From NCBI GenBank assembly GCA_963674755.2, contig CAXXVS010000001.1, positions 256,001 to 320,000 on the forward strand: a stretch of DNA of 64,000 nucleotides, given 5' to 3'. Below, piece after piece: positions 1 to 64,000 of the stretch (within the stretch, counting starts at the first letter, position 1; every line of letters begins with the position of its first letter). The position numbers and the translations under genes are program-made. The notes below the pieces were generated by a model. The model had not been told where the DNA came from, ran no database searches, and was given only the letters and a program-made list of their open reading frames with translations. The stretch is from Desulfobacterales bacterium (lineage in GTDB: Bacteria > Desulfobacterota > Desulfobacteria > Desulfobacterales > UBA5852).

Positions 1-58
1 TCCTGGCCGGTCCACAAACGGCCAAAGTGAGCCCTTACATCCTTTGTGGAGGCTTTGC

Positions 59-460
59 GTGAAACTTGCTCCTTTACGGATCCTCATCGTCGCAGCACTT
101 TGCCTGGCCACCGGATGCGCCTGGCTCGATTACCAGGACACCAAATGGCGCTCCGGCTCCCTCTACCTTGCCGTGAATCCCGCGACCCACAATTTCGGCT
201 ACCAGCGGCTGATGATCAATTGCCGGCTGCGGGATCCCCTCAACGCTTTTATCGAAACCCACGGCTTGCCGGATTTCATTTACGAATACAACAAGGCCGC
301 CCAAGACGGGATCCGCCTATTCTACCTCGATGAAAACCAAGTCTATGATTTCCTGGAGAGCGAGTCGAGTTCGAGTTCCATCGAATTGGTGGATCAGCGT
401 GAACCGACATCTTTCGAAAAGGCCTATCTGAAGGAACTTCAGAGCCGGCAACCGCTTTAG
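59..460 (+). CDS. hypothetical lipoprotein
   Basis: GGAGG at 48-52 precedes an in-frame GTG at 59. Hydrophobic N-terminus ends in the lipobox-like LATGC. Confidence 0.65.
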   Translation: MKLAPLRILIVAALCLATGCAWLDYQDTKWRSGSLYLAVNPATHNFGYQRLMINCRLRDPLNAFIETHGLPDFIYEYNKAAQDGIRLFYLDENQVYDFLESESSSSSIELVDQREPTSFEKAYLKELQSRQPL

Positions 461-554
461 AAGTGCTGATCATAGCGGCATGGGGCACGGAAGGGGGTAC
501 GGTGACGCCTGCGGGCGGGAGGCCAACCCCGGCTAAGGGCGGGCCGTTTTTCAC

Positions 555-1178
555 TTACACCCCCCCCAAATGACGCAATCCCTCCCTGAAGAAAACCCCT
601 GCAAAGGCAATAAGCAATACGCCCAGGGACCGGATGATCCAGATATAGGTTTTGCTTTGTAGAAACTGGCGGGAATGGCCGACGATAACCGCCACCACCA
701 GTTTGGAGCCCACCAGGGATCCATAGAACAGGACGAGAAAGAGCGCGGCGGCCGGCCAGCCGGTCTGGGCTGTTTTAAGGATTAACGGGGCGCCCACCAT
801 CAGCCAGAACACATAGGGATTGGGATTGAGCAGGTTGGCGACGATCCCCTTGCGCAGCTGGGAGGCCCCCGAGGGCGCGCTCTCGGCGACGGTCCCGTTG
901 AAGCGGATATTCTCCACCCCCAGCCAGACGATGTAGAACCCGCCCAGGATGCCGATGCCGCCCACCAGCCGCATGGCGTGGGCCATAGCGGCCAGCAGAA
1001 ATACGCTGCCGGCGATGATGGGCGGGTCCGTGATCAGGGGGGCCGCTGCAATGCGGGCCCCGGCGGGAATGCCGCGCTTGAGGGTCTCGGTGATCACAAG
1101 GGTCATCAGGGGGCCGGGGGAAAGGCCGGCGCTCAGTCCCAGCACGACGCCGGAGGTGAAAAGACTGGACGAGGCCAT
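555..1178 (-). CDS. LysE-family translocator
   Basis: Motifs GLSPGP and GIVANLLNPNPYVFW; about 6 hydrophobic segments in 207 aa. Confidence 0.9.
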   Translation of the reverse strand: MASSSLFTSGVVLGLSAGLSPGPLMTLVITETLKRGIPAGARIAAAPLITDPPIIAGSVFLLAAMAHAMRLVGGIGILGGFYIVWLGVENIRFNGTVAESAPSGASQLRKGIVANLLNPNPYVFWLMVGAPLILKTAQTGWPAAALFLVLFYGSLVGSKLVVAVIVGHSRQFLQSKTYIWIIRSLGVLLIAFAGVFFREGLRHLGGV

Positions 1179-1837
1179 TACGGTTGTGCCGGGTCGCTGG
1201 CAGCGGTCGGCGGAGCGCCTCCGGCGAGGATTTGTTCATAAACGGTTCGCACCTGGCGCCGGGTGGCTTCCCGTGTACTCGTGTTGTCGATAATATAATC
1301 GGCGTAGGCGCGTTTGGCGTCGATGGGCATCTGGGCGCGGATGCGGGCCATGGCGTCGGCCTCCGTCAATCCGTCACGCGCCATAAGGCGCGTTTTCTGG
1401 ACGGCTTCGGGCACGTAGACCAGAATGACCACCGGCAGGGATTCATGCCAGCCGGATTCGATCAGCAGCGGAACGTCGAGAATGACGGGGGCCTCCGGGT
1501 GCTTGCAGGCGAACGTATGAATATGCTCCTGCATCACGTCGTGAACCCGGGGATGGACAATCGCGTTCAGGGCCTGCTTGGCGTTCTGATCGTTGAATAC
1601 AATGGCCCCCAGAGCGTTCCGGTCGATTTGCCCGGCGGGAGCCAAAATGGCCGCTCCGAAATGGCGGACGATAGCGTGATAGGCGGGCTGGCCCTTCCGG
1701 ACGACCTGACGGGCAATCTGGTCGGCATCCACGATGCGGGCCCCGGCTGCGGCCAGCATGGCGGCCACGGTGGATTTGCCGGAGGCGATGCCGCCGGTCA
1801 ATCCGGCGATGATCGTTGGCGTGGCATCAATGCGCAT
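1178..1837 (-). CDS. coaE: dephospho-CoA kinase
   Basis: GLTGGIASGKST P-loop, DADQIAR, LNAIVHP, LDVPLLIE, RIRAQMP. Start placed at ATG 1837. Confidence 0.95.
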   Translation of the reverse strand: MRIDATPTIIAGLTGGIASGKSTVAAMLAAAGARIVDADQIARQVVRKGQPAYHAIVRHFGAAILAPAGQIDRNALGAIVFNDQNAKQALNAIVHPRVHDVMQEHIHTFACKHPEAPVILDVPLLIESGWHESLPVVILVYVPEAVQKTRLMARDGLTEADAMARIRAQMPIDAKRAYADYIIDNTSTREATRRQVRTVYEQILAGGAPPTAASDPAQP

Positions 1838-2489
1838 GGGATGACCGTTCCCGGGCGAGGAAGGCATTGACCGGGGCCAGGATGGTGTCGACGTCCGGCG
1901 AGGAGTCTAGGACGGGATCCCAGCAAATTTCCAGATGGGCATAGTGCCGGTAGCGGGTTTCACGGTCCGCCAGGAGGTTGGTATAGCAGCGTTTGAGGGC
2001 GGCCTGGTCGTCCTCGTCTTTTTTTTTCTTGAAATGCTGTTGCCATAACACCGGGCGCGGATTTTCCACATAAGCCCGGTGCAGGGCCTGGCGATAGTCG
2101 GTGGATGTGGAAAGATAGACGACCACGGTTTGTTGCCGCAGCCGCCTCCGAATGGCCTCGCCGGTGTAGATCACACTACCCGTCGTATCGATCACCACCG
2201 GCGGTGACCCGTGCTCCGGCGGCCGGCTTTCCAACGCGGTCAGGAACTGATCCATGACGGCCTTCTCGTGGTCCAGGTAGAGCGCTTCCCGTTGGGCGTA
2301 CGCGGCGTCAAACGGAAACCCCATCCAGTTGCCGATAAGATCCAGGGAGCCCGCGCTCAGCTGTCCTTCGTCCACCAGGCGGCGGCCGATTTCCCTGTCG
2401 CAGCCCAAATAGTGAAATCCGTTTCGAGAGAGGACGGAAGACCAAAACGATTTGCCGGAACCCGACATGCCGATCAGCGCAATCCGCAT
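1827..2489 (-). CDS. shikimate-kinase-like P-loop kinase
   Basis: N-terminal LIGMSGSGKS, VVIDTTGS, VVVYL and R..RY typical of the NMP/shikimate kinase fold. Lacks the GGG shikimate motif. Confidence 0.7.
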   Translation of the reverse strand: MRIALIGMSGSGKSFWSSVLSRNGFHYLGCDREIGRRLVDEGQLSAGSLDLIGNWMGFPFDAAYAQREALYLDHEKAVMDQFLTALESRPPEHGSPPVVIDTTGSVIYTGEAIRRRLRQQTVVVYLSTSTDYRQALHRAYVENPRPVLWQQHFKKKKDEDDQAALKRCYTNLLADRETRYRHYAHLEICWDPVLDSSPDVDTILAPVNAFLARERSSHAH

Positions 2490-2492
2490 GGG

Positions 2493-3179
2493 CTACTCTG
2501 CCACCTGAGGGAAACGTTGCATCACCTGCACCACGCCCAGGCGGGCCAGTTCTTCGGCCGAAAGCCAGCGTGCGCCCCCTTTGAAAAAGAGGCCGGCGTC
2601 CTGCAGATCGTCCGTCAGGGCGTGCTGGGTTTTGTCGAAGCGTCCCCGCCATACCCGCCGCCCGTTGTCGACTTGCAGCAGATAGACATTGAAGGCCACC
2701 GAAGCGCCCATATCCGGGGTGCGGTCCCGATAGCGCCAGACCGACCCCAGCAAGACGTGATCGGCTCCGGCCGCCCGGCCGAAACGCTGCGCCAATTGGC
2801 GCGGGGTGTCCACCAGCCGGTTCTGGGGCAGCCGGTCATATAGCGCGGCGGCGTCGGTCAGGGGAACGACCTTGTCGTAGAGCTTTAGCTCCATGGCCCG
2901 CTGCATCTCCCGGGTTAAAACGGTTTCGGCCCCGGCCCCCAGGTCCTCGTTGACCGTTTGGCAGAACTCGCCCAAAGTACAGTCCAAGGGCGGTTTGACC
3001 TGGTCGTCGGCGTTCAGGTTGGAGTTGCCGGCCAGAAACGGCATGACCGCGACGCGGCGCAATTGAATGACCGCGTAGCCGGGCAGGGTCTGGGTTTGCG
3101 AGCCGGAGGGGCGGCAGGCGGTCAGGCCCATCAGCAGGATGAGCAGACCGGCCGCCGCAGGGAAGATGGTTCGGTGCAT
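2493..3179 (-). CDS. lipoprotein, CsgG/LpoB/FlgO-like alpha-beta domain
   Basis: Lipobox LTAC; RRVAVMPF ... ADHVLLGSV ... VDNGRRVW pattern. Start uncertain (3179 or 3185). Confidence 0.7.
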   Translation of the reverse strand: MHRTIFPAAAGLLILLMGLTACRPSGSQTQTLPGYAVIQLRRVAVMPFLAGNSNLNADDQVKPPLDCTLGEFCQTVNEDLGAGAETVLTREMQRAMELKLYDKVVPLTDAAALYDRLPQNRLVDTPRQLAQRFGRAAGADHVLLGSVWRYRDRTPDMGASVAFNVYLLQVDNGRRVWRGRFDKTQHALTDDLQDAGLFFKGGARWLSAEELARLGVVQVMQRFPQVAE

Positions 3180-3348
3180 GAGCATTCCTTCATTGTGATG
3201 ATAATGGTTTGGGGCCGTTGATGACAATGAGCGTCAGCTTAGCGCGTCGGGACGCATCGATCAAGGGGGATCGCGATGCGGGCGCACGTCAAAACGACTA
3301 TGGCAGGGAGATCGGCCGGAAGGGATATCCTTGACCTGGCGTGCGGCG

Positions 3349-3681
3349 CTAATCAAAAGGTTCGCCGCGGCCCAGAGGCCGATGGAAGGTATAATCAATG
3401 GTGTCGCCGAGGAGGCTCTGGTAGACTTCTTTTTCGTTACCGGCCGCTTTGGCAAACGGATAACCCAACCCGTAGATCAACCCGGTAACGGGAATCATAA
3501 CGAGCCCGACCGGGCGCAGGATCAGCACATCGGCGGCGACGTTCATGGGATTGGGGGGCGGGGTGTGCGGTGGGACGTAAGGTTCTTCGGCCAGGACTCG
3601 ACCGGGGACGGAAACACCAATGAGTACCAGAACGAGGACCATGCGTACCATCAGGTGGATCATGTTGCGTTGCATGACCAA
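3349..3681 (-). CDS. hypothetical exported/membrane protein
   Basis: AAGGAG RBS upstream. Signal peptide ending VLA, then D.LILRP.G ... YTF.RPLG. Confidence 0.7.
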   Translation of the reverse strand: MVMQRNMIHLMVRMVLVLVLIGVSVPGRVLAEEPYVPPHTPPPNPMNVAADVLILRPVGLVMIPVTGLIYGLGYPFAKAAGNEKEVYQSLLGDTIDYTFHRPLGRGEPFD

Positions 3682-3850
3682 ATCTCCTTAGCTGGTCCTA
3701 TTCACAACGACGCTGGCATCCCGCCGTCAATCCATCCGGTCTGACGGCGTCACGCAAGCACGGCCTATCCCGAACAGGCCTTCATTACCGCACCGTTTTT
3801 ACGAACAGGCCCGCGGGCACTCCGGCCAATCGGTCACCCGAGGCCGGTTT

Positions 3851-4186
3851 TTACACCCGACGAAAACGGGCGTTGGTTGGAAGGTAATATACCAGGTTGC
3901 GGGCCACCAGAAGGCTGTTGAATTCGGGACCATTCGGTTTGAAGGCTTCCAGCGGCCAAATGCCTTCCGACACGGGGGCCTTCAGGCGCGCCCGCGACAG
4001 GCGGCGGCCGCATTGACAGCACGCACAATCCCGGGCACAAAACCGGCAATAGATCCAGACGATACCCCACAAGCCCCCGGTCACCAGAGTAAGGGCCAAG
4101 TGGAGCAGGTCGGTGCTGGCCGCACAGGCCACCATCACCTCTTCCCGGCAGTGGGGGCAAAACCCCGACGCAATCCAAACACCCAT
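3851..4186 (-). CDS. LITAF-like zinc-ribbon membrane protein
   Basis: AAGGAG RBS. CPHC knuckle, hydrophobic HLALTLVTGGLWGIVW, second knuckle CCQC. Confidence 0.65.
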   Translation of the reverse strand: MGVWIASGFCPHCREEVMVACAASTDLLHLALTLVTGGLWGIVWIYCRFCARDCACCQCGRRLSRARLKAPVSEGIWPLEAFKPNGPEFNSLLVARNLVYYLPTNARFRRV

Positions 4187-4393
4187 GATCTACTCCTTGC
4201 AAAACGAGTGGGTGTTGCAGGAATCACTGTTGACTACAGCATTCCCATGATAGTGAACCTCGGAGGAAAAGTCAAAAGAATGCTGGGCGGGGGGCGGCGG
4301 CCAGGCGACGGGTCGGGATGCGCCCTCGGTCGCCCCTATAAAACGAGGTGAACGGGGGCAACCGGTCAATGCGCGAATTGGCTTTTCGCCGTG

Positions 4394-6694
4394 TTAGGCC
4401 GGCCGCAGGTCCCTGATGTAGCGCAGAAGCGCTGGATTGGTGCAGACTTCGTAGTAAAAGCGTCCGGTGGTGCCGGTGACCTTGTGATTGCGCAACGCCA
4501 TAATCGGCAGCGGCGCTTGGCGGACGACCAGTTGGTGGGATGTACCGGAAACCGTAGGGTATTTGCCGACGAAAAGCTGGTGGGGCTCTTTTTCCGCTCC
4601 CGGGGCTTTCAGGTCCAGCGGTTCGAGCTGGATTTCTTTTTGCAGCTTCGCAAAACCGTGATCGTTCAGTTCGATTCCGTTGACATTGTAGCGGACATAT
4701 TGTCCGGCGGCAGCCTTGCGGTCGTCCTCCGCGATTTCGTAGACGAACACGTTAAAGGGCGACTGTTTGAGGATCACTTGCTCCCGCAGGGGTTTGAAGC
4801 ACCCGGACAAGCGATCGGCCTGGTTGATGGCCGGCGATATCATGATGCGGTTGTCTTCATCGAAGAAAAAGGTCGGCGGGCTGCCGGCATAGCTGATGCC
4901 GATGCCGATTTCCAGCAGCGGCAGACGCGAGGCGATATTTTTACGGTTATAGCGCTGGACGATCAGCAGGATGTTCATGGCCAGACCGCAGGCGCGGGCC
5001 ACGCTGTACCAGTTTTGGGGTTGGTTTTCATGCTCGTAGAGGGCGAGGATAATGGCATCCCCCTCGATAAAGACTTTGTAAGCGCCAAAGCGTGATAGAA
5101 TGTTGGTGATGGGGTCAAAAAAATTCAGGCTGAAGTTGGTGGCCGGATTCATGCCCTGGGATTTCATTTCGTGGACGATGCCCGTCGATCCCCGCACATC
5201 GGCTTTCAGGACGGTATGGCTGATGATCGGCATTTCATCGGGCTTTTGTTCGTTGGGGAGAAGAAATTCATAGAGGGAATGGTTGGCGCGGGACAATTTC
5301 AGAAACGCCTCGTCATTGACGAAGTTGATATAGGAGATGGCATTGCTGACCAGATAGTAGTTGCATAAATCGCGATGATAGCGGGCGAAGGTTTTCACGA
5401 AATCCAGCAGGATTTCCATTTTCTGCGGACGGGGAAGCCAGCGTATGCGGGACAGGCATTCGCGGATGGGCTGGAGCGAATAATCTTCGCCGTAGTTTTT
5501 TTTGATACGTTTCAGCTTGGCGCGGATCGGCTTGCGGGATTTGCGGTCCACGATGTATTGCAGGAGTTCATGGGGCGTCAGAGGGGGGCAGTAGTTGTCG
5601 CAGAAGGCCTTCATTTCCTCGGAAGCCACCACGATGTAAGTCAGTTCCCGGGCGTTGAATGCCTTGACCAGGGCCGTCAGCAACCGCTTCTGCTGGCGAG
5701 TCACCTGTTTGAGTTTACGAATGCGTTGTTTGTCCCCTGAACGGCGCTTGTCGCGGCGGAGCATCTGTTCGGTTCGGTAGTAGTTAAACAGGGCATCCAT
5801 ATTGGCTTCCTGCTTGAGCCAGTCGGTATAATCCCTGTCCTGGGATTCCTTAGGGCCATCCTGGGACGCCGTTTCACGGCCGGCCGCCGCCGGTTCTGTG
5901 GCGGGTGACGCGGAAGGGTCTTCTGCGGGCCGGCCGTCGCGGCGGGCCAAAAAGTCGTTGAGGGCCTCCAGAAAAGCGTCGTATTGGTTGACATCCTCGC
6001 GCCGGCTGCCGAGGAGAACATATTCCGCCATCAGGAAACTGTCATGGGTCGGGTTTTCGGTGTGCAGGAGGGGATTGGCGAAGAAATCCTCGGGCAGCAG
6101 GGCCTCCGGACCGAAATGCAAGGAATAGAGGTCGTTCAGACCTTCCTGGAGCACCTCGCTGATGTAGCGGAATAACCCTGCGTTGGCACTGCGGATAGTC
6201 GCGTCACGGTTGCGGGTCAGGATCTGAAGCGATTCCTGCAGATGCTTGACCTGGTCGTGGTTGTAGGCCATCTCCTGGCGCCAGATCAGGTTGTTGATAT
6301 GCTGCAGGCAGGCCTTGTAGCGGTCATTGACGGCGTCTTTCATCGTCACGGCAATGGCGGTTTCCACGAGAAAGATGACCTGGTATTCGTTGTCCAGCTT
6401 GGCTTGCTTGACCGCATCGCTCATGATATCGCGGCATAGGCCCTTGAACTCCTTTTCCCCGCGATACCAGTTGAATCCGTTTTCATAATCGGGCAGATCC
6501 GATACCCCGGAGATCCGGCCGATCAACTGCAGCGCCATCCGCCGGGTCGCTTTGATAAACCCGGGGCTGAGGTGAAGATCGTAACGCAAATTGTCGACGC
6601 CCAGCTTTAGACGGTTGAGACCAAACCCATGGCGATAGGGCTTGAGGGGAATACCGGCAAATTTTTTGGGCTCCAGTGCATCGGATGGCGGCAT
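4394..6694 (-). CDS. large protein with C-terminal class III nucleotidyl cyclase-like domain
   Basis: KADVRGST and EGDA (metal-binding Asp residues), IGIGI, AINQADRL (N-x3-R). Long helical N-terminus. Confidence 0.75.
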   Translation of the reverse strand: MPPSDALEPKKFAGIPLKPYRHGFGLNRLKLGVDNLRYDLHLSPGFIKATRRMALQLIGRISGVSDLPDYENGFNWYRGEKEFKGLCRDIMSDAVKQAKLDNEYQVIFLVETAIAVTMKDAVNDRYKACLQHINNLIWRQEMAYNHDQVKHLQESLQILTRNRDATIRSANAGLFRYISEVLQEGLNDLYSLHFGPEALLPEDFFANPLLHTENPTHDSFLMAEYVLLGSRREDVNQYDAFLEALNDFLARRDGRPAEDPSASPATEPAAAGRETASQDGPKESQDRDYTDWLKQEANMDALFNYYRTEQMLRRDKRRSGDKQRIRKLKQVTRQQKRLLTALVKAFNARELTYIVVASEEMKAFCDNYCPPLTPHELLQYIVDRKSRKPIRAKLKRIKKNYGEDYSLQPIRECLSRIRWLPRPQKMEILLDFVKTFARYHRDLCNYYLVSNAISYINFVNDEAFLKLSRANHSLYEFLLPNEQKPDEMPIISHTVLKADVRGSTGIVHEMKSQGMNPATNFSLNFFDPITNILSRFGAYKVFIEGDAIILALYEHENQPQNWYSVARACGLAMNILLIVQRYNRKNIASRLPLLEIGIGISYAGSPPTFFFDEDNRIMISPAINQADRLSGCFKPLREQVILKQSPFNVFVYEIAEDDRKAAAGQYVRYNVNGIELNDHGFAKLQKEIQLEPLDLKAPGAEKEPHQLFVGKYPTVSGTSHQLVVRQAPLPIMALRNHKVTGTTGRFYYEVCTNPALLRYIRDLRPA

Positions 6695-6875
6695 GGCTAA
6701 CTCTGTATCACTGAATTATTTCAAGTAGTTTAGTTTATCGGCGGCCCGCCGGCCTGTCAACGATATATTCCGGCCGAAGCCCCGGGGAGAATTGATCCGG
6801 TCATGGGATTCGATGCCCCGGCAAGGGCAGGGGGGGCCCCGGCGATGGGAACGGTGTGGACGCAAGGGGGTTAGG

Positions 6876-7880
6876 ATGCAATTGATCGACAACAGCGCCT
6901 GCAGCGATCCGGCCATCAACCTGGCCCTGGAAGAGTATCTGGTGCGGCATATGCGGAGCAGCGGGACCGTGCTTCTTTTCTACGTGAACGCCCCGGCGGT
7001 GGTTATCGGCCGCAACCAGGTGCCCCATACGGAAATCAGTTTGCAGACGGTGACGCGGCAGGCCATCAAGGTCGTGCGGCGCCTGTCGGGAGGGGGGGCC
7101 GTCTACCATGACCGGGGGAATTTGAATTTCAGCCTGATCCAGGCCCATGACCCCGATACCATCCTATCACCCGCCGAGGCCTTGCAGCCCGTGGTGCAGG
7201 GCCTCAAGGGAGCAGGACTGCCGGTCTATCTGAACGTCCGTAACGATATCATGGCGGATGGCCGGAAGGTGAGCGGGGCGGCCCAATACCGCACACGGAA
7301 CAGATGTCTCACCCACGGGACCCTGCTGGTGTCCGCCGATCTGGAGGCGCTCCGGCGTGCGCTGGAGGTGGACAGCACGGTGCCGTCATCCCGGGGCCGG
7401 GTGTCCGTTCGCAGCTCGGTGACCAATCTGAACCGCCACCAGCCGGCCCTGGATACGGCCGAGGTCCGTGAGATCCTGATCCCATCCTTTGCGAAGCAGC
7501 ACGGAGCGGCGCTTCCCCTGGTGCTCGACGCCGCTGCCTGGGGCATTATTCACCAAACAGCCCGGACCAAATACCGTTCCTGGGACTGGACCATGGGGCG
7601 TGCGCCTGCATTCCAGCTGCACCGCAAGGCGGTTTTCCCATGGGGGCCGTGTGAGGCCTTACTTGATATCCAGCGGGGTATCATGACCCGTATCGACCTG
7701 GGCCTGCCCGCGGGCGCGCCCGCCTTCCTGGATGCTCTGGCGGCCGCGCTGGAAGGCTGCCGTTATCATCCCGCAGATATCAGCGCGGTGTTGCAGGCGG
7801 GGGGGGTGTTGCCTGAAGGGCGGGCCATCTCGGACCAGGTGGCCGACTGGTTGGGGGCTTCACTGTGTCCCTGGTGCTGA
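6876..7880 (+). CDS. lplA: lipoate-protein ligase A
   Basis: NLALEEYL, VVIGRNQ, VRRLSGGGAVYHDRGNLNFS, RKVSGAAQ, HGTLL, KYRSWDW. Confidence 0.95.
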   Translation: MQLIDNSACSDPAINLALEEYLVRHMRSSGTVLLFYVNAPAVVIGRNQVPHTEISLQTVTRQAIKVVRRLSGGGAVYHDRGNLNFSLIQAHDPDTILSPAEALQPVVQGLKGAGLPVYLNVRNDIMADGRKVSGAAQYRTRNRCLTHGTLLVSADLEALRRALEVDSTVPSSRGRVSVRSSVTNLNRHQPALDTAEVREILIPSFAKQHGAALPLVLDAAAWGIIHQTARTKYRSWDWTMGRAPAFQLHRKAVFPWGPCEALLDIQRGIMTRIDLGLPAGAPAFLDALAAALEGCRYHPADISAVLQAGGVLPEGRAISDQVADWLGASLCPWC

Positions 7881-7946
7881 CGCGCACGCTGGGGGAGAAA
7901 AAGGTCGCGTGGTGTCGCGCTGGACGCGGCCTTCTATGGGAGGGCT

Positions 7947-9314
7947 TTAATGCAAGGCCTTGTCCAGGGTCTCCTCGTCCAGCAGCCCTTTCTCCCTGAC
8001 CACTTCCCGGATGGTGCGGCCGCTCCGGTAGGCTTCGTGGGCCATGGCGGCCGCCTGGTCATAGCCCAGGTGGGGCACGAGTCCGGTCACCAGGGCCAGG
8101 CTTTGCTCGATATTGGCGGCACAGCGCTCCTGGTTGGCCGTAACCCCTGCCAGGCATTTGCGATCCAGCACTTCCGCGCTGGCGGCCATCAAGTCGATGG
8201 ATTGCAGCAGGTTGTATGCGATCAGGGGCAGCATGGTATTGAGCTCGAAATAGCCGCCCTGGCCGCCCACCCCGATGGCGACGTCGTTGCCCATGACCTG
8301 GGCCGCGGCCTGGATGACGGCTTCCGGGATGACCGGATTGACCTTGCCGGGCATGATGGAGGAACCCGGCTGCAGGGACGGCAGATTGATCTCGCCCAGC
8401 CCGCAGCGCGGACCGGACGCCAGCCAGCGCAGGTCGTTGGCGATCTTGATCAGGGCCACGGCCATGGTTTTCAGTACGCCGCTCAGTTCCACCGCGGTAT
8501 CCTGGGAGGCCTGGGCCTGGAAATGATTGGCAGCCTCACAGAACGTTATCCCGGTCATGCGGTTCAGTTCGGCAATCACCCGGCCGGCAAATTCCGGGTG
8601 GGTGTTGAGGCCGCTGCCCACCGCGGTGCCGCCCAGGGCAAGTTCGGCGAGGCGCTTGGCCGTATCGCCCAGCCGTTCGCGTACCAGCGCGATCTGGCGG
8701 GCATAGCCGCTGAATTCATCCCCCAGCGTCATGGGCACGGCATCCTGGAGATGGGTCCGTCCGATTTTGCGCACCGCGTCGAAAGCCTGCGCTTTTTCCG
8801 CCAGCACCGCCTGAAGACTCTCCAGGGCCGGGGTGAGCCGGCCGTGAAGCTTTACCAGGGCGGTCAGATGGATGGTGGTGGGGATGACGTCGTTGCTGGA
8901 CTGCCCCCGGTTGACATGGTCATTGGGGTGGACGGGGTGTTTGCCCCCCTTGTGCCCGGTCAGGATTTCATTGGCCCGGGAGGAGAGGACCTCGTTCATG
9001 TTCATGTTGGTGGAGGTCCCGGAGCCGGTCTGAAAGACGTCCACCACGAATTGGTCGTTCAAGCGGCCCTCCAGGACGTCGTCGGCGGCCTGTACGATGG
9101 CCCCGGCCACGTCGTCCGGCAGCAAGCCCAGCCGGGCATTGGCCCTGGCGGCCGCCTGTTTGATCATGGCCAGCGCGTGGATGAATTCGTGGGGTAGCCG
9201 CAGGCCGCTGATGGGGAAATTTTCCGCGGCCCGCTGGGTCTGGGCGCCGTAATAGGCGGCTTCCGGAACCCGGACCGTGCCCATGGAGTCTTTTTCTTCA
9301 CGGTAGGATGCCAT
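7947..9314 (-). CDS. fumC: class II fumarate hydratase
   Basis: QTGSGTSTNMN, HPNDHVN, SSND, KIGRTHLQDA and the signature GSSIMPGKVNP. Confidence 0.92.
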   Translation of the reverse strand: MASYREEKDSMGTVRVPEAAYYGAQTQRAAENFPISGLRLPHEFIHALAMIKQAAARANARLGLLPDDVAGAIVQAADDVLEGRLNDQFVVDVFQTGSGTSTNMNMNEVLSSRANEILTGHKGGKHPVHPNDHVNRGQSSNDVIPTTIHLTALVKLHGRLTPALESLQAVLAEKAQAFDAVRKIGRTHLQDAVPMTLGDEFSGYARQIALVRERLGDTAKRLAELALGGTAVGSGLNTHPEFAGRVIAELNRMTGITFCEAANHFQAQASQDTAVELSGVLKTMAVALIKIANDLRWLASGPRCGLGEINLPSLQPGSSIMPGKVNPVIPEAVIQAAAQVMGNDVAIGVGGQGGYFELNTMLPLIAYNLLQSIDLMAASAEVLDRKCLAGVTANQERCAANIEQSLALVTGLVPHLGYDQAAAMAHEAYRSGRTIREVVREKGLLDEETLDKALH

Positions 9315-9397
9315 CCGGCCTCTCTTTCTATAGGGTTACGCCCTTTTCTCTTGCGGCTATCCGGGATGCTCAAGTTGGTCTTAAGGTAACGCCATCA

Positions 9398-9457
9398 CCA
9401 CGAAGATTACGAAGGGATTTATTTCCTCCCGGTCGGCTTTCTTCGTGCCCTTCGTGG
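9398..9457. repeat. short inverted repeat built from doubled CACGAAG units
   Basis: CCACGAAGATTACGAAG (9398-9414) mirrored by CTTCGTGCCCTTCGTGG (9441-9457). Confidence 0.55.
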
Positions 9458-9589
9458 CCAATTCTTGTTGACGGGCGCTTTCGATAGAACCGTTTCTTTT
9501 CCCGGGGCGGACCGCACATCAGCGTTGGCGGCGATCGCCCTGTTCCGCGGCGACCCGCCTATACTGCGGTTTGCGGACGGATATGGTTT

Positions 9590-9862
9590 TCAGACGCGTG
9601 CCAGCGTGTCTTCCTTGAGCCGTTCGATGTTGGCCCGCAACTGGGCGACCTCGATGCCGAGGCCGATACACTGCCGGCCGAGCATGCATTTTTCCGCGTC
9701 GCCATCATCGAGATGGGTCTTCAGTTCGAAGCGGCCTTTGCGCAGATCGACGATCCAGGCCTTTTTTATCTTGTCATAGGTGACATCGACATCGATGCCG
9801 CATTGCCCGATATCCGGGTAAAGCTCGATGATTTTGGCACATAGTTGCGCTTTATCGATCAT
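9590..9862 (-). CDS. small hypothetical protein (4 Cys)
   Basis: AGGAGG RBS before ATG 9862; 90 aa with protein-like composition. Confidence 0.75.
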   Translation of the reverse strand: MIDKAQLCAKIIELYPDIGQCGIDVDVTYDKIKKAWIVDLRKGRFELKTHLDDGDAEKCMLGRQCIGLGIEVAQLRANIERLKEDTLARV

Positions 9863-10013
9863 GGGTCCTCCTTGCTGCCGGGTGTCAAAGCGTTCAGGCC
9901 CGCCGCGGCGCCGCAAATACGGCAGCGGGCGTTTCCGGCAGTCTCAGAGGTTAAGGTAGGTTTCCCGCAGGTTTTTGCAAGTCGGCGATTACATGGCCAG
10001 GGGGCGTTGGGCA

Positions 10014-10790
10014 TCAGGAACGGTCATCGGCCGGCAGATAGCGGCTCACCCAGGCGGCGATCAGCCGGCCGGCATAACGGGCGTCGACCGGATCGGAGAG
10101 CAGATGGTCGGCGCTGTCCAGGGAGACGAAGCTCTTTGGATGCCGGGCGATGCGGTAGAGCCGGGCCGCATTTTCGATGTCCACCACGGTGTCGCGGGGG
10201 GAATGGAGGATCAGCAGGGCGCGGTCGAGTTCCTTCAGCGCCCGGTCGATATCCGTTCGGGTGATATCCTCCAGGAATTGCTTTTTAATCGTCAACCGGC
10301 GGCCGCCAATGGTGATATCCGCCGCCCCCTGGCGCTGCAAGGGCTCCCGGATATCCTCCAGATGGTGTTGCAGGTGGGCCGGTTCGGCGGGGGCTGCGAT
10401 GGCCACCACGGCGCGCACGGACGGCAGGGCCGCCGCTGCCTGGATCACGGCGGCGCCGCCCAGGGAATGCCCCACCAGCATCAGGGGCGGGGTGCCCTGG
10501 GTCTCCATATAGCGGGCGGCATCGATCAGATCGGTGACATTGGATGAGAAATTCGTGTCGGCAAAGACCCCCTGGCTGGCCCCCAGGCCTGTGAAGTCGA
10601 ATCGCAGGACCCCGATGCCCTCCCGGTTCAAGGCCCGGGCGATATGATAGGCGGCCTTGATATCCTTGCCGCAGGTGAAGCAATGGGCAAACAGGGCATG
10701 CGCGAGCGCCCGACCCTCGGCGGGGACATCCCAGCGGGCGGAAAGTTCCAAGTCGTGCCGATTGGTGATGCGAATACCGCGCTGCAGCAT
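10014..10790 (-). CDS. alpha/beta hydrolase of the type usually fused to OsmC (OsmC domain absent)
   Basis: ALFAHCFTCGKD, RFDFTGLG.S.G, GHSLGG nucleophile elbow, HPKSFVSLD.ADHLL. Confidence 0.9.
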   Translation of the reverse strand: MLQRGIRITNRHDLELSARWDVPAEGRALAHALFAHCFTCGKDIKAAYHIARALNREGIGVLRFDFTGLGASQGVFADTNFSSNVTDLIDAARYMETQGTPPLMLVGHSLGGAAVIQAAAALPSVRAVVAIAAPAEPAHLQHHLEDIREPLQRQGAADITIGGRRLTIKKQFLEDITRTDIDRALKELDRALLILHSPRDTVVDIENAARLYRIARHPKSFVSLDSADHLLSDPVDARYAGRLIAAWVSRYLPADDRS

Positions 10791-10916
10791 GTTATCTTCT
10801 CCTGGTCTCTCAGGTGCCGTGTTAGGTGATCCCGATGGGACGCCGGCATCACCCTGTCCGGGTTGTAGCCCGCCCTTTGGCCGCGGCCGTCTTCCACAGA
10901 CGTCGGCGGATGGCAT

Positions 10917-11900
10917 TTATGGCGCGCTTTCCCGGCGCTGCTGGATGCTGGCCAGGGCTTCCCGGGCGGCCTGGCATACATCCGGATTGGAGCTGTGGGC
11001 GGCAACATCCTCCAAAAAAGGCACCGTGCGGTGATCCCCTGTCTCCCCCATGATGTAGAGCACATCGCCCTTTACGGCATCCTCCTGCCGGTCATAGCGC
11101 TGTCGCAGCGCCGGCAGCACCTCGGCGGCCAAACGCGGGTTCACGGCCGCGATGGTTTCCATCACCACCATGGCCCCCAGCCGCACGGGCCACTCGGGGT
11201 GGGTCAGCAGATCGAAGAGGGGCGGGAACAAGTGGCCCTTGTCAAGCATGGCCTGGGCCACCTGGCTGGCCAGGCCCTCCTTGATCAACCCATTTAAGGC
11301 GGCGCTGTCCAGGCGGCTGGGATCGCGGGTGGCGAGCTGTTCCAGGACCGCATCCACCGGGATCCGACCGGACCAGCGCAGATGGCGGTCGAGCACGAGG
11401 GTCGGTACGGCCTGGATCTTGTCTTCCCGCGCCATTTCCGGGAACAGGGCGCCATCGATGACCGCCAGGCGCAATCGCGGGCCGGCCTTGGCCAACGCCA
11501 CCCATTGCTGCAAGGCCCCTGGGCAGAACGGGCAGGCCGGTGCGATGAAAAGCCGGATTTCAACCGGCAGAGCCATTTGCTCCAGCCATTTGCGCCGCAT
11601 TTCCGGGATCGGGGCTTCGTCCTGGCCGGGCGGGAACAGGGCCGCGATCAGGCTGTCGAGCTTGTCGCCCTCCGGCAGGGCCTGGAAGCGGATGCCCGCC
11701 GCGGTCTCCAGCCAGGGGGGCTCGGAAATGTCTTCCACGACGGTCACCAAATCGATTCCCGGCAGTGCTTCGTGCAGTTGGCGGCCATAGTCTTGAAACC
11801 GATCGCTGAGATCATGACGGGTCAATACCAGGCGCAGTCGAATGTTGGGCGGCAGGTCCGCGCCAAGCGCCTGCAATCGTTCGTGGTCCTCGGGTTTCAT
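10917..11900 (-). CDS. AhpF-N-like thioredoxin-fold protein with C-terminal HEAT repeats
   Basis: FIAPACPFCP, IDGALFPE, cis-Pro AVPT. C-terminal HEAT-like helices (HPEWPVRLGA, NPDVCQAAREAL). Confidence 0.75.
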   Translation of the reverse strand: MKPEDHERLQALGADLPPNIRLRLVLTRHDLSDRFQDYGRQLHEALPGIDLVTVVEDISEPPWLETAAGIRFQALPEGDKLDSLIAALFPPGQDEAPIPEMRRKWLEQMALPVEIRLFIAPACPFCPGALQQWVALAKAGPRLRLAVIDGALFPEMAREDKIQAVPTLVLDRHLRWSGRIPVDAVLEQLATRDPSRLDSAALNGLIKEGLASQVAQAMLDKGHLFPPLFDLLTHPEWPVRLGAMVVMETIAAVNPRLAAEVLPALRQRYDRQEDAVKGDVLYIMGETGDHRTVPFLEDVAAHSSNPDVCQAAREALASIQQRRESAP

Positions 11901-12219
11901 CACTGGTGCCAGGATATTCCTCCCATCGCTTATCGTCCGATTTTCTCTCACGGCTATAATCCAGTTGTGCGACCACCGCAACTCTATCCGCCGGGGAGGG
12001 TCGGTCAGGATCGGCTCCCGAATCAAGAGGATAATGTTTGACAACCCCCAAGGCGTTTTTTATGATTTCGCCATTCCGCCGCCGATCCGAACCATAACAC
12101 CCCGGCGACCAAGCGCCGCACGCTGACCGGTCGGCAGACGTTTTCCCATCCAGCCCGTCTGCCGGTGCCCGACGCCGCCTGTTTCAGCCGCCCTAGCCCC
12201 ATCAGGAGGAACACTGTCC

Positions 12220-14964
12220 ATGAAGGCCTTCGAAACCTATCAGGCCCCGTTCATCGAGGACCAGTACGAGCGCTGGCGACGGGATCCCCAATCCGTCAGC
12301 GCGGACTGGCAGCATTATTTTATCGGCTTCGACATGGGACGCGAGGCCCCCGCCGGAGAAGAAGGCATGTGGGACGAGGACCGCATGCTGCAGCAGGCCC
12401 GCGTGGAAGCCTTGAAGTACCGTTACCGCGACCTGGGCCATCTCCTGGCCTGCATGGATCCCCTGGAGGCCTGCCCGGTCGACCATCCCCTGCTGGCGCT
12501 GGGTGCCTTCGGGCTGAAACCCGACGATCTCGAGACCCGTTTTTTCACCCGCCGCTTCTCCAACGACCGCATGGCGCCCCTCAAGGAGATCGTCCAAGCC
12601 CTCAGGGAGACCTATTGCCGTTCCGTCGGCGCGGAGTACATGCACCTGCAGGATCCCGAGGAGCGCCGCTGGCTGCAGGAGCGGATGGAACCGGTCCGCA
12701 ACCAGCCCGCAATCGAACCGGAAGTGCGCCGCCGCGTCCTGGAGCGCCTCAGCCGGGCGGCCCTGTTCGAGCAGTTTCTCAACCGCAAGTATGTCGGGGT
12801 GACCCGTTTTTCACTGGAGGGAGGCGACGGCCTGATCCCCATGCTGGACGATCTGGTGAACCATGCGGCGGCCAGCGGGGGACGGGAAATTATCCTGGGC
12901 ATGGCCCACCGGGGGCGCCTGAACGTTCAGACCCACATCCTGGGCAAGTCCTACGAAGACATCTTCAGCGAGTTCGAACACTGTTACGATCCCGACGCCC
13001 TCGTGGGGGCCGGGGACGTCAAATACCACAACGGCTACCTGGCCGATCTGACCACCGCCAACGGCCACGCCCAGCGCATTTTTCTCGTGAACAACCCCAG
13101 CCATCTGGAGGCGGTCGATCCGGTGGCGGAAGGCATTGCCCGGGCCCGGCAGGATCTGGCCGCCGGGGAGCGGCATCGTATCCTGCCGGTGCTGATCCAC
13201 GGGGATGCGGCTTTCGCCGGACAGGGGGTGGTGGCCGAAACCCTCAACATGTCCCAGCTGGAGGGCTATACCACCGGCGGCACCCTGCACATCATCATCA
13301 ACAACCAGATCGGCTATACCACGCTGCCCAAGGACGCCCGTTCCACCCGCTATTCGACAGACGTGGCCAAGATGCTGATGGTGCCGGTGTTCCATGTGCA
13401 CGGGGAGAACCCGGAAGCGTTGCTGCATGTGGTCCGCACGGCCTATGACTATCGCAACACCTTCGGCAAGGACGTGGTCGTCGACCTGGTCTGCTACCGC
13501 CGCTATGGCCATAACGAAGGCGACGAACCCTATTTTACCCAGCCCACCATGTACGACCGGATCCGCCGGCGCGCTTCGCTTCACAAGCTCTACGCGGAAA
13601 CCCTCATCGCGGCTGGTCTGATCACCAAAGAGGCCGTGGACGCCATCGGCCAGGAGATTCGCGATGAACTCGAGCAGGCCTACGACGCCATCCATGGCAG
13701 TACCTGCCTCTTTCCCCAGGACCGTTTTTTCGACAACTGGGAGAACTACACCGACCGCTTCGATCATGACCCGGTGGAAACCGGGGTGGCCGCGGACACC
13801 CTGATCCAGCTGGCCCGCGCCCTGCGAGCCGAACCGCCGGGGTTCAACCTCAACAACAAACTCCAGCGGCAGATGGACAAGCGCCTGGCGGCAGTGGAAG
13901 AGGGGAACGACATCGACTGGGCCAATGCCGAAGCCCTGGCGTGGGCCTCCCTCCTGGCGGAAGGCACCCCCATCCGGCTCAGCGGTCAGGACTGCGCCCG
14001 GGGCACCTTCAGCCAGCGCCACAGCGTCTGGATCGACACGGCTTCCGGCGAATCTTACACGCCCTTGAACGCCCTGACGGACGACCAGGCGGTCTACGAC
14101 GTCCACAACAGCCTGCTGGCGGAGTACAGCGTCTTGGGCTTCGAATACGGCTATGCCATGATGCGGCCTGAAGCGCTGGTGATCTGGGAAGCCCAATTCG
14201 GGGACTTCGTCAACAACGCCCAGTCCGTGATCGATCTTTTCATCGCCAGCGGGGAATCCAAATGGCAGCGCCTGAACGGCCTGGTGATGCTCCTGCCCCA
14301 TGGGCTCGAGGGCCAGGGGCCCGAGCATTCCAGCGCGCGGCTGGAGCGCTTTCTGCAATTGTGCGCCGATGACAACATGCAGGTGTGCTACCCCACCACC
14401 CCGGCCCAGTATTTTCACCTTTTACGGCGCCAGGTGCACCAGACCTGCCGCAAACCCCTGGTGGTGATGACCCCCAAGAGCCTGCTGCGCAACCCGGCGG
14501 CAACCTCCAGCCGGAAAGACCTGGCGGCGGGCCATTTCCAACCCGTGCTGGACGACAGCGACGCACCCGCCTCGGCCGCCCGCCTGATTTTCTGCAGCGG
14601 GAAGATCTATTACGAGATGGCTGAACGCCTGCGCTCCCTGCGGCGGCGCCAGGCCGCCCTGGTGCGTCTGGAACAGTTTCATCCCTTTCCGGAAGCGGCC
14701 CTGCGCGCAGTTATCGGCCGCTATAAAAAAGCCCGGCAATTCCTGTGGGTGCAGGAAGAACCGGAGAACATGGGCGGCTGGCAGTTCGTGCGGCCCCGCC
14801 TGGAACCCCTGCTGACCAAACCGCTGCGCTATGTCGGGCGTCCCCCCTCGTCCAGCCCGGCCAGCGGATTTCCCAAAATCTACCGGCGCCAGCAGGATGC
14901 CATTCTCAATGAAGCCGTGGGGATCGAAGACGCGGATCGCGCCGCCAGCGCGGCGGCGAATTAA
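12220..14964 (+). CDS. sucA: 2-oxoglutarate dehydrogenase E1
   Basis: GMAHRGRLN, GDVKYH, NPSHLE, ThDP motif HGDAAF...INNQIG, WEAQFGDF, GQGPEHSS. Confidence 0.97.
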   Translation: MKAFETYQAPFIEDQYERWRRDPQSVSADWQHYFIGFDMGREAPAGEEGMWDEDRMLQQARVEALKYRYRDLGHLLACMDPLEACPVDHPLLALGAFGLKPDDLETRFFTRRFSNDRMAPLKEIVQALRETYCRSVGAEYMHLQDPEERRWLQERMEPVRNQPAIEPEVRRRVLERLSRAALFEQFLNRKYVGVTRFSLEGGDGLIPMLDDLVNHAAASGGREIILGMAHRGRLNVQTHILGKSYEDIFSEFEHCYDPDALVGAGDVKYHNGYLADLTTANGHAQRIFLVNNPSHLEAVDPVAEGIARARQDLAAGERHRILPVLIHGDAAFAGQGVVAETLNMSQLEGYTTGGTLHIIINNQIGYTTLPKDARSTRYSTDVAKMLMVPVFHVHGENPEALLHVVRTAYDYRNTFGKDVVVDLVCYRRYGHNEGDEPYFTQPTMYDRIRRRASLHKLYAETLIAAGLITKEAVDAIGQEIRDELEQAYDAIHGSTCLFPQDRFFDNWENYTDRFDHDPVETGVAADTLIQLARALRAEPPGFNLNNKLQRQMDKRLAAVEEGNDIDWANAEALAWASLLAEGTPIRLSGQDCARGTFSQRHSVWIDTASGESYTPLNALTDDQAVYDVHNSLLAEYSVLGFEYGYAMMRPEALVIWEAQFGDFVNNAQSVIDLFIASGESKWQRLNGLVMLLPHGLEGQGPEHSSARLERFLQLCADDNMQVCYPTTPAQYFHLLRRQVHQTCRKPLVVMTPKSLLRNPAATSSRKDLAAGHFQPVLDDSDAPASAARLIFCSGKIYYEMAERLRSLRRRQAALVRLEQFHPFPEAALRAVIGRYKKARQFLWVQEEPENMGGWQFVRPRLEPLLTKPLRYVGRPPSSSPASGFPKIYRRQQDAILNEAVGIEDADRAASAAAN

Positions 14965-14975
14965 AGGAGAACCCG

Positions 14976-16277
14976 ATGACCATTGCAATCAAAGTTCCCA
15001 GTGTAGGCGAGTCCGTCACCGAGGCCCTTCTGGCGGAATGGTTCAAACAGGACGGCGACCCGGTTGACAAGAACGAGCCGCTTTTCGTGCTGGAAACCGA
15101 CAAGGTGACGCTGGAGGTGGAAGCCGAGGCCGCCGGTCAACTGAAAATTCTGGTGCCGGAAGGGGAAACCGTGGCCATCGGCACGGTGGTGGGGGAGATC
15201 GATACCGAAGCCGCCCCGGCCGCTGCATCCGAGAAAGACAAAGCGCCTTCCAAGGCGACGTCGGAAGCACCGCCTGCCGCCGCGGAGGAAGACCCGGGCC
15301 CGCCCCCCTCGGCCAGGGCCGCAGAGAAGGAGAAAACCCGGGAAGCGGCAAAGAAGAAAACGCCTGCCGAAGCCAAACCGGCGGAACCCAAGGGAGAGGG
15401 CCCTCTCCTCTCCCCGGCTGTTCGCCGGTTGGTGGCCGAACACGATCTCGATCCCGCGACCATCACCGGCAGCGGCCCGGGCGGACGGCTGACCAAAGGG
15501 GATGTTCTGCTCTATCTGGAAGGGCGGCCGGCGGAAGCGGCGGCCCCTCGCGCCGCGGTTCCCACCGCCGATGCGGTTCCCGAAGAGCGCCGGCAGGCCA
15601 TGAGCCCCATCCGCCGGCGTATTGCCGAACGGCTGCTGGAGGCCAAGCAGAACACGGCCATGTTAACGACCTTCAACGAGATCGACATGAGCCGGGCCAT
15701 GGCGGTACGCGCTTCCTACAAGGAGGCCTTCCAGAAAAAGCACGGCATCGGCCTGGGCTTCATGTCCTTTTTCGTCAGGGCTTGCGTCGAAGCGCTGGGC
15801 GAGATCCCGGAAATCAACGCCTTTGTGGACGGCAACGACTTTGTCTATCACGAGCACTGCCACATCGGCATTGCCGTGGGAGCGCCCAAGGGGCTGGTGG
15901 TGCCGGTGCTGCGGCGGGCCGAGCAGATGAGCTTCGCCGACATCGAACAGGCCATCGTGGACTACGTGGCCAAGATCAAGGAAAACCGTCTGGAGCTCTC
16001 CGACCTGGAAGGCGGCACCTTCACCATCAGCAACGGCGGGGTTTACGGGTCGCTGCTGAGCACGCCCATCCTGAACATGCCCCAGAGCGGCATCCTGGGC
16101 ATGCACAAGATCGAAAAGCGGCCCGTGGTGGTGGACGATGAGATCGTGATCCGGCCCATGATGTATGTGGCGTTGAGCTACGATCACCGCATCGTGGACG
16201 GCAAGGGGGCGGTGACTTTTCTGCGTCGCGTCAAGGAATTTGTCGAAAACCCGGAACGCATGCTTCTGGAGGTATGA
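14976..16277 (+). CDS. sucB: dihydrolipoamide succinyltransferase E2
   Basis: Lipoyl domain LETDKV, E3-binding domain, AMLTTFNE, catalytic YDHRIVDG. Follows sucA. Confidence 0.96.
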   Translation: MTIAIKVPSVGESVTEALLAEWFKQDGDPVDKNEPLFVLETDKVTLEVEAEAAGQLKILVPEGETVAIGTVVGEIDTEAAPAAASEKDKAPSKATSEAPPAAAEEDPGPPPSARAAEKEKTREAAKKKTPAEAKPAEPKGEGPLLSPAVRRLVAEHDLDPATITGSGPGGRLTKGDVLLYLEGRPAEAAAPRAAVPTADAVPEERRQAMSPIRRRIAERLLEAKQNTAMLTTFNEIDMSRAMAVRASYKEAFQKKHGIGLGFMSFFVRACVEALGEIPEINAFVDGNDFVYHEHCHIGIAVGAPKGLVVPVLRRAEQMSFADIEQAIVDYVAKIKENRLELSDLEGGTFTISNGGVYGSLLSTPILNMPQSGILGMHKIEKRPVVVDDEIVIRPMMYVALSYDHRIVDGKGAVTFLRRVKEFVENPERMLLEV

Positions 16278-16279
16278 CC

Positions 16280-17719
16280 ATGGCATCCAAGGAAACCTTT
16301 GACCTGATCGTGATCGGCAGCGGCCCCGGGGGGTACGTGGCGGCGGTGCGGGCGGCCCAGCTGGGCATGAAGACCGCCTGCATCGAGAAGCACACGCGCC
16401 TGGGAGGGGTCTGCCTGAACGTGGGCTGCATTCCCAGCAAGGCCCTGCTGGACTCCTCCGAATACTACCATCTGGCCCAGACCCGGTTTGGCGAGCACGG
16501 CATCAAGACCGGTCGTCTGGGGCTGGATCTCAAGCAGATGCTGGCCCGCAAAGAAAAGGTGGTAAAGGATCTGACCGACAATGTGCGCCAGCTTCTGGAG
16601 GGACACGACGTCACTATTCTCCAGGGAACCGCCCGGCTGGCCGGTCCAAACCGGGTGATCCTGACCCGCGGCAAACAAAAAGAAGAAGCCTTCGAAGCTA
16701 AACATATCCTGTTGGCCACGGGCAGCGCGCCGGTAGCCCTGCCCGGCCATCCCTTCGACGAGAAGCAAATCGTGAGCGCCACGGGAGCCCTGGCCTTCGA
16801 TGCCGTTCCCAAACATCTGGGCATCGTGGGGGGCGGTTACATCGGCCTCGAACTGGGATCGGTCTGGATGCGTCTGGGGGCCAAGGTGACGGTGATCGAG
16901 ATGCTGCCCAAAATCGCCGCCGGCCTGGATGGCCAGGTGGGGCGTACCCTGGACCGTCTTCTGCGCAAGCAGGGCATGGACATCCGGGTCGACACCAAGG
17001 TCGCCGGTGTCAAAAAAGCCGCCAAACAGATCAAGGTTGCCATAGAAAAGAACGGCAAACAGGAAAATCTGACGTTCGACCGGCTCCTGGTGAGCATCGG
17101 CCGCCGGCCCCTGACCCAGGGGCTCGGTTTGTCCGAGGTGGGGGTCGAGGTGGATGCGCGTAGCGGGCAGGTCAAGATCGACGACCAATACCGCACCAGT
17201 GTGCCCTCGGTGTCCGCCATCGGCGATCTGGTGCCCGGGCCCATGCTGGCCCACAAGGCCTCGGCCGAAGGGATCGCGGCGGTGGAAGCCATGGCGGGCC
17301 AGCCCGCCGAAGTCAACTACGATGCGATTCCGGCCATTGTCTACACCGCCCCGGAAGTGGCCAGTGTGGGGCTTACCGAGGAGCAGGTCAAGGAACGAGG
17401 CGTGCCCTACTGCACGGGCAGCTATCCCTTTACCGGGGCCGGCCGCGCCCGCTGCATGGGGGAGACCGACGGCTTCGTGAAAGTCATCCGGCACGGGCGC
17501 ACCGACCGGGTGCTGGGGATTCACATTATCGGCGCGCGGGCGGCCGACATGATCGCCGAGGGCGTTCTGGCCATGGAGTTCAATGCCAGTTCCGAAGACA
17601 TCGCCCGGACCATCCACGGCCATCCGACCTTTGCCGAAGCGCTGATGGAGGCGGCCATGGGGGCCAGCCAGTGCGCCATCTACGGCGCCCAGGGCAAGGC
17701 CTCCACCGAGGGGCCCTAA
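16280..17719 (+). CDS. lpdA: dihydrolipoamide dehydrogenase E3 (OGDH-associated)
   Basis: GSGPGGY, GGVCLNVGCIPSK, GGGYIGLE, HPTFAE. Confidence 0.96.
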   Translation: MASKETFDLIVIGSGPGGYVAAVRAAQLGMKTACIEKHTRLGGVCLNVGCIPSKALLDSSEYYHLAQTRFGEHGIKTGRLGLDLKQMLARKEKVVKDLTDNVRQLLEGHDVTILQGTARLAGPNRVILTRGKQKEEAFEAKHILLATGSAPVALPGHPFDEKQIVSATGALAFDAVPKHLGIVGGGYIGLELGSVWMRLGAKVTVIEMLPKIAAGLDGQVGRTLDRLLRKQGMDIRVDTKVAGVKKAAKQIKVAIEKNGKQENLTFDRLLVSIGRRPLTQGLGLSEVGVEVDARSGQVKIDDQYRTSVPSVSAIGDLVPGPMLAHKASAEGIAAVEAMAGQPAEVNYDAIPAIVYTAPEVASVGLTEEQVKERGVPYCTGSYPFTGAGRARCMGETDGFVKVIRHGRTDRVLGIHIIGARAADMIAEGVLAMEFNASSEDIARTIHGHPTFAEALMEAAMGASQCAIYGAQGKASTEGP

Positions 17720-18049
17720 AGCGATCCTGCCACACCCCATCGGTCCGGACCATCTCCCGGCGGCGGACTTCCCTGTGCGGCGCTTCATGTGACGCCATGG
17801 GAACCCCGCCGCCGACCGGCCCGGCGATCCTGCCCGGTACCCGGGTACTTCCCATCCCTACCTTTGCACGGCCATTTACCCACCCCGTCTTGACGTAAGG
17901 CGCTTGGCGCTCAATCTTCTACCCGTAACGTTTTATGGGCTGAACCGGTGCTTGGGGATGAGCGGCAGGACCGTTTGTCGGTAAGCCCAAAAAGCAGCCG
18001 GCGATACGACCAGCCCGACCCGACAGGACGCCCGCCAAGGAGAGCCAAG

Positions 18050-19156
18050 ATGCCCCGCAAGACATTGCCGATCGAAGAAAAACTCGAAAGTCTGGCTATC
18101 CTGGACGCCAAGGGCAACGTGGATAAGGCTCTCGAACCGTCAATGCCTAAGGAATTGCTGCTCAAACTCTACCGCTACATGGTGCTCGGCCGGTGCTTTG
18201 ACGAACGCCTGCTGGCGCTGCAGCGCCAGGGCCGGATCGGCACCTTCCCGCCCATTTCCGGCCAGGAGGCGGCCCACCTGGGGGCGGTGGCGGCTTTGCG
18301 GGAAGATGATTGGATGGTGCCCGCCTTCCGGGAAACCGCGGCCGAGATCTGGCGCGGCCGCAGTCTGGAAAGCGTCATCCTGGGCAACAACGGCTTCAAC
18401 GAAGCGGCCAGCATCGATCCCCCCGGTCCCACCCTGCCGGTTTCCGTACCGGTGGGCTCCCAGATGCTGCATGCCGTGGGCCTCGGCTGGGCCGCCCGCT
18501 ACCGCAAGACGGATCAGGTGGCTTTGACCTTTTTCGGTGACGGGGCCACCTCGGAGGGCGATTTCCACGAAGCCATGAATTTGGCCGGCGTTTTCCAGGC
18601 TCCCGTGATATTCGTCTGTCAGAACAACCACTGGGCCATCTCCATTCCCCGCAGCCGCCAGACCCGCTCTGCCACCATTGCCCAAAAGGCGCTGGCCTAC
18701 GGTATGCCGGGCGTCCAGGTGGACGGCAACGACGTGCTGGCGGTTTACAGCGCCGTGAGCGAGGCCGTGGCGCGGGCCCGCGCGGGCCGGGGGCCGACCC
18801 TGGTGGAATGCGTCACCTACCGCATGCTGATGCACACCACGGCGGACGATCCCCGGCGCTATCGCTCGGATGACGAGCTGGAAAGCTGGAAGGCCAAAGA
18901 CCCCATCGCACGCTTCGAGGTCTATTTGAAGCACAAAAAACTGCTCACCAGGAAGAAGATCGAGGCACTCAACCAAGAGGTCCTGGCCCAGATCCAGACG
19001 GCGGTGGAACAGGCCGAAAATCAGATGAAGACCCTGGGGAATCCTCTGGACATGTTCGCGCATGCCTATGCGCAGATGCCGCCGCACCTGCGCGTCCAGC
19101 GCGAGGAGCTGGCGGCCGAGATCGGCCGGGCGGCCAAGGAGGACGGCGATGGCTAA
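18050..19156 (+). CDS. pdhA: pyruvate (or branched-chain 2-oxoacid) dehydrogenase E1 alpha
   Basis: QRQGRIG, GDGATSEGDFHE...QNN ThDP motif, YR..HTTADD. AAGGAG RBS. Confidence 0.88.
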   Translation: MPRKTLPIEEKLESLAILDAKGNVDKALEPSMPKELLLKLYRYMVLGRCFDERLLALQRQGRIGTFPPISGQEAAHLGAVAALREDDWMVPAFRETAAEIWRGRSLESVILGNNGFNEAASIDPPGPTLPVSVPVGSQMLHAVGLGWAARYRKTDQVALTFFGDGATSEGDFHEAMNLAGVFQAPVIFVCQNNHWAISIPRSRQTRSATIAQKALAYGMPGVQVDGNDVLAVYSAVSEAVARARAGRGPTLVECVTYRMLMHTTADDPRRYRSDDELESWKAKDPIARFEVYLKHKKLLTRKKIEALNQEVLAQIQTAVEQAENQMKTLGNPLDMFAHAYAQMPPHLRVQREELAAEIGRAAKEDGDG

Positions 19157-20132
19157 AATGACCATGGTCCAGGCCCTGAACCTGGCCCTGCGGCAGGAAA
19201 TGACCCGCGACGACGGGGTCGTCGTGCTGGGGGAGGATGTGGGTGTGGACGGCGGGGTCTTCCGGGTCACGGACGGACTCATCGAACACTTCGGGGAAGA
19301 GCGGGTGCTCGATACCCCCCTGGGCGAATCCGGCATTGCCGGTATGGCCATCGGCATGGCGCTCTACGGACTGCGGCCGGTGTGCGAGATGCAGTTTGCC
19401 GGCTTTTCCTACCAGGCCTTTCACCAGATGGAAAACCACGCCGCCCGGCTGCGCTGGCGGTCCCAGGGACGCTTGTCGGTGCCCATGGTGTTGCGGGCGC
19501 CCTATGGGGGCGGGGTGCGGGCCCTGGAGCACCACTCCGAGAGCCGCGAGACCTATTTCGCCCATACGCCCGGGCTCAAAATGGTGCTTCCCTCCGGGCC
19601 GCGCAATGCCCGGGCTCTGCTGGTGAGTGCCATACGGGATCCGGACCCGGTGGTGTTCTTCGAACCCAAAGCCGTCTACCGGGCTTACCGCGAAGAGGTT
19701 CCCGAAGAGGAGGAGACCCTGCCCATCGGGCAGCCCGTCATCGCCCGGGAGGGCCGGGATCTGACCATCGTGACTTACGGCGCCATGGTCCGGCCCGTGC
19801 TGGCAGCGGCCGAGGAATTGCAGGCCAAGGACGGCGTCGCGGCCGAGGTGATCGATCTGTTGACGATTGCCCCGCTGGATGACGCCCTTTTTGCGGCCTC
19901 GGCCCGCAAGACCGGGCACGTGATGGTGGTGCACGAAGCGCCGCGCAGTTTCGGTCCGGGGGCCGAGATCGTGTCCCGCCTGGTGGAAAAAGCATTTTAC
20001 TTCCTGGAAGTGCCCATCGCCCGGGTGACCGGTTACGACGTGGTGATGCCGCTTTTCAGCCGGGAGCAGCATTACCTGCCCCACCCGGGGCGCGTGGCGG
20101 CCGCCGCCCGCCGCCTGCTCGAAGAAGGATAG
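19149..20132 (+). CDS. pdhB: 2-oxoacid dehydrogenase E1 beta
   Basis: GEDVG..GGVFR.T.GL, DTPLGESGI, EHHSES, DPVVFFEPK. Confidence 0.88.
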   Translation: MAKMTMVQALNLALRQEMTRDDGVVVLGEDVGVDGGVFRVTDGLIEHFGEERVLDTPLGESGIAGMAIGMALYGLRPVCEMQFAGFSYQAFHQMENHAARLRWRSQGRLSVPMVLRAPYGGGVRALEHHSESRETYFAHTPGLKMVLPSGPRNARALLVSAIRDPDPVVFFEPKAVYRAYREEVPEEEETLPIGQPVIAREGRDLTIVTYGAMVRPVLAAAEELQAKDGVAAEVIDLLTIAPLDDALFAASARKTGHVMVVHEAPRSFGPGAEIVSRLVEKAFYFLEVPIARVTGYDVVMPLFSREQHYLPHPGRVAAAARRLLEEG

Positions 20133-20141
20133 GAGGCGTCC

Positions 20142-21458
20142 ATGGCGTTCGAATTCAAACTGCCGGATCTGGGAGAGGGGATTCACGAAGGCGAAATCGT
20201 GGAGGTCTTCGTCACGGTGGGCGACAAGATCGCGGAGGGCGATCCCCTGCTGGAGGTGGAGACGGACAAAGCGGTGACCGCCATTCCTTCGCCCTATACC
20301 GGTGCTGTCAGCGAGGTTCGCGTGGCGGCCGGTGATGCGGTTCACGTGGGGGACGTGCTGGTCGTTTTTGAGGGCGGCGCCGCACAACCCGCGGCAACGG
20401 ATAAGACGGCTGCCCAGTCGCAGTCATCGACGCCCCAGGCGGCTCCCGCGGAGGCCGCGCTGAAGCCCGCGGGCCGGCCGGCACAAGCCGAGCCGGCCGG
20501 GGACGGGCGCCGCCGGCCGGTACCGGCTTCGCCGGCCACTCGCCGGCTGGCCAGGGAACTGGGCGTGGATCTCCAGGCGGTGCGTCCCACCGGCCCCGAG
20601 GGGCTGGTAACGGCCGAAGATGTCCGCCGGCATGCTGAAAATGCTTTGCCGGCCGGGGAGGGCGGGACCGAAGCGGAAACCCAAATGCTTCCGGTGAATC
20701 TGCCGGCGACGACACCTGCTTTGCCGGATTTCGCCCAGTGGGGACCGGTGGAAACCGAGCCCCTGCGCTCGGTGCGCAAGGCCACCGCCCGGCAGATGGC
20801 CCTGTCCTGGTCCCAGATTCCCCATGTCTCCAACCAGGGTGAAGTGGATGTCACCGCCCTGGAAGCCCTGCGCCGGCGCCATGCCCCGCAGGTGGCGCAA
20901 GACGGCGGCCGGCTGACCCTGACGGTCCTGGCGGCCAAGGCGGCCGCGGCGGCCCTGAAGCGTTTTCCGCGTTTCAACGCCAGCCTGGACATGGCCCGCG
21001 AGCGCATTATTTACAAGCGCTATTGCCATGTGGGCATCGCGGTGGCCTCCCCCCGGGGATTGATCGTGCCGGTGCTGCGGGATGTGGATCGCAAGAGCAT
21101 CCGCGAACTGGCGTCGGACTTCCAGGGACTGGTGGCGCGGGCCCGGGCCGGGAAAACCCCGCTGGAAGAACTCCAGGGCGGCACCTTTACGATCACCAAC
21201 GCCGGTGCGGTGGGCGGCGGGTATTTTACCCCCATCATCAATTTTCCCCAGGTGGCCATCCTCGGTCTGGGACGGGCGGCCCTCAAACCGGTGGTGCGCA
21301 GCGACGCCGCCGGTGCGCCTGAAATCGTGCCCCGTCTGATGATGCCCCTGGTATTGAGCTTCGACCACCGCATCGCCGATGGTGCGGACGCCATTGGCTT
21401 CATACAGACCATGGCGGCCTGTTTGGAAGACCCCGAAGCGATGCTGTTGTCCGTATAG
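20142..21458 (+). CDS. pdhC: dihydrolipoamide acyltransferase E2 (one lipoyl domain)
   Basis: LPDLGEGIHEG, VETDKA, PASPATRRLARELG, SFDHRIADG. Confidence 0.88.
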   Translation: MAFEFKLPDLGEGIHEGEIVEVFVTVGDKIAEGDPLLEVETDKAVTAIPSPYTGAVSEVRVAAGDAVHVGDVLVVFEGGAAQPAATDKTAAQSQSSTPQAAPAEAALKPAGRPAQAEPAGDGRRRPVPASPATRRLARELGVDLQAVRPTGPEGLVTAEDVRRHAENALPAGEGGTEAETQMLPVNLPATTPALPDFAQWGPVETEPLRSVRKATARQMALSWSQIPHVSNQGEVDVTALEALRRRHAPQVAQDGGRLTLTVLAAKAAAAALKRFPRFNASLDMARERIIYKRYCHVGIAVASPRGLIVPVLRDVDRKSIRELASDFQGLVARARAGKTPLEELQGGTFTITNAGAVGGGYFTPIINFPQVAILGLGRAALKPVVRSDAAGAPEIVPRLMMPLVLSFDHRIADGADAIGFIQTMAACLEDPEAMLLSV

Positions 21459-21582
21459 AGGGGAGCAGACCGTCCGACCGATGGTTGGTTTTCAGCGCGA
21501 CAGGTGACGTTTGGGGCTTAACGGCGCAGATGTTTTCTTATGACGACACCTTAGCAAGAAGCATGAAGGGGAGATCGCAACC

Positions 21583-23004
21583 ATGGTGATGGGCGAATTT
21601 ACCCAGGACACCGATCTGCTGGTAATCGGGGGCGGCCCCGGAGGGTATGCGGCTGCTTTCCGGGCCGCCGATCTGGGCCTGGACGTCACGATGGTGGACA
21701 TCGCCGAACGGCCGGGCGGGGTCTGTCTCCATCGGGGCTGCATTCCTTCCAAGACCTATCTGCACCTGGCCGAGCTGATCAGCGACGCCCGCCGGGCCGA
21801 TGCCATGGGGGTCCATTTCGGGGCGCCGCGCATCGACCCGGCCGCCATCCGGGCCTGGAAAGAGAAGGTTGTCGATCAGCTGGCCGAAGGCCTGGTGACC
21901 CTTACCCAGAAACGCGGCATCCAATACCTGCAGGGCCGGGCGGTCTTCGAAGACGACCGTCATGTGCGCATCAAGGGCCGCGATGCCCTGCGCATCCATT
22001 TCAAGAACGCCATCATCGCGGCCGGCTCCCATGCCCTGGCCCTGCCCGGAACGGGCTTCGGTCAGGGCGGACGCATCATGAGTTCCACCGGCGCCCTGCA
22101 GCTGGCCGACATCCCGGAGCGGCTGCTGGTGGTGGGGGGTGGTTACGTGGGACTGGAGATTGGCATGGTCTTCGCCGCCCTGGGCAGCCGGATCATTCTG
22201 GTGGAAGCCGGGGACCGCCTGTTGCCGGGGGTGGATGCAGACCTGGTGGCGCCGCTCAAGAAACATTTGGCGTCGGTTTTCGAAACCCTGCACTTCGAGG
22301 CCCGGGTGACGTCCGTGGAGGCCGGTAAAGAAGGTGTGGCCGTCACGGTCGAGCAGGCCGGGAAGGCGGAGCGGTTTGCCGTCGATCGCGTCCTGGTGGC
22401 CATCGGCCGGGCGCCTAATACCGATGCCCTCGGTCTGGAGGCGGCCGGGGTCCGGCTGGACGAGCGGGGCTTTATCCGGGTGGATGCCCAGCAATGCACC
22501 TCGACGCCCCACATTTTCGCCATCGGCGATATCGTAGGCGGCGCCATGCTGGCCCATAAAGCCATGGCGGAGGGCAAGGTGGCGGCTGAAGCCGTGGCCG
22601 GTCTCCCGTCGGCCTTCGACGTGCGGGCCATTCCGGCCGTGGTCTACACCGATCCGCAGATCGCCTGGGCCGGCGTCCGCGAGGCGGAAGCACGCCGACA
22701 GGGCATCCCCATCGCGGTGGAAAAATTCCCCTGGAAATTTTCGGGCCGGGCCCTCACCATGGGGGCGCCGGCGGGCCTTACCAAGATGCTTGTGGAACCG
22801 GACAGCCGGCGGGTGATCGGGGTGGGCATCACCGGGCGCGGCGCCGAAGGGCTCATTGCCGAAGGGGTCCTGGCGATCGAGATGGGCGCCCTGGCGGAAG
22901 ACGTGGCCCTCAGCATGCACGCCCATCCCACCCTCTCCGAAACCGAAGGGGAAGCCGCCGAGATCTTCCTCGGAGCGGCAACCCATATCCTGCCCCGGAA
23001 GTGA
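21583..23004 (+). CDS. lpdA: dihydrolipoamide dehydrogenase E3 (PDH-associated)
   Basis: GGGPGGY, GGVCLHRGCIPSK, HAHPTLSE. Confidence 0.95.
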   Translation: MVMGEFTQDTDLLVIGGGPGGYAAAFRAADLGLDVTMVDIAERPGGVCLHRGCIPSKTYLHLAELISDARRADAMGVHFGAPRIDPAAIRAWKEKVVDQLAEGLVTLTQKRGIQYLQGRAVFEDDRHVRIKGRDALRIHFKNAIIAAGSHALALPGTGFGQGGRIMSSTGALQLADIPERLLVVGGGYVGLEIGMVFAALGSRIILVEAGDRLLPGVDADLVAPLKKHLASVFETLHFEARVTSVEAGKEGVAVTVEQAGKAERFAVDRVLVAIGRAPNTDALGLEAAGVRLDERGFIRVDAQQCTSTPHIFAIGDIVGGAMLAHKAMAEGKVAAEAVAGLPSAFDVRAIPAVVYTDPQIAWAGVREAEARRQGIPIAVEKFPWKFSGRALTMGAPAGLTKMLVEPDSRRVIGVGITGRGAEGLIAEGVLAIEMGALAEDVALSMHAHPTLSETEGEAAEIFLGAATHILPRK

Positions 23005-23199
23005 GAAATGCCGCGCCTGCGCGGAGAACGCCCTGGCAGAATAGCAGGCCTTGGAAACGCGGAACGCACTGACCCGCATCGCTATTCTAGCGGGCCGTGA
23101 ATTTTAAGCGTTCACTTGTTATAAGGCGTCGTCAGGCCTGAATGCAAAGCCCATCAGCCGGAGCATCATACGATTCACTAACTTTCCGATCATCGTACC

Positions 23200-23230
23200 T
23201 TGACAGGCTACCGTCCCTTCTATATAGAAT
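23200..23230 (+). promoter_or_regulatory. putative sigma70 promoter of the act-cco cluster
   Basis: TTGACA at 23200-23205 followed by TATATAGAAT at 23221-23230, in an AT-richer intergenic region. Confidence 0.5.
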
Positions 23231-23360
23231 TTTAGTCACGCTATTACGAATCATTCTCACCCACCACCCTGCTGCCGTATTCATGGCATACGCAGACGAA
23301 ACTAGGCTCGACCCACTCCATCAACCGTTTGCATCGACCTGCTGAGGGCTTGCATTGACT

Positions 23361-26288
23361 ATGGACCGTCGCACCTTCCTGAAAATCGCCGGCATGGGCA
23401 GCATGGCGCTGGCGGCCGGCTGTTCGCCCGATCCCGATCGCAAACTCTTCACCCTGGTTCGTGCCCCGGACGACATGGTGGTCGGAGAGCCTCAATGGTA
23501 CGCCACCACCTGCCGCGAGTGCCCGGCCGGTTGCGGCGTCATTGCCAAAAACCGGGAGGGGCGGGTGATCAAGCTGGAGGGTAATCCCACCCACCCTGTC
23601 AACCGGGGGGCGCTTTGCATGCGGGGCCAGGCCGCCCTGCAGGGCCTCTACGATCCGGACCGCCTTAAACAGCCCCTCGTGAGGAATAAGAACAACTGGA
23701 AGCCTGTCACCTACCAGGAAGCCCTGACCCTGATCCGCCGCAAGACGGCGGCTGCCGCCCGCAAAGGCCCGGACCGTATCCAGTTCTGGACCGAGGTGAT
23801 GGGCGGACCCCTTCACGATTTGGCGACGGAGACCATGGCCGGCTGGAACGCGGCGGGGCCGACGGTTTACGAAGCCTTGGGCTATGATGCCCTTAAGGCC
23901 GCCAATGCGGCGGTATTCGGAATCGACGGCTTGTTTGCCTACCGCATGGAAGATGCGGATGTCCTGGTGGGCTTCGGGGCGGATTTTCTGGAGACCTGGC
24001 TTTCGCCGGTTTCCTACGCCCGTCAATTCAAGACCATGCACCAGGTGCGCAAGGGACGCAAAGGGTGCTTCTTCCACGTGGGACCCTACCAGTCCCTGAC
24101 CGGCGCCAATGCCGATGTCTGGGTGCCCTGCCATCCCGAGACCGAGACCCTGATCGCCCTCTCCCTGATTCAAATCGGCCTGGATGTGGGCCGGGCCGGG
24201 CATTTACCCTTCCCCTTGAAGGAATCTCTGGAGCAAATCGTCAGCCGCTATCCCAAGGCCGCGGTGTTGGAGCAGACCGGCGTGCCGGAACCGGTTTTCG
24301 ATCAGATGGCCCGCCGTCTCTTCCAGGCCCAGCGTCCCCTGGTGCTCGGCACCGGCGCCGGTGGGCCGGGCGCCAACCGTTACGCCACCAATCTGGCGGT
24401 CAATTTTCTCAATTATCTTCTCAATCCCCAACTGCCGTTGTTGGCCTTCGAACAGCGCTACCGGGTGGAAACGGCGGCGCCGCGGACCTCCCTCCGCCAG
24501 CAGGTCGAGCGCTTGCGCGGCGGTCAAACCGACGTTTGCTTCATGCACAATGCCAATCCGGTTTACACCCTGCCGCCGGATAGCGGGATGGCGGCCGCCC
24601 TGCAGGATCCTGCCGTCTATGTGGTCAGCTTTTCCAATGTCATGGATGACACCACGGCCCTGGCGGATCTGGTGCTCCCGGTGCAGCTACCGTTGGAGAC
24701 CTGGGATGCCTACGAGGGCGTGACCGGGGCGGCGGGGTTGCAGCAGCCCGTTCTTGGGCGGCTGAACGAGGCGCCCGCTCTGGGGGATGTCCTCCTGGCC
24801 AGCGCGCTGTCGCCCCCGACCGACACGGACACCTACAAGGCCTATCTTCCGCTGGCGCTCAACAAGCGTTATGGCGGCATCGCGCAGGTTGCCGACTGGA
24901 TTGGGATGCTGCAATCCGGCGGATTGTTCCGCGATCCGTCCATCACCGAACCCGCTCCCGATCCGGCCCGCATGGATCCGGAGGCCCTTGGCCGGGCGTT
25001 CGCTGCGCTTGAACCGCGCCCGCGCGGACCGGTGCTGATTGTGGCGCCTTCCATCCGCTATTTCGATGGCCGCGGCGCCAATAAATCCTGGCTGAACGAG
25101 ATCCCCGATCCCCTGTCCATGGTGGCCTGGCAGACGCCGGTCCTGATGCACCCGGAGACGGCCGTGGATTTCAAGGTGAAAACCGGCGACCTGGTCAGCC
25201 TGCAGCAGGACCGGGAGACCCTCCAGGGACCGGCCTACGTCTGGGCGGGAATCGTGCCGGGCGCCATCGTCATGGCGGCCGGGCAGGGCCATACCGGCCT
25301 GGGCCGCTTTGCCCGCCAGAGAGGCAGCAATCCCTTTCGGCTGCTGGGCGATCGCACGGGGTTTATGGCCTACCCCATTGCCGTTCAGGCGATGGGCCGG
25401 ACGGTTCCCCTGGCCACGACTTCCGGCAGCCGTGTGCAGCACGACCGCAAGATCGCCCTGCACACCACCGTGCAGGAATTGCGGCATCCCGGGGAGCATG
25501 AAAAACCGGGTTTGACCATGTGGAATTTTCCGCTGACGTTGCCGATTCCGGAAGGCTACGATCCCAAGCGGGATTTTTACCCGCCCCACGATCACGCCGG
25601 CTATCGCTGGGCCATGGTGGTGGACCTGGACCGCTGTATCGGCTGCAGCGCTTGCGCCGCCGCCTGTTACGCCGAAAACAATCTCGGCGTTGTCGGTCAG
25701 GAACGCATCGTCGAGGGGCGCGAAATGGCCTGGCTGCAGGTCCAGCGCTACCTGGACAAAGAGACGGGCACCCGGGTGTCCTTCCTGCCCATGATGTGCC
25801 AGCATTGCGACAATGCCCCCTGCGAATCGGTCTGTCCGGTCTACGCGCCCCACCACAACAAGGAGGGGCTCAACAACCAGATCTACAACCGCTGTATCGG
25901 CACACGCTTCTGCTCCCAGAACTGCCCCTACAAAGTGCGGCGGTTCAACTGGTTCACCTGGTCGTGGCCCGATCCGCTGAATCTGCAATTGAACCCCGAC
26001 GTCACGGTACGGGCCAAGGGGGTGATGGAGAAATGCTCCTTCTGCGTCCAGCGCATCAAGGCCGCCCACAACGTGGCCAAGAATGAAAAGCGCGCCATTC
26101 GCGACGGTGAAGTCATCCCGGCCTGTGTCCAGACCTGTCCCACCGGGGCGCTGACCTTCGGCAGCCTGATGGATCCGGCCAGCAAAGTGAATGCGCTGGT
26201 CAAGGACCCGCGGGCCTATCAGGTCATGGGCTATCTCAATACCAAGCCGGCGGTGATCTACCTCAAAAAAGTGGTCGAGGAGGTGTGA
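23361..26288 (+). CDS. actB: alternative complex III subunit B (Tat-exported molybdopterin-oxidoreductase-like domain fused to Fe-S domain)
   Basis: Tat/lipoprotein signal MDRRTFLK...AAGC; N-terminal CRECPAGC...C. C-terminal CIGCSAC, CQHCDNAPC, CIGTRFC (3Fe-4S type) and EKCSFC motifs. Confidence 0.88.
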   Translation: MDRRTFLKIAGMGSMALAAGCSPDPDRKLFTLVRAPDDMVVGEPQWYATTCRECPAGCGVIAKNREGRVIKLEGNPTHPVNRGALCMRGQAALQGLYDPDRLKQPLVRNKNNWKPVTYQEALTLIRRKTAAAARKGPDRIQFWTEVMGGPLHDLATETMAGWNAAGPTVYEALGYDALKAANAAVFGIDGLFAYRMEDADVLVGFGADFLETWLSPVSYARQFKTMHQVRKGRKGCFFHVGPYQSLTGANADVWVPCHPETETLIALSLIQIGLDVGRAGHLPFPLKESLEQIVSRYPKAAVLEQTGVPEPVFDQMARRLFQAQRPLVLGTGAGGPGANRYATNLAVNFLNYLLNPQLPLLAFEQRYRVETAAPRTSLRQQVERLRGGQTDVCFMHNANPVYTLPPDSGMAAALQDPAVYVVSFSNVMDDTTALADLVLPVQLPLETWDAYEGVTGAAGLQQPVLGRLNEAPALGDVLLASALSPPTDTDTYKAYLPLALNKRYGGIAQVADWIGMLQSGGLFRDPSITEPAPDPARMDPEALGRAFAALEPRPRGPVLIVAPSIRYFDGRGANKSWLNEIPDPLSMVAWQTPVLMHPETAVDFKVKTGDLVSLQQDRETLQGPAYVWAGIVPGAIVMAAGQGHTGLGRFARQRGSNPFRLLGDRTGFMAYPIAVQAMGRTVPLATTSGSRVQHDRKIALHTTVQELRHPGEHEKPGLTMWNFPLTLPIPEGYDPKRDFYPPHDHAGYRWAMVVDLDRCIGCSACAAACYAENNLGVVGQERIVEGREMAWLQVQRYLDKETGTRVSFLPMMCQHCDNAPCESVCPVYAPHHNKEGLNNQIYNRCIGTRFCSQNCPYKVRRFNWFTWSWPDPLNLQLNPDVTVRAKGVMEKCSFCVQRIKAAHNVAKNEKRAIRDGEVIPACVQTCPTGALTFGSLMDPASKVNALVKDPRAYQVMGYLNTKPAVIYLKKVVEEV

Positions 26289-26293
26289 CGTCC

Positions 26294-27589
26294 ATGTCCG
26301 AACTGACCTTCGCCCAGGTTGACCAAACCATCCTCAACAGCCTGAAGCCGGCCGGCCGAAGCTATTGGGCCCTGATCGCCGTGCTGGCGGCCGGGGTCCT
26401 CATGGGGGCGGCCTGTTGGCTCTACCAGATTTTCGTGGGCATCGGCGTGGCCGGGATGAACAACCCCGTGGCCTGGGGCACCTATCTGATCAATTTTGTC
26501 TTCTGGGTCGGGATCGCCCATTCCGGCACCCTGATTTCCGCCATCCTGCACCTGTTCCGGGCCGGCTGGCGCAATCCCATCGCCCGGGCGGCCGAGACCA
26601 TGACCGTCTTCGCGGTCTGCACGGCGGGGCTTTTCCCGTTTATCCATCTGGGGCGGGCCTGGATGGTCTATTTCATGCTGCCCTTTCCCAACCAGCGCAA
26701 CCTCTGGCCCAATTTCCAGTCGCCCCTCATGTTCGACGTGGTGGCCATCAGCACCTACCTGACGGTGAGCTCGCTGTTCTGGTACACCGGCATGCTGCCG
26801 GATTTGGCCATCGTACGTGACAACGCCACCGGCTTTCGCAAGAAGATCTTTACGGTGCTCTCCATGGGCTGGACCGGGCGCTTCGAACAATGGCGCCACT
26901 ACACCCGGGGCTACCTCTTTTTCGCCGCCCTGGCCACCCCCCTGGTCATCTCCGTGCACAGCGTGGTGTCATGGGATTTTGCCCTGGGTGTGGTGCCCGG
27001 CTGGCACACCACCATCTTCGCCCCCTATTTCGTGGCCGGCGCGATCCACTCGGGGCTCGCCATGGTGCTGACCCTGATGATCCCCTTACGGAAAGTCTTC
27101 AATACCCAGCAGATCATTACCGTCAATGTTTTGGAGAGCGTCGCCAAGACCATCGTCTTTACGGGGCTGATCGTGGCCTTTGCCTACGGCACGGAGTTTT
27201 TCATCGCCTGGTACAGCCACAATCCCGTGGAGCAGTACATCTTTCACTACCGCCCCACCGGCCACTATGCCGTCGGCTTCTGGATCATGGCCATCTGCAA
27301 CACCATGGTCCCGCTGCTTTTTTTCTTCAAGAAAGTGCGCACCAATATCGTGTCCCTTTTCGTGATCTCGATTCTGGTGAATATCGGCATGTGGTACGAG
27401 CGCTTCGTCATCATCATCACGAGCGTGTCCCGGGATTTCATCCCCCATGCCTGGGGCTTTTATTCGCCGTCGCTGATCGAATACGGCATCATGATCGGCA
27501 GTTTCAGCCTGTTTTTCTTTTTCTTCTGCCTTTTCGTCAAACACATGCCATCCGTCTCCATGACGGAAGTCAAAGAAATGCTGGAATAG
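26294..27589 (+). CDS. actC: ACIII quinol-oxidising NrfD/PsrC-family subunit
   Basis: NFVFWVGIAHSGTLISAIL, R.AE.MT, HLGR.W, NFQSPL..D, SVHSVVSWDF, PGWHTTIF.PYF. Confidence 0.92.
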   Translation: MSELTFAQVDQTILNSLKPAGRSYWALIAVLAAGVLMGAACWLYQIFVGIGVAGMNNPVAWGTYLINFVFWVGIAHSGTLISAILHLFRAGWRNPIARAAETMTVFAVCTAGLFPFIHLGRAWMVYFMLPFPNQRNLWPNFQSPLMFDVVAISTYLTVSSLFWYTGMLPDLAIVRDNATGFRKKIFTVLSMGWTGRFEQWRHYTRGYLFFAALATPLVISVHSVVSWDFALGVVPGWHTTIFAPYFVAGAIHSGLAMVLTLMIPLRKVFNTQQIITVNVLESVAKTIVFTGLIVAFAYGTEFFIAWYSHNPVEQYIFHYRPTGHYAVGFWIMAICNTMVPLLFFFKKVRTNIVSLFVISILVNIGMWYERFVIIITSVSRDFIPHAWGFYSPSLIEYGIMIGSFSLFFFFFCLFVKHMPSVSMTEVKEMLE

Positions 27590-27598
27590 GGAGGGGTC

Positions 27599-28123
27599 AT
27601 GCCGGCCGAAAGACGTTTGATGGGGCTGTTCAAAGAACCGGATCAGGTGATCGAGACGTTGCGGGCCTTCAGCAGCTCGCCCTGGTCGGTGGTCCGGGTG
27701 CACGGCCCGATTCCCAATCATAAAATTAGCGATATCCTGAACCTGCCCAAAAGCAGGGTGGGGCTGTTCACCCTGACCGGCGGCATCATCGGGTTTTTTA
27801 CGGGCTTCCTGCTGGCGGCCTATACCTCGACCCAGTGGAATCTGATCGTCAGCGGCAAGCCCATTGTGGCCCTGGTACCGTTTTTTATCGTGGGTTTCGA
27901 GTTCACGATTCTGTTCTCGGTCTTCGGCAATGTGATCGGACTGATCAATGTCGGGGGATTGCCGGACTGGGCCGGGCTGGTGGAATACGACCCACGCTGC
28001 TCCGGCGCGTATTACGGGATTACGGCGGCCTGCGATCCGGCCCGGGAGGCCGAATTGCGACAGTTCTTCCAGGAGCGGGGGGCCCAGGTGGCCGATTTGG
28101 AGACATTGCCGCAACCCGCCTGA
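27599..28123 (+). CDS. actD: ACIII subunit D (DUF3341-like)
   Basis: H.PIP.H, two TM segments, VSGKP and FE.TILF. Lies directly after actC. Confidence 0.85.
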   Translation: MPAERRLMGLFKEPDQVIETLRAFSSSPWSVVRVHGPIPNHKISDILNLPKSRVGLFTLTGGIIGFFTGFLLAAYTSTQWNLIVSGKPIVALVPFFIVGFEFTILFSVFGNVIGLINVGGLPDWAGLVEYDPRCSGAYYGITAACDPAREAELRQFFQERGAQVADLETLPQPA

Positions 28124-28160
28124 AGGCGGGCGGCCGCACGACGCACGTCAACGGAAAGGC

Positions 28161-29363
28161 ATGCAACGGTCTATGAAGACATCGGCCATCAGGAAAGTGT
28201 TTCTGGTACTTGTGGCGGTGGGCCTCGTCACCTTTGTGGGGCAGTTGTTCACGCGACACCCCGAGCGCGCCTGGCAGGCCTATCTCATCAACTTCCTGGT
28301 GTGGTCGGCCATTGCCCAGGGGGGACTTTTGTACTCCACCATCATGCACACCACCCGCGCCAAATGGAGCGGCCCCCTGTCCAATCTGTCCGAAGCCTTT
28401 ACGGCCTTTTTCCCCTTTTCCGTCCTGCTGTTCCTGGGCCTCTTTCTGGGACGGGAATATGTTTTTCCCTGGCTCCACCAGGATTTGCACGGCAAGGAGG
28501 TTTGGCTCAATCTGCGTTTTCTTTTTTCCCGCGACCTGATCGGGCTTTTGGTGCTCTATGGACTGGGACTGGCATACACCTACCAGGCCCTGCGGCTGAA
28601 ACTGACGGTTGAGACCCCCGAAGGCGGTCGCCTGCGCGCTTTTATGGTGCGCCGCTGGCAGGGGCGGGAAGGCAATCGGCAGCGCTATGAGGGCCGCAAG
28701 AATGTTTTGAGCATTCTTTACATGCTGGCGTTTGCGCTGGTGCTCTCGCTGATCGGGTATGATCTGGTGATGGCGGCCGATCCCCACTGGTATTCGACCC
28801 TTTTCGGTGCCTATTCGTTTGCCAAAGCCATCTACATGGGGCTGGGCGCCCTCATCATTCTGGCGGCGGTCCTGCAGCTGCGCCCCGGCAACGGGTTTGC
28901 TATCCCGGCCAGCCATTTTCACGATATCGGCAAACTCTTTTTCGCTTTTTGCCTGGTATGGGCCGACTTTTTCTACGCCCAGCTGGTGGTGATCTGGTAC
29001 GGCAACATCTCCGAGGAAACGGCCTACGTCATCGAACGCGTCATGGCGGCCCCCTGGAAAGGGCTGGCCTGGGTGGTGTTCGCGGTCTGTTTTATCGTGC
29101 CGTTTCTGGTGCTGCTCAATAAAAAGGTCAAAACCCTGCCGCGGTTCATGATGATCTTCTGCGGCGTCATCATGGCCGGCATGTGGCTCGAACACCTCCT
29201 GCTGCTGGGACCGGCTTTGAGCCATGAGGCCACCACCATCCCCCTGGGGATCACCGACGTTCTCATTACGACAGGATTCTTCGGGCTTATGGCTTTTGCG
29301 GTTTCCGGTTACCTGAAACAATTCCCCGAGCTCGTGCGCCTGGATGCCAAGGAGGTGGGCTGA
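28161..29363 (+). CDS. actF: ACIII subunit F (ActC paralogue)
   Basis: About 10 TM segments; D.VM..DPHWYSTLFG, HDIGKL.F.F...W.....Q..VIWYGNI.EE. Confidence 0.87.
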   Translation: MQRSMKTSAIRKVFLVLVAVGLVTFVGQLFTRHPERAWQAYLINFLVWSAIAQGGLLYSTIMHTTRAKWSGPLSNLSEAFTAFFPFSVLLFLGLFLGREYVFPWLHQDLHGKEVWLNLRFLFSRDLIGLLVLYGLGLAYTYQALRLKLTVETPEGGRLRAFMVRRWQGREGNRQRYEGRKNVLSILYMLAFALVLSLIGYDLVMAADPHWYSTLFGAYSFAKAIYMGLGALIILAAVLQLRPGNGFAIPASHFHDIGKLFFAFCLVWADFFYAQLVVIWYGNISEETAYVIERVMAAPWKGLAWVVFAVCFIVPFLVLLNKKVKTLPRFMMIFCGVIMAGMWLEHLLLLGPALSHEATTIPLGITDVLITTGFFGLMAFAVSGYLKQFPELVRLDAKEVG

Positions 29364-29914
29364 TGGACCCTCTCGCCGCCCTGCAAAACACGCTGCAGCG
29401 CCTGCGCGCCAACCGGGTGCCGATCCTTTGCACCCTGATCGCCGCCGTACTGGTGGCGGGGTTCCTCGTGTTGTTTTACATACCGCCCCAGAGCATGATC
29501 GGTCCGGCCCAGCCGATTCCCTTCAGCCATCGGCTGCACGCCGGCCACAAGGCGATTCAATGCCAGTTTTGCCATCCCTATGTAGGCCGCTCCCTCAACC
29601 CCGGGCTGCCGCCGGTGGAAAAATGCCTTTACTGCCACAACTACATCATCACCAACCACTGGTGGATTCAAAAAGAGCACCACTATTTCAACACCGGAAC
29701 CCCCACCCCCTGGGTCAAGGCCAATTTTTTGCCCGAGCACGTGCTGTTCAATCATCAGCGGCACATCCGGTTCGGGATCGAATGCCAATCCTGCCACGAT
29801 CAGGTGCAAACCCAGGATCGCATCAAGGGCAAGCAATTCAAGATGGGCTTCTGCATCAATTGTCACCGGCAGAAAAAGGTCAACCTGGGCTGCTGGCTGG
29901 CCTGCCACAGCTGA
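29363..29914 (+). CDS. actA: membrane-anchored pentaheme cytochrome c, ACIII subunit A
   Basis: N-terminal TM, QPIPFSH..H, CQFCH, CLYCH, FNH..H, CQSCH, MGFCINCH and terminal CWLACH. Confidence 0.88.
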   Translation: MDPLAALQNTLQRLRANRVPILCTLIAAVLVAGFLVLFYIPPQSMIGPAQPIPFSHRLHAGHKAIQCQFCHPYVGRSLNPGLPPVEKCLYCHNYIITNHWWIQKEHHYFNTGTPTPWVKANFLPEHVLFNHQRHIRFGIECQSCHDQVQTQDRIKGKQFKMGFCINCHRQKKVNLGCWLACHS

Positions 29915-29947
29915 GCATCGGAATGGAAACGGGCGGTTTGAGTGGAC

Positions 29948-31339
29948 ATGACAAGGAGATCCGCTTTGGCAACCAATACAACAAGCGCGGCGCCTAACTA
30001 TCTCACAGCCAAGGGGTTCTGCCTGACATCGGCCCTATGGATGACGGTGGCCACCTTTGCCGGCCTGCTGGGCGCCACCGAACTGATCGCGCCGGATTTG
30101 ACCCAGAACATCGGTTGGCTCGTCTTCGGGCGCGTACGCCCGATCCACGTCAACCTGGTGTTGTTCGGCTTTGTCACCCCAGGGCTGCTGGCGGCGGCGT
30201 TCTACTATCTGCCGCGCATCCTGCGCACCGAATTGTTCAGCGAAATGCTGGGCGTGGTCACGGTGGTGCTCTGGAATCTGACCTTGGTCGCCGCGGTGGC
30301 CACCCTGGCCAGCGGATACTCCCAGGGCCGGGAATACGCTGAAATGGTCTGGCCGGTGGACATGGGGGTGGTGCTGGTGTTCAGTCTGGTGCTGGTCAAT
30401 TTCGTCATGACGGTGGTCCGCCGCAAGGAGCCCGTTCTCTATGTGTCGGTGTGGTATGCCTGTGCCGCCGTGATTTTGACGGCGACCACCTTCAGCCTGG
30501 GCAACGTCATCTGGCACCCCGATACCGGGGCGCTGGTGGGGATCCCGGACGCCATTCTGCTGTGGTTTTACGGCCACAATGTCTTCGGATTGCTGCTGAC
30601 GCCCCTGGCCGCCGGGGTGGCTTACTATGTCATTCCCCGGGCCTGCAAGACGCCCCTTTACAGCCATACCCTTTCCCTGCTGGGATTCTGGTCGCTGATC
30701 GTGGTCTACACCCATATCGGCACCCACCACCTGCTACAGGTACCGGTCCCCACCTGGCTCAAGGTCATTTCCATCGTGGACAGCATCGCCATGGTCATCC
30801 CCGTGATGGCCTTCCTGATCAACATCTGGTACACGGCCAAGGGGAAATTGGGCGAAATCCACAACGACGTGGGGGCCAAGTTCGTTTTTACCGGCACGAT
30901 CATGTATTTCTTCGTGAGCATGCAGGGCTCGATCATGGCCCTGCCCCAGGTGCAGCGCATCACCCATTTCAACAACTGGGTGGTGGCCCATGCCCACGTG
31001 GGCGTGCTGGGGTTTGCCGGCATGATCGCCCTGGGGGGCCTCTACTACATTCTGCCCCGCATCACCAACAAGCCGCTCTTCAGCCGTTTTTTGGCGGACT
31101 TTCAGTATTGGATGGTGCTGATCGGCGTGGTGGGATTTACCATCGTGCTGACCATCGCGGGGCTGATCCAGGGCAACGCCTGGTATAACGGCGAAACCGT
31201 CTACCGGGTCCTGGCCGAAATCCATATGTACTATATCGTCCGGGCCTCGCTGGGCCTCATGATTTTTAGTTCGGCCATTCTGGGCCTCTACAACATCGTC
31301 CGAACCCTGTATTTCAATCCGGGAGAGAAGTTGTCATGA
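29948..31339 (+). CDS. ccoN: C-family (cbb3-type) heme-copper oxidase subunit I
   Basis: FGRVRPIHVN, REYAE, WFYGHN, helix VII YTHIGTHH, W..AHAH. An alternative TTG start at 29966 follows AAGGAG. Confidence 0.9.
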   Translation: MTRRSALATNTTSAAPNYLTAKGFCLTSALWMTVATFAGLLGATELIAPDLTQNIGWLVFGRVRPIHVNLVLFGFVTPGLLAAAFYYLPRILRTELFSEMLGVVTVVLWNLTLVAAVATLASGYSQGREYAEMVWPVDMGVVLVFSLVLVNFVMTVVRRKEPVLYVSVWYACAAVILTATTFSLGNVIWHPDTGALVGIPDAILLWFYGHNVFGLLLTPLAAGVAYYVIPRACKTPLYSHTLSLLGFWSLIVVYTHIGTHHLLQVPVPTWLKVISIVDSIAMVIPVMAFLINIWYTAKGKLGEIHNDVGAKFVFTGTIMYFFVSMQGSIMALPQVQRITHFNNWVVAHAHVGVLGFAGMIALGGLYYILPRITNKPLFSRFLADFQYWMVLIGVVGFTIVLTIAGLIQGNAWYNGETVYRVLAEIHMYYIVRASLGLMIFSSAILGLYNIVRTLYFNPGEKLS

Positions 31340-32271
31340 AGATGACGCCCGCCGCGATTCTGATCGGCAGCCTGCTCATATTGGGGACCATCGTGTTCAT
31401 GGTCGTTTATATGCCCTATGCGACTTACGATGACACCCCTTCGGATATTTTCCGTGCACGCACGGCCCAGGAAGCCGCCGGACGCAAGCTTTACATCGCC
31501 AACGGCTGCGTCTACTGCCACAGCCAATCCATCCGGAGCATCGACTGGGGGTTGGGGGCGGAACGGATCGCCCAGGCCGGCGACTATGTCCAGGACCAGC
31601 CCATCCTCCTGGGCTCCCAGCGCACCGGGGTCGATCTGTCCCAGGAAGGCGGCGAGCACCCCGATGACTGGCATGCGGCCCATTTCATGAATCCGCGCTA
31701 TACCCGGCCTTTGTCCATCATGCCGGCCTTTGGGTTCCTGGCCGCGGCCGACATGCTGATCCTGACCAACTATGTCCAAAGCCTGGGACTCAAAGAGGCT
31801 GACCGGCGCGTCGCGCGGCAGAATTTCTGGAAGAAAAAGGCCATCGCCGCCTATGAAAAGGGGGTGCTGGCCAACGCCCGTTGGCTCAACGTGGAGATTG
31901 TCCCGGAAGGCTGGCAAAAGGTCGTCAATCCCTATCCCACGACGCCGGCCGGATTGGCGCGGGGGCGCAAGATCTACCAGGATTTCTGCATCGGCTGCCA
32001 TGGTCCGGTGGGGGACGGCATGGGGCCGGCCCAGCCCTGGATCTACCCGCCGCCCCTAAATTTCACGGTCGTTCGACAGCGCGGCATCTCCGGCGGGATT
32101 CTCTACTATCACATCATGAACGGCATCACCGGTACGGCCATGCCCTATTTCAAACGCGATCTGGAATCTCAGAAGATCTGGGAGGTGGGCAATTTCGTGG
32201 CGGTCAACTTCATCAACCAGAGCGATGCCAACACGGCGCCGCGCGGCATCGATTCCGCCTGGGAGCCCTGA
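31336..32271 (+). CDS. ccoO: cbb3-type oxidase subunit II with an extra C-terminal cytochrome c domain (diheme)
   Basis: GRKLY..NGCVYCHSQ.IR, GSQRTG.DL, SIMP. Second domain GRKIY...CIGCHG...G.G with AMP Met ligand. Confidence 0.88.
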   Translation: MKMTPAAILIGSLLILGTIVFMVVYMPYATYDDTPSDIFRARTAQEAAGRKLYIANGCVYCHSQSIRSIDWGLGAERIAQAGDYVQDQPILLGSQRTGVDLSQEGGEHPDDWHAAHFMNPRYTRPLSIMPAFGFLAAADMLILTNYVQSLGLKEADRRVARQNFWKKKAIAAYEKGVLANARWLNVEIVPEGWQKVVNPYPTTPAGLARGRKIYQDFCIGCHGPVGDGMGPAQPWIYPPPLNFTVVRQRGISGGILYYHIMNGITGTAMPYFKRDLESQKIWEVGNFVAVNFINQSDANTAPRGIDSAWEP

Positions 32272-32273
32272 CG

Positions 32274-32534
32274 ATGTATTACCCTTATTTTTTAACCTAT
32301 ATGGCCGTGGGCTTCGGGATCACGCTGATCGTCTTCATCTGGGCGCTGAACAACGGCCAGTTCAAGGAGCAGCAGCGGGCCCGCTATCTTCCCCTGCATG
32401 ACGCGCCCGATCCGCCGCCGGTCAAGCCGTCGCGGTTTATCCGCCTGGAGATGCTCGTCCTTTTCACCATGGCGGCTTTGGGGTTGGCCGCCAGTGGGGC
32501 CGTTATTATCTTCGCTCTTATCCATGGCAGCTGA
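32274..32534 (+). CDS. ccoS: cbb3 oxidase maturation protein CcoS-like
   Basis: FIWALNNGQFKE matches the FxWxxxxGQFxD pattern. Extra C-terminal TM. Confidence 0.8.
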   Translation: MYYPYFLTYMAVGFGITLIVFIWALNNGQFKEQQRARYLPLHDAPDPPPVKPSRFIRLEMLVLFTMAALGLAASGAVIIFALIHGS

Positions 32535-32542
32535 GGTGATCC

Positions 32543-32818
32543 ATGCGATTATTCGCCTTATCCAATTTTCAGGACATCATCCTCTATCTTTTCCCGACGC
32601 TGATCTTCATGATCCTGTTCGGCGCGGGGCTGGCCTATACCCGTTTCCAGCGGAAAGACGACCGGCAGCGCGAGGAGACCGTCATCTATCGTTTCCCGAG
32701 CGGCATTGAAGATCGGGATGCGCCCTTCCCCCTGATGATGATCCTGATCATCGTGGGGACGGTATTGTGGGCCTTTTTCTACATTCTGATGCACGGCTTG
32801 CTGGGAGTGAAAATCTGA
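32543..32818 (+). CDS. small 2-TM protein resembling the CcoP N-terminal membrane region
   Basis: GAGGTG RBS. GIEDRDAPFP...T..W..FY resembles the CcoP-N pattern GIxExDNPxP...TI.F...Y. Confidence 0.7.
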   Translation: MRLFALSNFQDIILYLFPTLIFMILFGAGLAYTRFQRKDDRQREETVIYRFPSGIEDRDAPFPLMMILIIVGTVLWAFFYILMHGLLGVKI

Positions 32819-32819
32819 T

Positions 32820-33047
32820 ATGGACCGTCACCTGCACAAAGAATCGATCCTCAAGACTTGGCTGGTGGTATTCGGCCTGATGGCTCTCATCCTGGGCAAA
32901 GGCTTTTTTTCATTCTTTGTCGTTTCCGATTTGGGGCCGCCCGACTGGGACTACCGGCCGGTGATGGATGTGCCCGCGGAATCGCCCTACGCCATCTACC
33001 AGAAACTGCTCTACCCGCAGCACGTCCGGGGCGCCAAGGGGGAGTGA
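32820..33047 (+). CDS. small 1-TM hypothetical protein
   Basis: Abuts both neighbours (1-nt and 0-nt gaps); one hydrophobic helix. Confidence 0.7.
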   Translation: MDRHLHKESILKTWLVVFGLMALILGKGFFSFFVVSDLGPPDWDYRPVMDVPAESPYAIYQKLLYPQHVRGAKGE

Positions 33048-33569
33048 ATGAAGAAGAACCTGATTATTATCTTCGGGGCCCTGGCCGTTTTTTTCGGTGT
33101 CTACTCCAGCCTGACGATCCAGGACACCTATTTCAAATGGGGCCGTATGTGGCAGACACCGGCCGTGCGGCCCTATGAGGAGCCTTTGTTGGTGATGAAG
33201 GCGGACGTGGTGCCGGTCAGCGGTGGAGAGGCCCTTTACCGCACGGCGGATCCCGCCACCCTTTTGTCACCCTTTGACGGGCGCTCGCCCGAGATCATTG
33301 CCGAGGGCCAGAAAGCGTACTTCACCTATTGCCAGCAATGCCACGGCGTCCACCAGGACGGTCAGGGGACGGTGGGCCAGAGCTTCGTCCCCCTGCCCAC
33401 GGACCTGCGCATTCCCCGCGTTCAGCAGATGGAGGACGGTCTGATGTTCAAGGAGATCAGCTACGGCGTCGATCGGCCCGGTGCCCGCCAGCCCGCCCTG
33501 GCCACGACCATTTTCCCAGATGACCGCTGGAAGATCGTCCACTATGTCAAGTCGCTGGGGGTGCGTTGA
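33048..33569 (+). CDS. monoheme cytochrome c, ActE-like
   Basis: N-terminal TM, GRM..TP.VRPYE, G..AY..YCQQCHG, DRWKIVHYV. Confidence 0.8.
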   Translation: MKKNLIIIFGALAVFFGVYSSLTIQDTYFKWGRMWQTPAVRPYEEPLLVMKADVVPVSGGEALYRTADPATLLSPFDGRSPEIIAEGQKAYFTYCQQCHGVHQDGQGTVGQSFVPLPTDLRIPRVQQMEDGLMFKEISYGVDRPGARQPALATTIFPDDRWKIVHYVKSLGVR

Positions 33570-33722
33570 CCGGCGGCATGGGATTCACCCTTCCTTCCCG
33601 CATGCTCTGCGTTTCATGACAACCTTTTCATCCGGATCGTATCCGCCGCCGGCGGAATTCAAGATGATGTCCTGCCCGACGGCCCGGGGCGGAGTTTGCG
33701 GCCCGGACGGAAGGGGTGCGCC

Positions 33723-36242
33723 ATGAGCAGTACCCCCGAGGTCTGCGCGCTTTGCGGCCTGCCGTTGCGCTACGGACGGTGTGTCGGGCAGCACGGCGAT
33801 CGTGAGCTGCATTTCTGCTGCCAGGGCTGTCGCCAGGTCTACAGCGTGCTGGCCGAAGCTGCCGATGCCGGCGATCCGGCCGATTTCCGCCATACGACAT
33901 TGTTTCAGCGTTGTGTGGCCATGGGCATCATCCCCAGCTCGGAAGAAGCGCTGGCCGCGGCCCACGCCGCCGTGCGGGACGATGCGCGCCAAGGGGCGCC
34001 ACCCTCCACGGTCGAACGGGAAGATTTTCTGACCCTGCATCTGGCGGTCAGCGGGATGTGGTGCCCGGCCTGCGCCTGGGTCATCGAAGAGGCCTTGCGC
34101 AAGCAGTCCGGTATCGACCAGGCCCACTGCAATTTTTCCACCGACCGCCTGCGCTGCACCTACGACCCCACGCGCACCGCCCCCGACCGGATCCAGACGA
34201 TTGTCCGGAAACTGGGCTATCATGCGGATCTCCCGGACACCATGCGGACGGATCGCGAACGTCGCCGGGCGTTCGTGCGGTTCGCGGTTTCGACCTTCCT
34301 GACCATGAATGTGATGATGCTGGCCTTGGCCCTGTACACCGGTTTTTTCACCGCCTTGGAGAAGGAGGCCGTGTGGAAGATTTCCTGGCCCATGTTTATG
34401 ATGGCCACGGTGGTCATGGGCTATGGGGGGTTGCCGCTGTTTCACAAGGGACTCTCCGGGATTCTGGCCGGCCAGGCGGGTATGGAAGCGCTGGTCGGCA
34501 TCGGTGCCCTCAGCGCCTATGGGTATAGTGTGGTCAACCTGCTCCAAGGGAGCCTCCATCTTTATTTCGATACGGCCTGCATGCTGATCGTCTTGGTGCA
34601 GCTGGGCAAACTCCTGGAGGGGTGGGCCAAGAACCGGATTCAGGAAGACCTGGGCCATTACTACGCCCTGATGCCGGCCAAAGTCCGGTTTTGCCGTGAC
34701 ATCGACGACCAGGGCCGCTATGTGGCTGCGGAGATGCTGCAAAGCGGGGATCTGTTTCGGGTGACGGAAGGGGAGACATTGCCGGCCGACGGTCTGATCG
34801 CGCGGGGGCGGGGCCTGGTGGATGCCTCGTCCCTGACCGGGGAGGCCCGGCCGCTGCCCAAAGCCGCGGGCGATCGGCTGGTGAGCGGCACACGGGTGGT
34901 GGCGGGACGGTTTGTCGTGCGGGCCGAGGAAGTGGGCCGGGAGGCCATGCTGGGCCAGATGCTGCGCATCATGGATGGTGCGCTGGGCCGCAAGATTGCC
35001 GTGGAGGGACGCACGGACCGTATTCTGCGGATTTTCGTACCTGTCATGGTAGGGCTCGCCGCAGGGACCGCCCTGGTGCTTTTGATGCGTGGCGCGGCCT
35101 TCGAAACGGCTTTTGTGCGTGGTCTGACGGTGCTGGTCATTTCCTGCCCCTGCGCCCTGGGGGTGGCCGTGCCCCTGGCCCGGGTAGCGGGGGTGACCCT
35201 GGCCGCCCGCAAGGGCATTCTGGTCCAGGAATTCGCCGCCTTCGATCTGGCCCAGCGAATCGATACGGTGGTCTTCGATAAGACCGGCACCCTGACCCGC
35301 GGCAATTGGCAATTGCAGACGATTGTCAGCTTGTCTGCCCTGGATGAGAAGACCGTTTTAGGGGTAACGGCCGGGCTGGAGCAGCAGGTGGACCACGTGA
35401 TTGCAGTGGAGATTCGGCGGGCGGCCAAAGCCAGACAAATCGCGCCCCTCGTGGTCTCCACCGTAACCGCCCACGAACAGGGCCTGAGCGGCCGCTGGGA
35501 TGGGCGGGCGGTGCGATTGGGCAGCGCAAATTTCGTGGGGGCTGGTCCGGAGGAATCAAAGAACAGGGCAACGCCGGCGGGCGATGACCGCGCCGTGACC
35601 TCCTGGATTTTCCTGTCGGTGGACGACCGGATCGTGGCCCGTCTGGGCTTCGGGGATCGGTTGAAGCCCAGTGCCGCAGCGGCGGTACGCCGGATGCGGT
35701 CCCGGGGGCTGGCGCTCAGGCTGGTTTCGGGCGACAGCCAGAACGCGGTCCAACAGGTGGGGGGCCGCTTGGCCTTCCCCGATGCGCGCGGGGATCAACG
35801 CCCGCTCCCAAAAGCCCATTTTATCGAAGCTCTGCGCCGGGAAGGCGCTATCGTGGCCATGGTGGGCGACGGCATCAACGATGCCCCGGCCCTGGCCGCG
35901 GCGGATTTGAGTGTGGCGATCTTTGCCGGACGCCAACTGGGCAGGGAGGCCCAGGCCGTAACCCTCATGCAGGGCGATCCGCTCCAACTGGAGACGTTTC
36001 TGGCTTTCGCCGAGCGCGTCAACCGGAAAATCCAGCAAAATCTATGGGGTTCCTTGATCTACAATGTGATCAGCATTCCCATCGCCATGACCGGCTGGCT
36101 TTCACCCCTGGTGGCGGTGGGGGCCATGTTGCTGAGCAGTCTCAGTGTCACCGGCAATACCTTGCTGCTGGTTCACAGCGAAAGGCGTACGATTCCCTCG
36201 GCGAGCGACGACCCCGGAACCCTGCGCGAGGCTCAAGACTAA
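33723..36242 (+). CDS. ccoI: P1B-type Cu-ATPase, CcoI/FixI type
   Basis: CALC...FCCQGC, MWCPAC metal-binding domain, TGE, TM CPC, DKTGT, GDGINDAP, YN and MLLSS. Confidence 0.9.
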   Translation: MSSTPEVCALCGLPLRYGRCVGQHGDRELHFCCQGCRQVYSVLAEAADAGDPADFRHTTLFQRCVAMGIIPSSEEALAAAHAAVRDDARQGAPPSTVEREDFLTLHLAVSGMWCPACAWVIEEALRKQSGIDQAHCNFSTDRLRCTYDPTRTAPDRIQTIVRKLGYHADLPDTMRTDRERRRAFVRFAVSTFLTMNVMMLALALYTGFFTALEKEAVWKISWPMFMMATVVMGYGGLPLFHKGLSGILAGQAGMEALVGIGALSAYGYSVVNLLQGSLHLYFDTACMLIVLVQLGKLLEGWAKNRIQEDLGHYYALMPAKVRFCRDIDDQGRYVAAEMLQSGDLFRVTEGETLPADGLIARGRGLVDASSLTGEARPLPKAAGDRLVSGTRVVAGRFVVRAEEVGREAMLGQMLRIMDGALGRKIAVEGRTDRILRIFVPVMVGLAAGTALVLLMRGAAFETAFVRGLTVLVISCPCALGVAVPLARVAGVTLAARKGILVQEFAAFDLAQRIDTVVFDKTGTLTRGNWQLQTIVSLSALDEKTVLGVTAGLEQQVDHVIAVEIRRAAKARQIAPLVVSTVTAHEQGLSGRWDGRAVRLGSANFVGAGPEESKNRATPAGDDRAVTSWIFLSVDDRIVARLGFGDRLKPSAAAAVRRMRSRGLALRLVSGDSQNAVQQVGGRLAFPDARGDQRPLPKAHFIEALRREGAIVAMVGDGINDAPALAAADLSVAIFAGRQLGREAQAVTLMQGDPLQLETFLAFAERVNRKIQQNLWGSLIYNVISIPIAMTGWLSPLVAVGAMLLSSLSVTGNTLLLVHSERRTIPSASDDPGTLREAQD

Positions 36243-36320
36243 AAAGACGATGCCGCACGGGGACGGGATATGGGGTTTTCCCGCAGCGGCGGCTCAATAT
36301 AGCGGAAAGGAAAAGAGGGG

Positions 36321-37091
36321 ATGCCGGAAAATGTAACCATCAATGCGGACCGTGATGAACTGGCCCGGTTCGAGGCGGCCGCCTCAGGGTGGTGGTCCGG
36401 TGGCAAAGCGTTCCAGGCCCTGCACGATATCAACCCCCTGCGCCTGAAGTTTATCCGGCAGCGGGTCGACCTGGCCGGATGCGCCGTGGTGGACGTGGGG
36501 TGCGGCGGCGGTATTTTGAGCGAGGCCCTGGCGGCGGCGGGTGGTCGGGTTACCGGCATCGATCTCGGCCGGGCCGCCCTGGCGGCCGCCCAAGACCACC
36601 GCAAGGTGTCCGGCCTGCCCATCACCTACCGGCTGATCGATGCCGAGACGCTGGCCGGCCAACATCCGGGAGTTTTCGACGTGGTGGTCTGCATGGAGCT
36701 TCTGGAACATGTTCCCGACCCGTCTTCCGTCGTGCGGGCCTGTGCACGCCTGGCCAAACCCGGAGGGCATCTTTTTTTTGCCACCCTCAACCGCACCCCC
36801 CTCTCTTTTCTCCTGGCGATTCTCATGGCCGAACGGATTTTGCGCATCGTCCCCAACGGCACCCACCACTATGCACGCTTCGTCTCCCCCAGGGAACTGG
36901 CGGACTGGGCCGGCCGCAACGGGCTGTGCGCGCCCGAATTCAGGGGCATGCTGTATCTCCCGTTTTTGCGCCGGACGACCCTCATCAAGAGCACGGCCGT
37001 CAATTACCTGGCCCATTTCCGCCGTCGGCATTTTTCTCCTGACCCTCCGTTGACCGGATCTTCCGAATCCTCTATAGTAATCGACTTTTGA
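36321..37091 (+). CDS. ubiG: UbiG-family O-methyltransferase
   Basis: WW....F.ALH.INPLRL.FI, VDVGCGGGILSE, CMELLEHVPDP, TLNRT, P.GTH.Y. Confidence 0.88.
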   Translation: MPENVTINADRDELARFEAAASGWWSGGKAFQALHDINPLRLKFIRQRVDLAGCAVVDVGCGGGILSEALAAAGGRVTGIDLGRAALAAAQDHRKVSGLPITYRLIDAETLAGQHPGVFDVVVCMELLEHVPDPSSVVRACARLAKPGGHLFFATLNRTPLSFLLAILMAERILRIVPNGTHHYARFVSPRELADWAGRNGLCAPEFRGMLYLPFLRRTTLIKSTAVNYLAHFRRRHFSPDPPLTGSSESSIVIDF

Positions 37092-37171
37092 ACGGGTTTC
37101 GAAGACACGGCCGCTACCTCAAACAGGCCGTGATGGACTGCGGGAATCGAATGCCGTCTGGATGACGGGGA

Positions 37172-38338
37172 ATGGAAAAGACCATGGGAACGCTGAAAAC
37201 GATTGTATCGCGCCCCCTGCTGCTGATGGTGGCGGGTGCCAGGGGCGCCATCGGCTCGACCCTGGCGGTGGCCAGCCATATGCTGCGGCAACGGCCCGAC
37301 TTAATCGCGCCTTATCTGACTTCAACCCGTTTGTGGGATGATGAAGGGACCGCCGGGGCGATTCATGTGGCGGGCTGGGATGTCAACCCGGATGCCATGA
37401 GCGATGTCCTGGAACGGCATGGCGTGGTGCCTGAAAGCCTGTGGCGGGGTATTGAGGATCAATTGAACCATCTGCCCATCGTGCCGCCACCGGACGGAAC
37501 CCAGCCCCTGAACGCCCAGGTCGATCAGGTGATGGGGGATATGGCGGCCTTCCGCCAGGCCTGCCCGGAAGCCCAGCCGGTGCTGGTCAACCTGCTGCCG
37601 GCCTGCCCGGGTTGTGCCCTGTCGGGCAAGGGGGGCGGCGAGGATCGGAGCACGGCGCACTTTCCCGATCTGATCTATGCCCGGGCGGCGATTCGATCAG
37701 GGATCCCGGTGGTCAACTTCACGCCAAATGCCTTGGGGGATGACGACCTCGTGGCGCTGGCCGCCGAGCAGGGCCTGCCCCTGGTGGGACGCGACGGCAA
37801 AACCGGCCAGACCTTCTTCAAGGTGGTCCTGGCCTCGGCCCTCAAAGCGCGCCACCTCAAGGTGGACGGCTGGTACAGTCTGAACATCCTCGGCAACGCG
37901 GACGGGCGCAACCTGATGGATCCGGACTGCGCCCGCGGGAAACTGGCCAATAAGACCGAGCTGCTGGATGAGGTGCTGGGCTACCGTGTAGGGGGCGCCT
38001 ATGGCGAAAGCGCCCACAAGGTGCATATCGATTACTACCCGCCGCGGGGAGACGCCAAGGAGGCCTGGGACGTCATCGACATCAAGGGCCTTTTCGGACT
38101 CCCCATGAGCATCCGCGTCAATTTGCAGGGCCGGGATTCCATCCTGGCAGCCCCCATGGTGCTGGACCTGGCGCGCTGGGTGGTGCTGCTCCAGGCCGCC
38201 GGGCGCGGCGGGGCCGTTGCAGAGCTGGGCTTCTTTTTCAAAAAGCCCGAGGGCGAACAGGCCGCGGCAACCTTTGAGGACCAATTGCGGCAGCTAACCG
38301 AACTGGAAGGGTTCTGCCGCCAACAACTGGCCGGCTGA
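37172..38338 (+). CDS. ino1: myo-inositol-1(3)-phosphate synthase
   Basis: N-terminal Rossmann GARGAIGST, DGKTGQT, SLNILGN.DG, K.AWD, DSILAAP..LDL. Confidence 0.85.
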   Translation: MEKTMGTLKTIVSRPLLLMVAGARGAIGSTLAVASHMLRQRPDLIAPYLTSTRLWDDEGTAGAIHVAGWDVNPDAMSDVLERHGVVPESLWRGIEDQLNHLPIVPPPDGTQPLNAQVDQVMGDMAAFRQACPEAQPVLVNLLPACPGCALSGKGGGEDRSTAHFPDLIYARAAIRSGIPVVNFTPNALGDDDLVALAAEQGLPLVGRDGKTGQTFFKVVLASALKARHLKVDGWYSLNILGNADGRNLMDPDCARGKLANKTELLDEVLGYRVGGAYGESAHKVHIDYYPPRGDAKEAWDVIDIKGLFGLPMSIRVNLQGRDSILAAPMVLDLARWVVLLQAAGRGGAVAELGFFFKKPEGEQAAATFEDQLRQLTELEGFCRQQLAG

Positions 38339-38422
38339 GGCTTTTACCATCACGATCGTGACAAGCTGGTGCAACCCCTATGGGAACGATCGTCGAGAGG
38401 CAAGCCCCGCGAGGAGATTATC

Positions 38423-39268
38423 ATGGTTTTCGGATACAGCACGAATGCTTATGTCAACTATTCGGTCCAAGAGTCCTTGGCACGCATCGCTGCGTTGGGC
38501 TTCAGGGGGGTGGAGATCATGTGCGACCGTCCCCATCTTTACCCGCCCGATTTTGACGACGGCGCCCAGGCGGATCTCAAATCCGTTCTCGACACCCACC
38601 GTTTGCATGTCACCAATCTCAACAGCTTTACCCTGTTTGCCGTGGGTGACACCTATCTGCCGTCCTGGATCGAGCCGGAGGCTGAACGCCGGGCCATCCG
38701 CGTCAAGCACACCCTGGAATGCCTGCAGGTCGCCCGCGCCTTGGGGGCCGGTAATATTTCCGTTCCGCCGGGGGGGCCGCTGGAGAAAAACATGACTCGC
38801 CAGGAGGCCTTCCGGCATTTTTTCGACGGGCTGGAGCAGGTGCTTCCGGTGGCGGAGGCGTTGGGCGTCAAGGTGCTGGTGGAGCCCGAACCGAACCTGC
38901 TGATGGAGAAGACGTCCGAATTCAAGCCGTTTATCAGGGAAATCCAATCGCCCATGGTCGGTCTCAATTTCGATATCGGCCATTTTTTCTGCGCCGGCGA
39001 GGATCCTGCCGTGGCCCTGGAAGAATTGTTCGAATGGATTGGGCACATGCATGTGGAAGACATCGCGGCCACGCGCGAACACAACCACCTCATTGCCGGT
39101 CTGGGGGCCATCGATTTCGAAGGCGTGTTCCAGACGATGGAACGTTTGGGGTACGACGGCGATATCAGCCTCGAGCTTTACCCCTATGTCGACAGGCCGG
39201 ATGAGGCCGGGCAGAAAAGCCGGGACCACCTCCTGCCGATCTTTGCGCGTGCCGGGTACGAGGTATAA
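38423..39268 (+). CDS. sugar-phosphate isomerase/epimerase (xylose-isomerase-like TIM barrel)
   Basis: VEPEP, NFDIGH, HMHVED, H.HL..G.G.IDF, SLELY. GAGGAG RBS. Confidence 0.88.
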   Translation: MVFGYSTNAYVNYSVQESLARIAALGFRGVEIMCDRPHLYPPDFDDGAQADLKSVLDTHRLHVTNLNSFTLFAVGDTYLPSWIEPEAERRAIRVKHTLECLQVARALGAGNISVPPGGPLEKNMTRQEAFRHFFDGLEQVLPVAEALGVKVLVEPEPNLLMEKTSEFKPFIREIQSPMVGLNFDIGHFFCAGEDPAVALEELFEWIGHMHVEDIAATREHNHLIAGLGAIDFEGVFQTMERLGYDGDISLELYPYVDRPDEAGQKSRDHLLPIFARAGYEV

Positions 39269-39351
39269 ACTTTTTTTACGATCTTCATAAAAAATATTAA
39301 TAAATTTAGATTTTTATTGTCGTTTGGCGGCGATAAACACCCGGTATTTGG

Positions 39352-39381
39352 CCCGCCGGCCAAAAATTTTTGCCCGGCGGG
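39352..39381. promoter_or_regulatory. 30-bp near-perfect palindrome, candidate activator-binding site
   Basis: CCCGCCGG-C-CAAAAATTTTTG-C-CCGGCGGG, about 200 bp upstream of a sigma54 motif. Confidence 0.4.
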
Positions 39382-39574
39382 TGTTTTCTCCCCCTGGATC
39401 CATCCAAACCCCTCTATTGACTCCCATCGCCAATATTTTGACTTTGCTTCTGCTCCGGACGCATCATCTTGTGGCCCCGGGATTCCGGGTAGCTATTTCT
39501 AACTTGCTGACAACGCACCAAAAACAGACCTTAAGCAGCATTTTGATAAAAATAGGGTAAGAAATTTTAAGAAA

Positions 39575-39590
39575 AGGCATGGGTATTGCT
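39575..39590 (+). promoter_or_regulatory. putative sigma54 (-24/-12) promoter
   Basis: AGGCATGGGTATTGCT has exact GG-N10-GC spacing and is close to TGGCACG-N4-TTGCW. AT-rich context. Confidence 0.6.
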
Positions 39591-39672
39591 TTGCCCCATG
39601 AGTAAGATTCATTGATTAAATCGTTGGTGGAAATTAGGTTTATAACCCCTTCCCCAGAAAACGAGGTGTCAT

Positions 39673-39864
39673 ATGATTTCTTCTCCATGCCGCGATTGTG
39701 AAAACAAACATCTGCCCAAAGACGAGTGTCTCGAGACCTGCCACAAGTTGGAAGCGATCCGCCGTTTGCAGTTCAGCCGGCGGGAAATCAGAATATGCCA
39801 GGCCGTGGATTATTCCGATGACAATCGCTTTTTGATCGGGCACGAATATCGCCCCTGTGCTTAA
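39673..39864 (+). CDS. 63-aa cysteine-rich hypothetical protein
   Basis: GAGGTG RBS; SPCRDC-x9-CLETC; 6 Cys in total. Confidence 0.7.
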   Translation: MISSPCRDCENKHLPKDECLETCHKLEAIRRLQFSRREIRICQAVDYSDDNRFLIGHEYRPCA

Positions 39865-39866
39865 AG

Positions 39867-40088
39867 CGCGATGCCGGGCGGCATGGGATGCCTTCGCGGC
39901 CATGATCCGGCATACCGTCTGCGTCATACCGTATGATAGATAAGACCATCGGGTAAGATCCTGGCCGCATCCCATCGCCCGGCGCGTGATCGAATCCCTC
40001 AGATCAAGGCGTTCCCTTTGCAAGGCCATTGCCATACCTCCTCACCTCCCTCGAAAAAAGGCCTGCCGGATTCGGCAGGCCTTTTTTT
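39867..40088 (+). ncRNA. candidate structured RNA / 3'-UTR element (rod hairpin plus CU-rich anti-SD tract)
   Basis: Extensive nested complementarity 39867-39986; ACCTCCTCACCTCCC at 40036-40050; ends in a terminator. Confidence 0.35.
40054..40088. terminator. bidirectional intrinsic terminator
   Basis: AAAAAAGGCCTGCCG-GATT-CGGCAGGCCTTTTTTT. Confidence 0.85.
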
Positions 40089-40193
40089 GTGTGGTGTATC
40101 GCCGGCCCCATGATACGGCTCGCAGGATTTGACGGCCGGGCCTTATGTAACGCAAGGTGGAATATTCGATGTGGCGTTATGGGAGAAAGAAGG

Positions 40194-40454
40194 ATGCTTC
40201 GCAAACAGGTTTGCCCGGGGCTTGTCGTTGTCATGATGCTGATGGCGCCCGCCGTCGCCGGGGCCGTGAGGGCGCAGGCCGAAGACGAGATCACTTATTT
40301 GCTGGACGCCATTGCGGCCTCGAACTGCCGTTTTAAAGGTCATGGGGCCCTCCGCATTTGCAAGGTGAACGGCGAGACTGATCAAGCCACAGGCCATAAG
40401 GACAGGCCCGATCAGCAGTTTTACGGTTTGGGGGCCTATCCGATTTTTCCTTGA
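40194..40454 (+). pseudogene. probable truncated DUF5329/YfeK-like exported protein
   Basis: Signal peptide then EITYLLDAIAASNCRF. Resemblance stops where the family normally continues with xRNG. Confidence 0.4.
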
Positions 40455-40477
40455 AGACCGCATGGCGTTTCCTCCGG

Positions 40478-41911
40478 TTAGCCGTGCAGCGGCCGACCGA
40501 CCGCTTTCAGGGCGGTTTCGCCGATGATCTCGGCCAGGGTGGGGTGGGCATGAATGGTGCCCGCCAGGTCTTCCACCGTCAGTCCCTTGTTCACGGCCAG
40601 GGTGCCTTCGGCGATCAATTCGGTGGCGTGGGGACCGATGATATGGACCCCCAACACCTGGCCCGTGCGCGTTTCGGACACGATTTTGGCCTGGCCGGCG
40701 ATTTCGCCCAAGACCTGGGCCTTGCCCAGGGTGCGGAACAGCACCTCATCGGCCCGGACGGCATGGCCGGCGGCCAGGGCCTGGGATTCCGTCAGGCCCA
40801 CCGTGGCCACCTCCGGCGATGTGAAGATGGCGCCGGGAACGGCATGGTATTCCATCCGGCGGTCGCCATCCAGGACATTGTCCGCAGCCACCAGACCTTC
40901 GGCGGAAGCCGCGTGGGCCAGCATGACGCGGTTGGGCCCCAATACATCTCCTACCGCGTAAATGCTCGGATCGGCGGTCTGCAGGCGGTCATCGGTTTTG
41001 ACCCAGCCCCGTTCGTCAAATTCCACCCGGGTTTGTTCCAGGCCGATACCGTCGGTATTGGGCGTTCGGCCCACGGCGACCAAAACCGTATCCACCGCGA
41101 TTTCGACGGGCGCTTTCTCTTTGGCCGAAGGGGTTTCATTGAAAGGTGAGGGTCCGATAACGGCCCGCAACCCGTCCTGGGTTTCGCCGACGGACCGGAC
41201 CGCACGGTGGGTCATGCAGGCGATACGGCGCTTTTTCATTTCCCTCTGCAACACTTTGCTGCAGGCCGCATCCACCGACGGCAGGGGCAATAAGCGGTCC
41301 AGGGCTTCCACGATGGTGACCTGGGCGCCCAAGGTGCCGAAGATGTGCGCAAACTCGCATCCGATGACGCCGCCCCCCACGATCAGGAGCGATGGCGGCA
41401 CGCGGTCGAGGGCGAGGGCGTCATTGCTGGAGAGAATACGCCGGCCGTCCACGGCCAGGCCGGGGAGGTCCATGGGGCGCGAGCCGGTGGCCAAGATCAG
41501 CCGGTCCCACGTCACCACGGCGTTCGGGCCTTCGGGCGGTCTAATCTCGGTTACACCGGTCTTCAGGATTTTGGCGGTACCTTGGTGGTAGCGGATACGG
41601 TGATGGGCGAAGAGGCTGTGCAGGCCTTTGATCTGGTCCTGGATCACCTTCTCCTTGCGGGCCATCAGGCGGGTCATATCGACCGTCGCGGGGCCCGGCA
41701 GTTCGATGCCGAAATCGGCGGCCCGGCGGCAATCCGCAAAGCGCTCGGCGGCGCTGATGAGCACTTTGGAGGGGATGCAGCCCCAATTGAGGCAGGTTCC
41801 GCCGGGGGCTTCCTTTTCGATCAGGGTGACGTCGGCGCCAAGCTGGGCGGCACGGACCGCCGCCACGTAACCGCCGGGACCGGCGCCCATGATGCAGATG
41901 CGTTTGGCCAT
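40478..41911 (-). CDS. lpdA: dihydrolipoamide dehydrogenase (probable glycine-cleavage L protein)
   Basis: GAGPGGY, GGTCLNWGCIPSK, HAHPTLAE. Divergent from gcvT. Confidence 0.93.
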   Translation of the reverse strand: MAKRICIMGAGPGGYVAAVRAAQLGADVTLIEKEAPGGTCLNWGCIPSKVLISAAERFADCRRAADFGIELPGPATVDMTRLMARKEKVIQDQIKGLHSLFAHHRIRYHQGTAKILKTGVTEIRPPEGPNAVVTWDRLILATGSRPMDLPGLAVDGRRILSSNDALALDRVPPSLLIVGGGVIGCEFAHIFGTLGAQVTIVEALDRLLPLPSVDAACSKVLQREMKKRRIACMTHRAVRSVGETQDGLRAVIGPSPFNETPSAKEKAPVEIAVDTVLVAVGRTPNTDGIGLEQTRVEFDERGWVKTDDRLQTADPSIYAVGDVLGPNRVMLAHAASAEGLVAADNVLDGDRRMEYHAVPGAIFTSPEVATVGLTESQALAAGHAVRADEVLFRTLGKAQVLGEIAGQAKIVSETRTGQVLGVHIIGPHATELIAEGTLAVNKGLTVEDLAGTIHAHPTLAEIIGETALKAVGRPLHG

Positions 41912-42144
41912 CACGCTTCTCCTTGCCGGGGGAATCCGATGGGGATTGCGGCCCGATCAACGCTATCAGATCCACCATCAGGATCAACCATAATAAATCA
42001 TGCCTACGGAAACTAAAATAGGGTTGCTTATTTCATAAAAAGTGAATATCAAAATTTATGAATCAATCAAATTAATAAAAGTTTTTGACCGGTCTTACAT
42101 GGGGCCGGATTGCAGCCGCCATTCCATCGACCATTACGCCTTAC

Positions 42145-42289
42145 CAGGCTGTGGATAACCAACAGGTCGAAAGGCAAGGCGCCGTTTCGCAGGGACGGGC
42201 TTCACCTTGGCCTATAGGATCAGCTGAGAACTCCCGCAGCGCGGGACAACGCCGCATTTCGGCCTGAGGCGCCGTTTATCCACCGTCTG
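42145..42289. repeat. ~145-bp MITE-like element with terminal inverted repeats
   Basis: CAGGCTGTGGATAA (42145-42158) and TTATCCACCGTCTG (42276-42289) match at 12 of 14 positions as an inverted pair. Internal hairpins, no convincing gene. Confidence 0.5.
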
Positions 42290-42497
42290 CTAGGGCGGCC
42301 GGCGCGTAGGTTGTGATTGGGGCTTGTCATGCCCAACGGACAGCTGCTATGTCCGCCTAGGGCACAATCGCAGCCTTACCCCTCGTAAATTGCAGTCCGA
42401 ACCGAGCTCGCTTGCGAACGCTTTTTCTCCTCTCTGTCTTTTGATCCGTATCGAGGCGGATGCCAATGCCAGCCCTATTCCGACAGGAGATGCACCC

Positions 42498-43769
42498 ATG
42501 GCCCCTCTCCAAACGCCCCTCTATGCCTGGCACACCGCCCACGGCGCCCGCCTGGCAGTTTTCGGGGGCTATGATATGCCCCTGTGGTACGGTTCGGCCA
42601 AAGATGAACATCTGGCGGTCCTGACCCACGCCGGGCTCTTTGACACCAGCCACATGGCCGTCGTCATGGTGGATGGCCCGGAGGCTTTCGATCTGCTCCA
42701 GTTTTGTTTTACCACCGACCTGGCGGCCTGCCTGGGACCTCGCAAAGCGCCCCTCAAACCGGGACGCGCGGTCTATGGGGCTTTTCTGACCGAGGCGGGT
42801 CATGTCCTTGACGATGCGATCGTGTTCATGCTGGGCGGGACCTCCTTCATGGTGGTGGTCAATGCGGGTATGGGCCCGGCCGTGGCGCGTCATTTGACGG
42901 ATTGCCGGCGCGGTGGCCAGGCCGAGGTCAGGGACCTCTCCGGCCAGGTGGGCAAGATGGATGTCCAGGGGCCGCTGGCGGCCACGATCATGGGGGAGGT
43001 GTTGCGGGAGCCGGAGGCGGTCTTCGAGGGGATGCCCTATTTCGCGTTTAAGGGCGGGTTCGGGGAGAGACCGCCTGCCGTGGGCGCGGTGGTCACCCGT
43101 GACGGCGTGCCGCTGCTGCTGTCCCGCACAGGGTACACCGGGGAGTTCGGTTTTGAGATCTTCACCGCGGCCGATGCCATTGCCGGTGTCTGGGAGACGA
43201 TTGTCGCCACCGGCCAGCGCTACGGCGCCATCCCCTGCGGGCTGGCCGCCCGGGATTCGCTGCGGGCCGGGGCGGTGTTGCCCTTGTCCCACCAGGACAT
43301 CGGGGCCTGGCCTTTTTGCCATCACCCCTGGCCGTTTGCCCTGCCATACATGCCGGACAAAAGCCAATTTTCCAAGCCGTTTCTGGGGGGCGCGGCCCTG
43401 GAACCCTGCCAGGCGCCCTTTACTTATCCTTTTGTGGGCCAAGACCTGCGCAAGGTGTCCCCGCCGGCGGAGGTGCTCGACCAAGATGAGCGGGTTCTGG
43501 GTCAGGTGTTGACCTGTGTCACGGATATGGCCATCGGATGGCACGCCAATCGTGTGGTCAGCGTCGCCAGTCCGGATCGGCCCCCGGACTTCAGGGCCGG
43601 TGGCCTAAGCTGCGGATTCGTCAAGGTGGCGGACCCTCTGCCGTGGAACACGACATTGATCCTCAAAGACAAGCGCCGGCAAATTGCCGTCCGTGTCGTG
43701 AAAGACATTCGACCGGACCGAACGGCTCGCCGACCTATTCAAACGATGCTGCAACCAAAGGAGGAATGA
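42498..43769 (+). CDS. gcvT: glycine cleavage T protein (aminomethyltransferase)
   Basis: TPLY..H...GA....FGGY.MP..Y, LFDTSHM, VVNAG, SRTGYTGEFGFEI, GLAARDSLR. Confidence 0.9.
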   Translation: MAPLQTPLYAWHTAHGARLAVFGGYDMPLWYGSAKDEHLAVLTHAGLFDTSHMAVVMVDGPEAFDLLQFCFTTDLAACLGPRKAPLKPGRAVYGAFLTEAGHVLDDAIVFMLGGTSFMVVVNAGMGPAVARHLTDCRRGGQAEVRDLSGQVGKMDVQGPLAATIMGEVLREPEAVFEGMPYFAFKGGFGERPPAVGAVVTRDGVPLLLSRTGYTGEFGFEIFTAADAIAGVWETIVATGQRYGAIPCGLAARDSLRAGAVLPLSHQDIGAWPFCHHPWPFALPYMPDKSQFSKPFLGGAALEPCQAPFTYPFVGQDLRKVSPPAEVLDQDERVLGQVLTCVTDMAIGWHANRVVSVASPDRPPDFRAGGLSCGFVKVADPLPWNTTLILKDKRRQIAVRVVKDIRPDRTARRPIQTMLQPKEE

Positions 43770-43772
43770 TCC

Positions 43773-44174
43773 ATGAAAGAACTCAGTGAACTCAACCTGC
43801 CCGAAGACGTCCGCTACACCAAGGATCACGAGTGGGCGCGCCGCAAAGGGGAGACTTTCCAGATCGGCATCACCGATTTTGCCCAGGATCAACTGGGCGA
43901 CATCGTTTTTGTCGAATTGCCGGAGCCGGGGGACGTCTTCCAGAACGGGGACGAATTCGGCACGGTGGAGTCGGTCAAGGCGGTCTCGGAGCTGTTCATG
44001 CCTTTGGGCGGTGAGGTTGCGACCGTCAATGCCGCGCTGGAGGATTCCCCGGAACTGGTCAACAACGCTCCCTACACCGAGGGCTGGATGCTGGAGATCG
44101 CGGCCTCCGATCCCTCCGAGTTCGATCAGATGATGGACCGCGAGGCGTATCTTGAGATGCTGAAAGGATCGTAA
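43773..44174 (+). CDS. gcvH: glycine cleavage H protein
   Basis: YTKDHEW, GITDFAQDQLGD, lipoyl site VESVKAVS. Confidence 0.97.
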   Translation: MKELSELNLPEDVRYTKDHEWARRKGETFQIGITDFAQDQLGDIVFVELPEPGDVFQNGDEFGTVESVKAVSELFMPLGGEVATVNAALEDSPELVNNAPYTEGWMLEIAASDPSEFDQMMDREAYLEMLKGS

Positions 44175-44176
44175 GA

Positions 44177-45508
44177 ATGAGATACTTATCCCATACCCCT
44201 GAAGACCTGGCCGCCATGCTGCAGGTCGTGGGCGTGAAGGATCTGGAAGGACTCTTCCGCACCATCCCCGAGGACTGTCGACGGACGGCTCCCCTGGATC
44301 TTCCGGAAATGACCGAGTGGGAGTTGAACGATCACATGGCCCGGCTGGCCGACCGGATGGTCTCCTGGGCCGATTATAAAACGTTTGCCGGTGCCGGGAG
44401 CTATCATCACTACATCCCGGAGGTTACCCGCTCTCTGCTGAGCCGTTCCGAATTCGTCACGGCCTATACGCCCTACCAGCCGGAAATCAGCCAGGGGACC
44501 TTGCAGGGCATCTTCGAATACCAGACCCTGGTGTGCCGTCTGCTCGGAATGGAGGTGGCCAATGCTTCCCTCTACGACGGGGCTATGGCCGTAGCTGAGG
44601 CGCTGCTCATGGCGATCCGCATCGGTCGACGGAAGAAGACCGTGGCGGTTTCCACCCTGGTCAACCCTTACTACCGCAAGGTGGTGGAAACCTATCTGGC
44701 GCCCACCGAATTCAACGTCGTCTGGCTGCCCTACCGCCCGGACGGCACCACCGATCTTTCCGGCCTGGACGCCATCGCGGATCTGGCCGGCGTGGCGGTG
44801 CAGTCTCCCAATTTTTTGGGCGGCATCGAAGATCTGGCAGCCGCCGGCAAAGCCATCCACGACCGGGATGCCATTTTTATTACCTGTTTCAGCGAGCCCT
44901 TGGCCTACGGGATTCTGAAGGCCCCCGGTGCGCTGGACGCCGACATCGTGTGTGGCGAAGGCCAGAGCCTGGGCATTCCCCAGTCCTTTGGCGGGCCGGG
45001 GCTGGGCGTGTTTGCGGCCAAGCAGCAATATGTGCGCAATCTCCCGGGCCGTCTCGTGGGCCAGACCGTGGATGCCGACGGCAAACGGGGCTTCGTGCTG
45101 ACGCTTTCCACCCGCGAGCAGCATATCCGGCGTGAGAAGGCGACCTCCAATATCTGCTCCAATCAAAGCCTGTGCGCCATGGCGGCCGGCATGTACATGG
45201 CCGCCCTGGGGGGAACCGGCTTTCGGGAGTTGGCGCAGCTCAATCACGACAAGGCCGAATATCTGAAATCCGCCCTCCAGGCGGCGGGCCTGGAAATTCC
45301 CTTTGCGAGCACCACCTTCAATGAATTCGTGGTGAAACTCCCGAAGGGTTTCGACCAGAAGTGGCAGGCCCTGCTGCAAAAGAAGATTCTGGCCGGCATT
45401 CCTATGGTTTGCTACTACCCGGAGCTGGCCGACCATTATCTTTTCTGCGTGACCGAAACCCGTAGCAAAGACGACATGGATGCGCTCGTCAAGGAGGTGC
45501 AAGCATGA
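44177..45508 (+). CDS. gcvPA: glycine dehydrogenase subunit 1
   Basis: TAYTPYQPEISQG, ANASLYDG, TREQHIRREKATSNIC. Confidence 0.96.
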   Translation: MRYLSHTPEDLAAMLQVVGVKDLEGLFRTIPEDCRRTAPLDLPEMTEWELNDHMARLADRMVSWADYKTFAGAGSYHHYIPEVTRSLLSRSEFVTAYTPYQPEISQGTLQGIFEYQTLVCRLLGMEVANASLYDGAMAVAEALLMAIRIGRRKKTVAVSTLVNPYYRKVVETYLAPTEFNVVWLPYRPDGTTDLSGLDAIADLAGVAVQSPNFLGGIEDLAAAGKAIHDRDAIFITCFSEPLAYGILKAPGALDADIVCGEGQSLGIPQSFGGPGLGVFAAKQQYVRNLPGRLVGQTVDADGKRGFVLTLSTREQHIRREKATSNICSNQSLCAMAAGMYMAALGGTGFRELAQLNHDKAEYLKSALQAAGLEIPFASTTFNEFVVKLPKGFDQKWQALLQKKILAGIPMVCYYPELADHYLFCVTETRSKDDMDALVKEVQA

Positions 45509-46959
45509 ACGAAAGCATCGGCACACGCGGACTGATTTTAAACGAGCCCTTTCTGTGGGAGCGCGGCCGCAAGGGGCGCAGCGGCTATTCGCTGCCCCGG
45601 CGGGATGTGGACCCGGCACCGCTGCCGGAGCACCTGGCCGGTGAGGGCCCGGATTTCCCCGACCTGAGCGAAGTCGAAGTGGTGCGCCATTACACCCGGC
45701 TTTCCACCTGGAATTACGGGGTGGATTCCGGCATGTATCCCCTGGGCTCCTGCACCATGAAATACAACCCCAAAACCAACGAACGCCAGGCCTCCCTGCC
45801 CGGCTTCGCAGGGGCCCATCCTCTGGTGCCGAGTGAATTGTGCCAGGGGGCCCTGCAGCTGATCTATGAGCTGGAGCACTATCTGGCCCATGTGGCCGGC
45901 CTGGAGGCCGCCACGGTACAGCCGTCGGCCGGCGCCCAGGGGGAATTGACGGGAATGCTCATATTCTCGGCTTACCACCGGGACCGGGGCAAACCACGCA
46001 CCAAGATCCTGATTCCGGATACCGCCCACGGCACCAACCCGGCCAGCGCCGCCCTGTGTGGGTTCAAGGCCGTGCCGGTGGAGACCGGACCGGACGGGGT
46101 CCTGTTGCCCGAGGCGGTGGAAGCGCTCATGGACGAGGATACGGCCGGGATCATGGTGACCAATCCCAACACTCTGGGCCTGTTTGAAACCCATATCCAG
46201 GCCATTGCCGCCATCGTACATGCCAAGGACGGCCTGGTCTATGCGGACGGGGCCAACATGAACGCCGTCATGGGGGTGGTGGACTTCGGCCGGGCCGGCG
46301 TGGACGTGCTGCACATCAATCTGCACAAGACCTTCTCGACGCCTCACGGGGGCGGCGGACCGGGTTCCGGCCCGGTCTGCGTGGGCAAACGCCTGGCGCC
46401 TTTCCTGCCGGCCCCGCGGGTGGTGAAAACCGGCGAGGGCTACCTGCTTTCCGAAGACTTTCCCAAAAGCATCGGCAAGCTGCATGCCTTTTACGGCAAC
46501 TTCGGGATCATGGTACGGGCCTACAGCTACATCCTCTCCATGGGGCCGAAGCTGAAAGATGTCAGCCAGCATGCGGTCCTGAACGCCAATTACATCAAAG
46601 AGCTGCTCAAGGATGTCTATCATCTGCCCTTCGACGTGCCCTGCATGCACGAGTGCGTCTTTACGGACAAGTTTCTCGAGAAGCATAAGGTGACGACCCT
46701 GGACGTGGCCAAACGGCTGATCGATTACGGCTTTCATCCGCCGACGATCTACTTCCCGCTGGTGGTTCACGGGGCCATCATGATCGAGCCCACGGAATCG
46801 GAGTCCAAGGAGACCATCGACCAGTTCATCGCCACCATGCGGGCCATCGCCCAGGAGGCCCAGGAGGATCCGTCCCTTCTGCAGCAGGCCCCCCATAAGC
46901 CCAAGGTGCGTCGGATGGACGAAACCGCCGCTGCCCGCAAACCCTGCCTGAGAGGATAA
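45505..46959 (+). CDS. gcvPB: glycine dehydrogenase subunit 2
   Basis: YPLGSCTMKYNP, AHGTNPASA, PLP lysine HINLHKTF, PHGGGGPG, EPTESE. Confidence 0.96.
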   Translation: MNESIGTRGLILNEPFLWERGRKGRSGYSLPRRDVDPAPLPEHLAGEGPDFPDLSEVEVVRHYTRLSTWNYGVDSGMYPLGSCTMKYNPKTNERQASLPGFAGAHPLVPSELCQGALQLIYELEHYLAHVAGLEAATVQPSAGAQGELTGMLIFSAYHRDRGKPRTKILIPDTAHGTNPASAALCGFKAVPVETGPDGVLLPEAVEALMDEDTAGIMVTNPNTLGLFETHIQAIAAIVHAKDGLVYADGANMNAVMGVVDFGRAGVDVLHINLHKTFSTPHGGGGPGSGPVCVGKRLAPFLPAPRVVKTGEGYLLSEDFPKSIGKLHAFYGNFGIMVRAYSYILSMGPKLKDVSQHAVLNANYIKELLKDVYHLPFDVPCMHECVFTDKFLEKHKVTTLDVAKRLIDYGFHPPTIYFPLVVHGAIMIEPTESESKETIDQFIATMRAIAQEAQEDPSLLQQAPHKPKVRRMDETAAARKPCLRG

Positions 46960-47004
46960 AACGGTCTGGGCGAGGGGTCTTGTAAATATGGATGACCCTC
47001 CTTG

Positions 47005-47040
47005 CGGGGAGCGCAAAGCCGGACCCCTTTGCGCTCCCCG
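47005..47040. other. perfect 14-bp stem-loop after gcvPB
   Basis: CGGGGAGCGCAAAG / CTTTGCGCTCCCCG. No U-tract on either strand. Confidence 0.6.
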
Positions 47041-47081
47041 ATCAAAGCGGGATTTCGCAAATCACCGGATAACGATAGGCC

Positions 47082-47525
47082 ATGAAAATCGACGATACGA
47101 CGATTGCCATTATCAAACATCTGCGCGACGGTCGCAAATCCTTCAAGCGCATCGCCGAGAATCTCAATCTGGCAGAAAATACGGTGCGTTCCCGAGTGCG
47201 TCAACTGGTGGATCAGGGGGTTCTGGAAATCGCCGGTTTGGTGGATCCCGAGTCCATCCCCAGCCACCAGCCGGTGATCATCGGCGTCAAGCTTAAAACC
47301 ACCGACATGTTCAAGAAGGGCGAAGAATTCAGCCACCTCAAGGGCGTTGTCTCCGTCAGCGTGGTCACCGGCCGCTACGATTTGATTCTGGTGGTGCTTT
47401 TCAAAGAAGGCTACGGTCTGGAGGAATTCTATACCGAAGAAGTCGTCCGGATCGAAGACGTGCAGTCTTTGGAAACCTTTGTGGTCTGCAAAGGGTACAA
47501 CCTCAAAGTCCCTTACATACTTTAG
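47082..47525 (+). CDS. Lrp/AsnC-family transcriptional regulator
   Basis: D..D..II..L.DGR.S...IA..L.L...TV..RV HTH; VTGRYD in the RAM domain. Confidence 0.93.
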   Translation: MKIDDTTIAIIKHLRDGRKSFKRIAENLNLAENTVRSRVRQLVDQGVLEIAGLVDPESIPSHQPVIIGVKLKTTDMFKKGEEFSHLKGVVSVSVVTGRYDLILVVLFKEGYGLEEFYTEEVVRIEDVQSLETFVVCKGYNLKVPYIL

Positions 47526-47543
47526 ACGTCATGCAGATGGAGT

Positions 47544-49979
47544 GTGCCTGTGGAAACTTATGAAAAGCTGGGTAGCTTTTACTTGGGGAAGACGGTTGCC
47601 ACGGATGGCCGGGGACAGCCGCCGGAGCTGGTGCTTTACGATTCCAAGGACCTGACCACGCATGCCGTGATCATCGGTATGACCGGCAGCGGCAAAACCG
47701 GCCTGGGGGTGGCCCTGCTGGAAGAGGCCCTGATCGACAAGATTCCGGTCATTGCCATCGATCCCAAGGGGGATCTCACGAATTTGGCCCTGACCTTTCC
47801 CGGTATGCAGGCCGAGGACCTCCAGCCCTGGGTCAATCCCCAGGAAGCTCTGGCCAAGGGCAAGACGGTGGCGGCCTACGCCGCGGACGAGGCCCGCAAG
47901 TGGACCGACGGTCTGGCGCAGTGGGGGCAGGATACGGAGCGCATCGCCCGGCTGAAAGCCGCCGCCGAACTGACCCTCTACACCCCCGGCAGCAGTGCGG
48001 GGACACCCGTCAGCCTGCTGCGGCAGTTCAACGCGCCACCGACGGCGGTTATCGACGATCCGGATTTGTTCAGCGAACGCATCGAAACCACCACCAGCAG
48101 CCTGATGGCCTTGCTGGACCTGGCGGCAGACCCGCTTTCCAGCCGGGAACATATCCTGGTGGCCAATATCTTCAGCCACATCTGGCGGGAAGGGCAGGGG
48201 CTGGATCTGGCCGGTTTGATCCAGGCCATTCAGAATCCGCCTTTCGCGCGGGTCGGCATCATGGATCTGGACAGCTTTTATCCCGCCAAAGATCGCTTCG
48301 CTCTGGCCATGCGCATCAACAACCTGCTGGCGGCGCCGGGGTTTGGCGCCTGGCTGGAAGGCACACCGCTCAGCATTCCCGCGTTGCTGCACACCCCGAC
48401 CGGCCAGCCGCGGGCTTCGGTATTCACCATCAGCCACCTTTCGGATGCCCAACGCATGTTTTTCGTGTCCATGCTGCTGAACGAATTGCTGGGATGGATG
48501 CGCACCCAACCGGGCACCACCAGCCTGAGAGCGATTCTCTATATGGACGAAGTTTTCGGGTATTTCCCGCCGGTTAGCAATCCGCCGTCCAAAACCCCAC
48601 TGCTGCGGCTTCTCAAACAGGCCCGGGCTTTCGGCCTGGGGGTGGTACTGGCCACCCAGAACCCGGTGGACCTGGACTATCGGGGGCTGTCCAACACCGG
48701 CACCTGGTTGATCGGGCGCCTGCAAACCGAGCGGGACCAGATGCGCGTCATGGACGGCCTGCAGGGCGGTGCCCTGGGAGGGCGAATGGATACCGGGCGC
48801 CTCAAGCCGCTATTGGCCGGGTTGGAGAGCCGCACCTTTTTGCTGCACAATGTGCATGAAGACGGGCCGGTGGTGTTCAAATCCCGCTGGGCTTTATCCT
48901 ACCTGCGGGGGCCGCTTACCCGGGAACAGATCAAACAATTGAATCCCCAAACCAAGGATGCCGGACTATCCTTCGTACCGGAACGGGCGACGGCCGTGGA
49001 TGCCGCCCAAGCGCCGGTAGCCCGGCCGGCCGCGCCAACCGTGCCGCCCGACATCCCGGTTTATTTCGTCAAAGGATCGGGGGCCGGCCGGAACGGCACC
49101 TATGTCCCGCACGTTTTGGGCCAGATGGCGATCTATTACAGCAGTGCCAAATATCAGGTGGACCTGGCGCGTTCGCTGGCCCTGGCAGCCCCTCTGGAGG
49201 ATGGCCCCGTCCCCCTCGATTGGGATGCCGCCGTGGCACTCAGCGCCGATGCCGACATGCTGGCAGAGGATCCCATGTCCGGTGTCGGTTTCGGGGATCT
49301 GCCCGGCGTCGCCCTCAAGCCGTCCGCCTATCGCAAATGGCAACACGATCTGGTGCGCTGGGCCAAGGCGAACCATCCCGTTACCTTGCTGCGTTGCAAG
49401 TCCCTGAAGGTGACCAGCACGCCGGAAGAGCGCGAGGGGGATTTTCGCAGCCGGCTGGCCCTGGCCCTGCACGAGCAGCGGGACCTGGCGGTGGAAAAGC
49501 TGAGGCGCAAATACGCCAACCGGTTTCAAACGCTGCAAAACAGGTTGATGACCGCGGAGCAGGCCATTGCCCGGGAAGCGGAACAGGCCAAGGCCCGTCA
49601 GATGGACACCGTCATTTCTTTTGGAACGGCTATTTTGGGTGCGTTTTTGGGCCGCAAGACCGTCAGTGCCCGGTCTACCTCCCGTGTGGGGACGGCCTTG
49701 AAATCGGCCGGACGCATGCAAAAAGAGAAAATGGATGTCGAGCGCGCCCGGGAACGGGCGGATGCCGTCCGGAAGCAATTGGGAGAGCTCGAGAGTCGCC
49801 TGCAGGACGACATCCAACGCCTGGAAATGCAGTTCGATCCCGAAAGTGAACCCCTGGAGGAGATCCGGATTGCGCCGAAACTCTCCGATATCACGGTGGA
49901 ACTCTTCGGACTGGCCTGGCTCCCCTATCGCCAGAGCGACCAGGGGCGGTTTCTGCCGGATTGGCGCGAAGCCGTTTAA
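47544..49979 (+). CDS. HerA/DUF87-like P-loop ATPase with C-terminal coiled coil
   Basis: H..IIGMTGSGKT Walker A, IDPKGD, LYMDE Walker B, LKQARAFG, LATQNP.D. Confidence 0.85.
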   Translation: MPVETYEKLGSFYLGKTVATDGRGQPPELVLYDSKDLTTHAVIIGMTGSGKTGLGVALLEEALIDKIPVIAIDPKGDLTNLALTFPGMQAEDLQPWVNPQEALAKGKTVAAYAADEARKWTDGLAQWGQDTERIARLKAAAELTLYTPGSSAGTPVSLLRQFNAPPTAVIDDPDLFSERIETTTSSLMALLDLAADPLSSREHILVANIFSHIWREGQGLDLAGLIQAIQNPPFARVGIMDLDSFYPAKDRFALAMRINNLLAAPGFGAWLEGTPLSIPALLHTPTGQPRASVFTISHLSDAQRMFFVSMLLNELLGWMRTQPGTTSLRAILYMDEVFGYFPPVSNPPSKTPLLRLLKQARAFGLGVVLATQNPVDLDYRGLSNTGTWLIGRLQTERDQMRVMDGLQGGALGGRMDTGRLKPLLAGLESRTFLLHNVHEDGPVVFKSRWALSYLRGPLTREQIKQLNPQTKDAGLSFVPERATAVDAAQAPVARPAAPTVPPDIPVYFVKGSGAGRNGTYVPHVLGQMAIYYSSAKYQVDLARSLALAAPLEDGPVPLDWDAAVALSADADMLAEDPMSGVGFGDLPGVALKPSAYRKWQHDLVRWAKANHPVTLLRCKSLKVTSTPEEREGDFRSRLALALHEQRDLAVEKLRRKYANRFQTLQNRLMTAEQAIAREAEQAKARQMDTVISFGTAILGAFLGRKTVSARSTSRVGTALKSAGRMQKEKMDVERARERADAVRKQLGELESRLQDDIQRLEMQFDPESEPLEEIRIAPKLSDITVELFGLAWLPYRQSDQGRFLPDWREAV

Positions 49980-50218
49980 GGCTTAGGTTGTAAAGACAAC
50001 CGCCGCCGATTGGCGCTGATTACCGGCAAGCGCCAAATCCAGGAATGCCGAACGTCAGTGCTACCCGTCCTGCAACAGGAAGCCTGACGCTTAACCCGTT
50101 GCGAAGCCCGTAGCGACGGCGCGGCCGCCGATTTGTAGACGGTCCCCGCGGTGTCGCTTGAGGTGACGGATCACGATCGCGCTACGCCACGGACGACATC
50201 TCCCGCGCAGGAGGTGCC

Positions 50219-52204
50219 ATGGAACAGGGACCGCTTTTCGAACCGTTCGTTATCGGCGACTGCCGAAGCCGGAACCGGATTGCCGCCCTGCCGTTGTTTA
50301 CGGGCTATGCCCGACCTGACGGGGGGGTGACCCCTCTGCTGCGCGAGCATTATTGGCGGTTGGCGTCTTCCGGGGCCGGTCTGGTGGTGGTAGCCAATGT
50401 GGCGGTCTCCGAGGACGGGCGCACGTCCCGGCGTTCGCTGCGCATCGACGATGATCGCTTTGTGCCCGGACTGACCCGCCTGGCGGCCACGATCCGGCAG
50501 CGCGGGGCCCTGGCCTGCATCCAGCTCAACCATGCCGGACGGTTTGCCACCACCGCGCGCCCCCTTCTGCCGGCGCCCTTTGCCGCTTCCCATTTGGATC
50601 ACGATATCGCGGCACTGAAATCCTTCATGCAGACCTTCCCTTTCAGCGACCGTTTCGGTCTGACGGCCCGCTTCATGAAGATGAGCGCCAAATGGCGCAC
50701 GGGCATGACGCCGGCCGATCGCGAGCGGGTGGTGGGCGATTTCGGCCGGGCCGCCGGGCGGGCCGCGGCAGCCGGCTTCGATATGATCGAACTGCATGGC
50801 GCCACGGGATATCTCCTGACCCAGTTTCTCTCGGCTTTCTCCAATCAGCCGCCCGGTCCCTGGTCGGGGGATTTCCAGCGGCGTGTCCTTTTTGTCCGGG
50901 ACGTGGTGCGGGCCGTGCAAGAGGCCCTTCCCAAGGGCTTCCCCATCGGATACCGGCTGCTCGTACACGAGTGGGTTCCCGAGGGCATCGACCTGGAAGA
51001 GGCCACGGCGCTGGCCCGCGTTCTGGAGGGATTGGATATCGCTTATCTATCCGTCAGCGCCGGGACCTATAACTCGATGTTCAACCCCGAGGCCGTCCAA
51101 GCGACCCGTCGCCCGGCCTATCTGCTGGCTGAGGGGCAACATTTGCGCAACGCCGTAAAAACGCCGCTGATCCTGGGCGGGCGGGTGTTCCGACCGGATA
51201 TCGCCCGCCGGGTTCTGGCGCGGGGCGCAGCGGACATGGTGGGGCTGGGCCGCCCCCTGCTGTCGGATCCCGGTTGGCTGGAAAAAGCCCGCACGGGTCG
51301 ACGCGTGACGGTCTGCATCGACTGCCGGCAGTGCCTCAAGCGGGTGATCCAGGAGAAAGGGCTGGCCTGCGCCCGCTGGCCGGAAATCGAGATTGAACGG
51401 GTGGACCTGGAATGCGTCCTGCATGTCCGGCTGAATGCCTGCCTGCTGTTTACTTCCGGGAAGACGCTCGATGTGCCGCCCGAGATGCTGCCGCTCAGCT
51501 TGACGGGGCCGGAGGGGGTGGAAGAACACAAGATCCGCCTGGTCTACTTTATTCCCGGCGATGACACGGGTGAGCCCTTTCGCAAGGCTTCCGAGCACCA
51601 CGCGGCCCGGGTCCGCCGTCACTGGCACGCTATCGGCCAGCGCGATTCCCTTCTGGAAGCGGTGTTCAAGGCGGCTGATCCGCCGTGGCACGATGAACTG
51701 CTGGCTAAAGCCCGCCAGGACGGCTTTGGCATGCTGGTGCTGGTGGACGGCCGTGACGTGCGCCGGGGCGAGATCCTGGCCGCCAAATGGCGTGAGGGGG
51801 TGTTCATGGCCCTGGCCCAAGGCGATCCGGCCAAGAAGGTTTTTGTGGCGGTCGATCTATCCCCCGCGACCTATATCCTGCTGCGTTTTGTGGCTTACGC
51901 GTTTTTAGGTCGGCCCGGTTTCCGCTTTCGCTTCGTGCACGTCCTGACCGGCTCTCCGCAAGCGGCCCGGGCGCGCTGGTCCAAAATGCTGCCCCTTTCG
52001 GGCTGGGATGCGGACATGCCCCTTGACGTGATGCCGCCCGGGCCGGGCGGGGTGGCCCAGATCCTCCTGGAGGCTGCCGCCGGTTGGGATTTTGTAGTGG
52101 TGGGCCGGCGTGGAATGTCGCGGATCAAATCGCTGCTGCTGGGCAGCGTTTCCCGCCGGATCCTGCGGGCGGCACCGGATGCCACGGTGGTGATTGTTTC
52201 CTGA
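50219..52204 (+). CDS. NADH:flavin oxidoreductase (OYE family, 4Fe-4S) fused to universal-stress-protein domain(s)
   Basis: IQLNHAGR, GFDMIELHGATGYL, GLGRPLLSDP, CIDCRQC...C. C-terminal VFVAVDLS and VVGRRG...LLGSVS. Confidence 0.85.
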   Translation: MEQGPLFEPFVIGDCRSRNRIAALPLFTGYARPDGGVTPLLREHYWRLASSGAGLVVVANVAVSEDGRTSRRSLRIDDDRFVPGLTRLAATIRQRGALACIQLNHAGRFATTARPLLPAPFAASHLDHDIAALKSFMQTFPFSDRFGLTARFMKMSAKWRTGMTPADRERVVGDFGRAAGRAAAAGFDMIELHGATGYLLTQFLSAFSNQPPGPWSGDFQRRVLFVRDVVRAVQEALPKGFPIGYRLLVHEWVPEGIDLEEATALARVLEGLDIAYLSVSAGTYNSMFNPEAVQATRRPAYLLAEGQHLRNAVKTPLILGGRVFRPDIARRVLARGAADMVGLGRPLLSDPGWLEKARTGRRVTVCIDCRQCLKRVIQEKGLACARWPEIEIERVDLECVLHVRLNACLLFTSGKTLDVPPEMLPLSLTGPEGVEEHKIRLVYFIPGDDTGEPFRKASEHHAARVRRHWHAIGQRDSLLEAVFKAADPPWHDELLAKARQDGFGMLVLVDGRDVRRGEILAAKWREGVFMALAQGDPAKKVFVAVDLSPATYILLRFVAYAFLGRPGFRFRFVHVLTGSPQAARARWSKMLPLSGWDADMPLDVMPPGPGGVAQILLEAAAGWDFVVVGRRGMSRIKSLLLGSVSRRILRAAPDATVVIVS

Positions 52205-52253
52205 TACCCGTGATTTCGCCGCATTGTTCAGGGATTTTTTCCATAAGCATTCT

Positions 52254-52452
52254 GTTACTTTTCTTGCGCGCGCAAGAAAAGTAACCAAAAGAAGGCCTCC
52301 TGTCACGCGCCCTTCGGGTTCGCCTGCGCGTCGGGGCTGTGGCCGGACGCGCCGAAACTCGCCCCGCCTCCGCCAAGGCTACGGCGGGACTCAGACAATC
52401 GCCGCGTCTTGATCGCCCACATCCCCGATGCTCGGCCGCGTGACAAAGGGGT
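52254..52452. repeat. composite palindromic (REP/MITE-like) element
   Basis: Perfect 32-bp palindrome GTTACTTTTCTTGCGC-GCGCAAGAAAAGTAAC. TGTCACGCG (52301-52309) pairs with CGCGTGACA (52437-52445). Inner stems present. Confidence 0.7.
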
Positions 52453-52510
52453 CCGCTATTTCGAGGATTGAAAACGCGCGAGAACGCCGCCAGGGGCCGA
52501 AAGATGCTAT

Positions 52511-53716
52511 TTATGGATGGACACACTGAACAGCCTCATCAAAGCAGGTGATTTGCTCCAGGCCGTCCTCACCGACGATGTGGGTGTTTTCGATGCCCAC
52601 CACGCCCTTGCCCGGAAAGATCAGCTTGGGCTCCAGGGCGATGGTCATGTCTTTTTCCAGGGGCATCTCCTGGCCTTTGGCCAGGAAAGGATATTCATCC
52701 AGCTCCAGCCCGACCCCGTGGCCGATGAAGCGGATGCGCTGCTGGTCCGCGCCCATGAACCACGCGGCGTAGCCCTGGTCCGCAGCCCATTGGACAGCAA
52801 AATCGTAGAGATCGCCGGCCGCGACCCCGGGCCGGGCCCGTTGCTTGAGGAGCCCTTGCAGGGTCAGCATGGCCTGGTGGGCTGTCATCAGGTCGTCGGG
52901 AAGGTCTCCCAACGCGAAGATGCGGGTGTGGTCGGCGATATAGCCCTGCCAGGCAAAGACATAGTCCAGCAGAATCGGCTGGTGGCGTTTGATCCGGGCG
53001 AATCCGGCCCCCTGGGCCACGGCCGCGCTGGCGCCCGCTCCACCGGTGGGCGAGGCCAGAAAGCTCGGTTCAGCCGCCGAGGGGCCTGCCATGAGGTGCC
53101 CGTAGAACATTTCGCCGCCCCAGATGCGCATGCGGGCCAGGCCCTGGTGGCCCCGCCGGCGGGCTTCGGCCTCCACCTGGCCGGCCAGTTCGAGTTCGGT
53201 CATACCCTCCCGGATGAGGTGACCGGCGGCTCCGGCCACCTCGTCGGCCCGCACGGCGGCCTGTCGCATGATGTGGTGCTCGTAGGGAGATTTGACCGCC
53301 CTGACCAACCGGATGAAATGGGATACGTCCTCTATGGCGACGCCTTCGAATAAATGCCGATAGTTCAGATACAAGGCGGCCGGGATGACGTCCATTTCCA
53401 GCCCCAACACCTTTCCCATGCGCAACCCGTGAGCCTTGAGCAGGTCGGGGATCTGGCGGGGGCTTTGCAGCGGAACGATTTGCGGGAGAGGCGATTCGGC
53501 TCGGGCCCGGGCGAAACTTTTACGGACCATCAGCAGGGGGGCGCCCTCGGCCGGAATGTAGAGATGCGCCTGTTGAATCGTGCCGGCGAAGTAAAAGAGA
53601 TCGCTGTTCTGCAGGATCAGGGCCCCGTCCATCTCCCGGGCGGCTAGATGCTGCTGAAAACGGCGGATGCGCTGTTCAAGTTCTTCCAGGGGGGTGCTCG
53701 GTGCTGTGGGATGCAT
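52511..53716 (-). CDS. Xaa-Pro peptidase (M24 family)
   Basis: Creatinase-like N domain; R.VKS..E, D..........D.TR, GHGVGLELDE, ALEP, GIEN metal ligands. Confidence 0.92.
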   Translation of the reverse strand: MHPTAPSTPLEELEQRIRRFQQHLAAREMDGALILQNSDLFYFAGTIQQAHLYIPAEGAPLLMVRKSFARARAESPLPQIVPLQSPRQIPDLLKAHGLRMGKVLGLEMDVIPAALYLNYRHLFEGVAIEDVSHFIRLVRAVKSPYEHHIMRQAAVRADEVAGAAGHLIREGMTELELAGQVEAEARRRGHQGLARMRIWGGEMFYGHLMAGPSAAEPSFLASPTGGAGASAAVAQGAGFARIKRHQPILLDYVFAWQGYIADHTRIFALGDLPDDLMTAHQAMLTLQGLLKQRARPGVAAGDLYDFAVQWAADQGYAAWFMGADQQRIRFIGHGVGLELDEYPFLAKGQEMPLEKDMTIALEPKLIFPGKGVVGIENTHIVGEDGLEQITCFDEAVQCVHP

Positions 53717-56102
53717 GCGCTGCCTCCTTATGGGTTGGGCCACGGGCGGCCCAGAAGGTTTCAAGATAGGATGCTACGGGGTGGCCGAACCGGGGTAGGA
53801 CCGGGCGCCATTCATTCGGGAAGAGATCCTGGTAGCGGCGGGTGGCAAAGCGGCTGTCCACCAGCAGGACCGATCCCCGGTCACGGGAGGTGCGGATCAC
53901 CCGGCCCACCGCCTGCAATACCCGGTTGAAGCCGGGGTAGCGGTAGGCGAAATCAAAGCCGGCCTGGAGCTTGGCTTCGAAATGATCCCGGATCAGGTCG
54001 CGCTCCAGGCAAATCCCCGGCAGCCCCACACCCACGATGGCCGCCCCGGAAAGCCGGCGCCCCACCAGATCGATGCCCTCCCCGAAAATGCCGCCCATCA
54101 CCACGAAGCCCACCAGGGTTCCGGGGTTGTCTCCTACAAAGTGCTCCAGAAAGGTTTCCCGGGCCTTTTCGTCCATATCGCGGGACTGCACGATGGTGGG
54201 GATTTCCGGGTAGGACGCCCGGAAGACTTCGTGCACCATGGTTAGATAGGCATAGGACGGAAAGAAGGCAAGGTAGTTGCCGCGTTCGCCCCTGACCAGG
54301 TGACCGATGGCCTCGGCCAGCCGCTGCTTGGTCTGCTCCCGGTCGCGGTAGTAGGTGGAGATGCGCCCTTCCACGATGAGGCAGAGATTTTCCGGTGGAA
54401 AGGGTGATGGCAGGCGCAGGAACACGGTTTGGTCGTCACCGCCGAACAATTCGTTGAAATAGGCAAAGGGGGTCAGCGTGGCCGAAAATAAGACCGCGCT
54501 CCGGCCGCGCTGGAGGGCTTCAGTCAGTTGATCGGCAGGATCCAGGCAGAAGAGCTTGACCTCCAGATCCTTGCCGTCGCTGATGGTGCAGGTGGTGTAG
54601 CTCGAATCGAAACGCTCCGCCACCCGCAGGAAGGCCGATACGTCGAAGAAGCGCTGGAGGAGATCCTCCTTCCAGGGGGCGGGTTTGTTTTTCACCAGCC
54701 ATTTTTCAGCCCGGCGGTGAAAGGACAGCAGGGGGGGCAGGAGGTCGTCCGGCAGCGTCGGGGTAGCGGCCTCCCCGCCAGCCGCCAGGCAGTCCCGTCG
54801 GGCCGCCACCATCCAGGAATTGATGCGGCCCAGGGCGCGGTAGAGGGGGCGGTGATTGTCCCGCAGGGCCTGCCGCAAGTCCAGAAAGGGCTGTTTGTGC
54901 AGCACGGCCGAAAACATCTCCCGGGACCGATCCACCAGGTTGTGGGCTTCATCCACCAGAAAAGTGTAGGCCTCGCCGTCATCGTTGAAAAAGCGGCGCA
55001 GGTAGACCCGGGGATCGAAGGCGTAATTATAGTCGCCGATAATGGCATCCATCCAGAGGGCCATGTCCAGGCTGAATTCGAAGGGGCAGACTGCAAAGGC
55101 TTCCGCCAGGCGGGTAATCGTGTCCCGCGTCAGGGCGTCCTCCTCGAAGGCTGCTTCCCGCGCCTGCTTCAGGCGGTCATAGTGGCCGTGGGCCCGCGGG
55201 CATTCTTCGGGGCTGCAGGCGGCGTCGGGGTGGGGGCAGATTTTTTCCTTGGCGGTCAGGGTCAGGCTTTTGAGCTGCAGGCTGTTTGCGCGCAGGAGGG
55301 CCAAGGCCCTTTCGGCGGCCTGCCGGCCGGTGGTCCGGGCGGTGAGGTAGAAGATTTTCGCGGTCAGCTCCTCTCCCAGGGCCTTGATGGCAGGGTAGAG
55401 GGCCGCCATGGTTTTGCCGATGCCGGTGGGGGCCTGGATCATGGCCCGCCCTTCACTTTGAATCGCGCGGTAGGCCGCAACGGCCATCTGGCGCTGCCCC
55501 GCCCGGAAATCCGGGAAGGGGAACGCCAGTTCCCGGACGGACTGGTTGCGCCGGCGGCGCCATTGTTCCAGGCCATTGGCCCAGCGGCCATAGTCATCGA
55601 GCAGGACCGCCATGAAGCGTTCGAGGGCGTCCATGGTGATCGTCTGGCGAAGCTCGCGCGTCTCTTCGGTGGTCAGGTGGTAATAGGTGAGCTGGACGTC
55701 CACTTCGGTCAAATCGTGCTGCCGGGCGTAGAGCCAGGCATAGGCCTTGACCTGCCCCCAGTGCAGGGGGTCGGGGTTTTCTTCGAGCTTATCCAAGTCG
55801 CGATGGGTGGACTTGATTTCATCCACCACGACCCGGTCGGCGTCGTAAAAAACGCCATCAATACGGCCGGTTATCGTCAGGATGAAATCGGCGGTTTCCA
55901 TTTCATGGTATACGGCCACTTCCGACTGGTAGCCGGCGGGGCGCGCACGCTGGATGCGCTGATGGGCCCGGATTCCCTCCAGAGAGCGTTGGGCGCCGGC
56001 GAAGGTCGACTCCAGGTCGCCGCTTTGCAAAACGAAGGCCACCAGCGTGCGAACGGCAACGGACAGGCGGGATTTCAAAAAAATCGCTTTCGATTTCAAC
56101 AT
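53676..56102 (-). CDS. Fe-S DinG/XPD-family DNA helicase with N-terminal PD-(D/E)XK nuclease domain
   Basis: GRIDG...DEIKS, Q motif FRAGQ, APTGIGKT, four Cys, DEAH, SATL, FPSY, QAVGRVIR. Confidence 0.9.
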   Translation of the reverse strand: MLKSKAIFLKSRLSVAVRTLVAFVLQSGDLESTFAGAQRSLEGIRAHQRIQRARPAGYQSEVAVYHEMETADFILTITGRIDGVFYDADRVVVDEIKSTHRDLDKLEENPDPLHWGQVKAYAWLYARQHDLTEVDVQLTYYHLTTEETRELRQTITMDALERFMAVLLDDYGRWANGLEQWRRRRNQSVRELAFPFPDFRAGQRQMAVAAYRAIQSEGRAMIQAPTGIGKTMAALYPAIKALGEELTAKIFYLTARTTGRQAAERALALLRANSLQLKSLTLTAKEKICPHPDAACSPEECPRAHGHYDRLKQAREAAFEEDALTRDTITRLAEAFAVCPFEFSLDMALWMDAIIGDYNYAFDPRVYLRRFFNDDGEAYTFLVDEAHNLVDRSREMFSAVLHKQPFLDLRQALRDNHRPLYRALGRINSWMVAARRDCLAAGGEAATPTLPDDLLPPLLSFHRRAEKWLVKNKPAPWKEDLLQRFFDVSAFLRVAERFDSSYTTCTISDGKDLEVKLFCLDPADQLTEALQRGRSAVLFSATLTPFAYFNELFGGDDQTVFLRLPSPFPPENLCLIVEGRISTYYRDREQTKQRLAEAIGHLVRGERGNYLAFFPSYAYLTMVHEVFRASYPEIPTIVQSRDMDEKARETFLEHFVGDNPGTLVGFVVMGGIFGEGIDLVGRRLSGAAIVGVGLPGICLERDLIRDHFEAKLQAGFDFAYRYPGFNRVLQAVGRVIRTSRDRGSVLLVDSRFATRRYQDLFPNEWRPVLPRFGHPVASYLETFWAARGPTHKEAAHASHSTEHPPGRT

Positions 56103-56404
56103 GGAAGGTTATCTGTGGATGGGCGGCATCGCCACCGCCAGACAGATCAAGCAGAGGTGAGGGTAAAGGATTCCGGCGCATGAAGTCAAGACTTTGAAGG
56201 TCGCGCCTGCATGTTGACGGCTGAACGGCGCCGGGCGGTCACGCCAGCGGTTCGGTTCTGAAAAGGGCGTTAATCGGCGCTTGATTCCAGACGGGTGACA
56301 GGATAAGGAAAGGGGGCACAGTGGTTTGGGATCTGCCCTTAATCAATCCTGTTTTTAGGGATCATGCCGGAACGGGCGCCATGCAAGGCGGCCCAGCGGA
56401 TGCT

Positions 56405-58834
56405 ATGGCGCGTCCTCAAGATAGTCTGGAAAAGGTAGGTGCACGGGATGTACAGGATCGTCCATTGAGCGAAGAACAACGCTATCGGGCATTGGAAGCC
56501 CGCGTTCGACAGCTCGAAGACGAGCTGCAAAGTGCCCGGCGTTCCGAGGCGGCTACCCTGGAAAGACTCGCCCAGTATCGGATCCTTGCCGAAAACCTGA
56601 CCGATATCGTCTGGACGCTGGATACCGATCTGAAGCCGACTTTTGTCACGCCGTCCGTCAAGACCCATCTCGATTATACCGTCAAGGAAGTGATCGGCCG
56701 GCCGTTTCCCGACTGGCTGACCCCGTCCAGCCGCGAACAGCTGCGGCATGCCCTAAAACGCCTTCAGAACGGCGTTCCTTCCGCCACCATGGATCTGGAA
56801 CATATCCAGCGCAACGGCAACAGCTTATGGTTCGAATGCCAGTTGTCCGGTTTGTTCGACCCCCATGGCGATTTGACCGGCTACATTTGTGTATCCCGCA
56901 ATATCGACCGGCGCAAGCAGGCCGAAAGCGCTTTGCAGCTCAGCAACGCCCTTTTCCAGACGGCTTTTGCCATCAGCCCGGATGCCGTGACCCTCAACCG
57001 GATGCGGGACGGGGTCTATACCATGGTCAACGAAGGCTTCACCCTGCTAACCGGCTACCCGCGGGAAGAGGTGCTTGGCAAAACCACCGAGGAGATCGGT
57101 ATCTGGGCCGATCCCCGGGAGCGTCAGCGCCTGGTGGAGGCTCTCGACGAGGCCGGCTCCATGCGGAACCTGGAAGCGTGTTTCCGGGTCAAGGACGGCG
57201 GCTTGCGCACCGGCCTGGTTTCCGCCAACCTCATCATCCTGAACCGCCAGCCCTATGTGCTCTCGATTACCAAGGATATCGACACCTTCAAAAAGGCCAA
57301 GGAAGCCCTGACGGAATCGGAGGAGAAGTATCGCACCCTGATCGATACGGCGAACGATGCCATTTTTATTCTCCAGGACGGTGAGGTGAAATTCCCCAAT
57401 CCCAAAGCGCGGGCAATGGCCGATAGCATGGGCGTGGATTTGAACCGGCATTCCTTTTTCGAATATGTGGCACCGGAAGATCAGAACATGATTCTGGAGC
57501 GCCACTTCCGGCGCCTGAAAGGCGACAAAGTCCCCAGCACCTACAATTTTCGCCTGCTGCGCGCCAACGGGGAAACCTTTTGGGTGGAAATCAATGCCGT
57601 GCGGATTCTCTGGGAGGGCAAACCGGCGACCCTCAATTTCATTCGGGATATCGACGATCAGGTCAAGCTCGAAGCTGAATTCCAGCACGTCCGCAAAATG
57701 GAGGCCGTGGGTACCCTGGCAGGCGCGATCGCCCATAATTTCAACAATCTACTGATGGCTATCCAGGGTAATGTGTCCCTGCTGCTGCTTGATACCGAGC
57801 GGGATGACCCCCGCCACGAGGAGATACAGAAAATTCAGGAGCACGTGGAGAGCGGCGCCCGTCTGACATCCCAACTGCTGGGATATGCCCGCAAGGGCAA
57901 ATACCGCATCCGCTCCCTGGACTTCAACGGTTTGATTACCAAGACCGTGGCCTCTTTCCGCCAGTCCAATCCCACCGTCCAGATATCCATCCACCTGGCG
58001 AGCGACCTCGATGCGGTGGCCGGGGATCGGACTCAGCTCGAGCACGTGCTCTTCAATATCTTCAAGAATGCGGCCGATGCCATGCCGGAAGGTGGCGAGC
58101 TGTTCGTCAAAACCATGAATATCAGCTACCGCCAGATCCGCAAACGGAATTATAAAATCAAGCCGGGCGAGTATATCATGCTGGTGATTGCCGACACCGG
58201 GGTGGGGATGGAACAGAAAGTGCGCCGGCGCATCTTCGAGCCTTTCTTTACCACCAAAGAACTCGGCCGGGGCACGGGCTTGGGCCTGGCGTCCGTTTAC
58301 GGCATCGTCAAGGGCCACGGCGGCTACATCGATGTGGATTCCAAGAAGGGTAGCGGCGCCACTTTTTTCATCTATCTGCCCACCTCCACGCGACCGATCG
58401 AAAAAACCGACTACAAGGATGAAAGTGTCATCCAAGGCAGCGGCTGTGTCCTGGTGGTGGACGATGAACCCGCCGTCCTGGAAATCAGCGGGAAAATGCT
58501 CCAAAAGCTTGGTTTCCGGGTGTTGGAAGCCTGCAGCGGCCGGGATGCCTTAAGCGTCTATCGCCAGAACCGGCAAATGATCGATCTTGTCATTCTGGAT
58601 ATGATCATGCCGGATATGGGCGGGGGCGAAGTCTACGACCGCATGAAGGAGATCGACCAGAACGTCAAGGCCATCCTGGCCACGGGCTACAGTCTGGACG
58701 GCGAAGCCTCCCGTATTCTGAAAAAAGGCTGTGACGACGTCATCCAGAAACCCTTTAGCATCGATCGCTTGTCCCGCGCCATTTACCAGGTCCTAAACGT
58801 TTCCAATAGTGATCGGGAGAAGTTACCTGTCTGA
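56405..58834 (+). CDS. PAS-PAS-PAS hybrid histidine kinase / receiver
   Basis: Three PAS domains, H-box AHNFNNLL, N box NAADAM, DTGVGM, FFTTK, GTGLGL, receiver VVDDE...LDMIMP...KPF. Start uncertain. Confidence 0.93.
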   Translation: MARPQDSLEKVGARDVQDRPLSEEQRYRALEARVRQLEDELQSARRSEAATLERLAQYRILAENLTDIVWTLDTDLKPTFVTPSVKTHLDYTVKEVIGRPFPDWLTPSSREQLRHALKRLQNGVPSATMDLEHIQRNGNSLWFECQLSGLFDPHGDLTGYICVSRNIDRRKQAESALQLSNALFQTAFAISPDAVTLNRMRDGVYTMVNEGFTLLTGYPREEVLGKTTEEIGIWADPRERQRLVEALDEAGSMRNLEACFRVKDGGLRTGLVSANLIILNRQPYVLSITKDIDTFKKAKEALTESEEKYRTLIDTANDAIFILQDGEVKFPNPKARAMADSMGVDLNRHSFFEYVAPEDQNMILERHFRRLKGDKVPSTYNFRLLRANGETFWVEINAVRILWEGKPATLNFIRDIDDQVKLEAEFQHVRKMEAVGTLAGAIAHNFNNLLMAIQGNVSLLLLDTERDDPRHEEIQKIQEHVESGARLTSQLLGYARKGKYRIRSLDFNGLITKTVASFRQSNPTVQISIHLASDLDAVAGDRTQLEHVLFNIFKNAADAMPEGGELFVKTMNISYRQIRKRNYKIKPGEYIMLVIADTGVGMEQKVRRRIFEPFFTTKELGRGTGLGLASVYGIVKGHGGYIDVDSKKGSGATFFIYLPTSTRPIEKTDYKDESVIQGSGCVLVVDDEPAVLEISGKMLQKLGFRVLEACSGRDALSVYRQNRQMIDLVILDMIMPDMGGGEVYDRMKEIDQNVKAILATGYSLDGEASRILKKGCDDVIQKPFSIDRLSRAIYQVLNVSNSDREKLPV

Positions 58835-58899
58835 GGCGGCACCTTGTCTGCCATCATCCGTTCCCCCCTAAAAAGTCGTGCCTGTAAAGGAGGAAGATT

Positions 58900-59220
58900 A
58901 TGCCGACCTGGATCGTAACCTTGGCTGTTTGCTGCTTGCTATGGGCGGCACCGCTATCCGCCGCCGAAGACAAACCCATCGGACAGACCCTGGGCGAAGC
59001 CGGTCGGGCCATTGTGGACGATTCCCGGAAGGCTTACGAAACGTCCAAGGATTTTGCCGTTGATACCGGACAAGCCATTTCGGAAGGCGCTCGGGAGGCC
59101 TACGAAGAGGGCAAGCACATGGGTCCCAAAATCGCCGAGGATATCAAGCAAGGCTTCCAGGGCGGCCGCCAGGCGCCGGATCCGACGAATGAAACCGCAC
59201 CGACGGCGGAAAAACCGTGA
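58900..59220 (+). CDS. exported hypothetical protein with amphipathic repeats
   Basis: AAGGAGG RBS, signal peptide, 22-residue repeat. Confidence 0.75.
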   Translation: MPTWIVTLAVCCLLWAAPLSAAEDKPIGQTLGEAGRAIVDDSRKAYETSKDFAVDTGQAISEGAREAYEEGKHMGPKIAEDIKQGFQGGRQAPDPTNETAPTAEKP

Positions 59221-60161
59221 AGGCGGTCCAGTTTGACCGCTACGGCGCTCCGGAAGTGATGACCTGCCGTGAAGTCCCGCAGCCGGTGTGCAAACCCGGG
59301 GAGCTGCTGGTACGGGTGCACGCCGCCGGGGTGAATCCCAAAGACTGCCTGGTGCGCAAGGGCAAATTCCGCTGGTTTACCGGGTGGCACTTTCCCCTGG
59401 GATTGGGCCATGACTTCGCCGGCACGGTGGAAGCTGCGGGGCACCAGGTGGACGCCTTCCAGGCCGGTGATGCGGTCTACGGCATGACCAACGGCTGGAA
59501 AGGCCGCACATACGCGGAATTTGTGGCGGTGCGGGCCTCGGAGGCCGCCCTGAAGCCCCAGACCCTGGGATTTGAAGCGGCGGCGGCCGCGCCGCTGGCG
59601 GCCCAGACCGCGCTCCAGGCCCTGCGGGACATTGGCCGCACGACGGGCGGCCAACGCGTCCTGATCAACGGCGCCTCGGGTGGGGTGGGGACTTTTGCCG
59701 TCCAGATCGCCTCCCTTCTGGGGGCGCACGTCACGGCGGTCTGCAGCGGTCGGAATGCGGACATGGTCCGGCAACTGGGCGCCCACACGGTCATCGACTA
59801 TACCCGTGAGGATCTGAGGCAGCTTTCTGCGCCGGTCGATGTGTTTTTCGATGTATTCGGCAATTGCCGCTTTCCGGATACCCGCATGATGATAAAACCC
59901 AAGGGCCGTTTCATTACCACCGTACCCGGTGCGCCCATTCTGCAATGGGACCTCATGTCACGTCTGTCCGGGGGGCCCCAGGCCCGTCTGGTGGTCGTCA
60001 AATCCCGCACAGCCGACCTGCAGGCCATTTCCGCCTGGATTGCGACGGGCCGGTTGTCCCCGGTGGTCGACCGGATTTTCCCGCTGGAAGCGGTCCGGGA
60101 GGCCCATGCCTATATCGAAACCAAACGGGCCCGGGGAAAAGTGGTTCTGCGCGTGGCCTGA
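59217..60161 (+). CDS. NAD(P)-dependent MDR-family (quinone) oxidoreductase, zinc-free type
   Basis: VHAAGVNP.D, GHDFAG, VLINGASGGVG, RARGKVVL. Confidence 0.9.
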   Translation: MKAVQFDRYGAPEVMTCREVPQPVCKPGELLVRVHAAGVNPKDCLVRKGKFRWFTGWHFPLGLGHDFAGTVEAAGHQVDAFQAGDAVYGMTNGWKGRTYAEFVAVRASEAALKPQTLGFEAAAAAPLAAQTALQALRDIGRTTGGQRVLINGASGGVGTFAVQIASLLGAHVTAVCSGRNADMVRQLGAHTVIDYTREDLRQLSAPVDVFFDVFGNCRFPDTRMMIKPKGRFITTVPGAPILQWDLMSRLSGGPQARLVVVKSRTADLQAISAWIATGRLSPVVDRIFPLEAVREAHAYIETKRARGKVVLRVA

Positions 60162-60371
60162 AAAGACCCGTCGCTCATCAGCATTCCTGGGGTGAGGAAC
60201 GCCCGGGCCGCCGTGGCATCTGATACCGGCCAATCGACTGGACGCCGTCGATGGTCCGCCGCGGCCGCTTTTGAAAACGATGGCGTGGGGATTGGCGGTG
60301 AGGAAGGAATCGCCCGGAAGGCGTTGCGCCGCAGCAATCTCCGGGGAAGAACGGGAAATGCCGCGGGAATC

Positions 60372-60929
60372 TCAGGTGGGGCTCGCGGGGTGTTGGCGCA
60401 GGTATTCCCACATGACGACGGAAGCCGCGATGCTGACGTTCAGACTCTGTACCTTTCCGAACTGGGGGATGGTGAGGGCGCGGATGTCAGGGCAGGCCGC
60501 GATGTCTGCGCTGACGCCGAATTCTTCATGTCCCAGGATGAACGCACTGCGTTTGGGGAGGGCCGCTTCGGTAAGGGGAACCCCATTGACCGGATCCAGC
60601 GCAAACAAGGTGTAGCGGCGTTTGGCGAGCGCCGCCTGACAGGTTGCAAAGCGGTCATGAAACCGGGCCGGCACCCATTTGAAGGACCCCATGGCGGGCG
60701 CCGGATCGAAAAAATCGATGCCCACCAGATGGACCTCACGGGCGCCGAAGGCATCGGCGCTGCGGAAAATTTTGCCGATATTGAAGGTCGGTTTGAGTCC
60801 GTCCAGAATGAGGACAAATTCGTGACGGCCCGGCGAGGCAAGCAGATTGGCATTTTTCTGGCGCCGGAACCGCTGCTGGGCCGCCATCCGCTGGTGTTGA
60901 AGACGCCGCCGCGTTTGTCTGAGACCCAT
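60372..60929 (-). CDS. TrmH/SpoU-family RNA methyltransferase
   Basis: NIGKIFRSADAFG, LGHEEFGV, IPQFGKVQSLNVSIA. Confidence 0.92.
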   Translation of the reverse strand: MGLRQTRRRLQHQRMAAQQRFRRQKNANLLASPGRHEFVLILDGLKPTFNIGKIFRSADAFGAREVHLVGIDFFDPAPAMGSFKWVPARFHDRFATCQAALAKRRYTLFALDPVNGVPLTEAALPKRSAFILGHEEFGVSADIAACPDIRALTIPQFGKVQSLNVSIAASVVMWEYLRQHPASPT

Positions 60930-61119
60930 TGCACCTTATCCTTCGGACACATATCCGCCACTGGGGGCCGCCTGGGCTGAGAACAAAGCGCTCCGCACAG
61001 GACTGTTGGCGGATAGGCCTAACACGGCTTTCGAAGGGAATCAAGGCGCCCGCCGACAGGAGCGCCCTGGAATGTTCGGGGTTCACCAAAGATAGCGGAC
61101 GCATATCGAATGAAAGGGC

Positions 61120-61893
61120 ATGGCCATGGTTTACAAGGAATTCGACGGGCTGGGGTTCGCGGCGGGGCGCTGGCCCCTTGATCCGAAACTGCCGACGCTT
61201 ACCTTTATTCACGGCTCCGGAGGGGACCATGCGCTCTGGCAGGGACAGATCGATCCCCTGCTTGCGTGGGCCAATACAATTGCACTGGACTTGCCGGGAC
61301 ACGGCAAGAGCCGGAAACCGGGTCTGGCGAGCGTGCCGGCCTATGCCGCGGCCGTGGCCGGATGGCTGGAGGGCCTCAGGGTGCCACGCCCGGTTCCCTG
61401 CGGCTTGAGCCTGGGGGGTGCCATCACCCTCCAACTGCTGCTCGACTGGCCGCCGCTGCTGGCGGGCGGCGTGCTGATGGGCACCGGGGCCCGACTGCGG
61501 GTGCTGCCGGAAATTCTGCAAACGATCGAGGCCGACTATGGCGCTTTCATCGATCTGCTGGGGCGTTTCGGAGCGTCCGACCAAACTCCGGCCGAGTTGA
61601 TCGCCCCTGTTCAGCGCGCCGCGGCCGCCTGCCCCCCGGAGGTTGCCGCCAACGATTTCAGGGCCTGCGACGGATTCGATGTCATGGAGCGCTTAGCCGA
61701 AATCGATACACCGGTACTCGTGCTTGCAGGTGCGGACGATCGCCTCACTCCGCCCAAATACAGCGCCTATCTGGAAGCGCATATCCGCGGCAGCCGGCGG
61801 ATCGAGGTCCCGGGGGCCGGCCACCTCGTCCCCGCCGAAAAACCGACCGCGGTGAACGAAGCCCTGCGCGCCTTTATCGTGGGCTTGCCGTAG
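61120..61893 (+). CDS. alpha/beta hydrolase
   Basis: FIHGSGG, DLPGHG, GLSLGG, G.DD.LTP, GAGH. Confidence 0.9.
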   Translation: MAMVYKEFDGLGFAAGRWPLDPKLPTLTFIHGSGGDHALWQGQIDPLLAWANTIALDLPGHGKSRKPGLASVPAYAAAVAGWLEGLRVPRPVPCGLSLGGAITLQLLLDWPPLLAGGVLMGTGARLRVLPEILQTIEADYGAFIDLLGRFGASDQTPAELIAPVQRAAAACPPEVAANDFRACDGFDVMERLAEIDTPVLVLAGADDRLTPPKYSAYLEAHIRGSRRIEVPGAGHLVPAEKPTAVNEALRAFIVGLP

Positions 61894-62042
61894 ATGCGAT
61901 ACAGCCGAGCGCATGCCAGGGGCGCGACTGGTGTCTTTTTCTTCCCCTGTCGGCCGGCTTTACAAACAGGGCCTAATTCCTTAGGTTGCATGTTATATCG
62001 GAACGTAAACGATTTTTATGCAATGGGAGGGGAGGTACGCTA

Positions 62043-62240
62043 ATGACCAGCAAGACATTCCGCTGCGAAGCATGCGGCAAACAGGTGGAACTGGCCGGCG
62101 AAATCCCGGCGGCTTCGGACTGCTGCGGGGCCAAGTGGGTCGATGTGGAGCGCTTGCCGGCCTGCGAAATGCCGGCTACGGCCGAACACTCCCGCTTCGA
62201 TGCCGAGGACGAGCCCTGCGATGACGGCCGCGCCGGTTGA
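62043..62240 (+). CDS. small desulforedoxin-like metal-binding protein
   Basis: GGAGGT RBS; C-x2-C-x15-CC plus an acidic tail with two more Cys. Confidence 0.7.
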   Translation: MTSKTFRCEACGKQVELAGEIPAASDCCGAKWVDVERLPACEMPATAEHSRFDAEDEPCDDGRAG

Positions 62241-62336
62241 CCGGGGAGGCCGTGGGCCTGGGGGCGATTCTCCCACCGCGAAGCCCTGTTTGGCAGTTGC
62301 GGGGCAGATGCGCGTAAGCGGAAAGAAATCCCCATC

Positions 62337-62663
62337 ATGAGCAAACAACTCGTTTACATGACGGCGGGCAGTCTGGCGGAGGCCCGGCAGATCGGGCAGC
62401 TGTTGGTGACGGAACGCCTGGCGGCCTGCGTCAATATCATCGAGGGCATGCACAGCATTTACCGCTGGGAGGGTGAACTCCAGCAGGACCGGGAGGTGGT
62501 CGTGATTGCCAAAACCACCCGGGAGCGTCTGCCGGCCCTGATCGATGCGGTCAAAGCCCGCCACAGCTACGACTGCCCCTGCATCGTCAGTTTGGCCATC
62601 GATGGCGGTAATCCGGCCTTTCTGGAATGGATCGGCCGTGAAGTCGAGGCCCCCACCGACTAG
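62337..62663 (+). CDS. cutA: divalent-cation tolerance protein CutA
   Basis: RLAACVNI, SIYRWEG, AKT, HSYDCP. Confidence 0.95.
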   Translation: MSKQLVYMTAGSLAEARQIGQLLVTERLAACVNIIEGMHSIYRWEGELQQDREVVVIAKTTRERLPALIDAVKARHSYDCPCIVSLAIDGGNPAFLEWIGREVEAPTD

Positions 62664-62713
62664 CGCTTCGGCATAGGGGAGGCCTTGATGGCATGATCCC
62701 ATTTTAAGGCGGG

Positions 62714-63529
62714 TCAGGCCTTTTTGCGTCCCACATGCACCACGGCAATCCCGTTGGTGAGCCGCCGGTAAGCCACCTGCCGGAAACCGGTCTCGCGCAG
62801 GATGGCGCTAATTTCATCCGGAAGATGGAAGAGACGGATCGTCTCCGGCAGGCAGGCGTAGGATTCCGCCGACCCCACCAGGAGTTGTCCCAGGAAAGGC
62901 ATGATATAAAACGAGTAGAGATCGTAGAGCCACCGGAAGACCGGGTTCACTGGGCGCGAAAATTCCAGGCACATAAAGCGGCCCCCCGGTTTCAACACCC
63001 GGTGCATTTCCCGGAAGCCCTGCACCATGTGGGTGACGTTGCGGATGCCGAAGCCCACCATGGCGGCATCGAAGGTATTGTCCGGGAAGGTGATTTGCTC
63101 GGCATCCCCCTGGATGAGCTGAATCCGCCCCTGCCAGGGCGGCGCCGCGATCTTGGGCTGGCCGGCTCGCAGCATGGCGTGATTGATATCGTAGACCACG
63201 CATAGCCCTGCATCGCCGGTGCGCCGGGCCGCCATGATGGACAGGTCGGCCGTCCCGCCGCAGACGTCCAGCACCCGATCGCCTTCCTGCAATCCCATCA
63301 TGCGGATCGCCTGCCGTTTCCAGACGTACTGGATGCCGAAGCTGAGCAGGGTGTTCATGAAATCGTATTTCGGCGCCACGCGGTTGAAGTGCCGGCGCAC
63401 CCAGGCCACCTTTTCAGCGGTCGGCATCCGGCGATAGCCGAAATGGGCCACGTCCGTGCGGTCTACCTGGTCATCCAGCTGGGCCCGGCGAACGGTCGCG
63501 TCGAACCAACGGGGCGCTTTCCAATCCAT
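62714..63529 (-). CDS. ubiE: UbiE/MenG quinone C-methyltransferase
   Basis: F..VA.KYD.MN..LS.G, LDVCGGTAD, GDAE...F, FGIRNV, RVLKPGG..CLEFS. Confidence 0.93.
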   Translation of the reverse strand: MDWKAPRWFDATVRRAQLDDQVDRTDVAHFGYRRMPTAEKVAWVRRHFNRVAPKYDFMNTLLSFGIQYVWKRQAIRMMGLQEGDRVLDVCGGTADLSIMAARRTGDAGLCVVYDINHAMLRAGQPKIAAPPWQGRIQLIQGDAEQITFPDNTFDAAMVGFGIRNVTHMVQGFREMHRVLKPGGRFMCLEFSRPVNPVFRWLYDLYSFYIMPFLGQLLVGSAESYACLPETIRLFHLPDEISAILRETGFRQVAYRRLTNGIAVVHVGRKKA

Positions 63530-63581
63530 AGTCACTTTCTCCCAATTGAGTTTATGCCCTGCGGCAATGCCTTCCCACCGG

Positions 63582-64000
63582 TCAATGCCAGAGGGCCAGG
63601 GTGCCGTCCACCAGCAGGCGCAGGGCGATCATGGTCATCACGATGCCGGACAAAAGGTCCGAATGCCGCCGGTAACGGCGTGCCAGGACCGACAGACCGG
63701 TTCCCAGCAGCAGCAGCCCCGGCAGCGTGCCCAGCCCGAAGAGCAGTGTCAGGCCGGCACCGGCCAGCAGATCGGCGGCGGCCAGGGCCCGGGCAAACGC
63801 GCCGAAGGAAAGGCCGCAGGGCAGCAGTCCCATGACCAGTCCGATGGTGAACATGCGGGCCCCGCTGCCCGGCTGTCCGGAAAGGCGCAAGAGGCGCCGG
63901 GCCCCGGGAATGCGCGCCGGGCTCGCGGCGGCCATCCACTCCGGCTCCGGGATCAAACCGATCCGGGACATGGCAAAGCCCAGCATGAAAACCCCCGCCA
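63582..64000 (-). CDS. TauE/SafE (DsbD_2-like) membrane protein, 5' end outside the window
   Basis: G..MGLLPCG and FGLGTLP motifs; hydrophobic. Confidence 0.8.
   Translation of the reverse strand, partial: AGVFMLGFAMSRIGLIPEPEWMAAASPARIPGARRLLRLSGQPGSGARMFTIGLVMGLLPCGLSFGAFARALAAADLLAGAGLTLLFGLGTLPGLLLLGTGLSVLARRYRRHSDLLSGIVMTMIALRLLVDGTLALWH

Follow-up and report, generated by a model that had tools for sequence, protein, structure and literature searches.

The Desulfobacterales are the dominant sulfate reducers of marine sediments and are regarded as strict anaerobes, and Desulfosarcina species have been described as such. Facultative O2-respiring sulfate reducers are represented by Acidobacteriota (Dyksma and Pester), by Ca. 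Thermonerobacter, which has an alternative complex III (ACIII) and an aa3 oxidase, and by evolved Desulfovibrio vulgaris. The host of the genes described here, which lie in a 64-kb window (the whole stretch of DNA that was analysed), resembles these organisms in pairing a reductive Dsr pathway with a full predicted aerobic chain. It differs from them in being of Desulfobacterales type, in a spread over about half of the sampled genomes, and in having one conserved act-cco operon.

The closest described systems for its respiratory genes are the ACIII of R. marinus and F. johnsoniae and the CcoNOP oxidase of P. stutzeri. As in the former, there are six subunits, a pentaheme ActA, a fused ActB, an ActC with Pro-x-x-His at the quinol site, and a linkage to a heme-copper oxidase, whereas the gene order is B-C-D-F-A with actE following the oxidase genes, and the oxidase partner is of the cbb3 type instead of the (c)aa3 type of characterised ACIII. 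The likeness to P. stutzeri CcoNOP extends to the six histidines, the active-site tyrosine, the proton-channel positions, CcoO, and the CcoS-like and CcoI-like genes; the differences are a heme-less CcoP stub with an extra CcoO cytochrome c domain, a glutamine for Glu323, and low family scores. For the associated quinone genes, the nearest models are the ubiquinone pathway of Pseudomonadota and of the Desulfobacterota class GWC2-55-46 (PMC13386864), and the ebo/thallusin system, in which EboD or Ino1 and isomerase-like proteins lead through a cyclitol to a polyhydroxy-aromatic that is prenylated by a UbiA-like enzyme (bioRxiv 10.64898/2026.05.21.724671).

Organization of the Locus and O2-Tolerant Carbon Oxidation

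Gene calls were scored against curated NCBIfam cut-offs, with Pfam domains and best PDB matches as further evidence. All genes named in a preliminary description of this DNA (lplA, fumC, sucAB-lpd, pdhABC-lpd, act, cco and ubiG) are there as intact ORFs, and the genes from 12220 to 39268 are, as it stated, near-contiguous and on one strand (22/22 called genes on +, gaps of -8 to 356 bp); as a correction, fumC and the three genes between fumC and sucA are on -. The scores exceed the NCBIfam cut-offs for lplA, sucA, sucB, both lpd, E1-alpha, E1-beta and UbiG, and stay below them for FumC, the second E2 (pdhC), CcoN and CcoO, while CcoS falls below the Pfam FixS cut-off. Neither Rfam matches nor tRNAs were detected in the 64-kb window.

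The block begins with a lipoate-protein ligase gene, lplA (6876..7880, +; TIGR00545, 292 bits versus a cut-off of 280, the ORF being scored from 6792), followed by a class II fumarase gene (7947..9314, -). This fumarase scores 596 against the FumC cut-off of 665 (TIGR00979) and passes the aspartase subfamily cut-off. Its identity to E. coli FumC (51%, versus 43% to AspA) and the complete conservation of the FumC motifs SSND, GRTHLQDA and GSSIMPGKVNP identify the predicted product as FumC and not AspA. Two lipoyl-dependent complexes follow on the + strand, a 2-oxoglutarate dehydrogenase (OGDH; sucA-sucB-lpd, 12220..17719), all three genes of which score above the NCBIfam cut-offs, and a Bacillus-type 2-oxoacid dehydrogenase (E1alpha-E1beta-E2-lpd, 18050..23004; E1-alpha TIGR03181, 437 versus 411). 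The latter has its best PDB match in the pyruvate dehydrogenase (PDH) 1w85 (E 4e-73, versus 1e-62 for human BCKDH) and is likely, judged by these matches, a PDH rather than a branched-chain enzyme. A second PDH, of the aceE type, is encoded elsewhere in the host genome, and a third lpd (-) lies with gcvT-H-PA-PB (+), for lipoyl-dependent glycine cleavage, at 40478..46959.

The suspicion that the host is Desulfobacterales-like was borne out: the closest named homologues come mostly from Desulfobacterales or delta-proteobacterial MAGs, and dsrA, dsrB, dsrD, aprA and qrcABCD mark it as a reductive sulfate reducer. It keeps the O2-sensitive counterparts of the block's enzymes elsewhere, namely PFOR, eight POR_N matches, two class I fumarases and acsB. 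The genome further encodes two nuo (complex I) clusters, sdhAB, sucCD, the aceA/aceB glyoxylate shunt, a bo3 oxidase (cyoABCDE, above the cut-offs) and three bd oxidases (three cydA), one cydA being adjoined, by inspection, by rubrerythrin/rubredoxin-type genes. Also present are narG, narI and a qNOR-sized heme-copper protein, and the nar/nor genes have codon scores below those of the block.

An Alternative Complex III Linked to a Reduced cbb3-Type Oxidase

Homologues of all six ACIII subunits, ActA to ActF, were found in the block. The fused B1-B2 gene actB (23361..26288, +), whose best PDB matches are ACIII subunit B chains, encodes a Tat/lipobox-like N-terminus and a four-cysteine Fe-S motif (C53, C56, C60 and C88, numbered from 23355). 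This motif occurs in 42/42 Desulfobacterota-type loci that include the N-terminus (45 loci in total) and is missing from the solved ActB structures, B1 of R. marinus being without cofactor. The genes actC-actD-actF-actA follow (26285..29914, +; NrfD and ActD Pfam matches); actF is a paralogue of actC and sits where canonical act operons have their actF, and ActA is pentaheme, with four CxxCH and a final CxxxCH. The quinol-site His121 of ActC is kept in 36/37 loci, with the spacing of Pro136/His139 (PMC5928083). The actE homologue is displaced downstream (33048..33569, +; best PDB match R. marinus ActE 6f0k_E, E 3e-12). At the position of the axial methionine of characterised ActE it has a glutamine, as do 27/29 named loci (one has Met, one His); as ActE is dispensable in F. 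johnsoniae, a loss of His/Met ligation would mark a variant of ACIII. Together, 23361..29914 and actE encode a predicted ACIII quinol:cytochrome c oxidoreductase. We also considered the menaquinone reductase Qrc and rejected it, since the window proteins score below the Qrc cut-offs and the true qrcABCD is encoded separately (C3).

The oxidase genes continue on the + strand with ccoN (29948..31339, start 29948 or 29966), encoding a C-family heme-copper oxygen reductase subunit whose PDB matches are without exception cbb3 CcoN. It scores 292 against a family cut-off of 583 (CcoO, 95 against 201) and keeps the six histidine ligands with the CuB His triad, the helix VII active-site tyrosine and four proton-channel positions. 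A conserved glutamate near the heme b3 ligand has a role in cbb3 oxidases; the corresponding position, which we take to be Glu323 in P. stutzeri numbering, is a glutamine in 32/32 scorable named loci (two more are truncated). Downstream lie ccoO with an extra cytochrome c domain (31336..32271; two CxxCH; FixO and cytochrome c Pfam matches), a gene for a CcoS-like maturation protein (32274..32534; Pfam FixS E 8e-5, 22.7 versus 23.1), and, in place of a diheme CcoP of proteobacterial type, which is absent from the block, a gene for a heme-less CcoP N-terminal stub (32543..32818; 91 aa, two predicted membrane helices). A profile of 33 stub homologues has CcoP N-termini as the top six of seven PDB matches (best E 6e-4), and 28/33 members match FixP_N. 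A conserved 75-aa membrane protein without Pfam match (32820..33047, +) keeps its position in G001, G014, G026, G041, G046 and G053, and a ccoI-like P1B copper ATPase (33723..36242, +) has HMA, E1-E2 ATPase and ATPase-cat_bd domains. The preliminary list of act and cco genes was thus right as far as it went, actE and the CcoP stub being the additions. We conclude that the block encodes a reduced cbb3-type oxidase, a predicted O2 reductase.

Quinone-Tailoring Genes Associated with the ACIII-cbb3 Module

A set of quinone genes that travels with the ACIII-cbb3 module had been overlooked. Within the window it comprises ubiG, for a ubiquinone-type O-methyltransferase (36321..37091, +; TIGR01983, 243 versus 103), ino1, for a myo-inositol-1-phosphate synthase homologue (37172..38338, +; Pfam match and PDB inositol-3-phosphate synthase at E 3e-46), an iolE-like gene for a xylose-isomerase-like TIM barrel (38423..39268, +; PF01261), a candidate inosose isomerase/dehydratase without near relative among solved structures, and a ubiE-like C-methyltransferase gene (62714..63529, -; product 42% identical to E. 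coli UbiE). UbiG is full-length, with UbiG 4kdc as best PDB match (E 7e-66), and among 14 control genomes its model was positive in E. coli and Caulobacter alone. Co-occurrence was assessed across 36 genomes with a completeness of at least 90%, each representing one other family, of which 14 carry ACIII and 22 do not; because related genomes are not independent, Fisher p-values overstate the contrasts that follow. A divergent UbiA-like prenyltransferase was found in 14/14 ACIII-positive and 0/22 ACIII-negative genomes, the UbiE-like protein in 14/14 and 1/22, UbiG in 12/14 and 0/22, and the TIM barrel in 10/14 and 0/22. The ubiA-like gene lies less than 6 kb from fumC in 38/80 metagenome loci.

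Like the ubiquinone pathway, the set comprises a UbiA-family prenyltransferase together with proteins resembling UbiG, UbiE and UbiB. Unlike in that pathway, E. coli UbiA, C, D, H, I, J, T and V, and also UbiX, had no host match at E 1e-3, Coq7 was found in 0/5 genomes, and the canonical UbiB cut-off was reached in 0/61; UbiU queries match only the two U32 genes of the host, at about 30%. The UbiA-like protein itself gave no match to E. coli UbiA or, at E 1e-12, to EboC-named models. Among proteins of solved structure, its closest match is an archaeal ether-lipid synthase (E 2e-15), followed by a 4-HB prenyltransferase (4e-8), and it has a tyrosine at the site of the carboxylate-adjacent Arg43 of ApUbiA. 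With the ebo/thallusin system the gene sets of these genomes share an EboD-like protein, TIM-barrel analogues and the exchange of EboD for Ino1 (G018 and G053 versus the other genomes), while the partners here are quinone methyltransferases and respiratory genes.

These sequence relationships predict that the UbiA-, UbiE- and UbiG-like proteins make a non-canonical benzoquinone, perhaps with a sugar-derived ring. The main alternative, which concerns the quinone-synthesis step only and to which we give considerable weight while leaning slightly the other way, is that the product of these proteins and Ino1 is a modified menaquinone, an antioxidant or else a membrane lipid required in the presence of O2, with ACIII running on salvaged menaquinol. 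It draws on the ether-lipid synthase as nearest solved relative of the prenyltransferase, on menA and menG in the host, on the menaquinol oxidation by characterised ACIII (PMC8552683) and on the related ebo system, which yields a signal molecule and not a quinone. Set against it are a full-length UbiG scoring far above its cut-off, a UbiE-like protein distinct from the menA-linked MenG (35% identical to E. coli UbiE), the bo3 ubiquinol-type oxidase, and a de novo menaquinone route for which no MenC/D/H, MqnA/D or UbiD/MqnL (PF01977) was detectable in the host. A role of the set as replacement for the futalosine route was unsupported (MqnA/D in 5/14 ACIII-positive and 13/22 ACIII-negative genomes, p 0.31).

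In the benzoquinone reading, Ino1 or EboD and a TIM-barrel dehydratase would supply the ring, the UbiA-like enzyme, presumed blind to a carboxylate, would prenylate it, and the UbiE-like protein and UbiG would methylate it, such that chorismate, a decarboxylase and a hydroxylase would all be unneeded. Inosose minus two waters has the formula C6H6O4, which is that of the tetrahydroxybenzene ring in ubiquinol, and the EboD variant would give a demethoxy ring. No iolE-like or ino1 orthologue was detected in 6/16 ACIII-positive genomes, one of them 100% complete; such genomes might use a cytochrome b5-DUF2231 protein instead. The wider proposal, that many Desulfobacterales are facultative microaerobes pairing ACIII-cbb3 with a ubiquinone-like carrier whose ring derives from glucose-6-phosphate via a cyclitol, is speculative, and we think it doubtful as a whole. 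If a benzoquinone is indeed what the linked genes produce, the Desulfobacterota would have a second ubiquinone-like case after class GWC2-55-46, by an unrelated route, and gene-based quinone surveys would have missed it since UbiC/D/X and the hydroxylases are lacking.

Distribution and Inheritance

The module is no exception in its lineage: ccoN is strong in 29/61 order-level genomes and also in Desulfosarcina type strains. ActC occurs in 29/29 strong-ccoN genomes, and ccoN in 29/30 genomes with an ActC of at least 72% identity. The linkage expected in relatives holds for the act-cco order, which recurs across the order, so that this arrangement is not due to chance; the 30-kb fusion with suc and pdh is mainly a family trait. 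In G001 and G014 the synteny reaches ino1, the TIM-barrel gene, the third lpd and gcvTHP. Within the 36-genome set, sucA was found in 12/14 ACIII-positive and 5/22 ACIII-negative genomes, and dsrA in 14/14 and 17/22.

A recent transfer of the whole block was rejected because its codon scores (6876-39268, 0.15-0.31) lie around the genome median of 0.216 and its synteny extends across the family. For ccoN, strictly vertical inheritance was unsupported (CcoN versus DsrAB distances, rho 0.11, p 0.11, 21 genomes); the same comparison gave rho 0.53 (p 0.001, 18 genomes) for SucA, and rho 0.42 for ActF+A, or 0.08 with one genome per family.

Proposed Function

In this sulfate reducer, the block encodes what we predict to be O2-tolerant carbon oxidation joined to a quinol-to-oxygen chain (ACIII and a reduced cbb3 oxidase). 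LplA would lipoylate the PDH-type, OGDH and glycine-cleavage complexes; together with SucCD, SdhAB, FumC and citrate synthase, these could sustain an oxidative TCA cycle that needs no ferredoxin enzymes. The quinone pool would receive electrons from complex I and Sdh, ActC would oxidise the quinol, and electrons would pass along the ActA heme wire to CcoN for the reduction of O2 to water, the extra heme c domain of CcoO replacing the missing CcoP hemes and the 91-aa stub providing the CcoP membrane helices. Likely assembly factors are CcoI, CcoS, DsbD_2 and the products of the NosL/ABC cassette. In the least certain step, the UbiA-like, UbiE-like and UbiG proteins and a UbiB paralogue would make a methoxylated benzoquinone for the chain, and in this genome Ino1 and the TIM barrel would provide the cyclitol that becomes its ring. 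The complete chain and the co-occurring quinone-tailoring genes suggest that the carriers likely respire traces of O2, possibly via a ubiquinone-like carrier.

On balance we favour, with some reserve, the view that this low-O2 respiration conserves energy when O2 blocks sulfate respiration, for which facultative O2 respiration in sulfate reducers offers a precedent (in part of PMC10591310). A detoxifying oxidase would need neither OGDH, nor FumC, nor the quinone genes, which counts in favour of energy conservation. Pointing the same way, according to a part of PMC5109826, anoxic D. multivorans proteomes contained all O2-defence classes save cytochrome oxidase (type unstated). Speaking against energy conservation are the low CcoN and CcoO scores, the Glu-to-Gln exchange in CcoN, the Met-to-Gln exchange in ActE and the occurrence of sucA without ACIII, as well as the menaquinone given for Desulfoluna and Desulfofrigus, which may or may not carry the module, among the Desulfobacterales rows of a quinone text-mining table, the missing iolE-like/ino1 orthologues, the lack of an exact FNR-like site in the 64-kb window and the description of Desulfosarcina species as strict anaerobes. 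A portion of PMC11451228 also weighs against it, in which caa3/bo3 transcripts of O2-stressed Desulfobacterota MAGs are low relative to bd.

It seems rather unlikely that ACIII-cbb3 provides respiratory protection only, the O2-stable dehydrogenases fueling the stripping of O2 with no net growth on it. Membrane oxidases of sulfate reducers have mostly been interpreted as defence (parts of PMC10591310 and PMC11451228), and the rubrerythrin/rubredoxin-type genes beside cydA would fit; yet the host already has three bd oxidases, OGDH and a dedicated quinone set accompany the module, and a glyoxylate shunt is present. Another redox task, such as sulfide/sulfur re-oxidation via reversed Dsr/Qrc or NO handling in nitrate respiration with the TCA neighbours being historical, is very improbable: narG, narI, the qNOR-sized protein and one named locus (L057) that lost ccoNO and kept act, ubiG and ubiE are compatible with it, but CcoN retains the CuB His triad and tyrosine of O2 reductases, the nar/nor codon scores are lower than those of the block, and qNOR-sized matches are patchy across genomes whereas ccoN tracks actC.

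Should about half of the Desulfobacterales respire O2 for energy, this would offer a genetic explanation for their persistence in oxic-anoxic zones, and Desulfosarcina alkanivorans and D. widdelii are named type strains in which the idea is testable.

Further Observations

A metatranscriptome (X1; one rhizosphere, share 0.20) yielded short contigs that match actB, actF/A and ccoN at 99-100%; it was set aside as RNA evidence, as 39627-39800, where no gene was called, is covered too, possibly through DNA carry-over. A DsbD_2 membrane protein gene (63582..64000, -) runs beyond the window end and is followed by a NosL-like, FtsX and ABC cassette, which in Desulfosarcina lies immediately upstream of actB. 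The three linked genes between fumC and sucA (9590..12044, -) encode a 90-aa unknown protein, an alpha/beta hydrolase and a thioredoxin+HEAT protein, and the 90-aa gene adjoins fumC in many relatives.

Gene block and host

The block is a real feature: a variant chain of alternative complex III (ACIII, act genes) and a cbb3-type oxidase, accompanied by O2-tolerant dehydrogenases, in a sulfate reducer, and widespread in the order. Every gene named in the preliminary description was found intact in the window, which covers C1:256001-320000 of an assembly with three contigs (6.71 Mb, 97% complete). The 22 genes from 12220 to 39268 do lie on the plus strand; the spacing between neighbours ranges from -8 to 356 bp, with the wider spacers ahead of pdhA, actB and ccoI; fumC, supposedly part of this one-strand array, is on the minus strand. 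The fumC product falls below the FumC HMM cut-off, carries the FumC motifs, and shares 51% identity with E. coli FumC as against 43% with AspA. The PDH-type E1alpha scores above the TIGR03181 cut-off and its nearest solved structure is a PDH; a branched-chain role for this complex is nevertheless possible, since contig C3 carries a second, aceE-type PDH. Two further observations concern the surroundings. A 766-aa protein (4394-6694, minus strand) with no Pfam or NCBIfam match keeps a constant position upstream of lplA family-wide, and a low-GC gap of about 1 kb (39270-40230), without a confident gene or an Rfam match, is spanned at 39627-39800 by an RNA-library contig.

The nominally anaerobic lineage presumed at the outset is borne out by dsrA, dsrB and aprA, which together with dsrD and a separate qrcABCD mark the host, on gene content, as a reductive sulfate reducer. 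An O2-sensitive set is retained as well (PFOR, eight POR_N matches, two class I fumarases, acsB), next to two citrate synthases, sdhAB, sucCD and two nuo clusters. The order of the host was inferred from the nearest named homologues of ActB, CcoN and a divergent UbiA-family prenyltransferase, which are mostly from Desulfobacterales or delta-proteobacterial MAGs.

Anatomy of the ACIII-cbb3 chain

The nearest solved relatives of ActB are ACIII subunit B chains. It carries a four-Cys N-terminal motif, present in 42/42 Desulfobacterota-type loci with an N-terminus (45 loci, three truncated ones left out), whereas B1 of the R. marinus ACIII is described as devoid of prosthetic groups (in part of PMC5928083); this motif is not exclusive to the order, as several Gemmatimonadota loci share it. 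The cytochrome at 33048-33569 is ActE, whose axial Met position is occupied by Gln in 27 of 29 loci; F. johnsoniae can do without ActE, according to a section of PMC8552683. CcoN retains the active-site Tyr, six His and four channel positions, and its conserved Glu is Gln in all 32 scorable loci. No diheme CcoP was found in the block, only a 91-aa stub resembling the CcoP N-terminus, and a second heme is found on CcoO; the two roles of CcoP may thus be divided between this stub and a two-heme CcoO.

Distribution and history

We analyzed 61 genomes: the host, 16 of the same family and 44 representing the order's other families. A ccoN match occurs in 30, strong in 29 (a weak one in G055 was dropped), and ActC with at least 72% identity in 30 (G025, at 54%, was scored negative); the two sets differ by G044 alone, whose act contig stops within the operon. 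The same act-cco order is seen in Desulfosarcina alkanivorans, D. widdelii, the Olavius Delta 4 symbiont and a Syntrophobacter MAG, and within 10 kb of actB in 45 Desulfobacterota-type named loci, actC is found in 37 and ccoN in 34. Six loci have actB without subsequent act genes (L041, L045, L046, L050, L053, L065) and likely reflect loss of the latter; actB is split in two of the four inspected (L041 and L065). At L057:16035-19716, the act operon is followed by a CcoP stub, actE, a ccoI remnant, ubiG and ubiE, without ccoNO.

The side-by-side arrangement holds in part among relatives: G001 and G014 preserve synteny over the whole lplA-to-gcv block, whereas the suc genes lie apart in G026, G041 and G046, on the same contig but tens of kb off. 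SucA distances track those of DsrAB (rho 0.53), while CcoN distances do not (rho 0.11). In the same-genus genomes G002 and G009, CcoN is only 73% identical though ActC reaches 90-91%, a difference suggesting that ccoNO were exchanged within the order.

Energy-conserving microaerobic respiration seems the likeliest role of the block, and we hold it with some confidence. Parts of PMC10591310 and PMC11451228 treat O2 respiration and defence among sulfate reducers, and in an excerpt of PMC5109826 a cytochrome oxidase was classed as detoxifying and was undetected under anoxic conditions. The main text of PMC11887813 contains none of the terms "oxidase", "alternative complex" and "oxoglutarate". In the literature listings searched, which took in few subscription journals, we found no account of the act-cco operon or quinone gene set in Desulfobacterales, although older ACIII/cbb3 surveys may list the operon.

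A candidate dedicated quinone

Quinone genes accompany ACIII. Among the 44 other-family genomes (16 with and 28 without ACIII, kin not being independent), the divergent UbiA occurs in 16 vs 1, the C-methyltransferase UbiE in 16 vs 4, UbiG in 13 vs 0, the xylose-isomerase-like iolE homologue in 10 vs 0, the inositol-phosphate synthase homologue ino1 in 7 vs 1, sucA in 13 vs 8 and dsrA in 14 vs 23. When only the 36 genomes with completeness of 90% or more are counted (14 with and 22 without ACIII, kin again not independent), the figures are 14/0, 14/1, 12/0, 10/0, 7/0, 12/5 and 14/17, respectively. Weak matches were left out (G022 UbiA, 62 aa; G054 iolE, 29%; partial C-terminal Ino1 paralogues), and three partial ones counted (G024 UbiG, the broken G017 ino1, G054 ino1). 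The sole genome with the divergent UbiA and no ACIII, G054, is 79% complete and groups this gene with fumC and sucA. Quinone genes form physical clusters with act-cco or fumC-sucA in G018, G019, G032, G045 and G053, and an EboD-like cyclase replaces ino1 next to iolE in G018 and G053. Around the divergent ubiA in 80 metagenome loci we counted fumC in 38, ubiE in 31, a cytochrome b5-DUF2231 gene in 39 and iolE in only 1. Considering ubiA loci only, the cytochrome b5-DUF2231 gene adjoins ubiA in 6/6 ACIII-bearing genomes without iolE versus 1/10 with it; a whole-genome search of the host returned none.

In the host, the canonical UbiA, C, D, X, H, I, J, T, V and Coq7 of the ubiquinone pathway went undetected, as did, genome-wide, MenC, D, H, MqnA/D and UbiD/MqnL for de novo menaquinone synthesis; with menA and menG present and no de novo route detectable, DHNA salvage is possible. 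The missing UbiD is by itself weak evidence, because UbiB is able to decarboxylate (part of bioRxiv 10.64898/2026.03.05.709815). The divergent UbiA retains both Asp motifs. At the position of ApUbiA Arg43, which adjoins the substrate carboxyl (a passage of PMC11047366), 116 of 120 close homologues have Tyr, the other four being unmatched, and the six commonest residues exclude Arg (31/33 aligned rows). We infer that its substrate would be a polyhydroxybenzene without a carboxylate. A benzoquinone dedicated to the chain is plausible, at roughly even chances; its synthesis by a cyclitol route is the less plausible claim and rather doubtful, the precedent being the conversion of EboD- or Ino1-derived cyclitols to prenylated polyhydroxy-aromatics outlined in part of the thallusin preprint. 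Portions of PMC13386864 place ubiquinone outside Pseudomonadota only in class GWC2-55-46, report genomes without either menaquinone pathway, and give menaquinone for three Desulfobacterales rows (Table S2).

Other features of the host genome

The host further encodes aceA/aceB, cyoABCDE, three cydA, narG/narI and a qNOR-sized protein. In this sulfate reducer the glyoxylate shunt pair aceB-aceA (C2:1502049-1505070) coexists with acsB of the Wood-Ljungdahl pathway. The window is preceded, at a distance of about 20 kb, by a cydDC-cydAB operon (L129, L130; C1:231-237 kb), and cydAB adjoins quinone genes in G017 and G053 too. The bo3 oxidase operon cyoABCDE (L133; C3:2730-2736 kb) is complete; among the 61 genomes, A-family oxidases matched only here and, broken, in G004. 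The qNOR-sized protein is found with narGHJI and a transporter (L134; C3:1824-1835 kb), and low codon scores suggest that this region was recently gained. ARAGORN predicts two tRNA-Sec genes (C1:791274 and C2:1226048).
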